Counted from the first letter of the stretch, positions 1 to 64,000 are shown. The stretch: 64,000 nucleotides of DNA from Paramoeba atlantica (GCA_977017575.1 CDRNVI010000030.1:1-64000); one strand, 5' to 3'. Notes: generated from the letters alone by a model not told the origin. A program made the numbers and translations.

Positions 1-867
1 AAAACAGGTCGCCCTCGCAAGCTTACAGAGACATGCTCCAATCGCGTCCGCCGCCTCATCACCAGCGGTGCAACTAAGGATGCAGTCGCGACCAGTAAAA
101 GGTTGAGAGATGAGGGGGTTGCAGATGTTTCGCCCCAAACCATTCGGGTTTCCCTTCGGAAGCGTGGTTTGAAGGGGAAGAAGAAATTACGGAAACCCCA
201 CCTTACGAAGCGTCACAAAGCTCTACGTCTTGCCTTTGCAAAGAAGTATGAGCATTGGACGAACGCCGACTGGAGCCATGTGCTTTTCACTGATGAAAGT
301 AAGATCTGCCGTTTCGAGTCGAATGGCAGCCGGTGGGCGTGGGTGAGCTTTGGGGAAGCACTTTCAGAGCGAAATACACACAGCACCGTGAAGTACGGTG
401 GGGGATCCATCATGGTATGGGGGTGTATGATGGCTCACGGCGTGGGCTCCATTGCTCTGGTTCATGGCAACATGAATGCTGAACAGTACGTTCAAATACT
501 TCAACAGAATTTGTCTCCTTCCCTCCACAAGTTGGAAGTCATGAAGGACCGGATCATCTTCCAACAAGATAATGATCCAAAGCACACGAGTAAGAAGGCC
601 CGGGAATTCCTTCGTTTACAAGAATTGTGTGTCCTAGACTGGCCCCCGCAGTCTCCCGATTTAAATCCCATAGAGCACCTATGGGGCGAGCTCAAAAAGT
701 CGACTGCGGATCATCCAGATCCTCCCGTAGGAATGTTGGAACTTTGGGAACGCGCCCAAAAAGCGTGGGCAGGCCTTCCTCCGAGTGCATGTCTTCCTCT
801 TGTCCGCAGCATGCCCCGTCGTTTAAGGGCAGTAATTAGGGCGAAGGGGGGACTTACGAAGTATTAA
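1..867 (+). CDS. Tc1/mariner-superfamily DD34E transposase, 5' end outside window
   Basis: Frame open from base 1 (KTGRPRKL linker). Motifs: WSHVLFTDESK (D1), GGGSIMVWGCM, FQQDNDPKH (D2), WPPQSPDLNPIEHLW (E); 34 residues between D2 and E. Ends AKGGLTKY-stop. Confidence 0.93.
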   Translation, partial: KTGRPRKLTETCSNRVRRLITSGATKDAVATSKRLRDEGVADVSPQTIRVSLRKRGLKGKKKLRKPHLTKRHKALRLAFAKKYEHWTNADWSHVLFTDESKICRFESNGSRWAWVSFGEALSERNTHSTVKYGGGSIMVWGCMMAHGVGSIALVHGNMNAEQYVQILQQNLSPSLHKLEVMKDRIIFQQDNDPKHTSKKAREFLRLQELCVLDWPPQSPDLNPIEHLWGELKKSTADHPDPPVGMLELWERAQKAWAGLPPSACLPLVRSMPRRLRAVIRAKGGLTKY

Positions 868-1057
868 GTTTTGGTCATTTTGGTTTGGTAAGGGTGAAGT
901 AAGGCAAAGTTTTGGTCAAAAAAAAATAATCTCAAAAAAGTGAAAAAAGTGTTCAAGTGTTGGGATCGCATTATATCTTTCATAGTTTTTTATTGTAAGA
1001 TCGTTGATGAAGTCTAAGTACGTGGGAATGTAAGCACTACTCCAGCCTACACTACTG
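1..1057 (+). mobile_element. Tc1-like element, right part with right TIR
   Basis: Transposase followed by CACTACTCCAGCCTACACTACTG|TA (ends 1057, TA at 1058-1059), i.e. a CAGT-starting Tc1-type terminus in reverse complement. Left end not in window. Confidence 0.65.
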
Positions 1058-1302
1058 TAATATACTACTGCATTATCCTCTGCATCTCTTTTGTAAAATA
1101 TAAAAACATTAAAATTTGTGAAAACATTTGAACACTTTTGTTAGTTACTGTACAATGTACACATACAAATCCCATGTAAACATACACATACATGCATAAA
1201 TTATACACGAACATGTATAAATCGTACTTATAATATACAAGTACGTATACAATGTACGAATACGTATAATGTACAAGCACAATACACACGGGTACATGCC
1301 TA

Positions 1303-1995
1303 TTACTTCTTCTTATACCTGCTGTACCCACAATGGCGAGTACTCCTTGGCACATGCGGCTTGATATGAACACATGCCGGAACAAAGTCAGGTATGACGA
1401 AATTGTTGTGAAGTAGTCTGGCCCACGTCAGAAACTCCGGAAGCTTTGTGAGATCAGGTTCTCCACGCAGAGTATTGTACGCAAGGTCGAGAATTCTCAA
1501 ACCGTCGGGGAGATGTGTAAGGTCAACTTCACCTTCAAATAGATTGAAATTCAAAACCAGTTTTTCCAGAGTAGATGGCAAATGCGTTAAATCCAACCCT
1601 CCATTGAATCGATTCGTACCAATATCAAAGTTTTTTAATCCCGCGGGTAGTACCGACAAGTCTACGTGCCCCTCCAAAAACGCTTGATTTGAAGCAGAAA
1701 AAGAGAGCAGCGTATTGGGGAGAAAATCCCATCGCAGTACACCTTTTATGCGGACATTTTCCTCTTCCTTCGCATACCGACTTGTGTCTTTGCGCCAATT
1801 GAGGTTTGTGACCTGTCCCTCGGGGTTGCACTGTACTAACTTCCACTCACACGCAGGCGTCTTCACGCTCCATGATTCCTCTTCAAAACTGGCATTACTC
1901 AGTAGTCGAAACAGATTATATTCTTGGGGCAGGACCGCGTTTCGCACCTTACTCGGTCGAGATGGGACATCAGCAGCTTGTACAGAACTCTTCAT
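1303..1995 (-). CDS. LRR protein 1 (230 aa), subfamily A
   Basis: RPSKVRNAVLPQEY motif, SWxxxTPACEW cap, 23-aa LDLTHLP repeats; close paralog of 7005..7706. Confidence 0.9.
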   Translation of the reverse strand: MKSSVQAADVPSRPSKVRNAVLPQEYNLFRLLSNASFEEESWSVKTPACEWKLVQCNPEGQVTNLNWRKDTSRYAKEEENVRIKGVLRWDFLPNTLLSFSASNQAFLEGHVDLSVLPAGLKNFDIGTNRFNGGLDLTHLPSTLEKLVLNFNLFEGEVDLTHLPDGLRILDLAYNTLRGEPDLTKLPEFLTWARLLHNNFVIPDFVPACVHIKPHVPRSTRHCGYSRYKKK

Positions 1996-2267
1996 TGTCG
2001 TGAAGGACTAGAATTTCTTTAAAATCCATATTAGACCATTGTTCGGGTTCATATATTCATATTTCGGTGGAATCTCCCCCTTTTTCCCCCCTTTGTTTTC
2101 CAAAAAAATATACTTCAAATGTTTTTTTGGAGTTGAGCGATTTTACAAACCTTCTAAATTGGTATTGGCGAAAGAAAAGGCATTGACTTATGCACATAAA
2201 AAAACTTAGCTTTTTGGAAAACGAAATCCTGCAATTTTCACAATTTTTGTGTTTTTTGCCCTTATTC

Positions 2268-3505
2268 ATGCCACAACGACGGGATTTTGGACGATCTCCG
2301 GAACATAAGCACTCCGAAAGGGCTTATTCTTCGCCTGGGCACATAAAAGCAAGCTGGCGCATGCTTCTTGTTGCCGATTACGAAGCAACACAGTCTTTTT
2401 CCCTAACCGCGCGCAATTTTCAAGTTCATGGAGCTACTGTGAACTGTAACTAAAGCGCTATCTTGATACTGGAGAAGTAAACTCCAAGAACGAGAAACAC
2501 GCCCCAACGAACATCGCTGTGACACCTGAACTACGTGAGGCTGCTTTGAAAGCGATAGACGAAGGTGTTCGAGATCAACCCTATGGCATCAGGAGCTGGA
2601 GTGAGCTCCACCGGTTAATGGAAAATCTTGGGTTCACTTGCTCTCGTCAAACTTTGACGACCCACATGAAATCATATGGCATCGTCTTGCGCACAGTCCG
2701 GAAATCCCCTGCACTTACCTCAGTGCATAAAGAGAAACGAGTACGTTTCTGTGAAGAAATGCTAACGTGGAGTGACGCGGAACTGTCCAATATCATTTGG
2801 ATGGATGAAAAAAAATTTACCTGTGGGAAGAGTGGGGGGCACATCACGTACCTCTGCCGCAAAACTGACGCTCCCAAGGAGCAGCAAGGTGAATTGGATG
2901 CATGGCATGGGGGGAATGGTGTTATGGTTTGGATGGCAGCGAGCCTTAAGCATGGGTTTCACCTTCACGTTTTTCCTTCTGTTCGTTCTCAAGGAAACCG
3001 AGGTACAGTGACGGGGGCTATTTTTGATGAAGCCATGAAGAAGCGTGGAGGGTTAATTTCTTACCTTAAGCGGCACCGTTCTAGCGTTATTGCAATGGAT
3101 AACTGTACGGTGCACAATCTGGCCAGGACAAGCTTTCAAGAGACAGGAATTACTGTTCTTCCTTGGCCAGCAAAATCACCTGATCTCATGCCCGTTGAAA
3201 ATTTATGGTCCATAATGGACAATTTCAAAAATGGCTTGGCCCCTAGAAATCGTACAGATTTGATCATTGCGATCGAAGCAGCGTTTCAAGATATTCAAAC
3301 GACACATTCTATAGCCTTTGAAAACGCTATGAAGAGCTTTCGTAAGAGATGCCGTATTGTGATTGAAAAGAACGGCGGAAACTGCAATTATTATTATTTT
3401 TTCTATTTTTTCCCGTGCTTTAGAAAGTTGCGAATCGCATTTGGGGTCCCTTTGTCGAGGGGGCAATACCCCCTTGTGCCTATCGCGACCATGTTGCGTT
3501 CATGA
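2268..3505 (+). pseudogene. IS630/Tc1-like transposase with DD32E spacing; one frameshift (~2448) and apparent stop-codon loss
   Basis: HTH-like N-terminus (ARNFQVHGATV..KRYLDTGEV) split across two frames; WMDEKKF (D1), GGNGVMVW, AMDNCTVH (D2), WPAKSPDLMPVEN (E). The natural end GGNCNY runs on into AT-rich 3' sequence. Confidence 0.85.
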
Positions 3506-3514
3506 GCCCTGTTC

Positions 3515-3601
3515 GAGAGCTCTCGAATGCGCTATTATTTTCCACAATTGGCCAAATTTTACGAATTTTAGACCCCCACCACATACAAATTTACACCCCT
3601 G
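3515..3601. repeat. Right TIR/subterminal region of the CAGGGG-terminus Tc1-like family
   Basis: GAGAGCTCTCGAATGCGCTATT...TTTTAGACCCCC...ACACCCCTG|TA matches 11015-11100; related ends at 6700-6753 and (inverted) 10468 and 42719. Confidence 0.75.
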
Positions 3602-3724
3602 TATAAGAAGGAATACGGTGATAAACCTCGCGTCACCAATAAGTTACAAACATACTTTTCTATCACACACGAATTTATGCCACATCTGTTTTCATTCATC
3701 AATATCATAAACGTTTCGTTATAC

Positions 3725-4549
3725 TCACTTTGTACCGAATTTAATGTTTGTATTCCAGAATTCAATAGGCTGTAAAAGCTTAGGAAGAACTGACTTGTCA
3801 ATTTCGCCATAAAGTTCCGCGTTGTGGTGCAGAGAGAGATGTACCAAGCTTGGAGGAAGACGGTCAAACTTCACTAAACCAGAGAAAGAGTTGCCATGCG
3901 CGCTAAAGGTAGAAAGCGATGGAGGTAAATGTTGCAGCGAGAGCGGTCCTGTAAATCTGTTCTTCGACAATTGCAAGTATTCTAATTTTTTTGGCAAATG
4001 AGAAAGTTCGACGGCACCAGAAAGTTTATTCCCTCGAAGATTTAAGTATTGTAATCCAGAACACAGATTCGTGAGATCAACATTTCCTTCAAATTGGTTG
4101 TCACTCAACCAAAGGGAACGCAATCTGTTCGGTAACTGAGTCAAGTTTAACTCACCGATAAAAGTGTTCACGGCCAATCTTAAGTATCTAAGCTGTGATG
4201 GCAACGTGTGAAGTTGAAGCGATCCTCCCAGTCTGTTATTGAGAAGGTCACAATAAGACAACGTACACGGCAAAAAATTCCCCTGCAAGGTGCCCAATAG
4301 ATTCATTGAATCCCATATAATATGAGTCACGTGTTGATGCTCATCACATGTCACGCCTTTCCAATTGCATGCGGATAGACGTTTGACACGTCCAAACATA
4401 TTCTTCTTCGTCGTACGCCAGGATTTATGTTTTCCAGTTAAGTTTGAAATAAAACGTTCCAGCATACCCTCTTGGGGCAGTAGCAGAGAGGTAACTTTGC
4501 CTCGACGTAAATCGTCGGATCCGTCATCGATGCAGTAGTTGCCGTACAT
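3725..4549 (-). CDS. LRR protein 2 (274 aa), subfamily B (basic insert)
   Basis: IDDGSD..RGKVTSLLLPQE, SWRTTKKNMFGRVKRLSACNWKGVTCD cap, 23-aa repeats. Confidence 0.9.
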   Translation of the reverse strand: MYGNYCIDDGSDDLRRGKVTSLLLPQEGMLERFISNLTGKHKSWRTTKKNMFGRVKRLSACNWKGVTCDEHQHVTHIIWDSMNLLGTLQGNFLPCTLSYCDLLNNRLGGSLQLHTLPSQLRYLRLAVNTFIGELNLTQLPNRLRSLWLSDNQFEGNVDLTNLCSGLQYLNLRGNKLSGAVELSHLPKKLEYLQLSKNRFTGPLSLQHLPPSLSTFSAHGNSFSGLVKFDRLPPSLVHLSLHHNAELYGEIDKSVLPKLLQPIEFWNTNIKFGTK

Positions 4550-4595
4550 TATGTGAACGTATCAAAATAATCAATCGAGACAAGCTGAGATGTAT

Positions 4596-5000
4596 GGAGA
4601 ACAAAGGTGATGGTGTTATGGGGGGCTATCGACACTGACGGTCGGGTAATCTTTTCTACAGTCATGAGAATACACTTCGCACGGTCTTTAATGAAATTAG
4701 TGAAATGCCACCGCCAAACAAACAATTTGGTTCCCTATACTATAGAAAACAAGTCCTGGAAGCACACTGGACTTCGTTCGATGAGAAGAAAATGCGTCTT
4801 AGAAAAAACTTCTGCATCACAAAACATTGCTCTCTGTATGGGACTATTCATTTTGTCAGTTGCATCGAAGAAAAGGCTGACGCATGGGTGTTTCAGATGA
4901 GCGGAAGAAGCAAAGCGCGCATCCAGCATTAATTTATAGGAAGTTTATTCTGCCTTGCACCAAAATGGGTCCCAGGAATTGAATTTTGTATCCACTGTCA
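4596..5000 (+). pseudogene. Degenerate Tc1/IS630-like transposase fragment
   Basis: KVMVLWGAI motif, then AWVFQ in another frame (D2 region); fragmented by frameshifts. Confidence 0.45.
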
Positions 5001-5758
5001 TGGAAGGCATAGGTGCTAGTACACCAGAAGCAGATAAGGTGCAGAACGTCTACAAGAAGGAAGCTATGAAGATCCATTGATCAATGGGTGCGTACTACTC
5101 TCGGTTGCTGTAATACTGCAGGCGCGAAAGCGGGAGTTAGATGAGGGAGAAAAGCATGTGAAACCAACCAAGACCAAAGAAAAAGAAAAGAAACACCCCC
5201 CACTTTAGGGTCCCATTAGGACGTATTCAACCCCAGTTCTTTCCAAGCTTTTTATGATATGTGTGGGTCTACAGAATGAAAAGTTTTTGAACAGCAAAGG
5301 ACGCGTCATACGCAACCGAATTTATTTTGCCCTCACACAAGAAACTGATTGTGAACTTCTGAAGGAAGTTGTGCAAGGAGGCGAAGGTCCCCTGAATCCC
5401 AAGTGGATGGAAGGGGCGCTCAAAAACGTGGTCTGGGACCACCTATGCAAGGTTGCATCAGCAATAATGACGCCGTTGGCTAAGAACCATGGCGCAGACC
5501 TTCCTTCTTCCTTCTTCCACACATTGCCTAACGAATGATGTCCTGATTAAAAATGCCTACCGAAGAGTACAATAAGTTAGACGTCATCCGGTGTTCGCTG
5601 CAAACACGTTTAATATCCTAATTCCTGCAGTGATAGAATCTATTTTCGGAATCTCACTCGCCAATAAAAGCCAATAAGAGAAAAATTAGCCCAAATCAGT
5701 CTCTGCTACGCGAAGGACTATTGTAATTTTGAGAATAGTTCCAGGCCTTTTCGATGTA

Positions 5759-6073
5759 AACCATGTTCCAGGATAATATACCTAGTAGGTATACTAAGTG
5801 GGTACGGTATACTAAATTTTGTCTAAAAAGCAAAAAAAGAGTTTTGCGCCGCTTCGCGGCGCGTTTCTTATCTACCATTGCTAGAAAATATAGTGTTTTG
5901 GCCTTAAAAAATACGATTGCTAGAAAAGTTGCTCTGTCGCATCTAAAAAAGGGACTTCTCCCGCTCCTGTTGCTGGGAGGGGGGGGGAGGTATACTAAGT
6001 GGCCTTGGGACACTTAGTATACTTACTAGGTTTACTAAGTGGGCATGTGTATACACTATCCTGGAACATGGTT
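5759..6073. mobile_element. MITE with perfect 17-bp TIR and TA duplication
   Basis: TA|AACCATGTTCCAGGATA ... TATCCTGGAACATGGTT|TA; internal TATACTAAGTGG repeats and a GCGCCGCTTCGCGGCGC hairpin. Confidence 0.8.
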
Positions 6074-6231
6074 TAGTTGAAACACAAGGAAGAAGTACAT
6101 TACGAAAATTTGCATACACATTTTTTTTTGCATACACATTCCAGTGGCAGAATGTACTTCTCATTCATGTGCAGAGAGTGCAAAGAGATTGCAAAGAGAA
6201 TCATTTTTGGAAAATACGTGAATATTATTTA

Positions 6232-6355
6232 GAGGGCTGAAACTAGTAAAATGCAAACTCAGGCAAACCCAGTCAGGTCCCAAGAGAAACCAATAGCAAA
6301 GGTACTTGGCGTTTTTTCGGCTATGGATTTCGCTGGAGAATCCGGGTGGGGGTTT
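6232..6355. repeat. Left arm of a hAT-like non-autonomous family (TAGAGGGCTGAAAC terminus)
   Basis: ~120 bp closely similar to 8125-8240; inverted terminus TGGTTTCAGCCCTCTA at ~9143-9158; GCAAACCCAG subterminal repeats. Confidence 0.55.
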
Positions 6356-7004
6356 GTTGCCGGGAATAACGGACATTCTCCCCCTTTTTGAAAAAGCAGC
6401 CATCCTACCAAGTAGTAGAAACGCGGAAGCGGATGTCGAATACATAGCTCTTGCGCTGAACGCCAGGGACTTCGAGTCCTCTTACATCCCAGGTGCCGTA
6501 ATGATTTCGCTCCGAGACGATCCGGCTGCCCTTCTGCCTCCCCACCAACCAACAACGAACAGTTCCACCATAAGAAAGAGGTCTTTAAAGCTGTTCTGAG
6601 TACAATGTTTCCTTTTGAGTTTTTCAAAATGTTCCTCAGGGATGTTATTGAACATCTGAATACACTCAAAATACGCCAAATTGCGTTATTATTCTACAAA
6701 ATTGAGAAAATTTTACAATTTTTAAACCCCCCAGATGAAAGTTTTCACCCCTGTATCACCATACGAAGCACGAAAAAGGATTTCATAAAAATTTAAAAAA
6801 AGTACACTATTCGTTCAATCCCACTTTTTATTCAAAGTTTTATTTCACACACCCTTCCGTTTAAAACATACATTGCAAATCCTCCATTTGGCCTTCAAAC
6901 AATATTTACAACTACTAGAAAATATTTACAAGTACTAGAAAAAGAAATAACTTTCTGCCTTAGTCTTCTTAATACAAGTAGAGTACACGTACAGCTAGAA
7001 TACA

Positions 7005-7706
7005 TCATTTATGGTTATATCGTACTTTGTACGGATTGAATCCACAGGGTCGTCTTCTACTCACATACGGCTTGATGTGTACACCTTCCGGAATAAAGTC
7101 AGGTATGACGAAATTGTTGACAAGGAGCCTGGCCCACATTAGCGCCTTCGGAAGCTTTGTGAGATCAGGTTTTCCGCACAGACTATTATGACACAGGTCG
7201 AGATTTTTCAAAGTATCGGGGAGGCGTGTAAGATCAACTTCACCTTCAAAACGATTCCATCCCAAACGCAAATCTTTCAGAGTAGACGGCAAATGCGTTA
7301 AATCCAAGCTTCCGCTAAACTGATTGCTACCAATGTCAAACTTTTTCAATCTTGCCGGTAGTACCGCCAAGTCTACGTGCCCCTCCAAAACCTCCTGCAA
7401 GGAAACATCGAAGGAGATCAGAGTGTCGGGTAGGAAATTCCATCGCAGTGAACCTTGTAGAGAGACTCTCTCCTCTTTGTCTCCATATGCGCTTTCGTAT
7501 TTGCGCCATTGTATCTTTGTCACCTCTCCCTCATCGTTACACTCCACATGCTTCCACACACAAGCGGGCGTTTTCTCGGTCCATGACTCCTCAGCGAAAC
7601 TGGCGTTACTCAGTAGTCGAAACATATTGTATTCTTGTGGGAGAACCGCGTTTCGAACCTTACTGGGTCGAGAGGGGACATCGGCCACGCGTACGGCACG
7701 TTGCAT
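7005..7706 (-). CDS. LRR protein 3 (233 aa), subfamily A
   Basis: ADVPSRPSKVRNAVLPQEY, TPACVWKHVECN, 23-aa repeats, C-terminal tail shared with LRR1. Confidence 0.9.
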   Translation of the reverse strand: MQRAVRVADVPSRPSKVRNAVLPQEYNMFRLLSNASFAEESWTEKTPACVWKHVECNDEGEVTKIQWRKYESAYGDKEERVSLQGSLRWNFLPDTLISFDVSLQEVLEGHVDLAVLPARLKKFDIGSNQFSGSLDLTHLPSTLKDLRLGWNRFEGEVDLTRLPDTLKNLDLCHNSLCGKPDLTKLPKALMWARLLVNNFVIPDFIPEGVHIKPYVSRRRPCGFNPYKVRYNHK

Positions 7707-8320
7707 TGTGTTGAAGTACGAGTGTTAGTTCAAAGTACTACTCTCTAAATGTAAATGAAATGGACGATTCCAATTCCTTTCTTTTTAATTCCAAAAAATG
7801 GAGTAAAACTAGTGCTGTGATGGGAGGTGGTCGCTTAATCTGCCGTATTCTGCCTGTCAGGGGGGATTCCACGTCAAAAACACTGCACCGCGTGGTGGTT
7901 ATGTTACGTTATACTTGGAATATGTAGTGTCCCCTTCAAGGTACCCTTTATCTTTATTCCCTTGAAATACACGCGCCGCGAAGCGGCCCGAATTTTAGTT
8001 TTCTTTTAGTAAAATTCAACAAATTTCGTAATTCTACGTGAGTTACCGTTATCCCCCCTACTTAGCCCCCATTTTTTGATCCAAAACCCGTACTTTTTGG
8101 TGAAGTAAGGGGAGTGGTGAAGTAAGAGGGCTGAAACCAGTAAAATGCAAACCCAGTCAGGTCCCAAGAGAGACCAATGGCAATGGTACTTGGAGTTTTT
8201 TCGGCTATGGAGTTCGCTGGAGGATCCGGGTGGGGGTTCCAGGGGGTGGAAGTCGGGTCTAGGGGGTGCAGTCGGGTACAGGGGGTGCAGGAAGTGTGTA
8301 GGGAGCGAGTACGGAGACTA

Positions 8321-8616
8321 CCGTAGAGCCCCCTAGTAATAGACCCCCCCAGTAAAAGGGATTCGACCCTTTTTCGGCTGACCCCCAGTAACAAAGATTT
8401 GGCTCGGGAGGGTCGTTGCAGGAGGGAGGGGGTGTTTGGGCGGGGTGAGGGCGGTTGCGAGGGAGCGAATGGCGTGGTTGCGGGGTTGGATGTGCTGAAA
8501 GTCAACGAACTCATGAATAAAAAAGGTCCTTTCTCACCCAAAAAGCATACCCCCCCAGTAACAAGGATTCGGCCATTTTGGCCCAAAATCGATTCTATTA
8601 CTGGGGGGGTCTACGG
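8321..8616. mobile_element. ~300-bp CCGTA-terminus MITE, copy 1
   Basis: TA|CCGTAGAGCCCCC ... GGGGGTCTACGG|TA with internal CCCCCAGTAA repeats; same family at 12224, 29396 and a partial copy at 19645. Confidence 0.85.
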
Positions 8617-8735
8617 TAGTTCGGGGTCCATGTAGGGGGTTCGACAATAGGGTAATAGTGTTCTACATGTACGCTTAAAGAAATGTTCGAATCATACGAA
8701 ATTAGCATTACTTTCAGTATCAACTACTAATATTA

Positions 8736-8825
8736 CTGTGATCCCCCCTTTATACTTCGCCCATTTTGAACAGTAACGAAGTATAAAGTGGGGGTTTGAT
8801 GTTTTTCCGCTGTAAAAGGTCACAG
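8736..8825. mobile_element. 90-bp TA-flanked mini-MITE
   Basis: TA|CTGTGA..TTTATACTTCG ... CGAAGTATAAAG..GGTCACAG|TA. Confidence 0.55.
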
Positions 8826-8827
8826 TA

Positions 8828-8996
8828 ATATTATTCATGATCTTTTGGCGATTCTTCTTTTTTAGGCTCTTCGTTAAATGCGGTGGTTGTTTTCAACTTA
8901 GAAGTCACTCATGCTGCGCGCTTCGTGTTTAAAACTGCCTTCGCGTTTAACGAAAAGCCTAAAAAAGAAAAACCGCCAAAAGATCATGAATAATAT
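8828..8996. mobile_element. Foldback element with 95-bp core (8865-8959), copy 1
   Basis: Core GGCTCTTCGTTAAA..GCGGTGGTTGTTTT / AAAACT..CGCGTTTAACGAAAAGCC; inverted arms extend through AATATTATTCATGATCTTTTGGCG. Confidence 0.75.
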
Positions 8997-10169
8997 TTTT
9001 TTTTGGGTGAATCTAAGAAAAATAAGTTATTGTGCGAAAAGAGCATTAAAGAATATACTGTGCTTTTCGCCAAGGAAGAAAATGAGTTGCCTAATACAAT
9101 ATTGAAAATTAGCAAACCCAGGCAAACCTAGGCAAACCCAGGTGGTTTCAGCCCTCTAAGGGGGGTGAATAAGTGATTCAAAGTTCGATCAATTTATGGT
9201 TCTCTCGGAAATCCGCAAATTATTGAAGTACACTATGCTATCGACATTGAGCATATTTTCCTTTTCTTGAGTGTTGTAATACCTCGTGTTGCATTCTATC
9301 TTTTATGTTTCTTTTAACTTGTCTACGATGTCCCATGCGTTTTGAACCTTCTCCCCATGAAAATTTCCTACATCGTAAAATTCAAATGATATCGCAGAAC
9401 ATAACCTATTGAACACCAATTTAAGAACTACAAGACGCTGTGGCGCAACTTTATGATCAAAGCGATGATGAAACTCACATAGAAGAAAATCGTTCTGAAT
9501 TAGAAATCGTTCAACAAATCTAAATCATTCCGGGTTACTCCGATCGGTCACTGGCAGGCCAGACTCTTCACATGTACATGTAGATTTGGAAGTTTCGAGG
9601 CCGAAGTCCTCTACCGATTTCGTTAGTACAAGGCGGCAACAACGTGCTGCTACCAACCCGTTGCGTCGATGAACCCAAGACAATCTTCAAAAGTTATTAT
9701 TCCTGCAGCAAAGTAGCATTAGCAGTTCCTGTAGCCGTTAACATCCCCCCTCGGAACGTTAAACCGGACTGTGGTTTAAAATCCCGGTATGACAGCGTCG
9801 TCTTCACCAAAAAAGTTGCACCAAGAACCTTTGTGCATCGATCTTTGTGCGCCATCTGTGTCCCTCCTTTGAAGACCACTGGGCGTGGGCTCTGCCTCGC
9901 CTTACCCCGATGTAACGGTCGGTTGCAGTGCACCCTTCCGGCTGTGTAAAGAGGTGGTAAGTTGCCTGGGGAAAAATCTGACATCCCCCTTACTTCACCA
10001 CACGTCCAGTGACTAACTGTGGTGAAGTAAGGGGGGAGGCGAAGTAAGGGGGGTAACTGTATTACGTTAATTAATGCTACTAGGTAGTACGTTAATTAAA
10101 AAAACGTACATTAAATTGCGTTAAAAAGTGTGTCACCGGTTTGTAACTATAATTCGGGCACTAGTTTCC

Positions 10170-10337
10170 TTAGGCGACTGTTCACAAACACAGACATATT
10201 TCCTACACGCCGATGTGCGAAATTATTATTATCAAATTCCCGTATCTGCAGCACTTGGTAACGCGTGCTGCGTACGAATAGGGAGCCGGGTTTTACGGCC
10301 TCGGGTCTTACCCATGGGCTTCAAACTTGCGTGTGGA
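10170..10337 (+). pseudogene. Reverse transcriptase fragment, DIRS/VIPER/TATE-like
   Basis: FLHADVRNYYYQIPV ... RVLRPRVLPMGF corresponds to RT motif A (D..YYQIP) and motif B' (LPMG). Confidence 0.6.
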
Positions 10338-10467
10338 ATAGAAGTCATTAATCTGGGGTATTGTTCTTCATACAGAACCCGGCGATGAAGTAAATCTTAT
10401 TAGATCCTGTCACCGAATTTCTAGAATCAGACATACAAGTAGATATACTCACACATAGACATACATA

Positions 10468-11100
10468 CAGGGGGTGGCACTCAAACCTGGGGGGTCTAAA
10501 ATTTGTAAAATTTGCTCAATTTTGTAAAACAATAGCGCTTTGGAGAGCTCTCTCAGAATTGTATGTCTTTGGCTTATTCGGATCGCTCAAATTAAACGAT
10601 TTAATCCGATGATAAAAAATATTATTTTTTTTGATGTGAAAATTCGGCAATTTTTCTTTTTCCCCCCTTTTTATGCCACGAAAGCGAGTTTCAGTACTTG
10701 CGGAGGCACCGCGCGTATGTAGCGATGGACAACGCCCCTGTTCATAACAAGGCACGTGCCAAAGCCCAAGAGAAAGGGTATACCCGGTTGTGGTGGCCAA
10801 CGAAAACGAGCAAAACACAGATCGCCAAAGCACGCTTCGTAGCTTTCGAAAGCGTTGTTCCATCGTTGTCCAGAGAAAAGGCAAGCTTTTTTTAAGGTAA
10901 ATTGAATAAAATGTAAATGACAAATCTCGTTTGGGAGCCATCTGACGATTTGAATTTCTACCCCGTGTGCTAATAGTTTTTTGTAAGACATTTTTGTAAG
11001 ACATGTAACTCTGAGAGAGCTCTCGAATGCGCTATTAGCTTCCAAAATTGGACAGTGTTTACAAATTTTAGACCCCCCCAGGTGCAAGTGCCAACCCCTG
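10468..11100 (+). mobile_element. 633-bp internally deleted derivative of the DD32E Tc1-like family
   Basis: TA|CAGGGGGTGGCACT..CCTGGGGGGTCTAAAA ... TTTTAGACCCCCCCAGG..AGTGCCAACCCCTG|TA; retains RAYVAMDNAPVHNKAR..WWP, homologous to the D2 region of 2268..3505. Confidence 0.85.
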
Positions 11101-11499
11101 TATACTCACACTTCTAGAAGATGAGCCGCAAGACCTTTCTTTGGTCGATGCATGTCTCTTGCGGAGGCAGTTCAACCTGAAGAAGAACCAGGTTTCGAAG
11201 GTATAGAAACTGATTCCAAAAAAACGTTGGTGAAAAGGGACTTTTTTTCCCCCCCCAAAAAAAAATTGTAAAATGTTTTTTGTGGTAGTAATATGTTCTA
11301 CAGTGTTCTACAGACTTTTCCATAATTATTTTTCCCTTGCTAAGCAATAAAACTGAATGAACTTTGATTGTGATGGATGCGAAACGTTTGATTGCGTTAA
11401 TGGTCTAAAGGTCATGGAGTTAGGAAAAGTGAAAGATGCAATAATAAACAAGTGGGCCCGTTGACACGGTCCAACGTATGTATCACCACTTTGCTCGAA

Positions 11500-12010
11500 A
11501 TGTAAAAATCATATCATGGCTTTAATGAAGGAAGGGGGACGCAAGTGCTTCCTATGCCTTTCTCGGTGTAAGAAAAGACTTCCTTTCGAATGCCCGTACA
11601 TACCATCTGGGCGAGGTCAACGATCATCCGTTACTTTTAAGTAACTGATTTTCACCTTGATTGCGATGCATCGAGGGACCACGCGCAAAGCGATATGTGA
11701 AGAAGCAGGTGCTGACCCAAAGACTATTACACGCCTCACTCAAACTTTGGATTATGGAATCGCCTTCGTCGCTTGGCTGGGCATGTCACTTCCCGAAAAC
11801 TGGCGCGATGTCCAGGCCGATGAAGTCGCCGTGTCAAAGCGAAAGTATGAAAGAGGACATCGTGCAAGACGTGGCGGCGTCCAATGGAGTGAAAATGTGT
11901 GCAGGATTGAGGAAATCGATGGTAAAAAGAAAATTACGGACTTCTGTATCTCCCCCCTTCCGAATCGGAAAGCAACAAGTGTAATTCCTGTGATCGACAA
12001 GACCGCCTCG
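11500..12010 (+). pseudogene. Merlin (IS1595/ISXO2-like) transposase remnant 1
   Basis: N-terminal Cys ribbon (CSKC..CFLC), then VQADEVAVSKRKYERGHR..W..PNRKATSVIPVI; truncated before D2/E. Confidence 0.75.
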
Positions 12011-12223
12011 CACAGTTTCTATTTTCTTTCTCTGTGTTTTGTGTTCCGAATCCTCCGAAGTGATGTGATGCGCATTCGTGGTGGTGCGCAACTGTACCGT
12101 TAGGGAGGATGCGCTTTATCGATATTGCATTGACATAAAGGGAAAAAAAGAGAACAACTAAGGATTGTTATTAGATGAACCTTAAGCTTGGCCGTGATAA
12201 TTTGGGTATATACAGTTTGGGTA

Positions 12224-12524
12224 CCGTATACCCCCCCCCGAGTAATAGAATGGGTTTTGGGCCAAAATGGCCGAATCTCTGTTACTAGGGGGGTATGCTT
12301 TTTTGGTGGGAAAAGACCTTTTTTGTTCATGGGTGCGTTGATTTTCTGGCCAGACATCCCCGCAACTACGCCAATCGCTGCCGCGCAACCACCCTCACCC
12401 AGCCCAGCGACCCCCACCCGCTCAAACACCCCCTCCCCCCTCCAACCACCCTCCCGAGCCAAATCTCTGTTACTGGGGGTCAGCCCAAAAATGGCCAAAT
12501 CTCTGTTACTGGGGGGGTATACGG
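12224..12524. mobile_element. CCGTA-terminus MITE, copy 2
   Basis: TA|CCGTATACCCCCCC ... GGGGGGGTATACGG|TA. Confidence 0.85.
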
Positions 12525-13199
12525 TATTTTTATATACAATTTGGGTGTATGTAGATTATATTTGGGTATATATCATACCCTGGACGGTAATTACCTCCTA
12601 TTACCTCCTATTACCACATATTTTAGTCTACAGAGTGACTTCTAAAAAGTCTTACGTTATCCTATCTAATTGTGTTCTAAGTGATACAGGGGGCTTTTTT
12701 CGCTACTAATACAGAGCTTCTGCTTTCTTGTGGTGCAAAATACAATGTTATTGTGCCTCTGGGACCTACGTAAGGGCGTTCGTACCTTTTATCCAACTTT
12801 TTACTATTCCCCATACTTTTTCCCACGCTCGTATACTTTTAATCAAAGTCATAACTGTTAGTTACTTTAAACTGCTCATTAATCAAGTTACTATCCTGAT
12901 ATGACCGGAAGAGGCAGATATTACTCCAAGGTCTCGGAAGCGAGCAGCACGTCGTATTAACAACGAACTGCGCGATGCTGTTAATCAGCGGGTGGCTGAT
13001 GGACCAAGCCAATTAAGCTTGACCACAATGAGAAAGGTCACTGATATTTCAAACAATACGAAGAAAGTTCAGTCTGGGAACGTTGAGGACCCGCTTAAAT
13101 TTGGAGATTTATCCTGTTATTTTTATTACGTCTTGTGTGATTTCAAGAATACTAACAGTACTTCTTCGAAATTGTGCTTTAAGGAAACGGATCATCGTT

Positions 13200-15320
13200 A
13201 GGGATCTGCATCCTTTTTAAAAGATGCCGCTAACCAGAGATGCTACGTTGTGTGTCGAGCTTGCGGCGCTGTTTTTCACGGTCGCTGTAAGCAAACTTAT
13301 TACACTCATAAGAATACCACTTGCAAGTCTCTGAAAGAAAAGGAACTCTCTAATCCGCAGCTAACTGCCTTAAATAAAGGTACGGATGCTTTACCGAGAA
13401 AACATTACCGTGTCTGGGTGCGAAATCTAAGTTATCTACGGAGGCTCTTTTAAAGTTCGTTAAGTCATACGAAGAATCACGCCCGCACGCTCCTCCGGAG
13501 CATATCCTGAGATGTCTTCCTAGTCCAAAGACCTACCATCGCTCAGAAAAGAGCTTGGCCACAGAAATTTGGGATAAAATATACCTGACTGTTTCCGATA
13601 CATCTTTTTTTGGCTTGGCTGTTGACGGCGGCATCGATAACATAAAGCACCAGAATGTGTTGATTAGTGTCTTATACGCAGGAAATCAGTCATTTGTTCT
13701 TCCTCCAATTTATCACAAACGCTACAAGGCATTCAGCGGACTGGAGATTGCAAAAAGTGGACTCGGAGATTCCAAGCTAGGTTTCCAAGCTACGTTAAGA
13801 TTAGAGATTCCAAGCTACGTTACCTTATGGTAGATGGATGTGGTGTCAACCACGTTGCGCGAGCTGCCACAGAGCGTGAACTAAAAGAGCTATATGATCG
13901 AATTTCACCTGTGGGCACAGAGGACACGAGTAATGTATGCAATGGAATCCGTTTGGCCCTCCCTTGCGTTAAGGAGTTATCATGCTTTGGACATATTCTT
14001 AATCTTATAGCGCGAGATTCAATGAACCCCTTTCAAAAACTCCCCGTTATGCGTCTTAGAGATAACTTCAGTCACGTTTTTTGGTCAGGAGGTAGGCCGA
14101 GCGCAAAGAAAGGAAAATACATGGGGCGTGCGATTGAGGAAATATTGAGTTCGGTTGACGAAGAGACAATTGAAGCCATTGACCTGTTTTCTCAATGGTA
14201 CCAAATACTGGGTGACACAACTCTTCCTGTAGAATTTCGGGAATCACATATGTTGGATCTTTGCCGTTCCCTAGAGAAACTTTCTTCGCTTTCTTTGCAG
14301 CCCGTGGGATCGCTGCTTTTGACGTTGCGTGGAACTGACTCTCTCCACGAAAAGGATCCACTAGTTCTGGAAGCACTTGAGCACGCCAAACGTATGAACA
14401 AAATTCCAGCCCCTAAATTGGGAGGGGCTACAAGATGGTGCATTGGACATTTTGAAAGTTTGAAGTACATCGAAGAAAATTTACCAACGATGAAGCCAAC
14501 TCGATGAAGTCATGCCGATGAAGTCAACTCGGGATGTGCATCTGAATCAGTCAAGAAATGTGCCGAAATTATAAGGGATCATGATACTCAAGAGCTCATG
14601 AACCAAGTGCATGAAATATTAACACATTTGAATATTGTTCATAATTCACTAAAGCAATTGTCTGACATGCCAGATGAACCAATGGCCTTAATTCCCTACC
14701 CCATAATACGGGGATTAATAGCAGAAGGAGAGAATACGGATGGCAATACAACGCTATTGGAATCACTGAAGAAGAACAAACAACGACTTGAAAACAAAGC
14801 CTACATGTATTATTGGAAAGGTGTAATGAGTTTTTCTCCGAAACATACACATTGTATATTGTCAAGTCGACATATCCGCGTGGAAGAACGGCCAATTATC
14901 ACTGTCGAAGTTGCTAAGGACCTTTTTCAAAGCGATCAACCTCTTTTTCACATTACAGAGGAGGAGTGGTGTTCGTACACATGTTGCAAAAATTTTCACT
15001 TGAAACCTTTGTTGCATACCTCGGTGTGGAAGTGGTGGGAAGACGTTGGCACCGTCCAGTTTCCAATTTTTTGTGCCGCTCAGCACTATTTGTGGGTCCC
15101 ACCCATAGTCACCGCGTGCGATTCTCTTCTTTCCATAATGGGATGGAAATACAACCCACGTCAGGCTTCTCTGGACAGCGATGTGATCGCCATACAGATG
15201 TTTATTCGCGGTAATTTAAATAAATTGGATTATGTTGGTCCCAGCAGGGTCGAAACAGTACCAGATTTAGATGGTTCGCCTAGTGATACAGATACGAGCG
15301 AATCGGAGCTGAGCATATGA
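13200..15320 (+). pseudogene. hAT transposase pseudogene
   Basis: BED-like CRAC..H..C, FGLAVDG (D1), VDGCGVN (D2), CFGHILNL (CxxH), ATRW, and a hATC-like KWWED..FP..YLWVPP..RQASLDSDVI..QMFIRGN; broken at ~13450-13550, ~13830 and ~14500-14600. Confidence 0.85.
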
Positions 15321-15483
15321 ATTAAAATATCCCTGATAGTTTAACCTTTTTTGGGTCAAACTGAAGCATTATTGCGCCTTTTTTGAAAAAACGTTTTTTT
15401 AATTTTCTATTTTTCGACCGCTACTACTTATTTCTTATGGTTTCGCTTCCAGAAAGCCGAGTCTGCAAACTAATTTGAGGTCT

Positions 15484-15804
15484 TCACACAGTCGTCTTAA
15501 TGGGTAATGGGTTCATTCCGTAAAGAACGTGAAGCACCTGTTTTGCTGTTCGTCGCTTAAATGCAGTAAGAAGAGGTTGTAGGTAGTAGAGTTTTCCTCG
15601 GCATTTTTTCCTCTCAGGGCATATCCAGTGCTCTCCTACAAGGTTGCAAGGGAGAGGAGCATGCTGTTTCGCGCAAGTAACTGCTTTGTACAAGAGTCCA
15701 TGGTTCTTCATCCATTCAACAACGCGAGATTCCTCCTTTGAACTGAGCAGACTATAGGAAAAAGTGTCAGTACACGCGAAATCATTGCAACGAGCGCAGT
15801 TCAT
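15484..15804 (-). pseudogene. Probable Merlin-type transposase N-terminal zinc-ribbon fragment
   Basis: EWMKNHGLL..VTC..H..C.L....WIC....C pattern resembles the N-termini of eukaryotic ISXO2-like transposases. Confidence 0.45.
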
Positions 15805-16561
15805 AGTGAGAAACCGTGAAAAAAGATTGTGTTTTTATTGATTTGAGACACTCTAAAAGAAAACACATTTGTTTTAAATCAATATTTAAAAAACATAAAA
15901 AATATTTTTTATAATGCTTCACTTTCACCCTTTTTTGCTTGTTCGATTCATAGTTTATTTATATTTGAAATTCGATTTTTCAGACGAGCATGATGGCGTG
16001 TCATGTTATGATCGTGATAATAATTTGTCGAAACGTACACATTATATTTAGCAACGTTATATTCAATACATTCAATAACCACATAATAAATACATACATA
16101 ATAACACATACATACATAATAAATACATAAATAATAAATACATGTAGATTTACCTAGGTTTTTTTCCGTCAGTCTATAATTTTCTCATTGTTTTTCCTTT
16201 GTAAACTCATACATGTAAATTTTTAAATTAGTACTTACTATTTGTCACTGCATTGCATTCCATACAATACCTGTAGGTGTTGCTTGTTACAAGACTTGTC
16301 AAAGTACAGTATAGGGGGGCATTATGGAGAAAAGAGGCAAGCGATCTCTAAAGGTAAAGATACCGTTTCTGTAAACATATGGTTTTTTCCTGAATGTAAA
16401 TTTCAGCCCACGTTCTGTCATGGTAATTGGGTAATAGAAAAGTGGTAATTACCACCTATTACCACGCATGTGGTAATTACCACCTATTACCGTCCAGGGT
16501 ATGATATACCCTGTATAGTATGTAGATTATAAATACAGGAACACTGTTCTAAGAAGACCTT

Positions 16562-17065
16562 GTGTCAGACGATTTGTCATACGACAATATTGATGGTGTT
16601 CGTTATATACGAAAAGCCCCTTTTTTTATGAAATGCATTGAGAAGGGGTCAGGTGCAGAATTTTACGCCAAAAAGGCGAGCACCATGATAAGTTCTATTC
16701 TGTTTCTGCTTTCAAGACCTTTTGGCGAAACTAAGGGCTATGGTCTCCCCAGATTAGAGCTGAGGTGCCTCTCGGCGCTCAACCATGATAATGCTTCCCA
16801 AGAAAACTTTCAAGTGGAATTGGGATTTGCCTATGTATATCACAAAGTACAAGGTATAATTGTGAAGAACGGTGTTATTCTTGACTTAAATGATAAGGCG
16901 TGGTCTAAGAGACCGGAACTCGCCAAGCTCACAGTAGCAATATCTAGAGCACAATGCCTCGATGATATTCGAGTGCTCCCTAGCATGGGCATAGATCGCC
17001 CAGGAACACATCTGACTTCAGGTTACCATAGGCCTAAATTTTCATCGGGGCTTGTTTTCGAATGA
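16562..17065 (+). pseudogene. PIF1-family (Helitron-type) helicase C-terminal fragment
   Basis: FQVELGFAYVYHKVQG...VILDL...LTVAISRAQCLDDI matches SF1B motif V (FAxTxHKxQG) and motif VI (YVALSR). Confidence 0.7.
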
Positions 17066-17899
17066 GATAGCATTCGCGGTGCTAGAGCCTTTAAAGTCTT
17101 TTTCTGCTCGCGCTGTGTGCTGCAGTCCCGTCGGAAACGTGGAGATCTTGGGAGGTGATTCGGAATGGCACGCATGTGGGCAAACTGCAGAACCACTTCA
17201 TATTTTCGGAGATACAGTGTATGTACTCGGAGATACAGTGTATGTCGAATTCCGTGCTTGAGCATCTAATCCCCTTTTCTGCTCGGACTGTTTTTGATGT
17301 GTTGCACGAAGATGCGCATAAGAACGAAATTGCCAACGTGCAGCGCAGTCATGTGCCTCATTTGCGTTCAATGTCAAGTTCAATGTCAGGATTCGGAAGG
17401 AGAGAGAGCGCGAGAACAATATAAGACTTGCGGAGCCAAGGAAGTAAGAAAGGCGCAAAATAAGACGCGAATTAGTAAGCTGAAAGCTTAAAAAAAGTTT
17501 GAACAGTACTTTAAAAATTTTATGAGAACCAAAAAAAAGGGCACCCCCCTCAAACACTCTCTATCTGGTCGACAAGCATGCGGTGGGGGGGAATACAATG
17601 GTGCGCTGCGTGGCGCGTCGGGTGTGCTTGTTGGGGCGTTTGAAGAGTAGATGTGTCTACGTTGTAGGGAATTGTGTCTGTTTCATTATGGAAGCAATTC
17701 TAAGACATTAGAATGAAACTATCTTCTTAGGAAGACCTCTCTAGGGGGGAAGCACGCTTGATAGCGGTCACAAGCCCGGCGTCTTCAGCTTTGGCAGAAG
17801 AAGGCTCACGCGGCCCCTAACAAAACACAGGAAACTTTTGAACACAGGTAAGACTCGATTACTTTTAGATTTTCAGCGCTGTGTTTACTCAAATTTTCC

Positions 17900-18224
17900 C
17901 CGACTCACGGATTATTGCGGTGCTCCTTTTTAACAATTTTTTTTTGTCGAACTCCGAAAGCATCTGTTGACAATATTTGATAGTTACAAGGATTATTCTC
18001 CAATTGCTCGTCAAGATTTCCTCCAGTGCTTTCTAAAATTATTCTGTCCCCTTCTTGGTCAATCAAAGGAGGATGTTCGTCTTCGACATGCTCCGGTCAT
18101 GCAGCAGGAGCCTACGATAAATGAATGTGGAATACATGTAGTGAACAATTTATGTTCATTCCTGTTCTATCCTGCCACATTCAGTAGGGTGAATAAATGT
18201 TTTGACCCGAAAGAATCTTTCTAA
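17900..18224 (+). pseudogene. Ulp1/C48-like cysteine protease fragment
   Basis: LLTIFDS (catalytic Asp context) and MQQEPTINECGIHVV (Q-x-N-x-x-[DE]CG nucleophile motif); His region degenerate. Confidence 0.5.
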
Positions 18225-18742
18225 GTCATGGTGGCCGTGCGGACCAGGAATTCCATCACTTCCTGAAAAACAAAGTGCTGACGAAGAAACCGTCGGAGCG
18301 CTCCGTGACTCAGATTCCGATTATGAATATACAACCAATTTGATAGGAAGTGTACAGCTTGAAGGTGCAACCGCGGATGGATGGGAGCTGGCCGAAAAAT
18401 TAATGACGGATACAGATTCCTATCCAAAATAAGTCTGTATGCGCGCTATTATACTCATTTTTACACTGATTTTTTTTGTGTGTTTTTTTCCATGTTTTGT
18501 TCGATGCTTCTACACTTTTTCCCCGCACTAGCTTCTTGTTGCATTAGTACGCGCGCTCTTCTTCGTGTTTCACCATACACGACATTTACTTCATGTGTTA
18601 AAAATATGAGCTGCAACTTACAAATAATAAATTTTAGTAAATATTTGTTCTGCCCTCTCTTACGCCACCCCCCTTAATACTCTCCCCCCCTATCCTAGCG
18701 TTGCCTGGTTTTGGTTAAAAGCAAACTCTTCTTCTTCTAAGT

Positions 18743-18809
18743 TCAACTTAGAAGTCACTCATGCTGCGCTCTTCGCTTTGAAAACTACCACCGCGTTTAA
18801 CGAAGAGCA
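18743..18809. repeat. Partial copy of the 95-bp-core foldback element
   Basis: TCAACTTAGAAGTCACTCATGCTGCG..GAAAACTACCACCGCGTTTAACGAAGAGC. Confidence 0.7.
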
Positions 18810-19199
18810 TAAAAAATAAAATTTAGCCTGGAAAGGTGACGAAAACGGAAACATTATAGCCAAAAATAGCCGATTTTCGGGTAAAAATCGGGCGATGTTT
18901 GGATACTTTTGCTCTCAAAGCACTAAATACGACATTTGCGTGCGGGAAAGCACTCGTAGGCGGGAGTGAAAGCGTACCGAACGTATTGGGTGGAGAATGC
19001 CACTCCAACCACACCATTCTTTCGAGACAAAAAGGCCCCTTGGGGTCCGAAAAATACTTTTTCACCTTTTTTAGTCAAAAATGGGTCATTTTGAGGGGCG
19101 CACCACGCCTCGAAGAAGGGATACCTGGCGAAACCAACTTCCGAGAAATCTAGTACACAGGTCACAAACTCTCAAAATACAACAGGGTAAAAGATTTTG

Positions 19200-19590
19200 G
19201 AAAAATGATTTTTTTGCCATTTTTTTCGCCAAGTTGAATTTCTTTTTAATTTTTTTTCCGAAAAAATCCGAACTTGGCGGACCCGTCCTGCGGATACGCG
19301 GGGGGGTCACCCCCAGGTAGGGGGGTGGAGAATGCGCGCCAAGACCCCGGCTACCCCTTCTGCGGATTATTTTCGAAAAATAATTTTTTTAAAAAAATTT
19401 CTTGCGGTATGCCCCCCACCCCTAGACCCCCCATTTTGTTCAATTTTGGACCACCGGAGCCCCCTTTTATAAATTTTTCTTCTTTTTTTATATTACATTA
19501 TATTACTGTGTTTCTCTTTATATTTTCACCGTTTTTGTTCACTTTTTTTCAATAATCGAGGGTAGAGAGGTAGTTTTACAACCACCGCAA
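19200..19590. repeat. Solo arm of the long-arm foldback family
   Basis: Matches the reverse complement of 30020-30390 (CCGTCCTGCGGATA, GCGCGCCAAGACCCC, CAATAATCGAGGGTAGAG.GGTAGTT). Confidence 0.75.
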
Positions 19591-19644
19591 TACCCTCTTC
19601 ATATTGGAGGATATGTGTGACAAGACATATCCTTTGTTACAGGA

Positions 19645-19732
19645 GGGTCAAATCCTTGTACTGGGGGTCAGCCCAAAAAGGGTCAAATCCTTGTTACTAG
19701 GGGGGGGGGTCTATTGCTGGGGGGGTCTACGG
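19645..19732. repeat. Right-end fragment of the CCGTA MITE
   Basis: ACTGGGGGTCAGCCCAAAAAGGG ... GGGGGTCTACGG|TA. Confidence 0.75.
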
Positions 19733-19870
19733 TACTTGTATCCAGACGGAGGCGGCTCTAAATCTTGTTCCTGATGAGTACAGCACTCCTGGCCTAAAGG
19801 AAGCCTTTACCAAGCACTGCGGAATGAAACGAATGCAGCGGAACGAAACGAAAGCTCTGCGGAATGCGGA

Positions 19871-20851
19871 ATGAAACGAATGGTTCGGCAGGACCTCCTA
19901 GAAGTAATCCTCTTGGCAGTCGAATATGTCAAACAGAACCGAAGAATCAAACAGAATCGAAGAATTCTTGAGACCGCTGCTGGGCACGCTGCCAGTGGTG
20001 TCCGCGGATCCCAAGTCATTAAACGTCTACTTGCGTTGGAAGCCGGAAACTTGTCCTCTAGTGACGTTTCCAATGAAGTTGTTGTTGCGATACGGAATAA
20101 ACTCTGTGCCTTGGAGCAAGAGCTAGTGGTAAAGCATGACACCGCATCCATCCCCGAGGACCGCAAGACAAAAGACAACGAGCGAAAAGACCTCGAGGAG
20201 GTATTTCGTCCCATTATAGGGACTCGAGAGGACCCTCGCTGCGGGACCTTACTGCATCAAAGCTTGTCTCAAAAAGGTTTCAGCACGGGGGCGTGGCTAA
20301 CAGCCGATCTGAAACAAAAGGTAAAGGACGCGGTGGGGTCGCGCCCCGACGTGGTCCACTACGCGAACGTGTTGATGGAAAATCCGGCGGACTCCACTCT
20401 TCCGAATGTCGGAGAAGCAGGTGTTTGCTTAGGATTGTGGACGCTTCTGTGTAAGCCAGGATCCATTTTTCTTGCACGACGTCTTGAGCTTGAAGCAGCT
20501 TCCGTTTTGGCTAACGCTCTCGAAAAATCGATGCTGAATGAGACGGCCGATAAGGGAAACAAAACCATTGTTTCCTATATCGAGAACCAGGCCCGTGCTT
20601 TATCAAAAGTGAATGAGCGAACGAACGGAGGAATGAACCCATCAGTTGGCTCACGGGAAGCTCCTCCACGATACCGAATTCCACACGCTACAGAAAACAC
20701 CTGTCAGACTTGCTTCGATAGAAGGGCCTACATGTTGTGGACCAACGGATCAAATGTGCGATCGGGAGTTACACTGCCGTCATTAAAGATGAAGCGCAGT
20801 CCCGGGCAATATTCAACTTGCGATGAGCTAAGAAGAACTGTGCGAACATAA
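19871..20851 (+). CDS. Unknown 326-aa protein, possibly gag-like; has a decayed paralog at 33127
   Basis: Long ORF with higher GC. The segment GTREDPRC..LLHQSLSQKGFS..WL..VKDAVGSRPDVVHY recurs at 33440-33610. Confidence 0.55.
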   Translation: MKRMVRQDLLEVILLAVEYVKQNRRIKQNRRILETAAGHAASGVRGSQVIKRLLALEAGNLSSSDVSNEVVVAIRNKLCALEQELVVKHDTASIPEDRKTKDNERKDLEEVFRPIIGTREDPRCGTLLHQSLSQKGFSTGAWLTADLKQKVKDAVGSRPDVVHYANVLMENPADSTLPNVGEAGVCLGLWTLLCKPGSIFLARRLELEAASVLANALEKSMLNETADKGNKTIVSYIENQARALSKVNERTNGGMNPSVGSREAPPRYRIPHATENTCQTCFDRRAYMLWTNGSNVRSGVTLPSLKMKRSPGQYSTCDELRRTVRT

Positions 20852-21318
20852 ACGTTCTGTTCAACCTCCTAAGCACGTGTGAGTTAAGGTCAGGGCATCC
20901 GACTGATGTAATGTCAACATAAAAGTAACAAGACGCTAGATTACTCGGGTGAGGATGATCAAGGTCATGCGGATGACACTACCCGGTGTCAGCATAACGA
21001 GGCACTAAATAAGTAGGGTAGCTGTCATTCCTGCAACCTCAGGTCGCAAATGTGAAACCTTAACGTATTCAATGGACACGTAGTGCGTCTACAATGAGTT
21101 ACGTAAAAGAGTCAACACTTATAGACCTTTTATAATCTTTCTCTATCGAATTGTATCTGCATTTATCTTTCCGAAGTATGGTCCATCAGCACAAAATAAT
21201 TCCAACCTCAAATTGGAATCCAGTTGGAGTCCCAAGTATACATGAAGCGATACGATTTCTAATATTTTAGGTTACTTTTTTTGCTTCAATGTTTAGGTAA
21301 ATATTTTATTAAAATATT

Positions 21319-21453
21319 TTATCCTAAAATAATTTTAAGTCGCGTGACTTCGTATTCCAGAGGTAAGGTAGCGCCTCGTATTTTGCGTGGACGCTTGCAC
21401 GTCATCATTTGAGCTGCGCAGCGCAAACAAACTACTGAGAGATTGATTGACAT
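21319..21453 (-). pseudogene. Truncated LRR-family gene: N-terminal motif only
   Basis: MSINLSVVCLRCAAQMMTCKRPRKIRGATLPLEYEVTRL then stop; the motif matches RPGKIRGANLPQEYELTRL of LRR18. Confidence 0.7.
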
Positions 21454-21633
21454 TTTAATAATACTGTAGTACGACCCGCAAACGAATGAAGAGTTTAACA
21501 TTCGTTTTCATGCACAATGGACATTTTAAACAAATGATGGTTTCCCTTCTGTAGATGCCGATCCATAAACGTTGTTTCATAGCTGTTTGTAAATTCACAT
21601 ACATGCGCATGTAGCACGCGTTAAGGAACCGAG

Positions 21634-22491
21634 CTAACGATCATGTAAAGTTATCTGAGTACCGCTCACGCACAGCGAGGGGATGTTGACAATGGCTTTG
21701 TCGACTTCCCCGTAAAGATCCGTGTTGTCCGCCAAACTAAATGAAAGTAAGAATTCAGGAAGATGGTCAAACGTCACAGCACCACTGAATTGATTTCCCT
21801 GACATTCGAAATACTGAAGTGATGAAGGCAAGTGTTCTAAATTCAACGGTCCTGTAAAACGATTGTGCGAAATATTCAAGTGTTCCATGTTGGAGGGTAA
21901 GCCAGTAAGATCGACTTGACCAGAAAGTTGATTCGAATTAACTTGAAGCCACTTCAAATTCAAAGGCAGGTGGATGAGGTCCAGATCCCCTTCAAAGTTG
22001 TTTTCGTGCAAAATAAGCATATCCATTGCGCCATGCGAATGGGGCAGATCTAATGAGCCCGAAAACGAGTTGACGCATACGTTCAACATTGTCATTTGTA
22101 AAGGCAAAACATCAAGTGGCATGCTTCCGGTAAATTTGTTATCCCATCCAGCAAACTCACGTAGTGTACGGCATAGATAATTCCATTCCAATGACCCCGA
22201 GAGACCCATAAACATCCACATTATTTTTGACACGTGTAATTCAGCATCACAATTCACACCCTTCCAATCACATGCATGGGTGGACGTATTCCATGAAGGA
22301 TCCAAATTCGAAATATTTTGGACGAATCGTGCAAGTTCATATTCTTGTGGTAAATTTGCTCCCCGTACTCTATGCGCCTTTGTTGTCCCACCCGGAGGAG
22401 GGATATATGTGTCCTCATTTCGCTTTCTACGTTTCGTAGAGCGTCCATCGTCCTGTGTCCAAGAAGAGATTATCACAAGAGAGGTGAGCAT
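21634..22491 (-). CDS. LRR protein 4 (~285 aa), KRRKR subfamily
   Basis: TQDDGRSTKRRKRNE, HRVRGANLPQEY, HACDWKGVNCD cap, six to seven 23-aa repeats, GTQI end. First ATG is at 22491. Confidence 0.9.
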   Translation of the reverse strand: MLTSLVIISSWTQDDGRSTKRRKRNEDTYIPPPGGTTKAHRVRGANLPQEYELARFVQNISNLDPSWNTSTHACDWKGVNCDAELHVSKIMWMFMGLSGSLEWNYLCRTLREFAGWDNKFTGSMPLDVLPLQMTMLNVCVNSFSGSLDLPHSHGAMDMLILHENNFEGDLDLIHLPLNLKWLQVNSNQLSGQVDLTGLPSNMEHLNISHNRFTGPLNLEHLPSSLQYFECQGNQFSGAVTFDHLPEFLLSFSLADNTDLYGEVDKAIVNIPSLCVSGTQITLHDR

Positions 22492-22829
22492 CAATTAGAA
22501 CGCGATATAAATAATACGTTTCTGCTAATGATCCTTGCGCAAAGAATAATGGTGCCTACGCTAAGGGAAGAAAAAAATCTTGATATACAGCGAAATGAAA
22601 TCCCCATGCATTTCTTACTCTTTCTGCGAATAATAGGATTACCCCCTAAATAAAAGTCTGTGAATATACAGAACTGTATTTGTTTACCAATGTTAACTAC
22701 TTCGTACCCAAAAATTTATTGATTTCTAATTTCTAGCATAACTTCAAATGCATGCAAATTGTGCAGCGTGTAAAGAGGGACCATACAGGATACTGATTTA
22801 TTCTTACAGATAAGTACTTCAAATAAGTA

Positions 22830-23680
22830 CTGCCCCCCCCCACTTAAGCGCAACCGGGTTTTTGGCCGAAAATTGCGTTTAAGTAGCCGGGTCAGAAATA
22901 CCTCAAGGGGAAAAGATATTTCGGACAAAAAAACATAAAAGAAGTCGCGCCGCTTCGCGGCGCGGATATCATCTGTGCTTCTTAGTATTTGTGTTGTCTA
23001 CTTATGTTTCGTGAGTCATCTTCTAATCGGTCCCGGCTTCAAACTGTTCCTCACCTTCGTGTCCTCGGTAAGTGCGGGGGGGGATGGGATGGGGTACAAC
23101 ATGTTTGACGATTCTGTGTATTTGCATATTGTAGCTACGATTCGTTAAAAGAAACAGAAAACGACTAAAAGTGAAGTTGCTTTAAAAAGGAGACTGCTTG
23201 TAAATTATTTTTTAACAACTTTTGTAGGCGCAGTAATAAATTTATACATGTATATCCATGTATATTTATGTATGATGCAGTAGAAGGCTGTAGTAGTACA
23301 CAGCGATACGGGGATGGGGCTCCTGTATCCGTACCCAGTCAGTCAATTTTCTAGTTTGTGCTGAGGATTGAGCTGAAGGTGGGGAGAGCAATGAAGGGGG
23401 TTGAATGGGGGGGGGTGACATTCTCTGCTGAGGATTGAGCTGAAGGTGGAGAGAGAACCATAATGGAAAAAAACCAAAAAAATAAAAAAAAGCTAGCCAG
23501 AGTGTAATGAGTCGATGAACAAAAAATCGTACATGCCATAAAAAAAATATAAAGCGATATACAACTATAAAAAAATCATCTAAAAAAAATCGCGCCCCTT
23601 CGCGGCGCCGTGTTCGTCATGCCTCAATATTGCGCTTAAGTAGCCGTGTCAAACGGTTGCGCATAAGTGGGCGGGGACAG
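22830..23680. mobile_element. 851-bp TA-flanked non-autonomous element
   Basis: TA|CTGCCCCCCCCCACTTAAGCGCAACCG ... CGGTTGCGCATAAGTGGGCGGGGACAG|TA; related subterminal sequence at 40325-40470. Confidence 0.75.
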
Positions 23681-24699
23681 TATTTCTTCATTTATTTTTG
23701 CCTAAAAGATCTGTTTTTGAATGAATTTCTAAAACAGTTTTCTAAAAAATCTGGTTTGAATGAGTTTCTTCATTATTTTTGTCTAAAAGATCTGTTTTTT
23801 AAGGGGAAAAACCTAACTTTGGGGGTGCACGGAGGGGGTCTAGGGGCCTCTGGGGATGAAAAAATACGTGAAACGTTCCACTTTTTTGAGATCTGTCGAA
23901 TGCTGAAGGAATTAGGTCAAAAGCTCTTATGGTGTACTCTGTGGCCTAGGGGGCAAACGTTGTGTCCTGGACTGTACATATTTTGGATGATACATGTTTT
24001 GTGTGGCAATCAACAATATGTCTAAAAAGTAAAGAGAAAGTGAAAACCACAGAAACTGAACTCATAAATGCCAAAAAGGAGCTGGAGTCGGAGTATACGG
24101 GCCTCGATCCCTTTTCCCTCACCGTAAAATGTATCCCTATTGAGGTCAACAAGGAAAGCTGTAGAACGCTTTTTTTCATACTTTGGAAAGATAGCTAAAA
24201 TAAGGCTTCGGTCAAACAAGCTCAATATTTGAGCAGGCGAAACGTGTTGAACACGCATGCCGATGCGTGCAAGCACATTTAAAGGGGAAAAATAAAAAGC
24301 GAAAGGAATGAGATTAAGATTGGTAAGGATTCATTGAAACCTTGAACTTCAAGGGTTCAAAAAAAGTTTTTTAAGGAGTAAATTTTAATATTTCTCTGGG
24401 AATTCCTCCGTGCAGGCTTCTACATCATTTGATCCTCCTTTTCCCCATCAAGGGGAAAAAGCTCAAATCAAAATCATGTAAAAAAGAATTAGAGCGTAGA
24501 TGAGATACCGGCACATACAATGTATCTCAAAGACCCTGCAAATCAGAAGCGTCACGCAGTGCGCAACATGTGTTTCACCATTTTTCAGAGCGTACATACG
24601 TTTGTATATATATTTATAAATAGATGTACGACACTGGATGATCCAGTTAACGGGCATACCATGAAAAAATAGGTTGTATCCAAAGCGCATTGTTTCAAC

Positions 24700-25482
24700 G
24701 AGAAAATTACATACGTCCACTGAGGGTTTGTTGTCCTTCATCCGCACTTACACTATACGAAGAAATGCGACCAAGCGACACACCGATGTCCACAATTATC
24801 GGCCTACCGCGCCCCAAAACTTTCCATGTCAAAGAAGCACAACTGACTTGCGAACTTTGGGAAGGAATCCGGGATGTCGTGAGTATGCGTGAGCTTTTGT
24901 GGTTTGGTAAAAGAAGGAGGATTCGATACCACAAAACATCATCTCGTCATCAACTATTGGACAGCAGCTGAGGCGCCGGTGGAACGGGTACAAGAACGTC
25001 TGCATCAGGTGAATACTCCTGAGCATACGTACGGCAAGATAATGATGGAGACGGCTAACGTCGCGCGTCAAAATCGTCGACAGACTCAATTCCCATTGTA
25101 CGTTAACTGCCGCGCCCCGGGACGTGCGCGAGCTCCCACCTGCGTCCGCCGACTGCTCCCAACTGCGTCCGCCGATTTTCTCCCCGGGGTGGCGAGTGGC
25201 GCAGAGCCGTGGAGAAATGTTTGTCGCATCGAAAAAATTGAAAGCAAGAATGAGACAACTGACTTTACTATTACGGAACTGCCTAATCGCAAGGCTGCAA
25301 GTACCATACTCACCATTGATCTCAGGGCAACCTCCCGGAGTACTGTCACTGTCGCCTGTATTCGACCCTATCGGGGAGTGGAGATACGTAGCCGCAAGCA
25401 ATTAACAGTGGACCATAAGACAGGGTTCGTATCTCCGCAAGGTGTATATACCAATCGTGTTGAACGGGATAATGGTATGTAG
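24700..25482 (+). pseudogene. Merlin transposase remnant 2
   Basis: NVCRIEKIE..ELPNRKAASTIL (shared with remnant 1) and TVDHKTGFVSPQGVYTNRVER (VNH..FV..G..TN..E motif). Confidence 0.75.
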
Positions 25483-26199
25483 AAAGATTCTCTCCGTTCT
25501 CACTTTCGAGGCAATCTTGGGAAGACCGAGCGACACCGAACGCATGAGAAACTCTGAGCATGGTTACGAAGCGAAATTTTACTTTCTGTACGCAATGAGG
25601 TGTCCTTTGTAGAATTTTTAAAGGCGATGAAGTATTGAGGGGCTGCGGGTGTGCATCACCGAACCCGCACCGAACCCGCGCTTTGCATTTGAGGTCGAAC
25701 GAGGTCTATTTTAGCCTAAAAAAATGGATTGTACACGTACAAAGTAGCTTAAAGTGTAGTTTGTTTAGTTTGCTACCGTACATAGCCGCCTTACTGTGAA
25801 AATACGGTGTACGCTGTATACGGTGCTGTATACGAACGGTGTATGTATTACACAAATCAAATGTATAATTAATATACCCTCCACAATACATGCATAATTC
25901 TTTTACATTATCCTCCTTTTTATATGATGAGCCCTGTTGAGAGCAACGAAGATTTCACTTCACGTATGAAGGTAACATCTGCGAGGGATGATGACGTATA
26001 CGACGTCATTGTCGCATCGCTTATGCGCACCTTCACGAAGCGCAAAACTCCTTTCGCCCCCCCAGCGCTCGTTGTCACTGAGGAGGAGTTGGGAGCCAAG
26101 GTGGAAGAATGCATGAGGCGCGTATCGCGCACGATGGACAGCTACTTACATGCCACACGCTCTGTGTGTGGCGGGAAGGTTAGCTCCCAAGTGCTGCAG

Positions 26200-26560
26200 C
26201 GTGCCATCTTCCACCTTGTGGAGCGCCGAGGACACCTTCTCTTGGATTGTCTGCCACGAGGGGCAACCTTTATAAACCTTTATATCATTCTTTTTTTATT
26301 GTTCCATTCAAGGCACCATGCAAAGGTTGCCTTGATGAACACCAGGATCGGTTCAACCGCATGCATTCTTGGATTCGTTCAAGAATCGAGCGTTGTTTCG
26401 CTCATTTCGATAAATTTCGTTTTTTTCATGGAACGGACCACGATATTACGTGGGTAAAGGATGCCGTTCAGATTGTATCTGTTGCAGTTTATGGTTTGCT
26501 TGCATCAGAACCCCAGTACGACTTTGATAGTGAAATAAATGTACACTTACAAAATATCGA
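26200..26560 (+). pseudogene. PIF/Harbinger (IS5-like, DDE_Tnp_4-type) transposase remnant
   Basis: LDEHQDRFNRMHSWIRSRIERCFAHF matches the FN..HS..R..IER.F motif that carries the catalytic Glu. Confidence 0.7.
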
Positions 26561-27254
26561 TGACTCATCTTTTTGTTGGTGTAGCAAAGGGTGTGGTTTA
26601 GTCAAACCGATTGATCAACGGAGGGATTGGCTCAACACATATACGATGTGGGATATGTTCCCAAGAAACCACAGCATGGATCAAAAACTAAATAAAATTA
26701 AGTATCTAGTCGTTTTCGATGAATTGCGAAATGTAAACTACGTAGTCATATCGTATACATGGCTTATAAAGTTTTGTTATTATCGTATATTATGTACACT
26801 ATGTATGTCGCACATTATGATTTCTCCTTCGATCTAACTATTTTTCTCTTTCAATGTCTGCAGCTCCGACTAATTTCGCATGCTTTCAGAGGATTTTTTT
26901 TCAACCTGCGACCCGCAACCCCTCTATTATAAAGAGAACAGAAACAAGCGCCATGCGGCACTAGAAGCTTACCGTAGTTTTGTATATGCCGCTGAGGATA
27001 AGAGGGTTGAAACTAGGGATTTACGATTCCGACCGATCCCGGTCGATTGAATCCCTGTCCTGATTGAATTTACGTGGAAGAAAAGACTTGGTGAAAACGA
27101 GAGTTCTAGAAGAACTCCTGGGATCCGGAAGTGCAATATGCATTACGACGGCTATGTCTCTACTTCGTTGACGGGTCAACCAATTGGCCCCCACTTCGTT
27201 GACAGTAAATCCGACTGTCAACGAAGTGGCTCTTTTGGCGATTTTTCTTTTTTA

Positions 27255-27349
27255 GGCTCTTCGTTAAACGCGGTGGTAGTTTTGAACACGAAGCACGCAT
27301 CATGAGTGACTTCTAAGTTGAAAACAACCACCGTGTTTAACGAAGAGCC
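27255..27349. mobile_element. 95-bp-core foldback element, copy 2 (opposite orientation)
   Basis: TA|GGCTCTTCGTTAAACGCGGTGG ... CCACCGTGTTTAACGAAGAGCC|TA. Confidence 0.8.
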
Positions 27350-27559
27350 TAATTCACAGTTCGAGGTCAAAAGGGACTTTTTTCCCCCAAAAACTTTTAA
27401 CCTCGTACTTCCCTTAAAGAAATGTACCAAACAAGAAAATTTATGAGCTCTACCTTGATTCCGGTTCTGAGCCTGGAAAATAATTTTTCAGTCGGCTGGT
27501 GTTTTCCGATGAATCTTGGATGGAGGCAGGGGATTTTTCAAGAGGCGCGTGGCGAAGCG

Positions 27560-27700
27560 AAACTGATATTATTTATAAATCAGGGAACGCATTATCCGAC
27601 AAAAATAATAATTTGCGGGGCCATTGCAGGTAACGGGCATGTTTTTTATCATTGGTGCGATTTTACGAAATTTCTGACGAATTTTTCATCTACTGTAAAC
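27560..27700 (+). pseudogene. Possible Tc1/IS630-like transposase fragment
   Basis: QGTHYPTKIIICGAI resembles the HPxKxMVWGAI motif; nothing else recognisable. Confidence 0.35.
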
Positions 27701-27939
27701 GAATTGAATCGTAAGTGTCCAATTTCAGAACGTGAAATCAAGCGTGCCTGCGAAGCTTATTACGACAATACAAAAAAGGCTACGTGTTTATTAGGACGAT
27801 ACTTGCTTCTTACGAGCAATGCCTAGCTAGCTCGCTGCTTAAGCCCGGTTCGCCCCTCTTAATGTAAAGGGTTGATTACCCAAAAATATTTTTTTTGGCC
27901 CCGTTTTCTTCGGCTTCGCAGGCCAAAGTTTTCCTTTTA

Positions 27940-28000
27940 GTCGCTTCGTTAAACGCGGAGGTAGTTTTCAACGCGAAGCGCGCAGCATGAGTGACTTCTA
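27940..28000. repeat. Partial 95-bp-core foldback element
   Basis: GCTTCGTTAAACGCGGAGGTAGTTTTCAACGCGAAGCGCGCAGCATGAGTGACTTCTA. Confidence 0.7.
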
Positions 28001-28234
28001 TATTGCAAGCGAAGAGTCGCTTAAAGAAGCGACTAATTGAATGTTCTGTGAATTCGAAGTATTTTGTTTTCCTTTGTGCTTCCCCCAATTTTTAGTCTAT
28101 TAGTATCTATTAAAGGGGGTCACAGTACTTATAATCCACTCGAACGAATTAAACCCTCGAATAGGTCTATACACTACACTGTATACAAAGAACGTTTTTA
28201 TACGGTCTGGGAAGTTCGGATTATTATTATTACA

Positions 28235-29062
28235 TTATTTTATGTTCGAAGAAATGTTAGTACCGCTCACGAGAACGTGCTTCAAATTTTTAGGGAGTAG
28301 TGCCTTGTCCACATCCCCATAAAGTTTCGCATTGTTTACCAAATCAAGTTCAACTAAGTGTTCCGGAAGACGATCAAATTTCACAAGACCACTGAATCGA
28401 TTGTTGTGGCACCTGAAAAAACGAATGGCTGGGGGCAAACGTTGTAAATCAAGGGGCCCAGTGAAAAGGTTCTGCGATGAGTTCAGGTGTTCCATTTCGT
28501 CCGGCAAGTGCGTAAAGCCAACCTCCCCACAAAGCTGATTATGGGCAATTTGCAACCGTGTCATAGTCGAAGGCAAATGGGTGAGATCCAAATACCCACG
28601 AAACTTGTTCTCGGTCAATAATAGTGCTTCCATTCCGCAAGGCGAATGAGACAGATCGAGTTCTCCTGAAAATTTGTTGTTTTCTATGTCAAGATAAATC
28701 ATTTGCAAAGGTAATACATCAAGTGGAACAGTTCCGGTAAGTCTGTTTCGCCATAACGTAACCTCGCGTACTGTGTGGCATAAATATTGCCATTTCAATG
28801 ATCCTGAAAGAGACAGATAACCCCAACTAATCTTTGTCACTTGTAATTCAGCATTACAAAACACATGATTCCAATTGCATGCAGGGATGGACGTATCCCA
28901 TGAAGCGACAGGATTCATAGTATCTTGGATAAATTGTGCGAGCTCATATTCCTGTGGCAGCTTGGCGCCTCGCACCTTACCTGGACGTTTCGCATGCGAA
29001 TTGAGATTGATATCGTCGGCACACGACCCAAAAAAGACGCTTAAGGAGTTTACGGGGGACAT
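28235..29062 (-). CDS. LRR protein 5 (275 aa)
   Basis: KRPGKVRGAKLPQEYEL, SWDTSIPACNW..VFCN, 23-aa repeats, GTNI end. Confidence 0.9.
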   Translation of the reverse strand: MSPVNSLSVFFGSCADDINLNSHAKRPGKVRGAKLPQEYELAQFIQDTMNPVASWDTSIPACNWNHVFCNAELQVTKISWGYLSLSGSLKWQYLCHTVREVTLWRNRLTGTVPLDVLPLQMIYLDIENNKFSGELDLSHSPCGMEALLLTENKFRGYLDLTHLPSTMTRLQIAHNQLCGEVGFTHLPDEMEHLNSSQNLFTGPLDLQRLPPAIRFFRCHNNRFSGLVKFDRLPEHLVELDLVNNAKLYGDVDKALLPKNLKHVLVSGTNISSNIK

Positions 29063-29395
29063 ACGAGATTTTTATTGATACAGATGATTATTGATACAGA
29101 TGTATAAAAGCGTAGTTCAGAATCAAAACAATGAACGGAAATGCGCGAAATCTGAGTAATTCCTTTTCTGAGTGTTTATGAAAAAACCTATGAATAATTA
29201 ATTCTTTGGATATGGTTTGCTAACCATAATCGAATGATAAAGAACGGAAATGCACGGCATTTAGATAATTCCGTGTTTACATAGTGACGCTATTCACAGT
29301 GTGCATGAAAAAAGGAAGAAAACACAAAATTTCTTTTTGGGAAAAGGAGATTCGAGTCTCCTACTCCTAGGCCCTCATGCACTTGAAAAGAATTA

Positions 29396-29708
29396 CCGTA
29401 TACCCCCCAGTAAGAGAATGGGTTTTGAATCGAAATGGCCTAATCTCTCTTACTGGGGGGGTATGCTTTTTTGGCCAGTTTTGCCTTTTCTCCCAACTTT
29501 TTTGACTATTGTTTCTATTTGGTCTTCTGAAAACGTGTTAAAACGCTATTTGGGTTACTCCCGAGGCCCCCAACATGCGGACACCCACCCCCTATCACCT
29601 ATACGCCCCCTGTGGGGCTCCCGAGCCAAATCTCTCTTACTGGGGGTCAGCCCAAAAAGGGCCGAATCTCTCTTACTAGGGGGGGTACCTTACTGGGGGG
29701 GTATACGG
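29396..29708. mobile_element. CCGTA-terminus MITE, copy 3
   Basis: TA|CCGTATACCCCCCAGTAA ... TTACTGGGGGGGTATACGG|TA. Confidence 0.85.
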
Positions 29709-30014
29709 TAACGATCCAAATTGTGAGGAGTGGTTGCGAAACACATGCGTGGCAGTTTTGTTAGCGTGGCTATAGACTCGGGTAGAACTCACGGAAGGAC
29801 TACGTCTGTCATATGCATTTGGACATGGGGAAACAAGGTCGAGATCTCCTCGCGGTTTTCCCGGGAACTGCCATCTCACTGATGGTACAGACGCCGACGA
29901 ACTAGTTCTCCGCAAGCTTTTGACACCTTCAACGGACGCAGGCCATCCGCCGCGCCGTGACAGCCGTCCAGAGGGGACAGTTTATTATTACTCCCTCATT
30001 AAGTTTTACAAATT

Positions 30015-30930
30015 GCAAAGGTTGCATAACTACCGCTCTACCTTGATTAATAAACAACAGTGAACAAAAACAGCGAAAATATAAGAGGAACACAGTCATA
30101 AATTTAATAAAGGTGTTCCGGTGGTCCAAAATTGAAAACAAAATCAAAAAATGGGGGGTCCATTGGAGGGGTAGTGGTATACAATTTCTTTTAAAATATA
30201 TTTTTATAAAAAGACGCAGAAGGGGTAGCCGGGGTCTTGGCGCGCATTTTCCACCCCCTACCCGGGGATGACGCCCCTTGGCATCCACAGGACGGGTCCG
30301 CCATGTTCGGATTTTTCACGATTTTGTTTTTCGAGAAACAATTCAACTCGGCGGAAAAACTGGTAAAAAGTTTCAAAAAATTGTGAAAAATCCGAACTTG
30401 GCGCACCCGTCCTGCGGATACCCATCATGGGGTATCTACTCCCGGGTAGGATGTGGAAAATGCGCGCCAAGACCCCCGGCTACGCCTTCTGCGCGGCTTT
30501 TTCGAATTAGTCTTTTAAAAGAAAATTCGTGCGGTATGCCCCCCCATGGACCCCCCCGATAGAGCATGACATGGAAACTACTTTTCGGAATCAATTTTAA
30601 ATCCCATATACATGTACGTGTATATCCCATACATGTATACATACATGTATGTTTTCGTGTATATACGTGTATGTTTTCGTGTATATACATGCATGTTTTC
30701 GGCCTGTACTTATGTATCGTAGGATTGCTCGAGTTTTCGGTCAAATTGAACCAAATTTGCACGCTCTTCAAAGGTTTGCTTAATATGCTTAATATTGGAC
30801 TTATACAAACGTCTTTAAAAAACGCACTTAAAAAGGTGTGCAAACATGATTCAATTCCTCCCATTTCTCCAAGTATTTGCATGCACTTGTTTTTCAATAA
30901 TCGAGGATTGAGAGGTAGTAAGTAAACCAA
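30015..30930. mobile_element. Long-arm foldback element (~0.9 kb)
   Basis: 30195-30320 is the inverted copy of 30385-30500; the outer ends carry AACTACCGCTCTACC..ATT (left) and AATAATCGAGG..GAGAGGTAGT (right). Confidence 0.65.
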
Positions 30931-31250
30931 TGTAATTTATTTATCAATGTAGGTATGCATCTCGATTCCATTCAAAGTCTAGTGGGCAACACACACTAAA
31001 GTAGGAATCTTTTTTACTAGCCCAGTAATGTTTCATAGATGCTGTTGATCAAATAGCGTTGATCATCGCGCGTTTGAATTTATTACTCACTTTCGCAGGA
31101 ACTATTCAAAAATGTATTCTTCGCCCTTTCGAACGCTTTGAATAAGCCCGAGTTCTGAACTTCAGTTTTCATGAAAACTGAACATCGAATGGAGAAAGTC
31201 GACACACCATTTTTTATCGTGTCATTAGGATCCGCGCCTCCTCGGTAACG

Positions 31251-32063
31251 CTAAACATTTTTAAAACGAATTTCTGTGTTCCTAAAATCTACAGACCGTA
31301 AATTCTGAGGAAGCGCTGATTTGTCAACCTCACCAGAGAGAGCGTTGTTGTTATGTACAGAAATAAATAGTAATTTTTTCGGCAGACAGTCGAACGAAAC
31401 CAAACCAGAGAAAGCATTAAATTGGCAACAAAAATAGGAAAGTGACGGAGGCAAATGTTGAAGCAGAAGAGGTCCCGTGAAACAATTGTGACTCAAATAA
31501 ATTTCTTGCATTTTATCGGGGAAATGAGAAAGATCAACTGCCCCTGAAAGCCTATTATGGTTAAGATGCAAAGATCTTAATACTCGAGGGAACTTTGTAA
31601 GATCTACGCTTCCCTCAAATTGGTTGTTATTCAACTCCAGTACCCGCAGTGTACGAGGCAACTGGGTAAAGTTTAACTCACCAAAGAAAGCGTTGTAGGC
31701 TAAATTCAAATCGACAAGCTGGGCGGGCAGCGCCTCCAGCGCAACCGACCCCGTGAGTGTGTTGCCATGAACGTCACAATATTGTATCTTAAACGGTAGG
31801 TTCTCCAACGGGAGTGTGCCCCCCAGTTTCATGGAATTCCATTCGATTCGGGTCACGTGCTGATCCGCATCACAACTCACTCCTTTCCATTTACACGCAG
31901 ATGCTCGTTTGAGTTGTCCAAACATATTCTTTTTTGTTGCACGCCATGATTTATGCTTTTGAGTAATGTTGGAAACCAGCTTTTCGAGCATATTAACTTG
32001 AGGTAACGCAACCCGAGTCGTTGATTTCACCCGATCGAGACTTATATCGGAGCCGTCATCCAT
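31251..32063 (-). CDS. LRR protein 6 (270 aa), subfamily B
   Basis: MDDGSD, ALPQVNMLEKL, KSWRATKKNMFGQLKRASACKWKGVSCD, 23-aa repeats. Confidence 0.9.
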   Translation of the reverse strand: MDDGSDISLDRVKSTTRVALPQVNMLEKLVSNITQKHKSWRATKKNMFGQLKRASACKWKGVSCDADQHVTRIEWNSMKLGGTLPLENLPFKIQYCDVHGNTLTGSVALEALPAQLVDLNLAYNAFFGELNFTQLPRTLRVLELNNNQFEGSVDLTKFPRVLRSLHLNHNRLSGAVDLSHFPDKMQEIYLSHNCFTGPLLLQHLPPSLSYFCCQFNAFSGLVSFDCLPKKLLFISVHNNNALSGEVDKSALPQNLRSVDFRNTEIRFKNV

Positions 32064-33126
32064 CTTTCGTGTCGCTTAATCTATTGTACAAAGGTTGTGC
32101 TGTGAAAGATTCAACGAGTCGTTAAACATGAGCTGAAAACATGAGCTGTTCAAAAAAATAGGGAAAAAAGTTGTTAGTTCAGTGTTTAGAAAGATATAAA
32201 TTTTAGTCGTTTGTTTACGATTCCCAAAAAGGAATTTTTGGAAACAAAAAATGTATACAACAGTATTCAATGTACAAGACATGAAAAAGAAGACATGCAC
32301 CCCGTTCTAAAATAATGAAACGATTCCCTAGAGAACTACGTCAATTTATTTTGAATAAGTTAAGAAAGTTGGAAAGACCAGGAAAAAGCCTTTCAACTCC
32401 ATTGTAAAACCATGTGCCGAAGCGGGTTTATTCCTTCAGTTGTTATTCTTTCAACTGTTATTCAACTTTTCATTTAAGTGACGTGATTTAACTAATTCGG
32501 TCAACTTTGCCTACATGCAATCATCCTAGAGGCCGAGTCATTGAACCTTCTAAAAAAATGTCAAAAAAAACTACGCGAACCTATGCAAATCTACACGGAT
32601 TACCACGAACCTACACAGCTCGTGACGGATCAACACGAACTTACACAGACCTACTGCATACGCTCCTATGATATCCAAATCAAGGCATTACTTCTTCTTT
32701 ATCCTTTCCTGAACTGCAAAAGTGATTTAATGCGTAGCTTGTGGAAGAGGCCGAATCGTTACAAGTAATTCGGCCAGCTGAGATGAAAGCACAACGCTCT
32801 AGTGCTTTCTATCCTTTTTACGCATGATGCAAGCTGCATAAAGCTTGCCTGTGGGGGATGTGAACGTTTGCATTCAAAATTTAGGGATTATGGAGTTCGT
32901 AATGGTGAAACAGTCACCATAAAGTCCGACCATCAGGATGGGCGATGCGGGTCATAAGGACACTACAAAGCGTTGGATGAAGCGACGTATGAGGAGACAG
33001 GCGACGTTGATACACTTTGTAGATCATCCATACAGGGAGTGTGTATCACTCGTCATGACTCCCGAGCTTGTCCCTGGGAACAACGCAGATGCTGACACTC
33101 GTTCAAATTTTCTTCAGCCATGCTCC

Positions 33127-33620
33127 ATGAAGCGAATGGGGCTTACCATCCGTAGTGAGCTCGTTCAAGTCCTCCCTGGTGCCATTCTCTTTTACAAGGC
33201 ATGGATGCCCATTGGCCCCGACAGCCAATGCCCCGACAGCCAGAAATTGAGACACAGCTCGCGGAGTTAATGCGCGGAGCTAAAAGCGGTGAACCATTGA
33301 GCCACATCGTTTCCCAGCCGGTTCTCTGTGCACCCAGGAAACGACATTAATCGCGAATCCAGAAGTCCTGGAGTCCCCGAACCCGGGAGCAGAAGAACAA
33401 AAGAGTGACCGAGCCCCAAAAGAGATGACAGGGGCTTTTCGTGGCACCAGCGGGACTCGCGAAAATCCGCGATGTGCTCCTCTTCTTCACCAGTGTCTAG
33501 CACAGAGCGGTTTCAGCGTTGAACCTGGTTAAAGCAACACGTCAAGCCCACTGTGCGGGAGGCGGTAGGCACCCGCCCAGATGCGGTGCACTACGTAAAA
33601 ACTTCAAGAGGAATTACCAT
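33127..33620 (+). pseudogene. Decayed paralog of the 19871 ORF
   Basis: MKRMGLTIRSELVQV.. start; GTRENPRCAPLLHQCLAQSGFS then frameshift to WLKQHVKPTVREAVGTRPDAVHY. Confidence 0.7.
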
Positions 33621-34232
33621 CGAACACCCGGCTACCCAATCTGGGTATAAAGCGGTTGATCCGACCTTTGCTCCATCTGGCAGTGCACATATGAGTCATA
33701 TTCAATGTAGGGTCCTAAATTGACAATAATAACATCGGGCCCTAAATAATATAGGGTAGCATACTATACCTCCTTCAAGGGATTTGCAGTTCCTGCATCG
33801 CCACGCAGGAGGCAAAGATGAAGAATTTGCTGAACGTTTTGGAGAACGAGCGAATTCGCCCCGTTTTATTTGACGAAATTTACGAGTATTATTCGCATTA
33901 TAAATAAGATTAAACGCATTATAATACCTTCCGGGCTAAGTTAGTCACTTACACAATGAGCGTGTAAGTTAGCCACTTACGCAATTTACAGAGAGTACGA
34001 AATATTCTTTGTCCACTTTTTGGCTTTTTAAACCAATGACGTTCAAATGTGTGCTGTCAATGAGATGACAGTGCCAGGGAAGTACGCGAGGATGTCCTGA
34101 CTTTGCTGCCCCATTTAGAGGTGGTCAAAGGCTTTCGGAGAAAGCAACTTTACAGAAACGATATCTTTGTCGTTTGAGTAGTTTTCGTACTCTTATCCCC
34201 CCGTACACACAGGGGTAGTATACAAGTATGTA

Positions 34233-34903
34233 AACCGGGGGGCGGATTAATATCAAAGTTCGGATTATTATCACATTTCGTATTATTATCACAATTGTGG
34301 ATTATTATCACAATTGGCACATTATTATCACAATTGCGGATTATTATCACAATTGGCACATTATTATCACAATTGCGGATTATTATCACATTTCACATTA
34401 TTATCACAATTGGGTTTCTCAAGGAGCTTCATGGAAAGAATGACCCTACCGAGTCATACAATGTACGTTGCAGATTGCATTTGATTCAAAAGAAATGTGG
34501 TGCATGATATGCCTTGTCGGTTGAAGAAGACAAAGAATGTTTCTTGGTGAAAAACCTCGAGAGAGCACCGACCGTTTCGATTTTAAGAGTGATCTTGAAC
34601 AAATGAAAAGAATTCTCAGGAATTATCAAGCGCTTCTTCGAAAAGAGATTTTGGTCAAACAAATTGGATTACACAGTAGAACCTATGGGGCGCTTCGTTC
34701 GAAGTACGGAAAACGAATATCTACGTCGGAGTTTTCTGTTGATTACGAAAAAAGGTTTTGGTACTTCATTTTTCAATTGTGATAATAACCTGCTTGCACA
34801 TTTTTATCACAATTGGGCGTCTTGCACATTATTATCACAGTTTGATAGCGCTATCAAAGTGTGATAAGCCCATCACACTTTGGTAATAATATGCACCCCG
34901 GTT
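34233..34903. mobile_element. 671-bp TA-flanked MITE with a TTATCAC minisatellite
   Basis: TA|AACCGGGG ... CCCCGGTT|TA; about 8 ATTATTATCACA units at 34264-34410 and more at 34780-34870. Confidence 0.65.
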
Positions 34904-35246
34904 TAGGTTTATAAATATGTAAATAATTTCCTATTTTTTACAATAGGAAAACAATGCAAATGAGAAGAACGGAGCGAAAAACCCACGTAAAATGAGAAAA
35001 CAAAAGTATACATCAGTTACATCAGTGTACTTCAATAAAAGGAAATTGCTAAGGCTAAATTACCGTACACCACCCAGTAAAGAAAGTAAAATTTTTCTCA
35101 ACGAGTGGATAGCTTTTTTGGGGGAAAATGCAGCAGGCAAATGTTTTTGTTGTCTTCTTCTGAAATGTTTTCGTTTTTCATACCTAAGGGTCTCAGAAAC
35201 CCGCACATCCAAGGGTTCCAAAAGGAAACGTCGCTAACTAGTAATC

Positions 35247-36071
35247 TCAGTAACTATGTAAATCTGTCATGGAGTCCGAGAGGGAATATGATGAACTTCC
35301 ACTTGAACTGTCGTCACTTGTCTCCTGCATTCGTTGAGGTAAATACCTCACATTCCCCGGCAATGTCACATTCGGCGCGTATGACGAAAATTGGTTGTAT
35401 CGCACATCAAGATCAAAGTTTTGGTTTTTCGATTCCAACAAATTTTTTAAATCCAGTTCCCCTTCAAGAAAATTATGATCGAGTTGTAACCGCTGCAGCG
35501 TTCCGGGAAGATTATCGAGTTGTACCGATCCGGTAAATCGATTTCCATGCAATAGGAGCACGCGAAGTGTGAGAGGCAGAGCACTGAAGTCAAGCCCCCC
35601 GTGAATATGATTTTTTTGTAATTTCAGCTCCAGTAGCGTAGGCGGCAAGTGCGTGAGATCCAGCGTCCCGGAAAAAGAGCTGTGTCCGGCCGTGAGGGAA
35701 ATCAAATTGGACGGGTACTGAATCTCTGTAATATTCCCCTGAAGGCCCCGTTGACGGACTACGTGCCCGTGATGAAGGCTTTTAGGAAGGTAGGGCCATG
35801 ATAGTGCTCCACGCAGGTAAAAGCCATAGGTGCTCGTCCATAAGAGCCGGGTGATCGTTTGGGCTTCATCACAAACTACCCCTTCCCATGTGCACACGGA
35901 TACTTTCTTCACTCGACCAAACCACCCTTTCTTCGTCGTTCTCCAACACTTAGGCTTGTTATGGATGAGCGCTACCAAACGCTCCAGCAAATCTTCCTGG
36001 GGAAGCAACAGTGAGGCGACTTTCCCTCGTCGCAGGTCGGAGCCGTCGTCAATGTTGTAAACAGTGAGCAT
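35247..36071 (-). CDS. LRR protein 7 (274 aa), subfamily B, Ser/Asp-rich tail
   Basis: IDDGSDLRRGKVASLLLPQE, CWRTTKKGWFGRVKKVSVCTWEGVVCD, LDLTHLP repeats, tail ETSDDSSSGSSSYS. Confidence 0.88.
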   Translation of the reverse strand: MLTVYNIDDGSDLRRGKVASLLLPQEDLLERLVALIHNKPKCWRTTKKGWFGRVKKVSVCTWEGVVCDEAQTITRLLWTSTYGFYLRGALSWPYLPKSLHHGHVVRQRGLQGNITEIQYPSNLISLTAGHSSFSGTLDLTHLPPTLLELKLQKNHIHGGLDFSALPLTLRVLLLHGNRFTGSVQLDNLPGTLQRLQLDHNFLEGELDLKNLLESKNQNFDLDVRYNQFSSYAPNVTLPGNVRYLPQRMQETSDDSSSGSSSYSLSDSMTDLHSY

Positions 36072-36442
36072 TACACAAAAAGTAGACTTTTTTAAAATAC
36101 CTCTTTTTCTACTCTGCTGTATATTCCATAAAAACGATTCTCCGGAGGACTAAAATACTTATTCGACTTTATAATATATACAACGTGCAAAGTATGTAAA
36201 GTTTTCACACGTACACCGAAATAAATTTAATTCACAAATAGAGACTTAATAATTTAGAAACGTTAATCAGAAATTAGTACCTAATATGCGCTTGTAAGGA
36301 CGAAACAAAGAGCTTTCTTTACATAAAACAATGCTGGGTAATGGCAGAAGAGGTTTTGAATCCTGAAGAAACCCCACTCACCATTATTCGCTTTGGACAA
36401 TTTCTCTACGAAACAGTAAGGTATTCTACTATACAGTAGAGG

Positions 36443-37363
36443 CTAGGTTAAGGACTTTAAGGTGATTTCCGTATCTCTAACGGAAACATCGGCGCTCTTT
36501 GCGGGGAGAACAGCTCTGTCTAGTTCCCCGCAAAGCCCCGCGTTTTCACTTAAATCAAGCTTTAGTAGGTTTATGGGAAGACGGTCAAACATCACAAGAC
36601 CAACGAATAGATTCTGATTGCATTCGAGAATCTTGAGTGACGGAGGTAAATGCTGTAAGTTTAGCGATCCCGTGAAACGATTAGCCGTGAGAATCAACTC
36701 TTCCATACGTTGCGGCAAACGAGTAAGATCAACTTCCCCTGAAAGCTGATTCAAATACACCTTCAAAACTCTTAAGGTTGCAGGCAAGTGTGTCAGATCC
36801 ACACATCCTTGAAACTTGTTATCGTTCAGATACAGTCCTTTGATCGCGTGAGGCAAATGCAAAAAATCCAATTCTCCTGAGAATCCATTATTAATGATCA
36901 AGAACTTAGTCATTTCAGATGGCAACACATCGAGTGGTACGCTTCCCTGAATTTTACTCCCCCGCGCACTAAAATCGCGTACGGTGTGGCATAAGTGGTC
37001 CCACTGAAGAGGTCCCTTGAGGCCCATAAACCACCATTCAATATCGGTGACGCGTAGCTCCTCATCACAGGTGACACCTATCCACTCACACGCAGGTACA
37101 GAGGAATTCCATGTGCGATGGGGATACTTTAGATCTTGAACAAAATGTGCAAGTTCATATTCCTGGGGTAATTGGGCGCCTCGTACTTTATGCGCCTTTA
37201 TGGCTTTATGTGGCGTTGCTTCCTCTCTCACGGGAGAAATGCCCTCATTTCGCTTTCGACGTTTCGCAGACCGTCCCTCGTCCTGCGTCACAGAAGAAAC
37301 AATGGAAAGTGGAGTGAGAAACATAAAAATGAAGAAAGAAGAAAAAACAAGACTGTGCTGCAT
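36443..37363 (-). CDS. LRR protein 8 (up to 306 aa), KRRKR subfamily
   Basis: Hydrophobic start, TQDEGRSAKRRKRNE, HKVRGAQLPQEY, PACEWIGVTCD, 23-aa repeats. Confidence 0.9.
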   Translation of the reverse strand: MQHSLVFSSFFIFMFLTPLSIVSSVTQDEGRSAKRRKRNEGISPVREEATPHKAIKAHKVRGAQLPQEYELAHFVQDLKYPHRTWNSSVPACEWIGVTCDEELRVTDIEWWFMGLKGPLQWDHLCHTVRDFSARGSKIQGSVPLDVLPSEMTKFLIINNGFSGELDFLHLPHAIKGLYLNDNKFQGCVDLTHLPATLRVLKVYLNQLSGEVDLTRLPQRMEELILTANRFTGSLNLQHLPPSLKILECNQNLFVGLVMFDRLPINLLKLDLSENAGLCGELDRAVLPAKSADVSVRDTEITLKSLT

Positions 37364-37900
37364 CGTTTTGATGCAGAAGCTCGGTGGAAAAAGTCAAATT
37401 GGAGAGGGCAAGTAGAGTTCTACGTTGGCTATACATTGTAGATGCATACGTACATGTCCTTACTAGAGGCTGTAGCTACAGTACAGCTCTGTCCAGAAAA
37501 TTGTCGAATTCGAGAACCCCGGCGTTCTACTTCACACGCGTACTGTCCCCCAGGTTAACCGCACCGGGGCAGATACTGGAGATCATTTTTGAACGCCCAA
37601 AGGGACTACACCCCCGCCAATTATTTTTTATAAATATAAATTATAAAACCTTTGCATTTATATTTATACAGGGCCGTTCGAGATTCACAGAGGAAAGATT
37701 TTATGATCTACGTGACTACTTTTTGATTGATCTTTTTTGTAAAGTATTCAGACATACATAGAGAAGCTGAATCAACCATTAAAACCTCTTATTCGTAGTT
37801 TTCCGACCCCTGCATTTTTTTTCATCATTTTTTTCCTCGTTTTCTTAGGACGACCAAAAAACATTTTAGACGACTTAAAAATTTCTTTTCTACTTTAACT

Positions 37901-39153
37901 ATGGAAAACCTTTACGACTCAGAATTCGAAGTGGTTTCTCCTCCTGAATCTCAACAAAGCAATGAAGACTGTACATCTAGCGACAGTTACACGTGCACAC
38001 CGAGGGCAATGATCCTGATTGGAATTCTGAGGACCTGTCCAGTGATGATTCAACAACGAGTGACACGGAACCTAGGGATTTTATGGATTATGTTACGAAT
38101 CTGCGCTCCTGCGCGGAAATTCCTAATACAGATACAAATTCTACCCATGCGGACTCTCCCAAAGAAACACCTATCCAGGAAGATTTGTCTTTTGAATATG
38201 AATTGGTCAAAGCGGTTTCAGAACTCAAGGAGTCATGCACTGCTTTCTCTCTGGTTGCTCCTCCGGACGATACAATATCCCCCTCGGGAAATCATATTTT
38301 TGAAGCGCCCTCCGTTCAGGAAACTCCTTTGATTTCCTGTGATGTGTCAATTGCGGAGCTCAATACATTGCGGCAGAAGCTTGACACTTCCATCCGCACA
38401 ACAAAAAAATTGCTCAAAGCACTTCGAAGACAAAAGTCCCACAACAAACGTCTTGCTTCCAACTGCTCCCAGCTTCAAGACGACTTGAACAAATCGAAAG
38501 AAGAAACGAAGATCATGAGTGTCAGATACGACATAGCTATGCGGGAGTGCAACGAGCTGAAGCAGAAATTAGAAATATCTACGGCCAGTAGGGAAGCAAT
38601 GGTGAGAAATCAATTGGACACGATCAAGGTGTTGCAATCTCTAAAACAGCAGCTTCCCCGCATCTTAGAGCAAAGAAGCCAGGAAGCCAGGAAAGCAGTG
38701 AACCCAAAAGGCGGAAGACCGTGGAAGAAAAGAAATTTTAATCAGTTGGGATTACCCGTCATATGGAAGGGCAAGGGTAGACTCACAAAGACTGGCGTTT
38801 TTACACTAAAAGTTTTACATTCCACGGGTTTTTTCTCTCAAGCCGATTTGTGTCACATGTTGTCGTTAAATAGTGGAACGTGCAGTGTACTCTTACGCAA
38901 AACAAATACTTTTGTTGATCAGGAAATAAAAAGTGTAGTGTACGCGCAAAATTCTTTGAAGAATTGGGAACATTTCGATAAAGCTCAAGATCTTTTCGCG
39001 ACCGTCATGGCGCAGCACAAAACTCATCGTACGTTGTCTTCGCTTCGCCGCACATTTTTCAAGGAGTCTTGCGGCGAAGTCGTACCTAGTCGATATAAAA
39101 TGCGCAGCTTATGCTACTACAACGGGTACAGTATAACGGCCCTGGATTTATAA
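37901..39153 (+). CDS. Unknown acidic / coiled-coil / putative tandem-HTH protein, likely frameshifted near 37990
   Basis: ATG at 37901 in one frame and a 386-codon ORF from 37993 in another; heptad-rich middle; C-terminal FSQADLCHMLSLNSGTCSVLL and SLRRTFF..SRYKMRSLC..NGYS are HTH-like. Confidence 0.45.
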
Positions 39154-39864
39154 TTTATAAAAATCAATTAGCGGTGGTATCGGTTGACATCCCTACTATC
39201 CGTGAGATAGCAGCACAAATGTGGAGTGGAAGATCTTGCAGACTGTGTTGACTGAGAAATACAGTGCCAGGGAAGACCGCGAGGAGGTCCCGACCTTGCT
39301 TTCCTATTTTGAGGGTGTAAAAAGCTTTCGAAGAAAGCTGATCTTACAGAAACGTATACTCCCCTGGCCAAAAATAAAGGAAAATGGATTTTGATTGATA
39401 TTTTCCTTTTTCATTTTTTTGTCCTTTCATCATGTTTATCGGTCACTTAAGTACACATTCTTCAAAATTTCTTACTTTAATTCGCATTATGGCGCCCCCG
39501 AAAAGTCGCCCGATCGAGTGTGAAGGTGGACGCTAAGCAATAACACATTATACCATAGCTGGGGATAAAGAAATTTCGGCCCGTGAAGCACAGAGTCGCA
39601 AAGAACGTTGGAATCCAATCCAGTTGGAAAAGTACGTTTCCGCATACAATGTATGTCAATCAGTGAACGACATACCTACGGCATAAAGTCGAACGAGTCG
39701 GGCAAAAACTAAGAAACCTATAAACTACCAACATTTATAGAACGATAATAAAGGAAAATAAAAAATCAAAATGAAAATGAGAAAAAGAAGTTTCCTTTTC
39801 TGGATTTTTCATTTCCTTTATTTTTGACTGGGGGAGTACGCAGAGATCATAATAAGCGCACGTC

Positions 39865-40027
39865 ATGTACTTGATCTATCTAATATTATTAAGCTAAGCC
39901 CAATTCAATGTAGACCAAAAACCAACTGAAGGACAAACTAAAGGACTTCATGCACTTGCTCTATCTAATATTAGTAAGCTAATCCCAATTCAATGTATAC
40001 AAAAAGGGTTAGCAAACTAAAGGACTG
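39865..40027. repeat. ~80-bp imperfect tandem duplication
   Basis: CATG.ACTTG.TCTATCTAATATTA.TAAGCTAA.CCCAATTCAATGTA...CAAACTAAAGGACT occurs twice. Confidence 0.7.
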
Positions 40028-40636
40028 GGCGAGGACTGCACATCCACACTGGGGTCTACTTCAAAAAATTCTGTATCGTTGCGCTCATCTTCGTGTTCAA
40101 AAACGGTATACAACTTTCAATTTTTTTTATAAATTATACAAGGAAGTATTTTTTTATAAATCTTATATTTTAATAAAAGTCGAAAAATGACCCACTTATA
40201 AAAATATATTAGCAGGGGTGTACTTGCAGACTCTCCATTGCAACAGAGTTTCAACAGAGGTGAAAATTAGTACAAAAACTCTTACCACAAAAAAATATAC
40301 TGATACAGTTCTTCTGAACAATGCGTCAAAATTGCGCGTAAGTGGGCAGGTAAAACGGTTGCGCCTGAGTAGCGGGGGGTATAGTAATGTAACTCTTCTG
40401 TTTATGTCGATATTCGGGTTTAAGCGCACTTTTCACGAAAGTGCGGTCAAACGGGGGAGGGGACAACAACGAAACCCATTTTCGAAAACCAAAGGCTATT
40501 CTCAAGTCAATAAAAAGATTGAAAATCAACTGAAAAAAAGATTATAATGAGCTCTTCCAAAACAATAAAAAAACAAATCTTTACCTCCCATTCTCGAGTC
40601 TCTATATCCATGCATCTGTGAAAAGAGGAAAACTCT

Positions 40637-41284
40637 TCACTCCTCGTCCAGGCAGAGGTTGGTATATCCCCAAGGCTCCCCGTTCAACACCGTAATCTGT
40701 GTGCGTCGAACATCATAGTAGAGATCGGAGTACAATCTCGCATTCAACACACCGTTGAGATCACCGTTTCTCGATAACAGCAACTCGTTCAGAGTGGATG
40801 GAAGTCTCGACAAGTCAACAGTTCCCGAAAAATTGTTCTCTTCCATGTTCAAATATTCCATCGAGCACGGAAGACACGTAAGATTTAGATGACCACTTAA
40901 CTCGTTATCCGAAACCCAAAAGTGTGTAGTGGTGGAGGGCAACGCTTCGAAGGGAACCTCACCATGGAGCCTGGTACGCCATGCATGTACCGTGGCTACA
41001 CGCGATGGGAGATATCTCCAAATCAATTCCCCTTTTAAGCAACGGGCACCCCAACGAATTTGTTCCACGTATTTTTCGAAGGGGTAACACTCAATGCCGT
41101 CCCACTCACACGCAGGGGTGTCAATGTTCCAGCTTGAGTGGATTTTTTCGATTTTTTCAACAAGTCTTGCTAAATCGTATTCCTCGGGTAGCGCAACGGA
41201 AGTCACTTTTGATGGACGAGATGGACGCGTAGCTGGCACATCTGAGGAACGTAACACACCAGTGAAGGCACTGATGGGAAACAT
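40637..41284 (-). CDS. LRR protein 9 (215 aa, short)
   Basis: RPSRPSKVTSVALPEEY, SWNIDTPACEWDGIECY, about four repeats. Confidence 0.88.
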   Translation of the reverse strand: MFPISAFTGVLRSSDVPATRPSRPSKVTSVALPEEYDLARLVEKIEKIHSSWNIDTPACEWDGIECYPFEKYVEQIRWGARCLKGELIWRYLPSRVATVHAWRTRLHGEVPFEALPSTTTHFWVSDNELSGHLNLTCLPCSMEYLNMEENNFSGTVDLSRLPSTLNELLLSRNGDLNGVLNARLYSDLYYDVRRTQITVLNGEPWGYTNLCLDEE

Positions 41285-41794
41285 GAGTAAAGCGGAAAAT
41301 CACAAAAAAGCGGAGTGCTGTGAAACCAAAGCTACTTTATTAGAACTCGATTTGATTTTTATAAGTTTATATTTTTTTTCTATACAATTGTTTATAAAAT
41401 TAAAAGCCTTTAGAAAACAGAAACTGGAGTTTATACACATACTGTAGCTATTGAGAACCATTCTGAAACCGCGCGAAACTTGGCCACGCGCAAACCTTCT
41501 CCCATTTGAATGTGACTGACTGTTTTCAAAATTCTCGTTCGAAATATGGAAAATGAATATCTACATCTCAATTTTCTAGAAACTACGATAAATAGTTTCT
41601 TAAAATATTTTTCTGTACTGATAACAACCTGCTTGTACATTATTCGTAAACCTGAAATTGAACCTCAAAAAACTTACCTTATAGGAGACACTTCTCCTTC
41701 AGAGTTCGCCGATTTTCACTACGAGTTTTTCACAACTAAGCCTGTTCGTTAATTAATGAAATCAGAGTTCCGACGAAAGTACTAAAATTCAAGT

Positions 41795-42625
41795 TTATAT
41801 TTGGACACATTTTGGAATTGACGAGGATTTCACATCCAAAGTACCTTTATTTCCACTCAGACCTAAATGATACATACCTGAAGGCAATGCATCAAACCAC
41901 ACTTTCCCCGTAAATGCGTTGTCCGCAAGAGAGAGCGTATGTAATGCGTGCGGAAGATTTCGAAGCACCAACTTACCATCAAGCCTATTCTGTGACAGGT
42001 ATAACTCTTCAAGTTGGTTTGGAAGATTTGTTAAATCCACGCTCCCTACGAATTGGTTTCCTTGAAGATAGAGCTTGAGTAGCGCTCCGGGCAACAAAGT
42101 CAAATCCAATTTTCCCGAAAAATAGTTACAAGACAAAAGAAACACTTTCAAAGAAGGAGGAAGTCCCGTCAGGTCAAGCTCACCGGAAAACTTTGTAGAT
42201 GCTGACCAAAATTCTTCAAACGCTTGGGGTAGGGATCCAGTATCAAACGGTCCATGAAAGGAGTTGTATGAGATGTTTAAATTAATGAGCGTGGGGGGAA
42301 GTTCACAAACCCGAAAATATCCGTCAAGTTTATTACCTCCGATACGAACACTACACACCGTGTGGGGTAGGCTACCCCAGGTTAGATTACCCTTGAGTCC
42401 CTTGGACAAAAAGTCGATGTTTATGACTTCGTCGTCGAAATTACAAATGACACCATCCCATAAACATACCTGTGTTTTATTCTTGGTAATGACAAACCTC
42501 TTCTCCAGGTTCTCAATAAATTGTGCCATTAGCATGTCCTGCGAGAGGATGGCTCCTCGCACTTTACCCAGACGTGCTCGAGTGTGGGGTGAATCTGCAA
42601 ATTGCACTAGAGAAGACGTCGACAT
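41795..42625 (-). CDS. LRR protein 10 (276 aa)
   Basis: FADSPHTRARLGKVRGAILSQDMLM, VCLWDGVICN, LDLTGLP/LDLTLLP repeats. Confidence 0.9.
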   Translation of the reverse strand: MSTSSLVQFADSPHTRARLGKVRGAILSQDMLMAQFIENLEKRFVITKNKTQVCLWDGVICNFDDEVINIDFLSKGLKGNLTWGSLPHTVCSVRIGGNKLDGYFRVCELPPTLINLNISYNSFHGPFDTGSLPQAFEEFWSASTKFSGELDLTGLPPSLKVFLLSCNYFSGKLDLTLLPGALLKLYLQGNQFVGSVDLTNLPNQLEELYLSQNRLDGKLVLRNLPHALHTLSLADNAFTGKVWFDALPSGMYHLGLSGNKGTLDVKSSSIPKCVQI

Positions 42626-42718
42626 TTAATAAAGAATACTGATGTTGACGTGCGTTATGTTATAAAGATAGAGACGGACACGTTGTTACCGACAGATATA
42701 CATAGTGTAGTACGCATA

Positions 42719-42830
42719 CAGGGGGGTGCAGCTAAATCTGGGGGGGTCTAAAATCTGTAAAACTTGGCGAATTTTAGAAAATGATAGTGCATTAGAGTCG
42801 TAATGCACTATCATTTTCTCGTAAGTCCCT
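42719..42830. repeat. Solo left TIR of the CAGGGG family with an 18-bp perfect hairpin
   Basis: TA|CAGGGGGGTGCAGCTAAATCTGGGGGGGTCTAAAA; GAAAATGATAGTGCATTA-GAGTCG-TAATGCACTATCATTTTC. Confidence 0.7.
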
Positions 42831-43666
42831 CTGGTGGAAAATGCGTCGTTTCCTGTTTTAAGCCTTACCTTTTTTATAACGAAAATACAGAAAAAGAACT
42901 GGCAAAAGGCATTTCTTGCATTATTTTGTTCACTTTCAATAATCGAGGGTAGAGCGGTAGTTATTAAAAGCACAATGAGTGAACTTCTAAAAAGTTGGTC
43001 CGCCGACTCACAAGATCTTTCTCAACAGAAAACGTCTGGTCTATGGTCTAAGAGGCAGTGGACGAACATACCCCATCGGATAAGCCTTCACTCATCCGAT
43101 GTGAACGCAAAACCTGGTCTTGTTTATCTCAAAATGTGATCCGCAATACCGTCTTAAATTTTGACTCACGCCTTAATAAGTGTATAAGATTGAAAGGCGA
43201 AAAAGTGACAAAATGGTAATTCTTCTCTAAAATATACGTATTCGCTTCTCTTTGTTTCGTTTCTTCACGCGCAAAGTCTTTGCGTTGAGATCTGCAAAAT
43301 GGAACAAAAATCAGCTCAAACGGACGCTTGTACGAAAAAAAAGTGTGGGGTCACTTTTCATGACGCGGGGTTTATATTTTTTTTTCTATTATAGTACTGT
43401 GTTCCTCTTTATTTTCACTGTTTTTGTTCACCTTTTTTTTCAATAATCGAGGGTAGAGCGGTAGTTATACAACCACCGCAGTTACTAGAACTAAAAAAAT
43501 AGTAATTAGAGGGTTGAAACCTTCCCAGGCGCTCCCACCCAGCCTGAGTCCTCTCACTAGTACAACAGATATAGAAATTTTCAATACAACGAAACAGGCA
43601 AAGATTCATTTGTTGACCCGAAATTTCAATTGTAAGGTTTAATAATTAGAATTAAAGATTAAAGTT

Positions 43667-44497
43667 TTAATCGATTTTTGGAGTAAAATTTGATGAAATT
43701 TTAGTACCACCCACACCCAAGTTCTTCAGCGCGATTGGGAGAGTCAACTTTTCTGCTGTACCGCATAATTCAGCGTTGGCTTCTAAATTAAGGGTACTTA
43801 AGCTGATAGGAAGGCGGTTGAACATCACAAGGCCACTGAACTGATTTCTGTGACAGTTCAAAATTTGGAGTGATGAAGGCAAGTGCTGTAAGTCGAGAGG
43901 CCCTGTAAAACAGTTTTGCGATAGATTTACATGCGTCATTAGGCGTGGTAAGCGAGTAAGATCAAGATCCCCAGAAAACTGATTGTACTGTACCTGCAAA
44001 ACTTTCAAACTCAAAGGCAAGTGCTTAAAATCTACACATCCCTTAAACTTGTTGTCGCTGAAGAAGAGGTCTATCATTTCACCGGGCAAATGTGACCAAT
44101 CCAATTCTCCTGAGAAACCATTAGTAGAGAGATCAAATCTTACGATTTGAGATGGCAGAGCACCGAGTAAGACATTTCCTCTCAATTGGTTCAACCACGC
44201 ACGAAATTCGAGTACTGTGTGGCACAGATAGTTCCATTGAAGCGACCCTTTCATATTCATACCGTTCCAATTTATCCATATTACGTGTAATTCTTCATCA
44301 CAAGTTACATGTTCCCAATCACACGCGGGCGTGGAAGCATTCCATGATGGATGCGGATTCTCAATGTTTTGTACGAAGCGTGTGAGTTCATATTCTTGCG
44401 GTAAGTTCGCTCCTCGAACCTTACCTGGTCGCGTTTCCTGTGTGTTCGCATTCGAAGGATCCACTGTTTCGAAAAAGCAAAGCAACATGAAAGTCAT
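43667..44497 (-). CDS. LRR protein 11 (276 aa)
   Basis: RPGKVRGANLPQEYEL, SWNASTPACDWEHVTCD, 23-aa repeats, GTKI end. Confidence 0.9.
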   Translation of the reverse strand: MTFMLLCFFETVDPSNANTQETRPGKVRGANLPQEYELTRFVQNIENPHPSWNASTPACDWEHVTCDEELHVIWINWNGMNMKGSLQWNYLCHTVLEFRAWLNQLRGNVLLGALPSQIVRFDLSTNGFSGELDWSHLPGEMIDLFFSDNKFKGCVDFKHLPLSLKVLQVQYNQFSGDLDLTRLPRLMTHVNLSQNCFTGPLDLQHLPSSLQILNCHRNQFSGLVMFNRLPISLSTLNLEANAELCGTAEKLTLPIALKNLGVGGTKISSNFTPKID

Positions 44498-45300
44498 CTG
44501 AGGGATACATAATTTTTAAAGTAAGTGGCACGAAATTATTTCCTTAATGAAATTAATTATTTAGAGTAACTTTTACACATATACAGAATATTAAAAGAGA
44601 TGGGTGAAAAGGGTATATTTTAGTACCAATTCTTCCGACTGACTGAAAACGACTTTATAATATTTGAGCAAATTCTAACAATTTAATAGAATCCTAGGAG
44701 AGTATTACAACCTATAAAATGTTTTTGTAAATTTAAGAACGTTTTTCTACTCGTTGGGGAAAAATTTCATTGAAAAAAAAAATTGGTACAAAACATACCC
44801 CTTTGACCAAAAGCTGGATTGCATGTACGAAAAAAAGGTGAAAATGTAAGAAAGGTGAAACAGGAAAATGCACTCTTGGATAGAAAAACGGGACAGAGAA
44901 ACGAATAGACATGTAATTACGGGACAAGTATTCCAGGAAATAGAAAAAGGGAAACATAGACGCCTATTGGATACAAGTCAATAGGTGAAGGGTCTGGCTT
45001 GCCAGTGACCATCCGAAGTCGCCCGGAGATTTGAATGCGGACCATTGGTTCGAAGAACAATGAATATGAAATAATTTCGAAGTAAAACGGAATATGGACA
45101 GATCAGAACTTTTACTATTGATTTTTACTATTGACGAAAGTTCTTCAAGTTCGTTTTCGTGCTCTTCAGTAGTAGTATTTTAGGAATCCCGAAGTGCATA
45201 TACGGATCAATAGGATCTGTAATAGTGCTTTTACTGCCAGACTTCTAAGGCCCATAGGGGTCCAACATCAATAGTGTTTTCTGCCACGCAAAGTAAACCA

Positions 45301-46125
45301 TCAGGGATCTTGGAAGCGAATGCCCGTGTTTCGTATATCGATGAAGGCTCGAATATTTGGAGAAGTCTTTATCTCTCCATAAAGATCTTTGTTATTATAT
45401 AAGGACAGTTTTCGCAAGTTTTCAGAAAGACAGTCAAAAAGAACTAAACCAGATAATGAATTTTGTTGACACTCCAAAGAAGTCAGTAATGCAGGCAAAT
45501 GTTGCAACGAAAGCGGTCCCGTGAATCTGTTGCTGGATAGATCGAGATTTCGTAAGTTCGTCGGCAAATGAGAAAGATCGACGGCACCGGAAAGTTGGTT
45601 GTTTCGCAAATATAAATATTCTAACCCACAAGGCAGAAGCGTCAGATCTACACTTCCGTCGAATTTATTGTCATTCAACCAAAGAGTACATAGTATTCTA
45701 GGTAGATCGCTTAAGTTTAACTCACCGATAAATATGTTGCGTTCTAAGTTGAAGTATGTGAGTCGCGGTGGCAACGCAACAAGGAAAACGGGTCCTGTAA
45801 GCCTGCAAAAAGAAGAGTCAAAACGAAAGACCGACTCGGGCAAATAATCCCACTGCAATGTACCTTGAAGTTTCATCCAGGTCCATATAATTTTCGTTGC
45901 TTGTTGGGATGCATCACATGTCACGCCTCGCCACTTACACACGGATAGGCGCTTGACACGTCCGAATGCGTTCTTCTTCGTCGTACGCCAAGACTTATCG
46001 CGTATTGTTAGATTCGAAATAAAGCGTTCAAGCCTATCTTCTTGGGGTAGTAACATTGAGGTAACCTTACCCCGATGTACATCAGACCCATCATCGATGC
46101 AGTCATTGCGATACATTTTATACAT
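45301..46125 (-). CDS. LRR protein 12 (274 aa), subfamily B
   Basis: IDDGSDVHRGKVTSMLLPQE, KSWRTTKKNAFGRVKRLSVCKWRGVTCD; close paralog of LRR2. Confidence 0.9.
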   Translation of the reverse strand: MYKMYRNDCIDDGSDVHRGKVTSMLLPQEDRLERFISNLTIRDKSWRTTKKNAFGRVKRLSVCKWRGVTCDASQQATKIIWTWMKLQGTLQWDYLPESVFRFDSSFCRLTGPVFLVALPPRLTYFNLERNIFIGELNLSDLPRILCTLWLNDNKFDGSVDLTLLPCGLEYLYLRNNQLSGAVDLSHLPTNLRNLDLSSNRFTGPLSLQHLPALLTSLECQQNSLSGLVLFDCLSENLRKLSLYNNKDLYGEIKTSPNIRAFIDIRNTGIRFQDP

Positions 46126-46431
46126 GCTTGAAGTTAATGTTGCATTAGGTTAAGGTTGGATTATTAAATTTTAAGCTAATGTTGTGTTACTCTATTGTGA
46201 AATTTATAAACGACAAATTTATAAGAGTGTAAAATTTTCTAGCCTCACAGAATCTTCGCGCTTTCGCGGAAGGGGGATTTTATTCGTGTCTTACGACAAG
46301 AGTAAAATCTGGTTAAAGGAAATTTCTGAGTGTTTATAAATAAACTTATATCATACCCTGTATGTGGCCTGGACTGCATTTCTAACTAATTATCGCTTTA
46401 TGAAATATTACACTGTATTTTCAATGTAGAT

Positions 46432-47238
46432 CTATTTATATTCGACAATCCCTGTCCCTTCGATGTTGAACCGGGCTCCGGTACGTGCGCTACGAAACTG
46501 TATCTTGTATACCGTACTGAAGAAGAAGGACTTTTCTTCGGTACGCATTTTCTCCGGCATGCGTGAAGCTCGATAAAAACCACGCAAATTTGGATTGCGC
46601 GAAAGCTCCAGTGAAAACAGATTGCGCGGCAGGTGATCTAAGTCCACTACGCCATGAAATTGATTCATCATGAAGTCCATGTCCTTCAATGAGCTTGGGA
46701 GTTGAGTGAAATTCAACTCACCCGTTAAGCTATTCACCCCGACGGACAAGGTCTTTAGCGTCGCTGGCAAGTGGCTGAGATCAATCGGACCTTCAAATTT
46801 ATTCTGATGCAACGACAAATTTTCTAACGTGGTAGGCAGATCACATAGATTTATGGCTCCCGTAAATTTGTTTTGGTAAAGACTCATAGAAAGAAATCCC
46901 TGAGGCAAATGTTCCGTAGGAGATTCGCCCCACAATTCCAGCGTAAGTGATCTGAAATAAAGCAACGTACTTGGCAACTTCCAGCAAATTTTTCCACGCA
47001 AGAAGGTGAAATCCAATGCTACATACTGAAAGCCTATTTGGCTGACATCTCCACCCTCCGTACATGTGACCCCTTTCCATTTGCACGCGTGTACTGTAGT
47101 GTTCCACGATGGGTGCGGATTCTCCACGTCCTTCACCAATTCAGCAAGTATGTACTCCTGCGGGAGTGGGGCCCTAGCCTTGCCCAGTCGTGCTGACTTT
47201 GTGTCAGGATCTGCCGTGGCAGCTGGCAGTGGACGCAT
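46432..47238 (-). CDS. LRR protein 13 (268 aa)
   Basis: ARLGKARAPLPQEY, SWNTTVHACKWKGVTC, 23-aa repeats. Confidence 0.88.
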   Translation of the reverse strand: MRPLPAATADPDTKSARLGKARAPLPQEYILAELVKDVENPHPSWNTTVHACKWKGVTCTEGGDVSQIGFQYVALDFTFLRGKICWKLPSTLLYFRSLTLELWGESPTEHLPQGFLSMSLYQNKFTGAINLCDLPTTLENLSLHQNKFEGPIDLSHLPATLKTLSVGVNSLTGELNFTQLPSSLKDMDFMMNQFHGVVDLDHLPRNLFSLELSRNPNLRGFYRASRMPEKMRTEEKSFFFSTVYKIQFRSARTGARFNIEGTGIVEYK

Positions 47239-47468
47239 TTAGTCTAGAACGAAAAAAGCATAAAACGGAATTTGTTTGTATATAACTTATACATCATAGC
47301 AAAAAAAATAAACGAAAAAATATAAGTACAGTGACCCCTTTTAATACGGACAGATGTTTTTCGCGGATTCGGAACGACTGAGTCGAAAAACGAAAATTTC
47401 GTAGGGTTCTTAGTAAGGGGAAGACGACTTACCAACTTATCATCTACTAACTTAACATGCATGTAGGC

Positions 47469-47625
47469 ACAGTGGTTTCAGTTGATCTTGCCCCCCCCCC
47501 CCACCCCAAGAAAATTTGATTTTTTTTATCCGTTTTTGCTTATTTTTGCAGCATTGGAGAGATCTCGTTTTCGTAGCGAAGCGATTTGCCGCCTTATTAT
47601 TCATAGGGACCCCCTAGTGTTCATA
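47469..47625. repeat. CAGTGGTTTCAGTTGATC-terminus element arm, copy 1
   Basis: ~150 bp shared with 62646-62800; both copies lie upstream of an LRR gene. Confidence 0.7.
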
Positions 47626-48675
47626 CGACGGCTAGAAAATCGACCAAAAACAAGATTTTAGAGCACTCAAATTTTGAAGATTACGTGGGAAAATGCAGAA
47701 AACGCGGATCAGTACGTACAATTAGGTGATTTAAACTTTGTAGATTAGTACCCAGAAAGTCCGCCTTCGTTTTCTAGCGAATCCTCGGTGCGGGGTACAT
47801 CAACACGAAGGCCTCCTGCGAGCCATGAATGACTCCCCATTTAATAACTAATAAGCGCACGGTGAGTGCCCCTGCCGGCTCCCCTATTCCGCATTCGGAA
47901 AATGAAAGTACCCGACTGTCCGTCCGGGCGTGAGCATGCAAGTTCGGTTCCCTATTAGTGTCTCATCGGTTTCAACAACATGGGGTCACAGTAACACCAG
48001 AAAAATTAGAAAAGATAATGTTGAACGACTCGGAAGATCAAGCCAACAAAAAAAATGTCAATTGCTTGGCGGCTCACGCGCGATCCCTTTCTTAAGTGAA
48101 TCGGGAAAACCAGACAGCATCATCTTCTTCAGCTTCATCTTCTTCCATCTGCATAGACTTCTGGTGATATGAAACGTTAAGAATACATATGAGGTTTATT
48201 CCTTCTGAAGTGCATAGGAAGAGATAAAAAGGATCACAAAAAAGATCAAGACACAGTGGGATTAAAAGAATGCGTCGTTCGCTTTGACAAACCCAATGAT
48301 TTACGTATTAGATACGTAGAGTGCAGTTGTTTTTTTTGTGGGCTTTCTTTTCACGTCGCATAAGCAGATACAACGCCAGTCGTCAATATCTGATGCGCAC
48401 AGAGATCGTCTGCGTCATACAGAGACTCAAGAAGTTCTACCTCGTGTTCTCTGAGTAAATCATCTTTAAAACACTGGGCGTATTGTTGAATGTCTTCAGG
48501 TTCCGAATGAATAGGAGCATCGGGTAGACTGGTAGAACTTCCGACAGGAACCGTTTCACACAGAAGATAATGTTTCGGCGAAATGATGCTAGAAGTCTTT
48601 TTCGTTTCGCTCAAAATCAAATTTTGAGTTCAATAAAGAGAGAAATAACAGATTTTGTATAGAACAGGGGTATCG

Positions 48676-49299
48676 TTAATTCTCTTTAATTCCTGTCTGG
48701 TTGAGACGTAGAGACAACACGTGATGCCTTTCACTCAACATATTGTGATCTAACTCTCCAACGAGTGCCGTATTCCACTGTAAGCCTAACTCTTGAAGGC
48801 TTGCGGGGAGAGCGTCAAAGTGTACCTCTCCACTAAACTGATTGTAATCGAGTCGCAGAACCCGTAGCCCACAAGGCAAGAAGCGGAGCTCCACTGGACC
48901 ACTAAGCGCGTTGCAATGAACATGAAACCGTGTGAGTTTGGATGGTAAATTCTCCAAAGGAAGATGACCAGTGAGCTCGTTCTCCGGGACGACAACACTG
49001 TTTATGGGAAGTGTAGCCAAATATTCCCAGCATAATGAGCCGCGCAAGCCATAGTCTGCCCAATCGATATCATACGTTCCTTGCGCAAAGAATATACCTG
49101 CCCACTCAGCCGCGGGCGTGTGCGTGTGCCACGAAGCATCTGGACGCTCGACGTTTTGTATGAATTTTTCAAAGTCATATTCCACCGGAAGAGAAGTACC
49201 CCGTACCTTCTTCGGGGGCGCTTCCTTTGTAGCGGTTGGAGTGTCACAGGTTTTAATATGAACCTGGGGGGATAGACGTGAGGGAATATACATACACAT
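48676..49299 (-). CDS. LRR protein 14 (207 aa), cap cysteines absent
   Basis: PPKKVRGTSLPVEY; cap reads SWHTHTPAAEWAGIFF; about four repeats. Confidence 0.85.
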   Translation of the reverse strand: MCMYIPSRLSPQVHIKTCDTPTATKEAPPKKVRGTSLPVEYDFEKFIQNVERPDASWHTHTPAAEWAGIFFAQGTYDIDWADYGLRGSLCWEYLATLPINSVVVPENELTGHLPLENLPSKLTRFHVHCNALSGPVELRFLPCGLRVLRLDYNQFSGEVHFDALPASLQELGLQWNTALVGELDHNMLSERHHVLSLRLNQTGIKEN

Positions 49300-49561
49300 G
49301 TTATTTTAAAACACAACAGTCTCAAGTCTTGAAAGTTTTATTTGAGGAATAAAATTACAGAATCCTTCAAAACATTTATGAAATTCCATAGAACTGAGAT
49401 AGAAATTTATGCGCGGCAAAATCTGGAAGCAAAAGAAACCAATAAGACCAGAATATTTACCGAAAAAAAAGTTATGAAACGTCAGATGAAATGTTAGTGT
49501 CATCAACAGTATAAATAAAGCGTCATTTACAACAATTTGCATGAAAACCACGCAGTGCCGC

Positions 49562-50251
49562 TCAACGTCCAGGGAGAGCTTGAGTTCCAAATTCTACATT
49601 GTTGGGCACAGTCCGCTGAACGTTAAAGAAGTTATGTTCCAGATTTATATTCTGCACATTTTCGGAGACGTGTGTCAAGTCCAAGCTACCAGACAGATTG
49701 TTGCCTCCCAGATAGAGACATTTTAGATGCGCAGGAAGACGCGTGAGATCAATTGTCCCTTCAAATTGATTGTTACGTAAATCCAAGATTTCCAATGCAG
49801 AGGGTAGATGTATCAGATCTAATTGCCCACTGCATTCATTGGTACGAATGTTAAACTTTGTTAAACAATTGGGTAGTACGGAAAGCGGCACAGGGCCTGA
49901 TAAGTCCTGCACGTATGCTGTAAAGAGAATTAGCGTATGCGGGATGTACTCCCACAGTAGTGGACCATCCAAAATGGGAAATTCCGAACCACCTTCATCT
50001 GTCTCATCTTCAAACAGTTTATTATCCCAGCCCAGTGAAGTTACTTGCTTTTCCGCATTACACAACACATATCGCCACTCACATGCGGGAGTAGCCTCTG
50101 TCCACGATTCCTCTAGGGACGCAAGATTACTCACAAAGCGAGACAATGTGTATTCCTGTGGTAAGACAGCGCCTCGCACTTTACTTGGTCGAGATAAAAT
50201 ATCTGCATTCGTAAGTAAAATTGCACGCATCGTATTGAAAGGATGAACCAT
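49562..50251 (-). CDS. LRR protein 15 (229 aa), subfamily A
   Basis: ADILSRPSKVRGAVLPQEY, EESWTEATPACEWRYVLCN, 23-aa repeats. Confidence 0.9.
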   Translation of the reverse strand: MVHPFNTMRAILLTNADILSRPSKVRGAVLPQEYTLSRFVSNLASLEESWTEATPACEWRYVLCNAEKQVTSLGWDNKLFEDETDEGGSEFPILDGPLLWEYIPHTLILFTAYVQDLSGPVPLSVLPNCLTKFNIRTNECSGQLDLIHLPSALEILDLRNNQFEGTIDLTRLPAHLKCLYLGGNNLSGSLDLTHVSENVQNINLEHNFFNVQRTVPNNVEFGTQALPGR

Positions 50252-51818
50252 GAAGGTGTGAAAGGAGTAGAGATTTACTCTTTTTTTGAAATTTAACTTG
50301 CGCTTTTTTAGGAGCCACTATTAGGTAGGTGAGAAAAATGTCGATGAATTCAGTTTTGAGAGAACGAATGATTTAGAGACTCACCAAAGACTTGAGTGAC
50401 CAGTAAATGTGAAGAAAGAACAAAAATCGAAAGCCTTCTGTGAACCCCCATTTAATACTTTACAATCCAATGGGGTAACTCAGTAAGAGTAAAATTGTAC
50501 ACTTCTGTTCTTGCGATTTTGAAACTCTTCCATGAAAGTGAAAGGTACAGTTTTTGTACTGCGTATGTACTCTCCCGCATGAGCTGGACATCGGTTGTCG
50601 GATAGAGTAGAAAAAGCGGTCGGTAAACATAAGTTTTGGTGGTACAAAAAATACTTTTCAAAGAATTTTAGAATCGAAATAAACATTTTGTCAGGTCTAA
50701 GATGTTGACCTTCTAAGAGGTTTGTTCTCTAAGATTACGCTTGTAATTATTCAAAATAAATTGATAGGTCCCTAGGGAATGGTTGCATTATTTTAGAGAC
50801 GGGTTATGTGTAAAAATGATGTGTCGTAAGAAAACTTTGCGGAGATAGATGCATTTCATAAATCAGTCCATGCAAAGCCTCGAAAAGTTGTTTCATGTAA
50901 CTGTTCAAACTTCTAATTAAAATATCATCATGCAGAGGAAGAATATTTTACAAACCCGAACGTGTATTTTACAATACGCTGATCTTACAATTAGGAAACT
51001 CTAGACGTAGTTTTCTCGAATGTTCTGTGTCGAAGATCGTGTGGGGACAAAGAAGGGAAAGTACTTTAAAAAACCACGTGAAGAGTACAGGGGTCATTTG
51101 ACGAAAAAACCAAAAAGGCGGAGACGTACACTTGTATGTTGTTTCTTGAATCGACACTGGAGGAGAACCCTCTGTCATCCTGGATTAGAGCAATTACCCA
51201 ATGAAATGAACACTAAATCTTTATTTACTTTATTTTTCAATACAGTTTCTATACCTTGTTGTACTTTTTCCCTAGCTCATCTTTCCCTTTCCCAGAAGCG
51301 GGCATGCTCTTAACCTTATATGTACTTTTATGTATGTCCGTTTTCGGATGGCGCTAGGGCCGGAAACTCCTCTTTCTGTTGAATAGGGACCGCCGCTTCG
51401 CAGACTCGTGCAGCGCGTCAGACGCGCTGAATGCCCCTGCTGGATGATCGCAGGGGAGAGCCTCTCCACGACTTTGTGTAGCCCAAAGGCTTCTTGCAGA
51501 TTCTCAACGACGCCCCCCCCCAGTGGAAGTCCAGTGCCTCCTTCACCCCCTCCCATGCGCTGCAGGACCTCCCTTGAGGACCACGCTGCGTGGTCCTCAA
51601 TCCCTACGTACGACAGGCGTTGACTGCGCCGTAATGGCCGTTGATACCGGTCGTCGTACACGACGTATCGTCGTACGACAGGCACCCACCCTGCAGGTTT
51701 TGCCCTGCATGAAATATAACTTCCATTACGCATACATTTTGAATGAAAATGTGTGAAAGTATGGTTTTTGCAGCCTACAATCATGCCGTGGCCCACAGTT
51801 TACAGTGTAGGTGAAAAC

Positions 51819-52017
51819 ACTTCCTTTCGTGGGCATCGGTTTCCTTTAACCCCACAATTCCGGTCCAAAGCCCGGGGCCACATTTCTTCTCAGAGAAATG
51901 TGGAAAGGTGATGGAAGGATGGGTACATACGCCTGGATAAAGGGGGAGCGGGTAGTACATCCGACCTTAGCTTTGCACCGTCGGGGTTAAAGGAGACCGA
52001 TGCCCATGAAAGGAAGT
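51819..52017. other. 199-bp rod-like foldback (MITE or structured RNA)
   Basis: 35-bp near-perfect inverted ends, an inner CGGT.CAAAGC/GCTTTG.ACCG helix and two internal hairpins. Confidence 0.5.
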
Positions 52018-52595
52018 AATGCATGACTACTCATTGGGAACGTTATGCGCACTTCGCAGACCGAGGTCGGATGCTCCCCGATGCTCGACGAGGACCATCC
52101 TGACAGCCTGATTTTCTAGTTTCTTTCTATTTGATAATACTATTAACGTCTTCCTACTTGCCGCAGTAAGTCCAACGAGTATATGAGTACAATGTAACAT
52201 GAGTATACTACATGAGTACACATTGTTCGAGTGCAGTGAGTATACATCCTCCCTTATGAGTGCCTTTAGTTCCTACACTATGTTACGCAGCCCTCCTGGT
52301 ACCCTGATTGAGAATACAGTGTCAGTATATCTTGTTGTACAATGCGCGTGGCGCGCCCCCCGGCCCGCTTTTAAAAGTCTTGTGAAAGGTGGGGGCGCTA
52401 GCTACGCGCCAGTGCATCAAACGGTCTTCTTACGGACACACAGGCTCGAAATGAACTCTTAAAAGAGTTGAACGTGACGAACATGCGCTCCCAGGCCCGG
52501 ATGATGGTCTCCAGGATGGTCGTGATGATGATATCATATCTTTTAAGATAGAGTATTTTTAGGAGCATAGCAAAAAAAATAAAATTTCCTTTTTA

Positions 52596-52690
52596 GTGGC
52601 TTCGCTAAACGCGGTGGTTGTTTTCAACTTAGAAGTCACTCATGCTGCGCGCTTCGCGTTGAAAACTACCTCCGCGTTTAACGAAGCCAC
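52596..52690. mobile_element. 95-bp-core foldback element, copy 3
   Basis: TA|GTGGCTTCGCTAAACGCGGTGG ... CTCCGCGTTTAACGAAGCCAC|TA. Confidence 0.8.
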
Positions 52691-53078
52691 TAAAAAATAA
52701 AAATCGTGAAAAAATCATGAACAACCTATTTTTGGGGGTAAAAGGGCTCGATGTTTCGGCGAGAATTGCGAAATTTTAACCCAAATTTCATATCCCTGTC
52801 GGGTAAATGGGTAATTACCTACATTGCGGTAAACGGGGGTAATTTACCCGGGTCATTGACCCATTTACCCGCTTTCACCCTGATTTGCCAACCAACCATA
52901 CGATCCCGTACTACAATGAAGCTCGATGAGTGTGCCAACTTTGCTGAGCAAGTTGTAGCTACAGAAACAGTATCACATTCCATAGAGGGAAAAATCCATC
53001 CTTCATCCGTTTACCCCCTTTTCTATCCCCTAAACCAAATAATTGTTTTATTTGGTCAATTTAAAAAAAAAAAACGAA

Positions 53079-53405
53079 CTCGTGCGAGGCGGAGTGGAAC
53101 AGAATCCGGGACCCGATACCCCGTATTCGGCACGACGATCGTTTCTTCTCCATTCAAGTAATCTCTCCGCAACCACACTTCCTCTCTTCATGCCCACAGA
53201 ATCTCGTGTTCGTCCCGCGGACGGATGCGCTTGGAGTACAACGTCCCATGGAGGGCAGTGAAAGGCCTTCTACAATCACGTCGCCCTCCGACACGATGAC
53301 GCGGTTTGTGAACAGTGGTGGGATGAACAAGATCGCTTCATCTGCAGTTCATGTAGTAAAAATTACGAGGGTAAGGCAGGTCTCACACCTTGAAAAGTGC
53401 AAATT
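53079..53405 (+). pseudogene. 2A-like peptide plus two degenerate zinc fingers; probable 5' remnant of a non-LTR retrotransposon
   Basis: LVRGGVEQNPGP, then in the same frame (R)PADGC..*KAFYNHVALRH and FICSSCSKNYEGKAGL, with HLEKC after a frameshift. Confidence 0.6.
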
Positions 53406-54073
53406 CCGAAATCACGCCTCCCCTCACCCCACTGACCTCTCCTAGTCGCCAAGTTCCTGTTTGCCCTCACGACACTCGCGGACATGCTTAATGGTAATGC
53501 AATTGAAACGCGCAACCCTCTGTAGTGCACATAAAGTGTATTTTTTGTTTAAGGGGGTCTGTGAGAACATCCGCATGTTCGTGTGGACAGTTTGGCGGGC
53601 AATAAGCCGAATTGAAATGCCCAGACAAAGGCTTCGCCGTCATCTTGTGCCGCTCGTTCCGCTTTGATCGCTTTGGGTCCGGGGTCACTCATCTTCAGAG
53701 CTTGATTCAGATGAAGAGAGCGGTTCGGGCGCTTCCGGTATTGCTACACAACAAAGGACCCCCGCTTCAGAGCTCCATTCGTCCTTCCTCCAAGAATTAC
53801 ACCGGATTGTTATTCAGTTTTGCGCTTTCTCGAGCTCAAACGAAAGCGTGGGTCTCGACGTCAGTGAACCCCCCCTCCCACTATCGAACCTCTCTCCGCT
53901 ACCCACACCCAGATGCAGATCTGCGGACGGGTACACTACTAGCACGCATCACTAGCGCAACGTTGGTATTTACTCAATGTTAGCGCACAAAACTAAGAAT
54001 AAACAATCAAAATCGAAAGCGGTTTTACTGACTGCATTAATGTCGGGGATTACAGCATAGTCAACAATAATCA

Positions 54074-55006
54074 TCACTTTGTCGTTACCAAACCCGTTTT
54101 AAAATGATGTTCCTTATCATCGTTTACAATTACATGATCGAACTTGTTCTCGGCATAATTCAAATACTTTAGATTCTTTGGGAGGCTAGACAGATCAAGG
54201 ACTCCAGAAAAATGATTCGTGTCAATTGTCAACCGCTCCAAATTAGAGGGAAGGCGGCTAAGATCGACCGCCCCCGAGAAATTATTTTTATGCAGGTAGA
54301 GCTCAGCTAAGCTCGTGGGGAGATCGTGAAGATCCACTTCACCACTTAATCGGTTGAGAGAAATAACCAACTTTTTAATATTTGCCGGCATCAATGATAA
54401 TGAGATCCCGCCACTGAATCCCGCGTTTGCGGCGTTAAACATACTAATGGACGTTGGCAGCTGCTCTAACGCAAGCTCTCCTTCCAAAGCATTCCCACTT
54501 ATGTCAAAACTTTGCAGATTCACGGGAAGGTCGTGAAGCTCAACTTTCCCGCATAGCACATTATAGTCCAGAGCAATCCGTACAGAGGGATGGGGAAACA
54601 AGGCGGTGGGAATCGGTCCCGAGAGTTGATTTCCGCAACCATAATTAAGTCTCCCCAGCTCTAACGTATGAATGCTGTCGGGTAAATGGCACCAGGAAGG
54701 GTCGCCACGGAGGGCACGCCCGCACCAGGACACAGTAACGACCCTTTTATGCGTATCGCACGTTACCCCACTCCACTCACATGCTTGTACGTGAGCGTTC
54801 CACGTCTTATGTGTTTTGGAAAAGTTCGACACAAACGCAGAGAGCTGAACTTCTTGAGGTAAGAGCGAACGCGTTGCTTTTTGTGGTTTCCGAGAAGAAT
54901 CTGCAAAAAGCGCCACACGCATGGGTAAAACTGATATATCTCTAAGTCGTATCTCCGTTGCAACTGCAAAATAAATGTGCTTCAACAAATATGCTAACAA
55001 GTGCAA
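54074..55006 (-). CDS. LRR protein 16 (up to 310 aa; first ATG at 54922)
   Basis: FADSSRKPQKATRSLLPQEVQL, TWNAHVQACEWSGVTCD, about seven repeats. The track start at 55006 is TTG. Confidence 0.88.
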   Translation of the reverse strand: MHLLAYLLKHIYFAVATEIRLRDISVLPMRVALFADSSRKPQKATRSLLPQEVQLSAFVSNFSKTHKTWNAHVQACEWSGVTCDTHKRVVTVSWCGRALRGDPSWCHLPDSIHTLELGRLNYGCGNQLSGPIPTALFPHPSVRIALDYNVLCGKVELHDLPVNLQSFDISGNALEGELALEQLPTSISMFNAANAGFSGGISLSLMPANIKKLVISLNRLSGEVDLHDLPTSLAELYLHKNNFSGAVDLSRLPSNLERLTIDTNHFSGVLDLSSLPKNLKYLNYAENKFDHVIVNDDKEHHFKTGLVTTK

Positions 55007-55329
55007 GTATACAAGCTGATTTGCTGCAGTAAGCTACAATACATAGGATACGATACTGTAGCACGTAGCACTCCCTACTGAACACCTACTTTTTACCCTT
55101 TTCTGGATTACGAATTAAAATTTAATTATTTTTCGATTTTTTGCTCTGACCTCTAAGGGTGATAGGGACAAAAGTGCGGAAAACGTTTGATTTTTTCAAA
55201 AAAATTGCCCCGTTAAGTTTTGTAACGTTTTTGTGCTCTTTACAAACCTTGAAAAACGACAAATGAATAGATCCTAGTAGAACACTGATCCACTTTATAA
55301 AAAAAAGTAAATACATGAAAAGGTATCGG

Positions 55330-55749
55330 GACGTATCAACCGCCACGGAACCTCGTGATACTGGCAAAACGGGGCGGACCCATTGGAAATTGGTGAATCG
55401 TCGTGATACGCCTACCTTACATGGCTTCATCATTCCCCATCATGCCAGTGCGCGATCCGTGGTAGTGACCGACTATTGGGGGGCTTATAATGGTTTGGAC
55501 CAAGTTTGTTGCCGCTACTCCGTGAATCATAGTAGGGAGTTTGTGAACGAGAAGGGGTACCGTACTAATGGTGCTGAGAGTGTCCACAGCACTATTAAGT
55601 GTTGGGTACGACTCCAACACTATAATTTTGGGGCGACAACGTTGGTTGCAGCGAAACATCGCACTGCGGAGCGTAAAGTATGGGGATACCCACGATGGCA
55701 GCGAACAGTCTCGAGAGAGTCGCTTCGTGAACATCATGAAGTGCATTAA
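55330..55749 (+). pseudogene. Merlin transposase remnant 3 (C-terminal half)
   Basis: VVVTDYWGAYNGL (D2), YSVNHSREFVNEKGYRTNGAES (E). Confidence 0.8.
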
Positions 55750-55869
55750 GGACAACTAAGGATTTCCCACCCACGAAGAATTTGAAGAAGTCAGTTCCGA
55801 TAGTTGCGCATCAGACTACGAGGGATGCCGCCCCTCCTCGAATTTTTTATTAGTTTTTTATTCCTAACT

Positions 55870-56062
55870 AATCCGTACTTGGCTAACCCGTCCTGCGGGT
55901 ACTCGGGGGGGGGTCACCCCCGTGTAAGGGGGTGGAAAATGTGCGCCAAGCCCTCGGCTACCCCCTCTGCGGCTTTCTTTTCGAAAACTAATTTTTTCAA
56001 AAAGAAATTTCGAAAGAAATAATTTCAAAAAGAAATTTCGTGCGGTATGCCCCCCTCCATAG
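55870..56062. repeat. Arm of the long-arm foldback family
   Basis: CCCGTCCTGCGG..GGGGGTGGAAAATGTGCGCCAAG..GCTACCCC..TGCGGTATGCCCCC as at 19270-19420. Confidence 0.75.
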
Positions 56063-56515
56063 ACACAGTTTCGACGTTAGAATGACGTTTCATGTCGATG
56101 CAATTCTGTAGAATGAATATTGTTGGCTACTTACGTTGATGTGCTGCATGGCTAAAATTCCGCCCGAGAATTGGATTGAATTTCCTATCCCAACCAGGGA
56201 TCTTCGGTCTGGGATCTTCGGCAACCAGGGATCTTCGGTATTGAGAGGAGCGATATCCATGAGAAACTGCTTAATGTGCTCTTCAGGTCTTTCCTATTTC
56301 TTCGAAAACAAAAGATATACAGAATGTAGCTCACATTATTAAGCGAGGCACGGCGATTGCTCGCTTGGGCGAGCGTCATGGACTGGAACCTGAAGAGGGT
56401 GGATTATCATATCCAGTGCACCAAAAGTCTGTTTTTGTAAATTTTATTCTACTAATATTTTTATAATCCCAATATCTATACTGTATACTCCAAGTATACA
56501 CATACCAGTACTCTA

Positions 56516-56827
56516 CTACCCCCCCCTATTTAATAGGACTCCGATTTTGGGCAAAAGTCCCTAATAAAGGGGGAGGGCATGGAAAATAATGTGAAAGAAA
56601 AAAAATCGGCGCCGCTTCGCAGCGCCTTTTTTATCGTTGTGAAACAAGCTCCTGCTCCCTTTTGATACACTTGTGGTTGTTGGAGTAGATACGGAAAAAA
56701 AAACCGCCGCTTCGCGGCGCATTCGACAATTTATTGGCACTTTCCCCGAATTTTTTTTGGCCTTCCAGACAAAATAGCCCTACTAAAGGGGGGGTGACAC
56801 GTAGCCCTATTAAATAGGGGGGGATAG
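56516..56827. mobile_element. 312-bp TA-flanked MITE with two GCGAAGC hairpins
   Basis: TA|CTACCCCCCCTATTTAATAGG ... CCTATTAAATAGGGGGGGATAG|TA. Confidence 0.8.
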
Positions 56828-56851
56828 TAATTGTTTTTTTCTTTATTCCTC

Positions 56852-57775
56852 ATGTCAAAATATCAGAGGCTCGGGCAAAGAGACAGAGTCACCATACAAG
56901 AGATGTTTGAGGCAGGCGCGACATGGCGTGAGATTGGCACTGCTATCGGTAAATCCCATAACACCGTTAGCCGTGAGCTGGCCCGTAACAAGAAACGGGG
57001 TCGGTGTTACGAAGTCAGCCGCGCACACAATGTCAAAGCGCCGCCTGGTAAGCAAGGCTGTGCGTCCCCGGTTTATCCGTGGGTCTATGGAGGAAGTGCT
57101 TAGGACAACTTCACAGCCCCGAACAGGTAGCCAACACCTTAGTTGTTGGCTGACAGGCTTCACCGTCTGTGACCACTATTTATCGTCATGTGGCACGCGA
57201 CAAAGACGACAGCGGGAAGCTCTCCAAGTCCCTTCGGATTCGTGGCAAGCGTCCTTATAGGCGTCGCTTCAATTGAGGTCGCCCAACGATCCCAAACAGA
57301 GTCCCCATCCGTCTTCGCCCTCAGATAGTTAACAAGAGGCGTCGGTATGGGGATTGGGAAGCGGACCTAGTAGAAGGAAAAAATCACTCAGGGTACATTC
57401 TGACCTTGTGTTAGAGAAAGAGTCGGTTCGTTGTGCGACGTGTGCTACGATCAAAGCATGCGGACGAAGTTTCAAATTATAAAGGAGTTAAACAAGTATA
57501 AAGTTTGTACCATTACATACGACAACGGGACATAATTTTCGAAACATGAACGGGTGCATGAAAAGCTTCGTTGCAATTCATATTTCCGCGCTCCGTACCA
57601 TTCATGGGAAAACGGAGCGGTGGAAAACATGAATGGTCTAATTCATCAATACCACAAGGCGACCGACTCTTTTGATTTTCTCAGCCTCGCGGAGGTCACC
57701 AAGACAGCAAAAAAGTTGAACAAGCGGCCGAGAAAGGTTGTACGGTGAGAATGTCCGAAGAAATTCGAAAACCTG
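56852..57775 (+). pseudogene. IS30-family transposase pseudogene
   Basis: N-terminal HTH MSKYQRL..DRVTI..GATWREIG..GKSHNTVSRELARN; RPQIVNKRRRYGDWEADLVEG (D1), TLC*RKSRF, TITYDNG (D2), YFRAPYHSWENGAVENMNGLIHQY (E), LNKRPRK; several frameshifts and stops. Confidence 0.85.
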
Positions 57776-57882
57776 TTTGTTAAAGTTTGAAGAGTGACGT
57801 TATGTAGGTAAGTCGAAAGCATAAAAGAAGAAAGTCGTATTTCTGGAAGGTCGAGACTAATGTTTCGTTTCTCATCAATATA

Positions 57883-58466
57883 CTGTACCCCCCTAGTTAT
57901 CTGTCACCCCCCCACCCCCCCCTAGTTATCTGTAGTTTTTCGGCCCTTCGAATATTTTTTTTGTCGATCCCCCCTAGTTATCTGTCGCCTTTCTAAAAAT
58001 TTATAAAATTGGAAGCGAGACTTTAATTTCGTTTCTGTTCTGCTTTTAGGGTAATGGTTTTGCGTGGCGTTCTACGGTCAAAATTGGAAAACTGGATCAT
58101 CATCCCCTTCATCATCCCCATCATCGTCCGCTTCGGTATCCCCTCCATCATGTGATTGGAGTCCGATGGCTCCCGAAGTTTTACTTTAACCCATGGATGT
58201 AACGTAATCAATATTTTAACCCAATAAAATGTGTGTGAATTACTCTCTGGGCTTCTTTTAACCCGTAGACGCATGTCTTCAGCTTATAGTACCCCGTTGG
58301 GGTAAAAAGGAATCTTCCTAGGCAATAAAGATACCGTTTCTGTAACATTTCGTTCCCTCGCTTTTTTTGGCGACGGACCCCCTTAGTTATCTGTCGCACC
58401 GCTACCCCCCTAGTTATCTCTCACCTTTTCTCGGAAAGTAGCGACAGATAACTAGGGGGGGTACAG
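57883..58466. mobile_element. 584-bp TA-flanked MITE with CCCCCTAGTTATCTGTC subterminal repeats
   Basis: TA|CTGTACCCCCCTAGTTATCTGTC ... GACAGATAACTAGGGGGGGTACAG|TA. Confidence 0.85.
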
Positions 58467-58758
58467 TACTTGTTTAAGTTTCCAAGTCATCTTTTCTGAT
58501 GTCTGATGCCAGTTCCATGTATGAATTTATACCCATCATTTTACTGCTCAATAAAGTTCTTTTTTATAAATAATCTTGGTGCACTGAATATGAAAAAATG
58601 TTTGACACCTGTGAACGGGCTTCTTTTTCCAATTTTTTTGGTGCACTGGATATGCAAGAATATTGGTGTACTGGATATGATAACACGGACCCCTTTCTAG
58701 ACAAGAAAACATTTTGTAATTAAGATGAAATAAAAGTAGCGATGTAGATTGTACAAAA

Positions 58759-59658
58759 TTACGCACGTTTTATGTTTGAAGTTATGCGAGTATTTCCAAC
58801 CCAAATACATTTCAACGTCTTTGGCAACTTTGACGTTTCAACATATCCGGACAGCATAGGGTTGTTCGTAACCCGAAGTATTTCGAAACTTCGAGGAAGA
58901 CGATCAAACTTGGCAACGCCAGTAAAGTTATTATTTTCACAATCCAGATGTACGAGCGAGGGAGGCAAATGCTCTAAGTCCAGAGGTCCCGTTAGTTTGT
59001 TATCCGGAAAAGATAAATCGCTCAATTTTCTCGGCAGCCCGGTAAGATTTACTTTCCCGGAAATTTGGTTCTCGCTCATACAGAGCTTTCTCAAGGTGGA
59101 GGGCAAATGGGTTAGATCAACATTTCCTTCAAACTTATTATCTTTCAGCAAAAGTGACTCCAGGCGGGCCGGCAAATGAGTCAGATCCAATTCTCCCGAA
59201 AAAGCATTGGTCGAGAGCTGCAGATAGCTCAGTCCTGGAGGCAGCTCACTAAATGATACCCCTCCAGTAAGTCCGTTTTCCCACACAGAAAAATTACGTA
59301 CTGTGCGGCACAGATCCCCCCAAGAAGGGGATCCGGAAAGAAACATAAAGCCCCAATTCACCTCCATGACATTTAACTCTTCATCACACGTAACGCCTTC
59401 CCACTCACATGCGGGATTGGATGTATTCCATGTGGTCTTCGTCTTGTGTATGTGTTGAATAAATTGTGAGAGTTCGTATTCTTGAGGTAATTGGGCTCCT
59501 CGTACTTTACTGGGACGTTTCTCTGTGATTCTGCGGTCCGGAAGATCCATAGCGTGAGAAATGTAAAATTGCGGAAAAGGTGAAAAGGCTAAATATTCTT
59601 GAATGTAACCGAAAGTCACCTCTCTGTCGAAAGAAAGAATAGATTCTATTATTGTCAT
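58759..59658 (-). CDS. LRR protein 17 (up to 299 aa; alternative ATG at 59550)
   Basis: KRPSKVRGAQLPQEYEL, TWNTSNPACEWEGVTCD, 23-aa repeats. Confidence 0.9.
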   Translation of the reverse strand: MTIIESILSFDREVTFGYIQEYLAFSPFPQFYISHAMDLPDRRITEKRPSKVRGAQLPQEYELSQFIQHIHKTKTTWNTSNPACEWEGVTCDEELNVMEVNWGFMFLSGSPSWGDLCRTVRNFSVWENGLTGGVSFSELPPGLSYLQLSTNAFSGELDLTHLPARLESLLLKDNKFEGNVDLTHLPSTLRKLCMSENQISGKVNLTGLPRKLSDLSFPDNKLTGPLDLEHLPPSLVHLDCENNNFTGVAKFDRLPRSFEILRVTNNPMLSGYVETSKLPKTLKCIWVGNTRITSNIKRA

Positions 59659-60358
59659 TCTATTAGAATGACATTTGTTGCTGTCGGTGTTACACTTGGT
59701 CGTGCATCAGCATGAGAGCTCTCCGGCCGTTGCGAATGCATGTTCTTCAGCGTATAGAAGGGCGGCCGGGTCCGATGCCTTTGGTGAGCCCTCGATCAGT
59801 CATAGCAAGGAGTAGGTCCCCGCGCCTGAGGAAGCACAGTGGAAGCCGCCAACCGTATGCGAAAAGATAAAATTCATTTTCGAGGAGAAACGGAATCTTA
59901 TCGGGAAGAAGGAACGAAGTTTTATGGGGCCTCGGGGGTACCGAAATAAGCTTTTTAACACGTTTTGAGAGAAAAGAATAAGGAAAAGTTGTCAAACAAG
60001 TTGGGGAGAAAAGCATAAGTAAGAGAGATTTGACCTAAAACCACTCCCTTATTGGGGGGATACGTACGGAGAGCCTACGGGAGGGCCTTCTATACCATAA
60101 CATAGCGGGATACATAATATAGCGCAAAGCCCAATACTCTTTACTCAAAGAAAAGCAAAAATAAGGACGATAGAATGATATAATAAATCATTGATAAATT
60201 TTATCAACTGAAAATAAGGTACAGGTACTTACCTAGGCGAAAAAAGCTGATCAAAAAAAGCTGACTGTCGAACGCCACGATGCGAAACAGGTAGTCTAAA
60301 AACGGTCGACTTTGAATGTTGCGACATTTTGTACACATACGTGTAGAAGGAAATCTAT

Positions 60359-61192
60359 TTATTCAATGTTGGTAGATATTTGTGTACCGTCCACACGAAT
60401 ATGTCGCAAAGATGTGGGAATAACGTCTTTATCAATTTCGCCGACCAGTTTCGTATTTTCTTCCAAAGTAAGCTTACGCAGTCCTTCCGGAAGACAGTCG
60501 AGGAGCACAATACCACTGAATAGATTTCCATGGCCCTCAAACACTTGGAGAGAGGGAGGCAAATGTTGGAGGTCAAGGGGTCCCGTAAAATGGTTCCTTG
60601 CAAGTCCCAGGAGTCTCAGGTTGCTAGGCAAGTTACTCAAGCACACAGACCGGGAAAAGTTGTTTTCATTGATATTAAAAAACGTCAAAGCTTCAGGCAA
60701 ACGGGTCAGGTCCACGCACCCCTCAAAGTTGTTTTGGGTTAATATAATTGTATCCATTTTTTCGGGAAGATGCGAAAAATCCAACTCTCCAGAAAAGGCA
60801 TTGCATGATATCTCTAGTTTGGTCATTTCTGCGGGCAATTTATTAAGCGGTACATTTCCAGAGAAACCGTTCTGCCATACCTGAAATTCTTGTAGCGTAC
60901 TGCACAGGTAATCCCATTGCAGCGTGCCGATGAGATCCATATAGCTCCAGTTTATCCTTGTCACACGCGAATTCTCATCACAACTCACGCCCATCCAATC
61001 AGACGCCTTTGTGGATGTGTTCCAGGAGGAAGGGGGGTTGGCAATCTCGCAAGTTAATCGTGTCAGTTCGTATTCCTGCGGTAAATTGGCTCCTCGTATT
61101 TTACCCGGACGGATGTGTTGCACTGCCGCGTTGGCGTCGTCATCAGCTGCACGACAAACCGAAGCCGATATGATGGCGATTAGCATAAGCAT
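60359..61192 (-). CDS. LRR protein 18 (277 aa), signal-peptide-like start
   Basis: MLMLIAIISASVCRAADD, RPGKIRGANLPQEYEL, SWNTSTKASDWMGVSCD, 23-aa repeats. Confidence 0.9.
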   Translation of the reverse strand: MLMLIAIISASVCRAADDDANAAVQHIRPGKIRGANLPQEYELTRLTCEIANPPSSWNTSTKASDWMGVSCDENSRVTRINWSYMDLIGTLQWDYLCSTLQEFQVWQNGFSGNVPLNKLPAEMTKLEISCNAFSGELDFSHLPEKMDTIILTQNNFEGCVDLTRLPEALTFFNINENNFSRSVCLSNLPSNLRLLGLARNHFTGPLDLQHLPPSLQVFEGHGNLFSGIVLLDCLPEGLRKLTLEENTKLVGEIDKDVIPTSLRHIRVDGTQISTNIE

Positions 61193-61679
61193 TTAAGAGT
61201 ACGCGCTCGTAAATGAAGGTGAAATCTACACTACTGAAATCTACTGGATATGCGTATTTTCCACTGTCATTATTAGATACAGTGACACTTTATGCAGTCT
61301 AATCATTTATACAAACGATAAGAAATCTGTAAAGCAATTTCCCGAATGTTCAATTTCAATTTCTGAGGATACATAATTCTGGTCTGGAATCACACGACAC
61401 GTCATGCAAACGCATTTTCGCGACGAAACAGAATTTCGAAAAAAAAATACCAGGAGCTTGGAAATACGGAAAGAAGCTATACTATCTATGTAGGACCTAA
61501 CGGAACTCGGTGCTCTTGTCGGGACAGATGCAAGCACGTATATTCCGCGCTGAGGAAGGAAAAGAGGGCTGACGTAAATTTTTTTATAATCAGAATTTTC
61601 AAAATTGGATCCGAGAAGATTATAATGTGGCTGTGCGGGTTTTTGAGGGACTTTTGAACTTCCTGATCCCCAAATAGGA

Positions 61680-62624
61680 CTATTCCAAAACAGTGATATC
61701 AGTACCGTCTATGCTCAAATTAGAGGGTGCATTCTCCTCTTTGATTTCACCACAGACTGCACACCCATCAAGATTAAGTGTATCTAAGCTTTTGGGAAGA
61801 GAGTCCAGTAAGACTGTTCCCTCAAACTCCGTGTATTGCGCATCAAGCTCTTCCAATAACGGAGGGAGGTGAGAAAGATCCAGCGCCCCCGTAAATTCAT
61901 TGTTTCCTATATACAAAATACGAAGGGTTTGGGGAAACTCACTGAGACATATCTCCCCGGACAGTTCGTTCATTTGGAGCGTCAGCACCGCGAAGTTGGG
62001 CGGAAGTTGTGTCAAATCTACCTCCCCTTCAAATTTATTGTCCCCTACGCACAGTTTTCGCATACTGGTGGGGAGGTGTCGCAGATCAAGCTCCCCGCTG
62101 AGCTCGTTTGTGAACAAGTAAAGAAGGACGAGATTCGGAGGCATCATGTCCAGCGGGAGGGTTCCATTCAGACGAGCACTGTTGGCTTTCATTTTCTCCA
62201 AACTCTTTGGGAGGCATTCCCACTGCATTGATCCAAAAAGGCTGCGATGACCCCAGTCAATCTGGATGATGGTTTGCTCTTTGCACATCACGCCAGGCCA
62301 CTCACAGGCGGGAGTGGATGTGTTCCACGCTGCATGCGGATGCTGAAGTCCGGCGATCAGTCGCATAAGTTCATATTCCTGCGGTAAATTTGCACCTCGC
62401 ACTTTACCGGGGCGGGCAACTGGACCATCCGCGGCATGTATTTCAGCGCTGAGACGAGAGTCGTGATCATTTCGTTTTCGGCGCTTCGGGGAGGGTTGCG
62501 GTGCGTCAGCCAAATCAACGCGGGATACAGCTGAGGGGAACATCGTAGGGCTGTTAGATGAAGAAGCTCTAGTGACTAGGTATGGAAAAAAATTTAACCG
62601 GAGAAAAAAGTAATGCAAACGCAT
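61680..62624 (-). CDS. LRR protein 19 (up to 314 aa; likely start 62543), KRRKR subfamily
   Basis: SPKRRKRND, RPGKVRGANLPQEYEL, AWNTSTPACEWPGVMC, 23-aa repeats. Confidence 0.9.
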   Translation of the reverse strand: MRLHYFFLRLNFFPYLVTRASSSNSPTMFPSAVSRVDLADAPQPSPKRRKRNDHDSRLSAEIHAADGPVARPGKVRGANLPQEYELMRLIAGLQHPHAAWNTSTPACEWPGVMCKEQTIIQIDWGHRSLFGSMQWECLPKSLEKMKANSARLNGTLPLDMMPPNLVLLYLFTNELSGELDLRHLPTSMRKLCVGDNKFEGEVDLTQLPPNFAVLTLQMNELSGEICLSEFPQTLRILYIGNNEFTGALDLSHLPPLLEELDAQYTEFEGTVLLDSLPKSLDTLNLDGCAVCGEIKEENAPSNLSIDGTDITVLE

Positions 62625-62625
62625 A

Positions 62626-62800
62626 CAGTGGTTTCAGTTGATCACGTACAGTGGTTTCAGTTGATCTTGCCCCCCCCCCTCGGAATTTTGGTTTTTTTAT
62701 CCGTTTTTGCTAATCTTTGCAGCATTGGAGAGATCTCGTCTTCCTAGCGAAGAGCTTTGCCGCCTTTTCTTCATAGAGAACCGCTGGTGCCCCCTGGATC
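62626..62800. repeat. CAGTGGTTTCAGTTGATC-terminus element arm, copy 2 (terminus tandemly doubled)
   Basis: TA|CAGTGGTTTCAGTTGATC occurs twice in tandem, then sequence shared with 47469-47625. Confidence 0.7.
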
Positions 62801-63317
62801 AAATAAACACTGTTTTTTGGACGTTTTCTGTGTACACAACCACTTTTTGCCTCATTTTTCCGATTTTCTGTATATTTTGCACGTGTAAATACGAGTAATA
62901 GTGTTTTTTTTTTCTTTTTTTTTCTTTTTTTAGTGTTCTAAATTGATAATTTGAAAGCTATGTCTAGTACCCCCTCTATTGCCTAATTTAATATAGTCAA
63001 CACCTCTACATTATGAAGACCAGACCCTCTAAAGTCAAACAAGGGGAGTACGTAGAAGGATGGAATGACAAAAGAGAAGACAACCCCCCAATATCCCACA
63101 AAGGAACCGTGGCATTACCTCTTTGGATGTACTGCAGAAGTGTATGGTTTTGTCTGCCACCATCTGCCACCGTCTGCCACTATTTTGCAAAATTTATGCC
63201 TTTGTTCATGGATTTAAATCAGTTGTTTTACAACTTTCCTCAATCATACTTCAATCAATATATATATTTCTTAAAGAAGTACTATTTAAGAAGTCTTTAA
63301 ACGCATTTTTTAGCACG

Positions 63318-64000
63318 ATGCCCGAGCCTGCCACTAAGGAAATGTGCCCGAGATGTAAGGTTTTGCGCAACGTCTCACTTGTTGCACCAAAGCGTTGTCT
63401 TGTTTGTGCGTGTCGCATAGACGGCAGCGACACAGAACCTTGCGTATCCTGTAAGCAAGTAGTTGTGCCTCTTGGTGCACAGTACTGCCCACTGTGCTTG
63501 ACTCCACAAGAAGTTGAAGGACTTCCAACCTCTGTAGTGGATCAAATTAGGTGCGAAGGCATGGACGACGAGAGGGTCATGCGTACTTATATTGCCTATG
63601 TTGGAGTTACTTTCAACGGTGTCACGCTTAAGTTCGGGCATATTGGGAACATGCTCGTTTTAATTAAAAAGCGATTTAATGTTTCGAAGGAAAAGGCGTA
63701 CGTCCGTGCTGCATAATCTGTTGGACAGTACTTAGATCGTGCGATCAGCAAGCCGCAGATGCGCGAGGCAAAAAATTTTCTTGCCAACATGTGGGCGTCT
63801 TACAAGGCAGATGCATCAGCGGGAAAAAAAAGGATGCGTGAACGTGTTGTAGTGGCTCTAAAGGAATTACTACGCGCTTCAGCCCGGTCAAAGGAGATGC
63901 GTATCTGCTACTCATCTCTTCATTTTGTCCAAGAGGAAGATTTGCTAAGCATCGGCAATGCAGCGACCCGTGAAACACAGAACCACCAGCTTGAAATGCT
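63318..64000 (+). CDS. Four-CxxC (double zinc ribbon-like) protein with an internal TAA; runs off the window end
   Basis: MPEPATKEMCPRC..CLVC..CVSC..CPLC; after TAA at 63714-63716 the same frame stays open to base 64000. Confidence 0.45.

Follow-up and report, generated by a model that had tools for sequence, protein, structure and literature searches.

Leishmania PSA-2/GP46 proteins are of an extracellular, LRR-only type in which a Cx6C element precedes a variable number of leucine-rich repeats, and their genes lie in tandem in one transcriptional orientation, with some members secreted rather than anchored (PMC2584048). The PSA repeat has 24–25 residues, G(T/S)LPxxWxx(M/I)xxLxxLxL, in which G, P and W do not vary (PMC2584048). 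One-strand, intronless arrays are the usual layout of kinetoplastid-type genomes (PMC5601477, PMC1855330), and Perkinsela has polycistronic genes that lack introns and undergo trans-splicing (PMC5601477). For the origin of trypanosomatid surface families such as PSA, early-branching kinetoplastids provide the outgroup, and our literature search found no paper that describes the small LRR family of the Perkinsela type. Here we analyze a 64-kb window, meaning the whole stretch of DNA examined, which probably holds 19 maintained paralogs and a remnant of a Euglenozoa-specific, small LRR-only family in a tandem array of old origin, set in a polycistronic-type cluster.

As a type of system, the array is not new. 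Its co-oriented, intronless, head-to-tail paralogs have the layout of kinetoplastid polycistronic arrays (PMC1855330, PMC5601477); however, many trypanosome arrays consist of near-identical dosage copies, whereas the paralogs in the window are deeply diverged. The bodonin/PSA-like surface families of Bodo saltans (PMC4728078) are likewise lineage-specific multigene families with a putative binding or adhesion role, but bodonins are large TM glycoproteins and the window proteins are small and unanchored. With PSA/GP46 the window proteins share a cap before the repeats with six residues between its cysteines, a tandem one-orientation layout and a variable repeat number. In contrast, their repeat is 23 residues long, carries N9, G13 and P21 and lacks W, they have no Thr/Ser-rich region, TM segment or GPI tail, and most have no recognizable signal peptide. 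Regular expressions find no match to G[TS]LP..W and no C-terminal CGCx(23-26)CxxxxxC domain of PSA in the 19 proteins, such that the resemblance to GP46-type proteins noted in the original prediction extends to the cap and the tandem layout but not to the repeat signature or the C-terminal Cys domain. Plant LRR ectodomains, receptor-like proteins and PGIP have the same N-cap helix and C-x-W-x-G-V-x-C element, yet the plant repeat has 24 residues (LxxLxLxxNxLxGxIPxxLxxLxx, with G-x-I-P-x-x-L where the window proteins have G-x-V-D-L-x-x-L-P), identity is ~20%, and the window proteins are without a C-terminal Cys cap, kinase or TM segment and mostly without a recognizable signal peptide.

Results

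An ORF listing and a six-frame scan with the family HMM resolve 20 family loci over 61 kb, namely 19 intact ATG-to-stop ORFs of 207–314 aa and one 5' remnant (Table 1). Every intact locus is a single ORF, and the scan returns no family match of any strength on the plus strand of the window. The 19 intact minus-strand ORFs of the original prediction are thus recovered exactly, from the first coordinate to the last. Subfamily B is marked by a 10-residue basic insert in the cap. Transposon debris is interspersed in the array: plus-strand ORFs, where identifiable, are Tc1/mariner-type transposase remnants, and the remaining plus-strand ORFs have no Pfam family match. No retroelement was noticed in the array.

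Table 1. Features of the LRR gene array; SP-like, signal-peptide-like; SNPs are between samples (syn, synonymous; non-syn, non-synonymous).
Feature	Position (strand)	Length (aa)	Group	N-terminus	Remarks
Array	1303..62624 (-)				
G01	1303..1995 (-)	230	A, with G03 and G15	no SP-like start	HMM E 6e-76
G02	3725..4549 (-)	274	B	no SP-like start	
G03	7005..7706 (-)	233	A		closest pair is with G01 (67% identity, dS 0.70, dN/dS 0.31)
Remnant	21322..21507 (-)			hydrophobic start	KIRGATLPLEYE N-terminal motif left, then stop
G04	21634..22491 (-)	285	C	weak SP-like start, then KRRKRNE	two 1-nt insertions break the ORF in another assembly
G05	28235..29062 (-)	275	C		chosen for folding (pLDDT 91.9)
G06	31251..32063 (-)	270	B		
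G07	35247..36071 (-)	274	B, divergent		Ser-rich C-terminus
G08	36443..37363 (-)	306	C	strong SP-like start, then KRRKRNE	
G09	40637..41284 (-)	215	pairs with G14		3 canonical repeats
G10	41795..42625 (-)	276	deep-branching		one extra repeat inserted
G11	43667..44497 (-)	276	C	short SP-like start	
G12	45301..46125 (-)	274	B		SNPs: 3 syn, 1 non-syn
G13	46432..47238 (-)	268	singleton		SNPs: 3 syn, 0 non-syn
G14	48676..49299 (-)	207	pairs with G09		both cap Cys lost
G15	49562..50251 (-)	229	A		SNPs: 1 syn, 5 non-syn; in-frame 12-nt deletion near cap in one sample
Spliced-leader-like 23-mer	51239..51261				only a lead
G16	54074..54922 (-)	282			longest branch, most divergent member
G17	58759..59658 (-)	299	C	long, non-hydrophobic extension	
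G18	60359..61192 (-)	277	C	strongest SP-like start	first cap Cys changed to Ser
G19	61680..62624 (-)	314	singleton	long region with KRRKRND	

All members follow one build, in which a plant-type N-cap (Cx6C, Pfam LRRNT_2) leads into canonical LRRs of 23 residues, and a short motif lies at the C-terminus. The repeat consensus is L1xxL4xL6xxN9xF11xG13xV15D16L17xxL20P21xx, and entropy peaks at x2, 3, 5, 7 and 8 (3.4–3.9 bits) versus 0.3–2.1 bits at framework (scaffold) positions. The cap C-x-W-x-G-V-x-C retains both cysteines in 17 of the 19 proteins. LRRNT_2 scores above its cut-off in four of five proteins tested (21–24 bits vs 20.7), with matches at E ≤ 0.01 in 9 of 24 family members. On these points the original prediction stands: the 23-residue period, the very variable exposed x positions, the Cys cap, and the grouping as a single LRR family whose plant LRRNT_2-like cap is of extracellular type. 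The number of repeats varies as it had claimed, but we count 3–8 canonical repeats per protein (usually 5–7), slightly wider than the 4–7 first given. The N-terminal motif, in contrast, is not private to the family as proposed, since LPQEYEL coincides in the superposition with helix 1 of the plant LRR N-cap, and the D..(R/K)V upstream of it has its homologue in the VDPSLGRVDY with which Perkinsela-type relatives start.

The AF2 model of G05 (pLDDT 91.9) was compared with known structures using VIA-align. Residues 34–275, cap included, superpose on plant LRR-receptor ectodomains in their N-terminal part, and the cap aligns from the first residues of those ectodomains (Z 22–26, rmsd 2.0–2.5 Å; Z 26 and rmsd 2.0 Å over 237 residues for the best superposition). 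All of the top structural matches are extracellular, namely plant LRR ectodomains and PGIP. Each protein would form a single curved solenoid, with an N-cap helix and Cx6C loop, 3–8 repeats and a short terminal strand.

Database searches return 487 proteins at E ≤ 1e-5 to the family. A Perkinsela sp. CCAP 1560/4 protein (KNH04475.1) is matched over its full length at E 9e-93 (8.6e-93 to profile A1), transcripts of Paramoeba aestuarina (MMETSP0161) and Jenningsia match the family profile at E 1e-62, and the nearest ESM Atlas clusters are assigned to Euglenozoa (433 members) and Discosea/Paramoeba (61). The named relatives, from Perkinsela sp., Paramoeba transcriptomes and a euglenid, are Euglenozoan, with the Paramoeba transcriptomes probably including a Perkinsela-like endosymbiont. 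The Perkinsela "leucine-rich repeat protein" family and its Paramoeba counterparts agree with the window proteins in size (~230–380 aa), in a related C-terminal end and, as aligned by eye, in an N-terminal module (hydrophobic start, D..G(R/K)V motif, helix) joined to the 23-residue G-x-(V/I)-D-L-x-x-L-P repeat. Identity is only ~30%, however, the relatives have VDPSLGRVDY...LMEML in place of the (A)D..RP(S/G)KVRGA.LPQEYEL of the window genes, and the cap cysteines that the window genes mostly keep are gone from the Perkinsela protein. Among 119 relatives, LGR[VL][DN]Y occurs in 66 and LP[QE]E[YV] in 10. The window genes form clades separate from these relatives, with G10 alone providing a weak link between them.

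In a related species, an array of nine family genes is also co-oriented and has an unrelated gene, for an MFS transporter, on the same strand. The original prediction had put the chance of 19 co-oriented genes at about 2^-18, but co-orientation and the absence of introns are the norm in polycistronic Euglenozoan genomes, so this figure carries no meaningful surprise. Most likely, the placement of the genes on one strand and without introns simply reflects the build of such genomes, and we attribute this layout to genome organization and tandem duplication rather than to any special property of the family. Judging from the family relatives and a single 23-mer resembling a kinetoplastid spliced-leader tail, the source genome is most likely of kinetoplastid type and related to Perkinsela. 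Upstream of the genes, sense-strand polypyrimidine tracts are not significantly stronger than antisense ones (p 0.12).

Paralog identity ranges from 26 to 67%, with dS of at least 0.7 and saturation in most pairs, and whole-gene dN/dS lies between 0.18 and 0.38. Resolved by site class, dN/dS equals 0.11 for the LRR framework, 0.40 for other x positions and 0.66 for concave-face x positions, the latter reaching 0.4 to 0.9. In this comparison of concave and structural positions, which the original prediction had called for, the concave sites have the highest ratio; the ratio is not near 1 throughout, and no site class exceeds 1. Between samples, 12 synonymous and 10 non-synonymous SNPs give pN/pS of ~0.25, and substitution density relative to a second assembly is 0.20% in genes and 0.79% outside them. 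Selection is mainly purifying. The family had been described as rapidly diversifying, and this description is not supported by a dS of 0.70 at the closest pair, a concave dN/dS never above 1 and the low pN/pS; paralog divergence is old and could not be shown to be fast. Nor were the suggested gene-conversion mosaics found, in that no recent conversion tract joins any paralogs and the longest stretch common to them is 300 nt at 79%.

Four genes were tested for expression, a check that the original prediction had named. In a run that is probably RNA, two contigs match G13 and one matches G15 at 99% identity or more; no contig reaches a 5' end, no trans-splice junction is seen, and the other two genes are not covered. 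Relatives of the family are also present in MMETSP transcriptomes.

Discussion

The framework of these proteins is conserved and the concave x residues are almost free between paralogs, from which we infer that each paralog presents a different binding surface. The array would then supply soluble protein- or ligand-binding modules and not dosage copies, with the binding role itself suggested by the fold. Where would such modules act? A simple hydrophobicity heuristic, cruder than SignalP, sorts the 19 N-termini into three SP-like (G08, G11 and G18), five weak and 11 with no hydrophobic start, and a hydropathy scan finds no TM-like segment (maximum 19-residue hydropathy 1.31) and no hydrophobic C-terminal tail of GPI type in any of the 19, so that most members lack a recognizable signal peptide and all lack a visible anchor, as the original prediction had it. 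The retention of both cap cysteines in most members fits a disulfide and hence the secretory pathway, and this conservation sits awkwardly with the 11 members whose hydrophobic start is degenerate or absent. Within a maintained array of binding modules, the minority keeping a hydrophobic start would likely be exported, KRRKRN(E/D) in some of them could be a dibasic processing site, and the copies without such a start would probably stay intracellular.

One alternative hypothesis, that of the original prediction, is doubtful. It takes the whole array to encode rapidly evolving extracellular proteins for recognition or as effectors, secreted or bound to the surface in the manner of PSA/GP46 or PGIP, with prey, host or pathogen molecules driving diversifying selection on the concave face. 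The extracellular-type cap with its Cys pair, the exclusively extracellular structural matches and the three clear SP-like starts, together with the strong SP-like start of the longer relative P0026, are consistent with this hypothesis, as are the peak of entropy and dN/dS on the concave face (up to 0.92 in the youngest pair) and the largely non-synonymous SNPs of G15. However, the 11 members without a hydrophobic start have stop codons just upstream of their start codons, and the other frames of the upstream DNA hold no frameshifted signal peptide. The absence of anchors argues against it as well, as do paralogs separated by dS of 0.7 to saturation with no site class above a dN/dS of 1, the pN/pS between samples, and N-glycosylation sequons that occur at chance (41 observed vs 43.9 ± 6).

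The opposite hypothesis, which we consider unlikely, is that the whole family consists of cytosolic or nuclear LRR adaptors that keep a plant-type cap, the few hydrophobic starts being incidental. It would account for purifying selection on members without an export signal (dN/dS is 0.25–0.27 in subfamily B, which has no hydrophobic start) and for the unenriched sequons, and KRRKRN(E/D) in G04, G08 and G19 can be read as a nuclear localization signal. This motif, though, falls among the members with hydrophobic or long N-termini, where a pro-peptide fits at least as well. Moreover, both cap cysteines have persisted at ~30–50% overall identity, and relatives in three other organisms conserve a hydrophobic N-terminus directly before the conserved motif.

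A quite improbable variant is that, among early-branching kinetoplastids, a plant-cap LRR scaffold of extracellular type was relocated to the cell interior. Most copies would have shed the export signal and remained under purifying selection with free concave faces, and together could recognize targets within the cell, such as viruses or intracellular bacteria; alternatively, in the endosymbiotic Perkinsela lineage, they might be sent into the host amoeba. Finally, that the array is a silent store of copies that decay or act as donors, like silent surface-antigen arrays, is hardly credible, for although many N-termini are truncated, a remnant and transposon debris lie in the array, G04 is frameshifted elsewhere and G15 carries mostly non-synonymous SNPs and a deletion, 19 of 20 loci are open at a dS that neutral decay would not allow, the framework is strongly constrained, conversion tracts are absent and probable RNA contigs cover two genes.

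An old array of maintained, diverged binding modules thus remains the reading that we prefer. It belongs to a large and little-described family that joins a plant-type cap to a distinct 23-residue repeat and is found in Perkinsela, Paramoeba transcriptomes, a euglenid and this genome, and that is a concrete candidate for an ancestral binder scaffold, with a localization puzzle posed by a conserved Cys cap and no export signal in most copies. In another assembly, the first 226 codons of G06 and 2 kb of upstream sequence are present in three tandem copies.

An array of 19 leucine-rich repeat genes on one strand

An ORF listing combined with a standard-code ATG-to-stop scan resolves 19 ORFs, all on the minus strand, that encode 207-314 aa and lie at 1303-62624; they are referred to here as G01 to G19 by rising coordinate. 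A family HMM made from these ORFs and run against all six-frame stop-to-stop pieces of the window returned exactly the same 19 (E 1e-65 to 1e-114) and one short additional minus-strand piece; on the plus strand, no match was better than E 0.8. The original prediction of 19 intact, co-oriented LRR genes is therefore confirmed. The additional piece is the 5' remnant of a family gene, since it still has the hydrophobic start together with the KIRGATLPLEYE motif but then runs into a stop. The repeat has a period of 23 residues with the consensus L1xxL4xL6xxN9xF11xG13xV15D16L17xxL20P21xx (91 units in register), and each protein carries 3 to 8 canonical units. Entropy is 3.4-3.9 bits at positions x2, 3, 5, 7 and 8, compared with 0.3-2.1 bits at the LRR framework (scaffold) positions. 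The N-terminal cap, C-x-W-x-G-V-x-C, retains both cysteines in 17 of the 19 proteins. Pfam LRRNT_2 falls slightly over its gathering score in four of five proteins tested and hits nine out of 24 members of the family at E<=0.01, consistent with the extracellular-type cap that had been proposed.

What does the shared orientation signify? A chance of 2^-18 had been assigned to it, a figure that presumes independent orientation of each gene and does not apply to this kind of gene layout. In Perkinsela, genes have no spliceosomal introns and are expressed by polycistronic transcription and trans-splicing (PMC5601477), one-orientation tandem arrays are typical of kinetoplastids (PMC1855330), and clusters of the Leishmania promastigote surface antigen (PSA) have a single shared orientation (PMC2584048). 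A related locus from a different species (L001 1-20897, from a 580-kb ENA contig) likewise carries, on a single strand, nine LRR genes related to those of the window together with a gene for an MFS sugar transporter. Judged against these layouts, the striking strand bias would be ordinary for such a genome. The nine genes, which flank the transporter gene, form a sister subfamily whose members start MCAFQLFLSVDPSLGRVDY and end SGVTSVVDENG, and no DNA similarity was found between this 21-kb locus and the window. ORFs are open in several frames at the transporter gene, pointing to a very high local GC content.

A spliced-leader search of the window revealed no spliced-leader gene and one 23-mer at 51239-51261(+) that resembles the conserved kinetoplastid spliced-leader tail (3 mismatches in 19). 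A second sequence at 52311-52340(+) also resembles this tail; the two, AATACAGTTTCTATACCTTGTTG and a variant, are each followed by TTGTAC and lie antisense to the array between G15 and G16. Polypyrimidine tracts upstream of the genes, scored as a possible trans-splicing signal, show no significant sense-strand excess (mean scores 12.9 versus 11.3, Wilcoxon p 0.12). No non-coding RNA was detected in the window with Rfam gathering thresholds or ARAGORN.

An old family maintained by selection

The genes had been described as "hyper-diverged" and rapidly diversifying, and the substitution data indicate that this divergence owes more to age than to speed. By the Nei-Gojobori method, dS is 0.70 between G01 and G03, the closest pair, and ranges from 1.1 to saturated for the others; whole-gene dN/dS is 0.18-0.38. 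When three independent pairs are pooled, dN/dS rises from 0.11 at framework positions to 0.40 at non-concave x positions and 0.66 at concave ones (range 0.39-0.92 for the latter). No site class exceeded 1 in five pairs, a test that saturation limits. Variation on the concave face is almost unconstrained, with no demonstrated adaptive diversification. Of the 20 loci, 19 are still open at pairwise protein identities of 26-67%, which is not neutral behavior and indicates that the family is maintained by selection.

A maximum-likelihood tree (median terminal branch 0.69) resolves four supported subfamilies, namely G01, G03 and G15; G02, G06, G07 and G12; G09 and G14; and G04, G05, G08, G11, G17 and G18; with G10, G13, G16 and G19 as singletons. 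Along the array, members of different subfamilies are intermixed. Mosaics from gene conversion had also been considered. In a repeat search between paralogs no tract reached 90% identity, the longest being 300 nt at 79% (G01/G03), followed by a 245-nt stretch at 62-73% (G02/G06/G12) and one of 84 nt at 77% (the G04/G08 pro-region), so there is no sign of recent conversion. The array is real, old and selectively maintained.

Relationship to Perkinsela-type proteins

A single-sequence word search recovered few relatives, and a profile built from 24 family members matched 487 proteins at E<=1e-5. These include a "leucine-rich repeat protein" of Perkinsela sp. CCAP 1560/4 (KNH04475.1, E 9e-93), Paramoeba aestuarina MMETSP0161 transcripts and a transcript of the euglenid Jenningsia. 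The amoeba Paramoeba aestuarina hosts a Perkinsela-like endosymbiont. Among ESM Atlas clusters, the nearest belong to Euglenozoa (433 members) and to Discosea, the latter being Paramoeba assemblies (61). In the relatives, a short hydrophobic stretch is followed by VDPSLGRVDY...LMEML, which aligns with the (A)D..RP(S/G)KVRGA.LPQEYEL of the window genes. The upstream part of the N-terminal motif, previously thought private to the array, is for this reason a family trait shared with Perkinsela-type relatives. The window genes belong with these uncharacterised proteins in a little-described Euglenozoan LRR-only family; no description of it was found in the Perkinsela genome paper, in that on free-living prokinetoplastids or in the Euglenozoa comparative paper.

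The window genes are not members of the PSA/GP46 family, since they lack its repeat signature and its C-terminal Cys domain (PMC2584048); what they share with PSA is limited to the Cx6C domain and tandem layout. Plant-specific LRR proteins share the cap and the fold, but differ in repeat length and in the second-half motif.

Predicted fold and cellular location

An AlphaFold2 model of G05 computed with the family alignment as input (pLDDT 91.9) shows disorder over residues 1-30, a helix at 37-44 and a regular solenoid beyond it. The best Foldseek matches are plant LRR-receptor ectodomains and PGIP, a plant LRR protein. By VIA-align, residues 34-275 of the model superpose on the first ~250 residues of the plant ectodomains (Z 26, rmsd 2.0 A, 237 residues), which identifies the LPQEYEL segment as the first helix of a plant-type N-cap, so that this part of the supposedly private motif is not private either. 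Taken with the variability pattern, this fold suggests that each protein would be a soluble binder, with specificity set by its concave face.

Where would such modules reside? A Kyte-Doolittle heuristic applied to the 19 proteins classified three N-termini as signal peptide-like (G08, G11 and G18), five as weak and 11 as lacking such a feature, and found no TM-like segment or hydrophobic tail in any of them, in agreement with the original prediction. Hidden signal peptides were looked for and not found: three-frame translation of the 240 nt upstream of each gene revealed no displaced or frameshifted hydrophobic exon, and several genes have stops 4-6 codons upstream of the ATG. Passage of the family through the secretory pathway, at least ancestrally, is favoured by the extracellular-type cap with its conserved Cys pair, the hydrophobic start kept by relatives, the three clear signal peptide-like members and a KRRKRN(E/D) stretch in G04, G08 and G19 that could be a dibasic pro-peptide site. 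However, the 11 copies without a hydrophobic start are still constrained, and N-glycosylation sequons occur at chance level (41 observed versus 43.9 +/- 6 expected). Weighing these features, we favour a mixed outcome in which some copies would be exported and most retained inside.

Expression and present-day variation

Expression was assessed for four genes in a 5.9-kb stretch using contigs of one run with the same species label, whose RNA nature is a guess. Contigs match G13 and G15 (Table), and elsewhere in the stretch only a 34-nt piece of G12, which is weakly positive for expression of two of the four genes. These contigs reach neither a 5' end nor a spliced leader. Relatives of the family are present in MMETSP transcriptomes.

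A second public assembly is 99.0% identical to the window over 15.9 kb, with five substitutions in 2.5 kb of G04-G06 (0.20%) versus 106 in 13.4 kb outside genes (0.79%). Together with contigs of other runs over G12-G15, this yields 12 synonymous and 10 non-synonymous coding changes (pN/pS near 0.25). The exception is G15, where five non-synonymous changes to one synonymous suggest that this copy may be under relaxed constraint; an in-frame 12-nt deletion near its Cx6C cap codons is reported at 50071 in one DNA run.

Structural differences were also observed. The first 226 codons of G06 and about 2 kb upstream are present as three tandem copies in the second assembly (window 31384-34090 versus L002 1-7179), the two extra copies being 241-aa ORFs with a single-residue difference from the full copy; this could be a difference in copy number or an assembly artefact at the contig end. 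In the same assembly, two 1-nt insertions in G04 (window 22122 and 22390; L002 about 15900-16850), one in a G run, split the ORF into three frames, reflecting a pseudogene allele or an error of long-read sequencing. At the 5' part of G13 (47002-47215), a second contig about 91% identical in two DNA runs lacks 34 in-frame codons (102 nt) around the cap-coding region and is probably a closer G13 paralogue elsewhere in the genome.

Spacers and mobile elements

The only identifiable plus-strand ORFs of the window are two Tc1/mariner-type transposase remnants, which are interspersed with the LRR genes and run opposite to the array. The other plus-strand ORFs scanned gave no significant Pfam match, with one weak sub-threshold zinc-ribbon; three long ones are presumably carried by mobile elements. 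Short, internally palindromic MITE-like repeats are dispersed in the spacers. Two spacer segments are high-copy repeats, where many contigs break and contig depth rises 10- to 100-fold in each of the three DNA runs.

Table. Remnants, repeats, plus-strand ORFs and expression matches in the window
Feature	Positions	Strand	Remark
Family-gene remnant	21322-21507	-	
G13 guessed-RNA contig matches	46708-47057, 47072-47229		99% or more
G15 guessed-RNA contig match	49670-49826		99% or more
Transposase remnants	103-867, 2519-3505	+	Pfam DDE_3 and HTH_Tnp_Tc3_2
Long ORF	13827-15320	+	no Pfam match
Long ORF	19871-20851	+	no Pfam match
Long ORF	38083-39153	+	no Pfam match
MITE-like repeats	8855-9011, 18742-18821, 27250-27323, 27935-28008, 52586-52742		
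Small repeat family	12235-12530/29403-29684		
Small repeat family	3515-3577/6669-6731/11015-11077		
Small repeat family	47499-47595/62670-62766		
High-copy repeat	44848-45046		G11/G12 spacer
High-copy repeat	47435-47633		G13/G14 spacer
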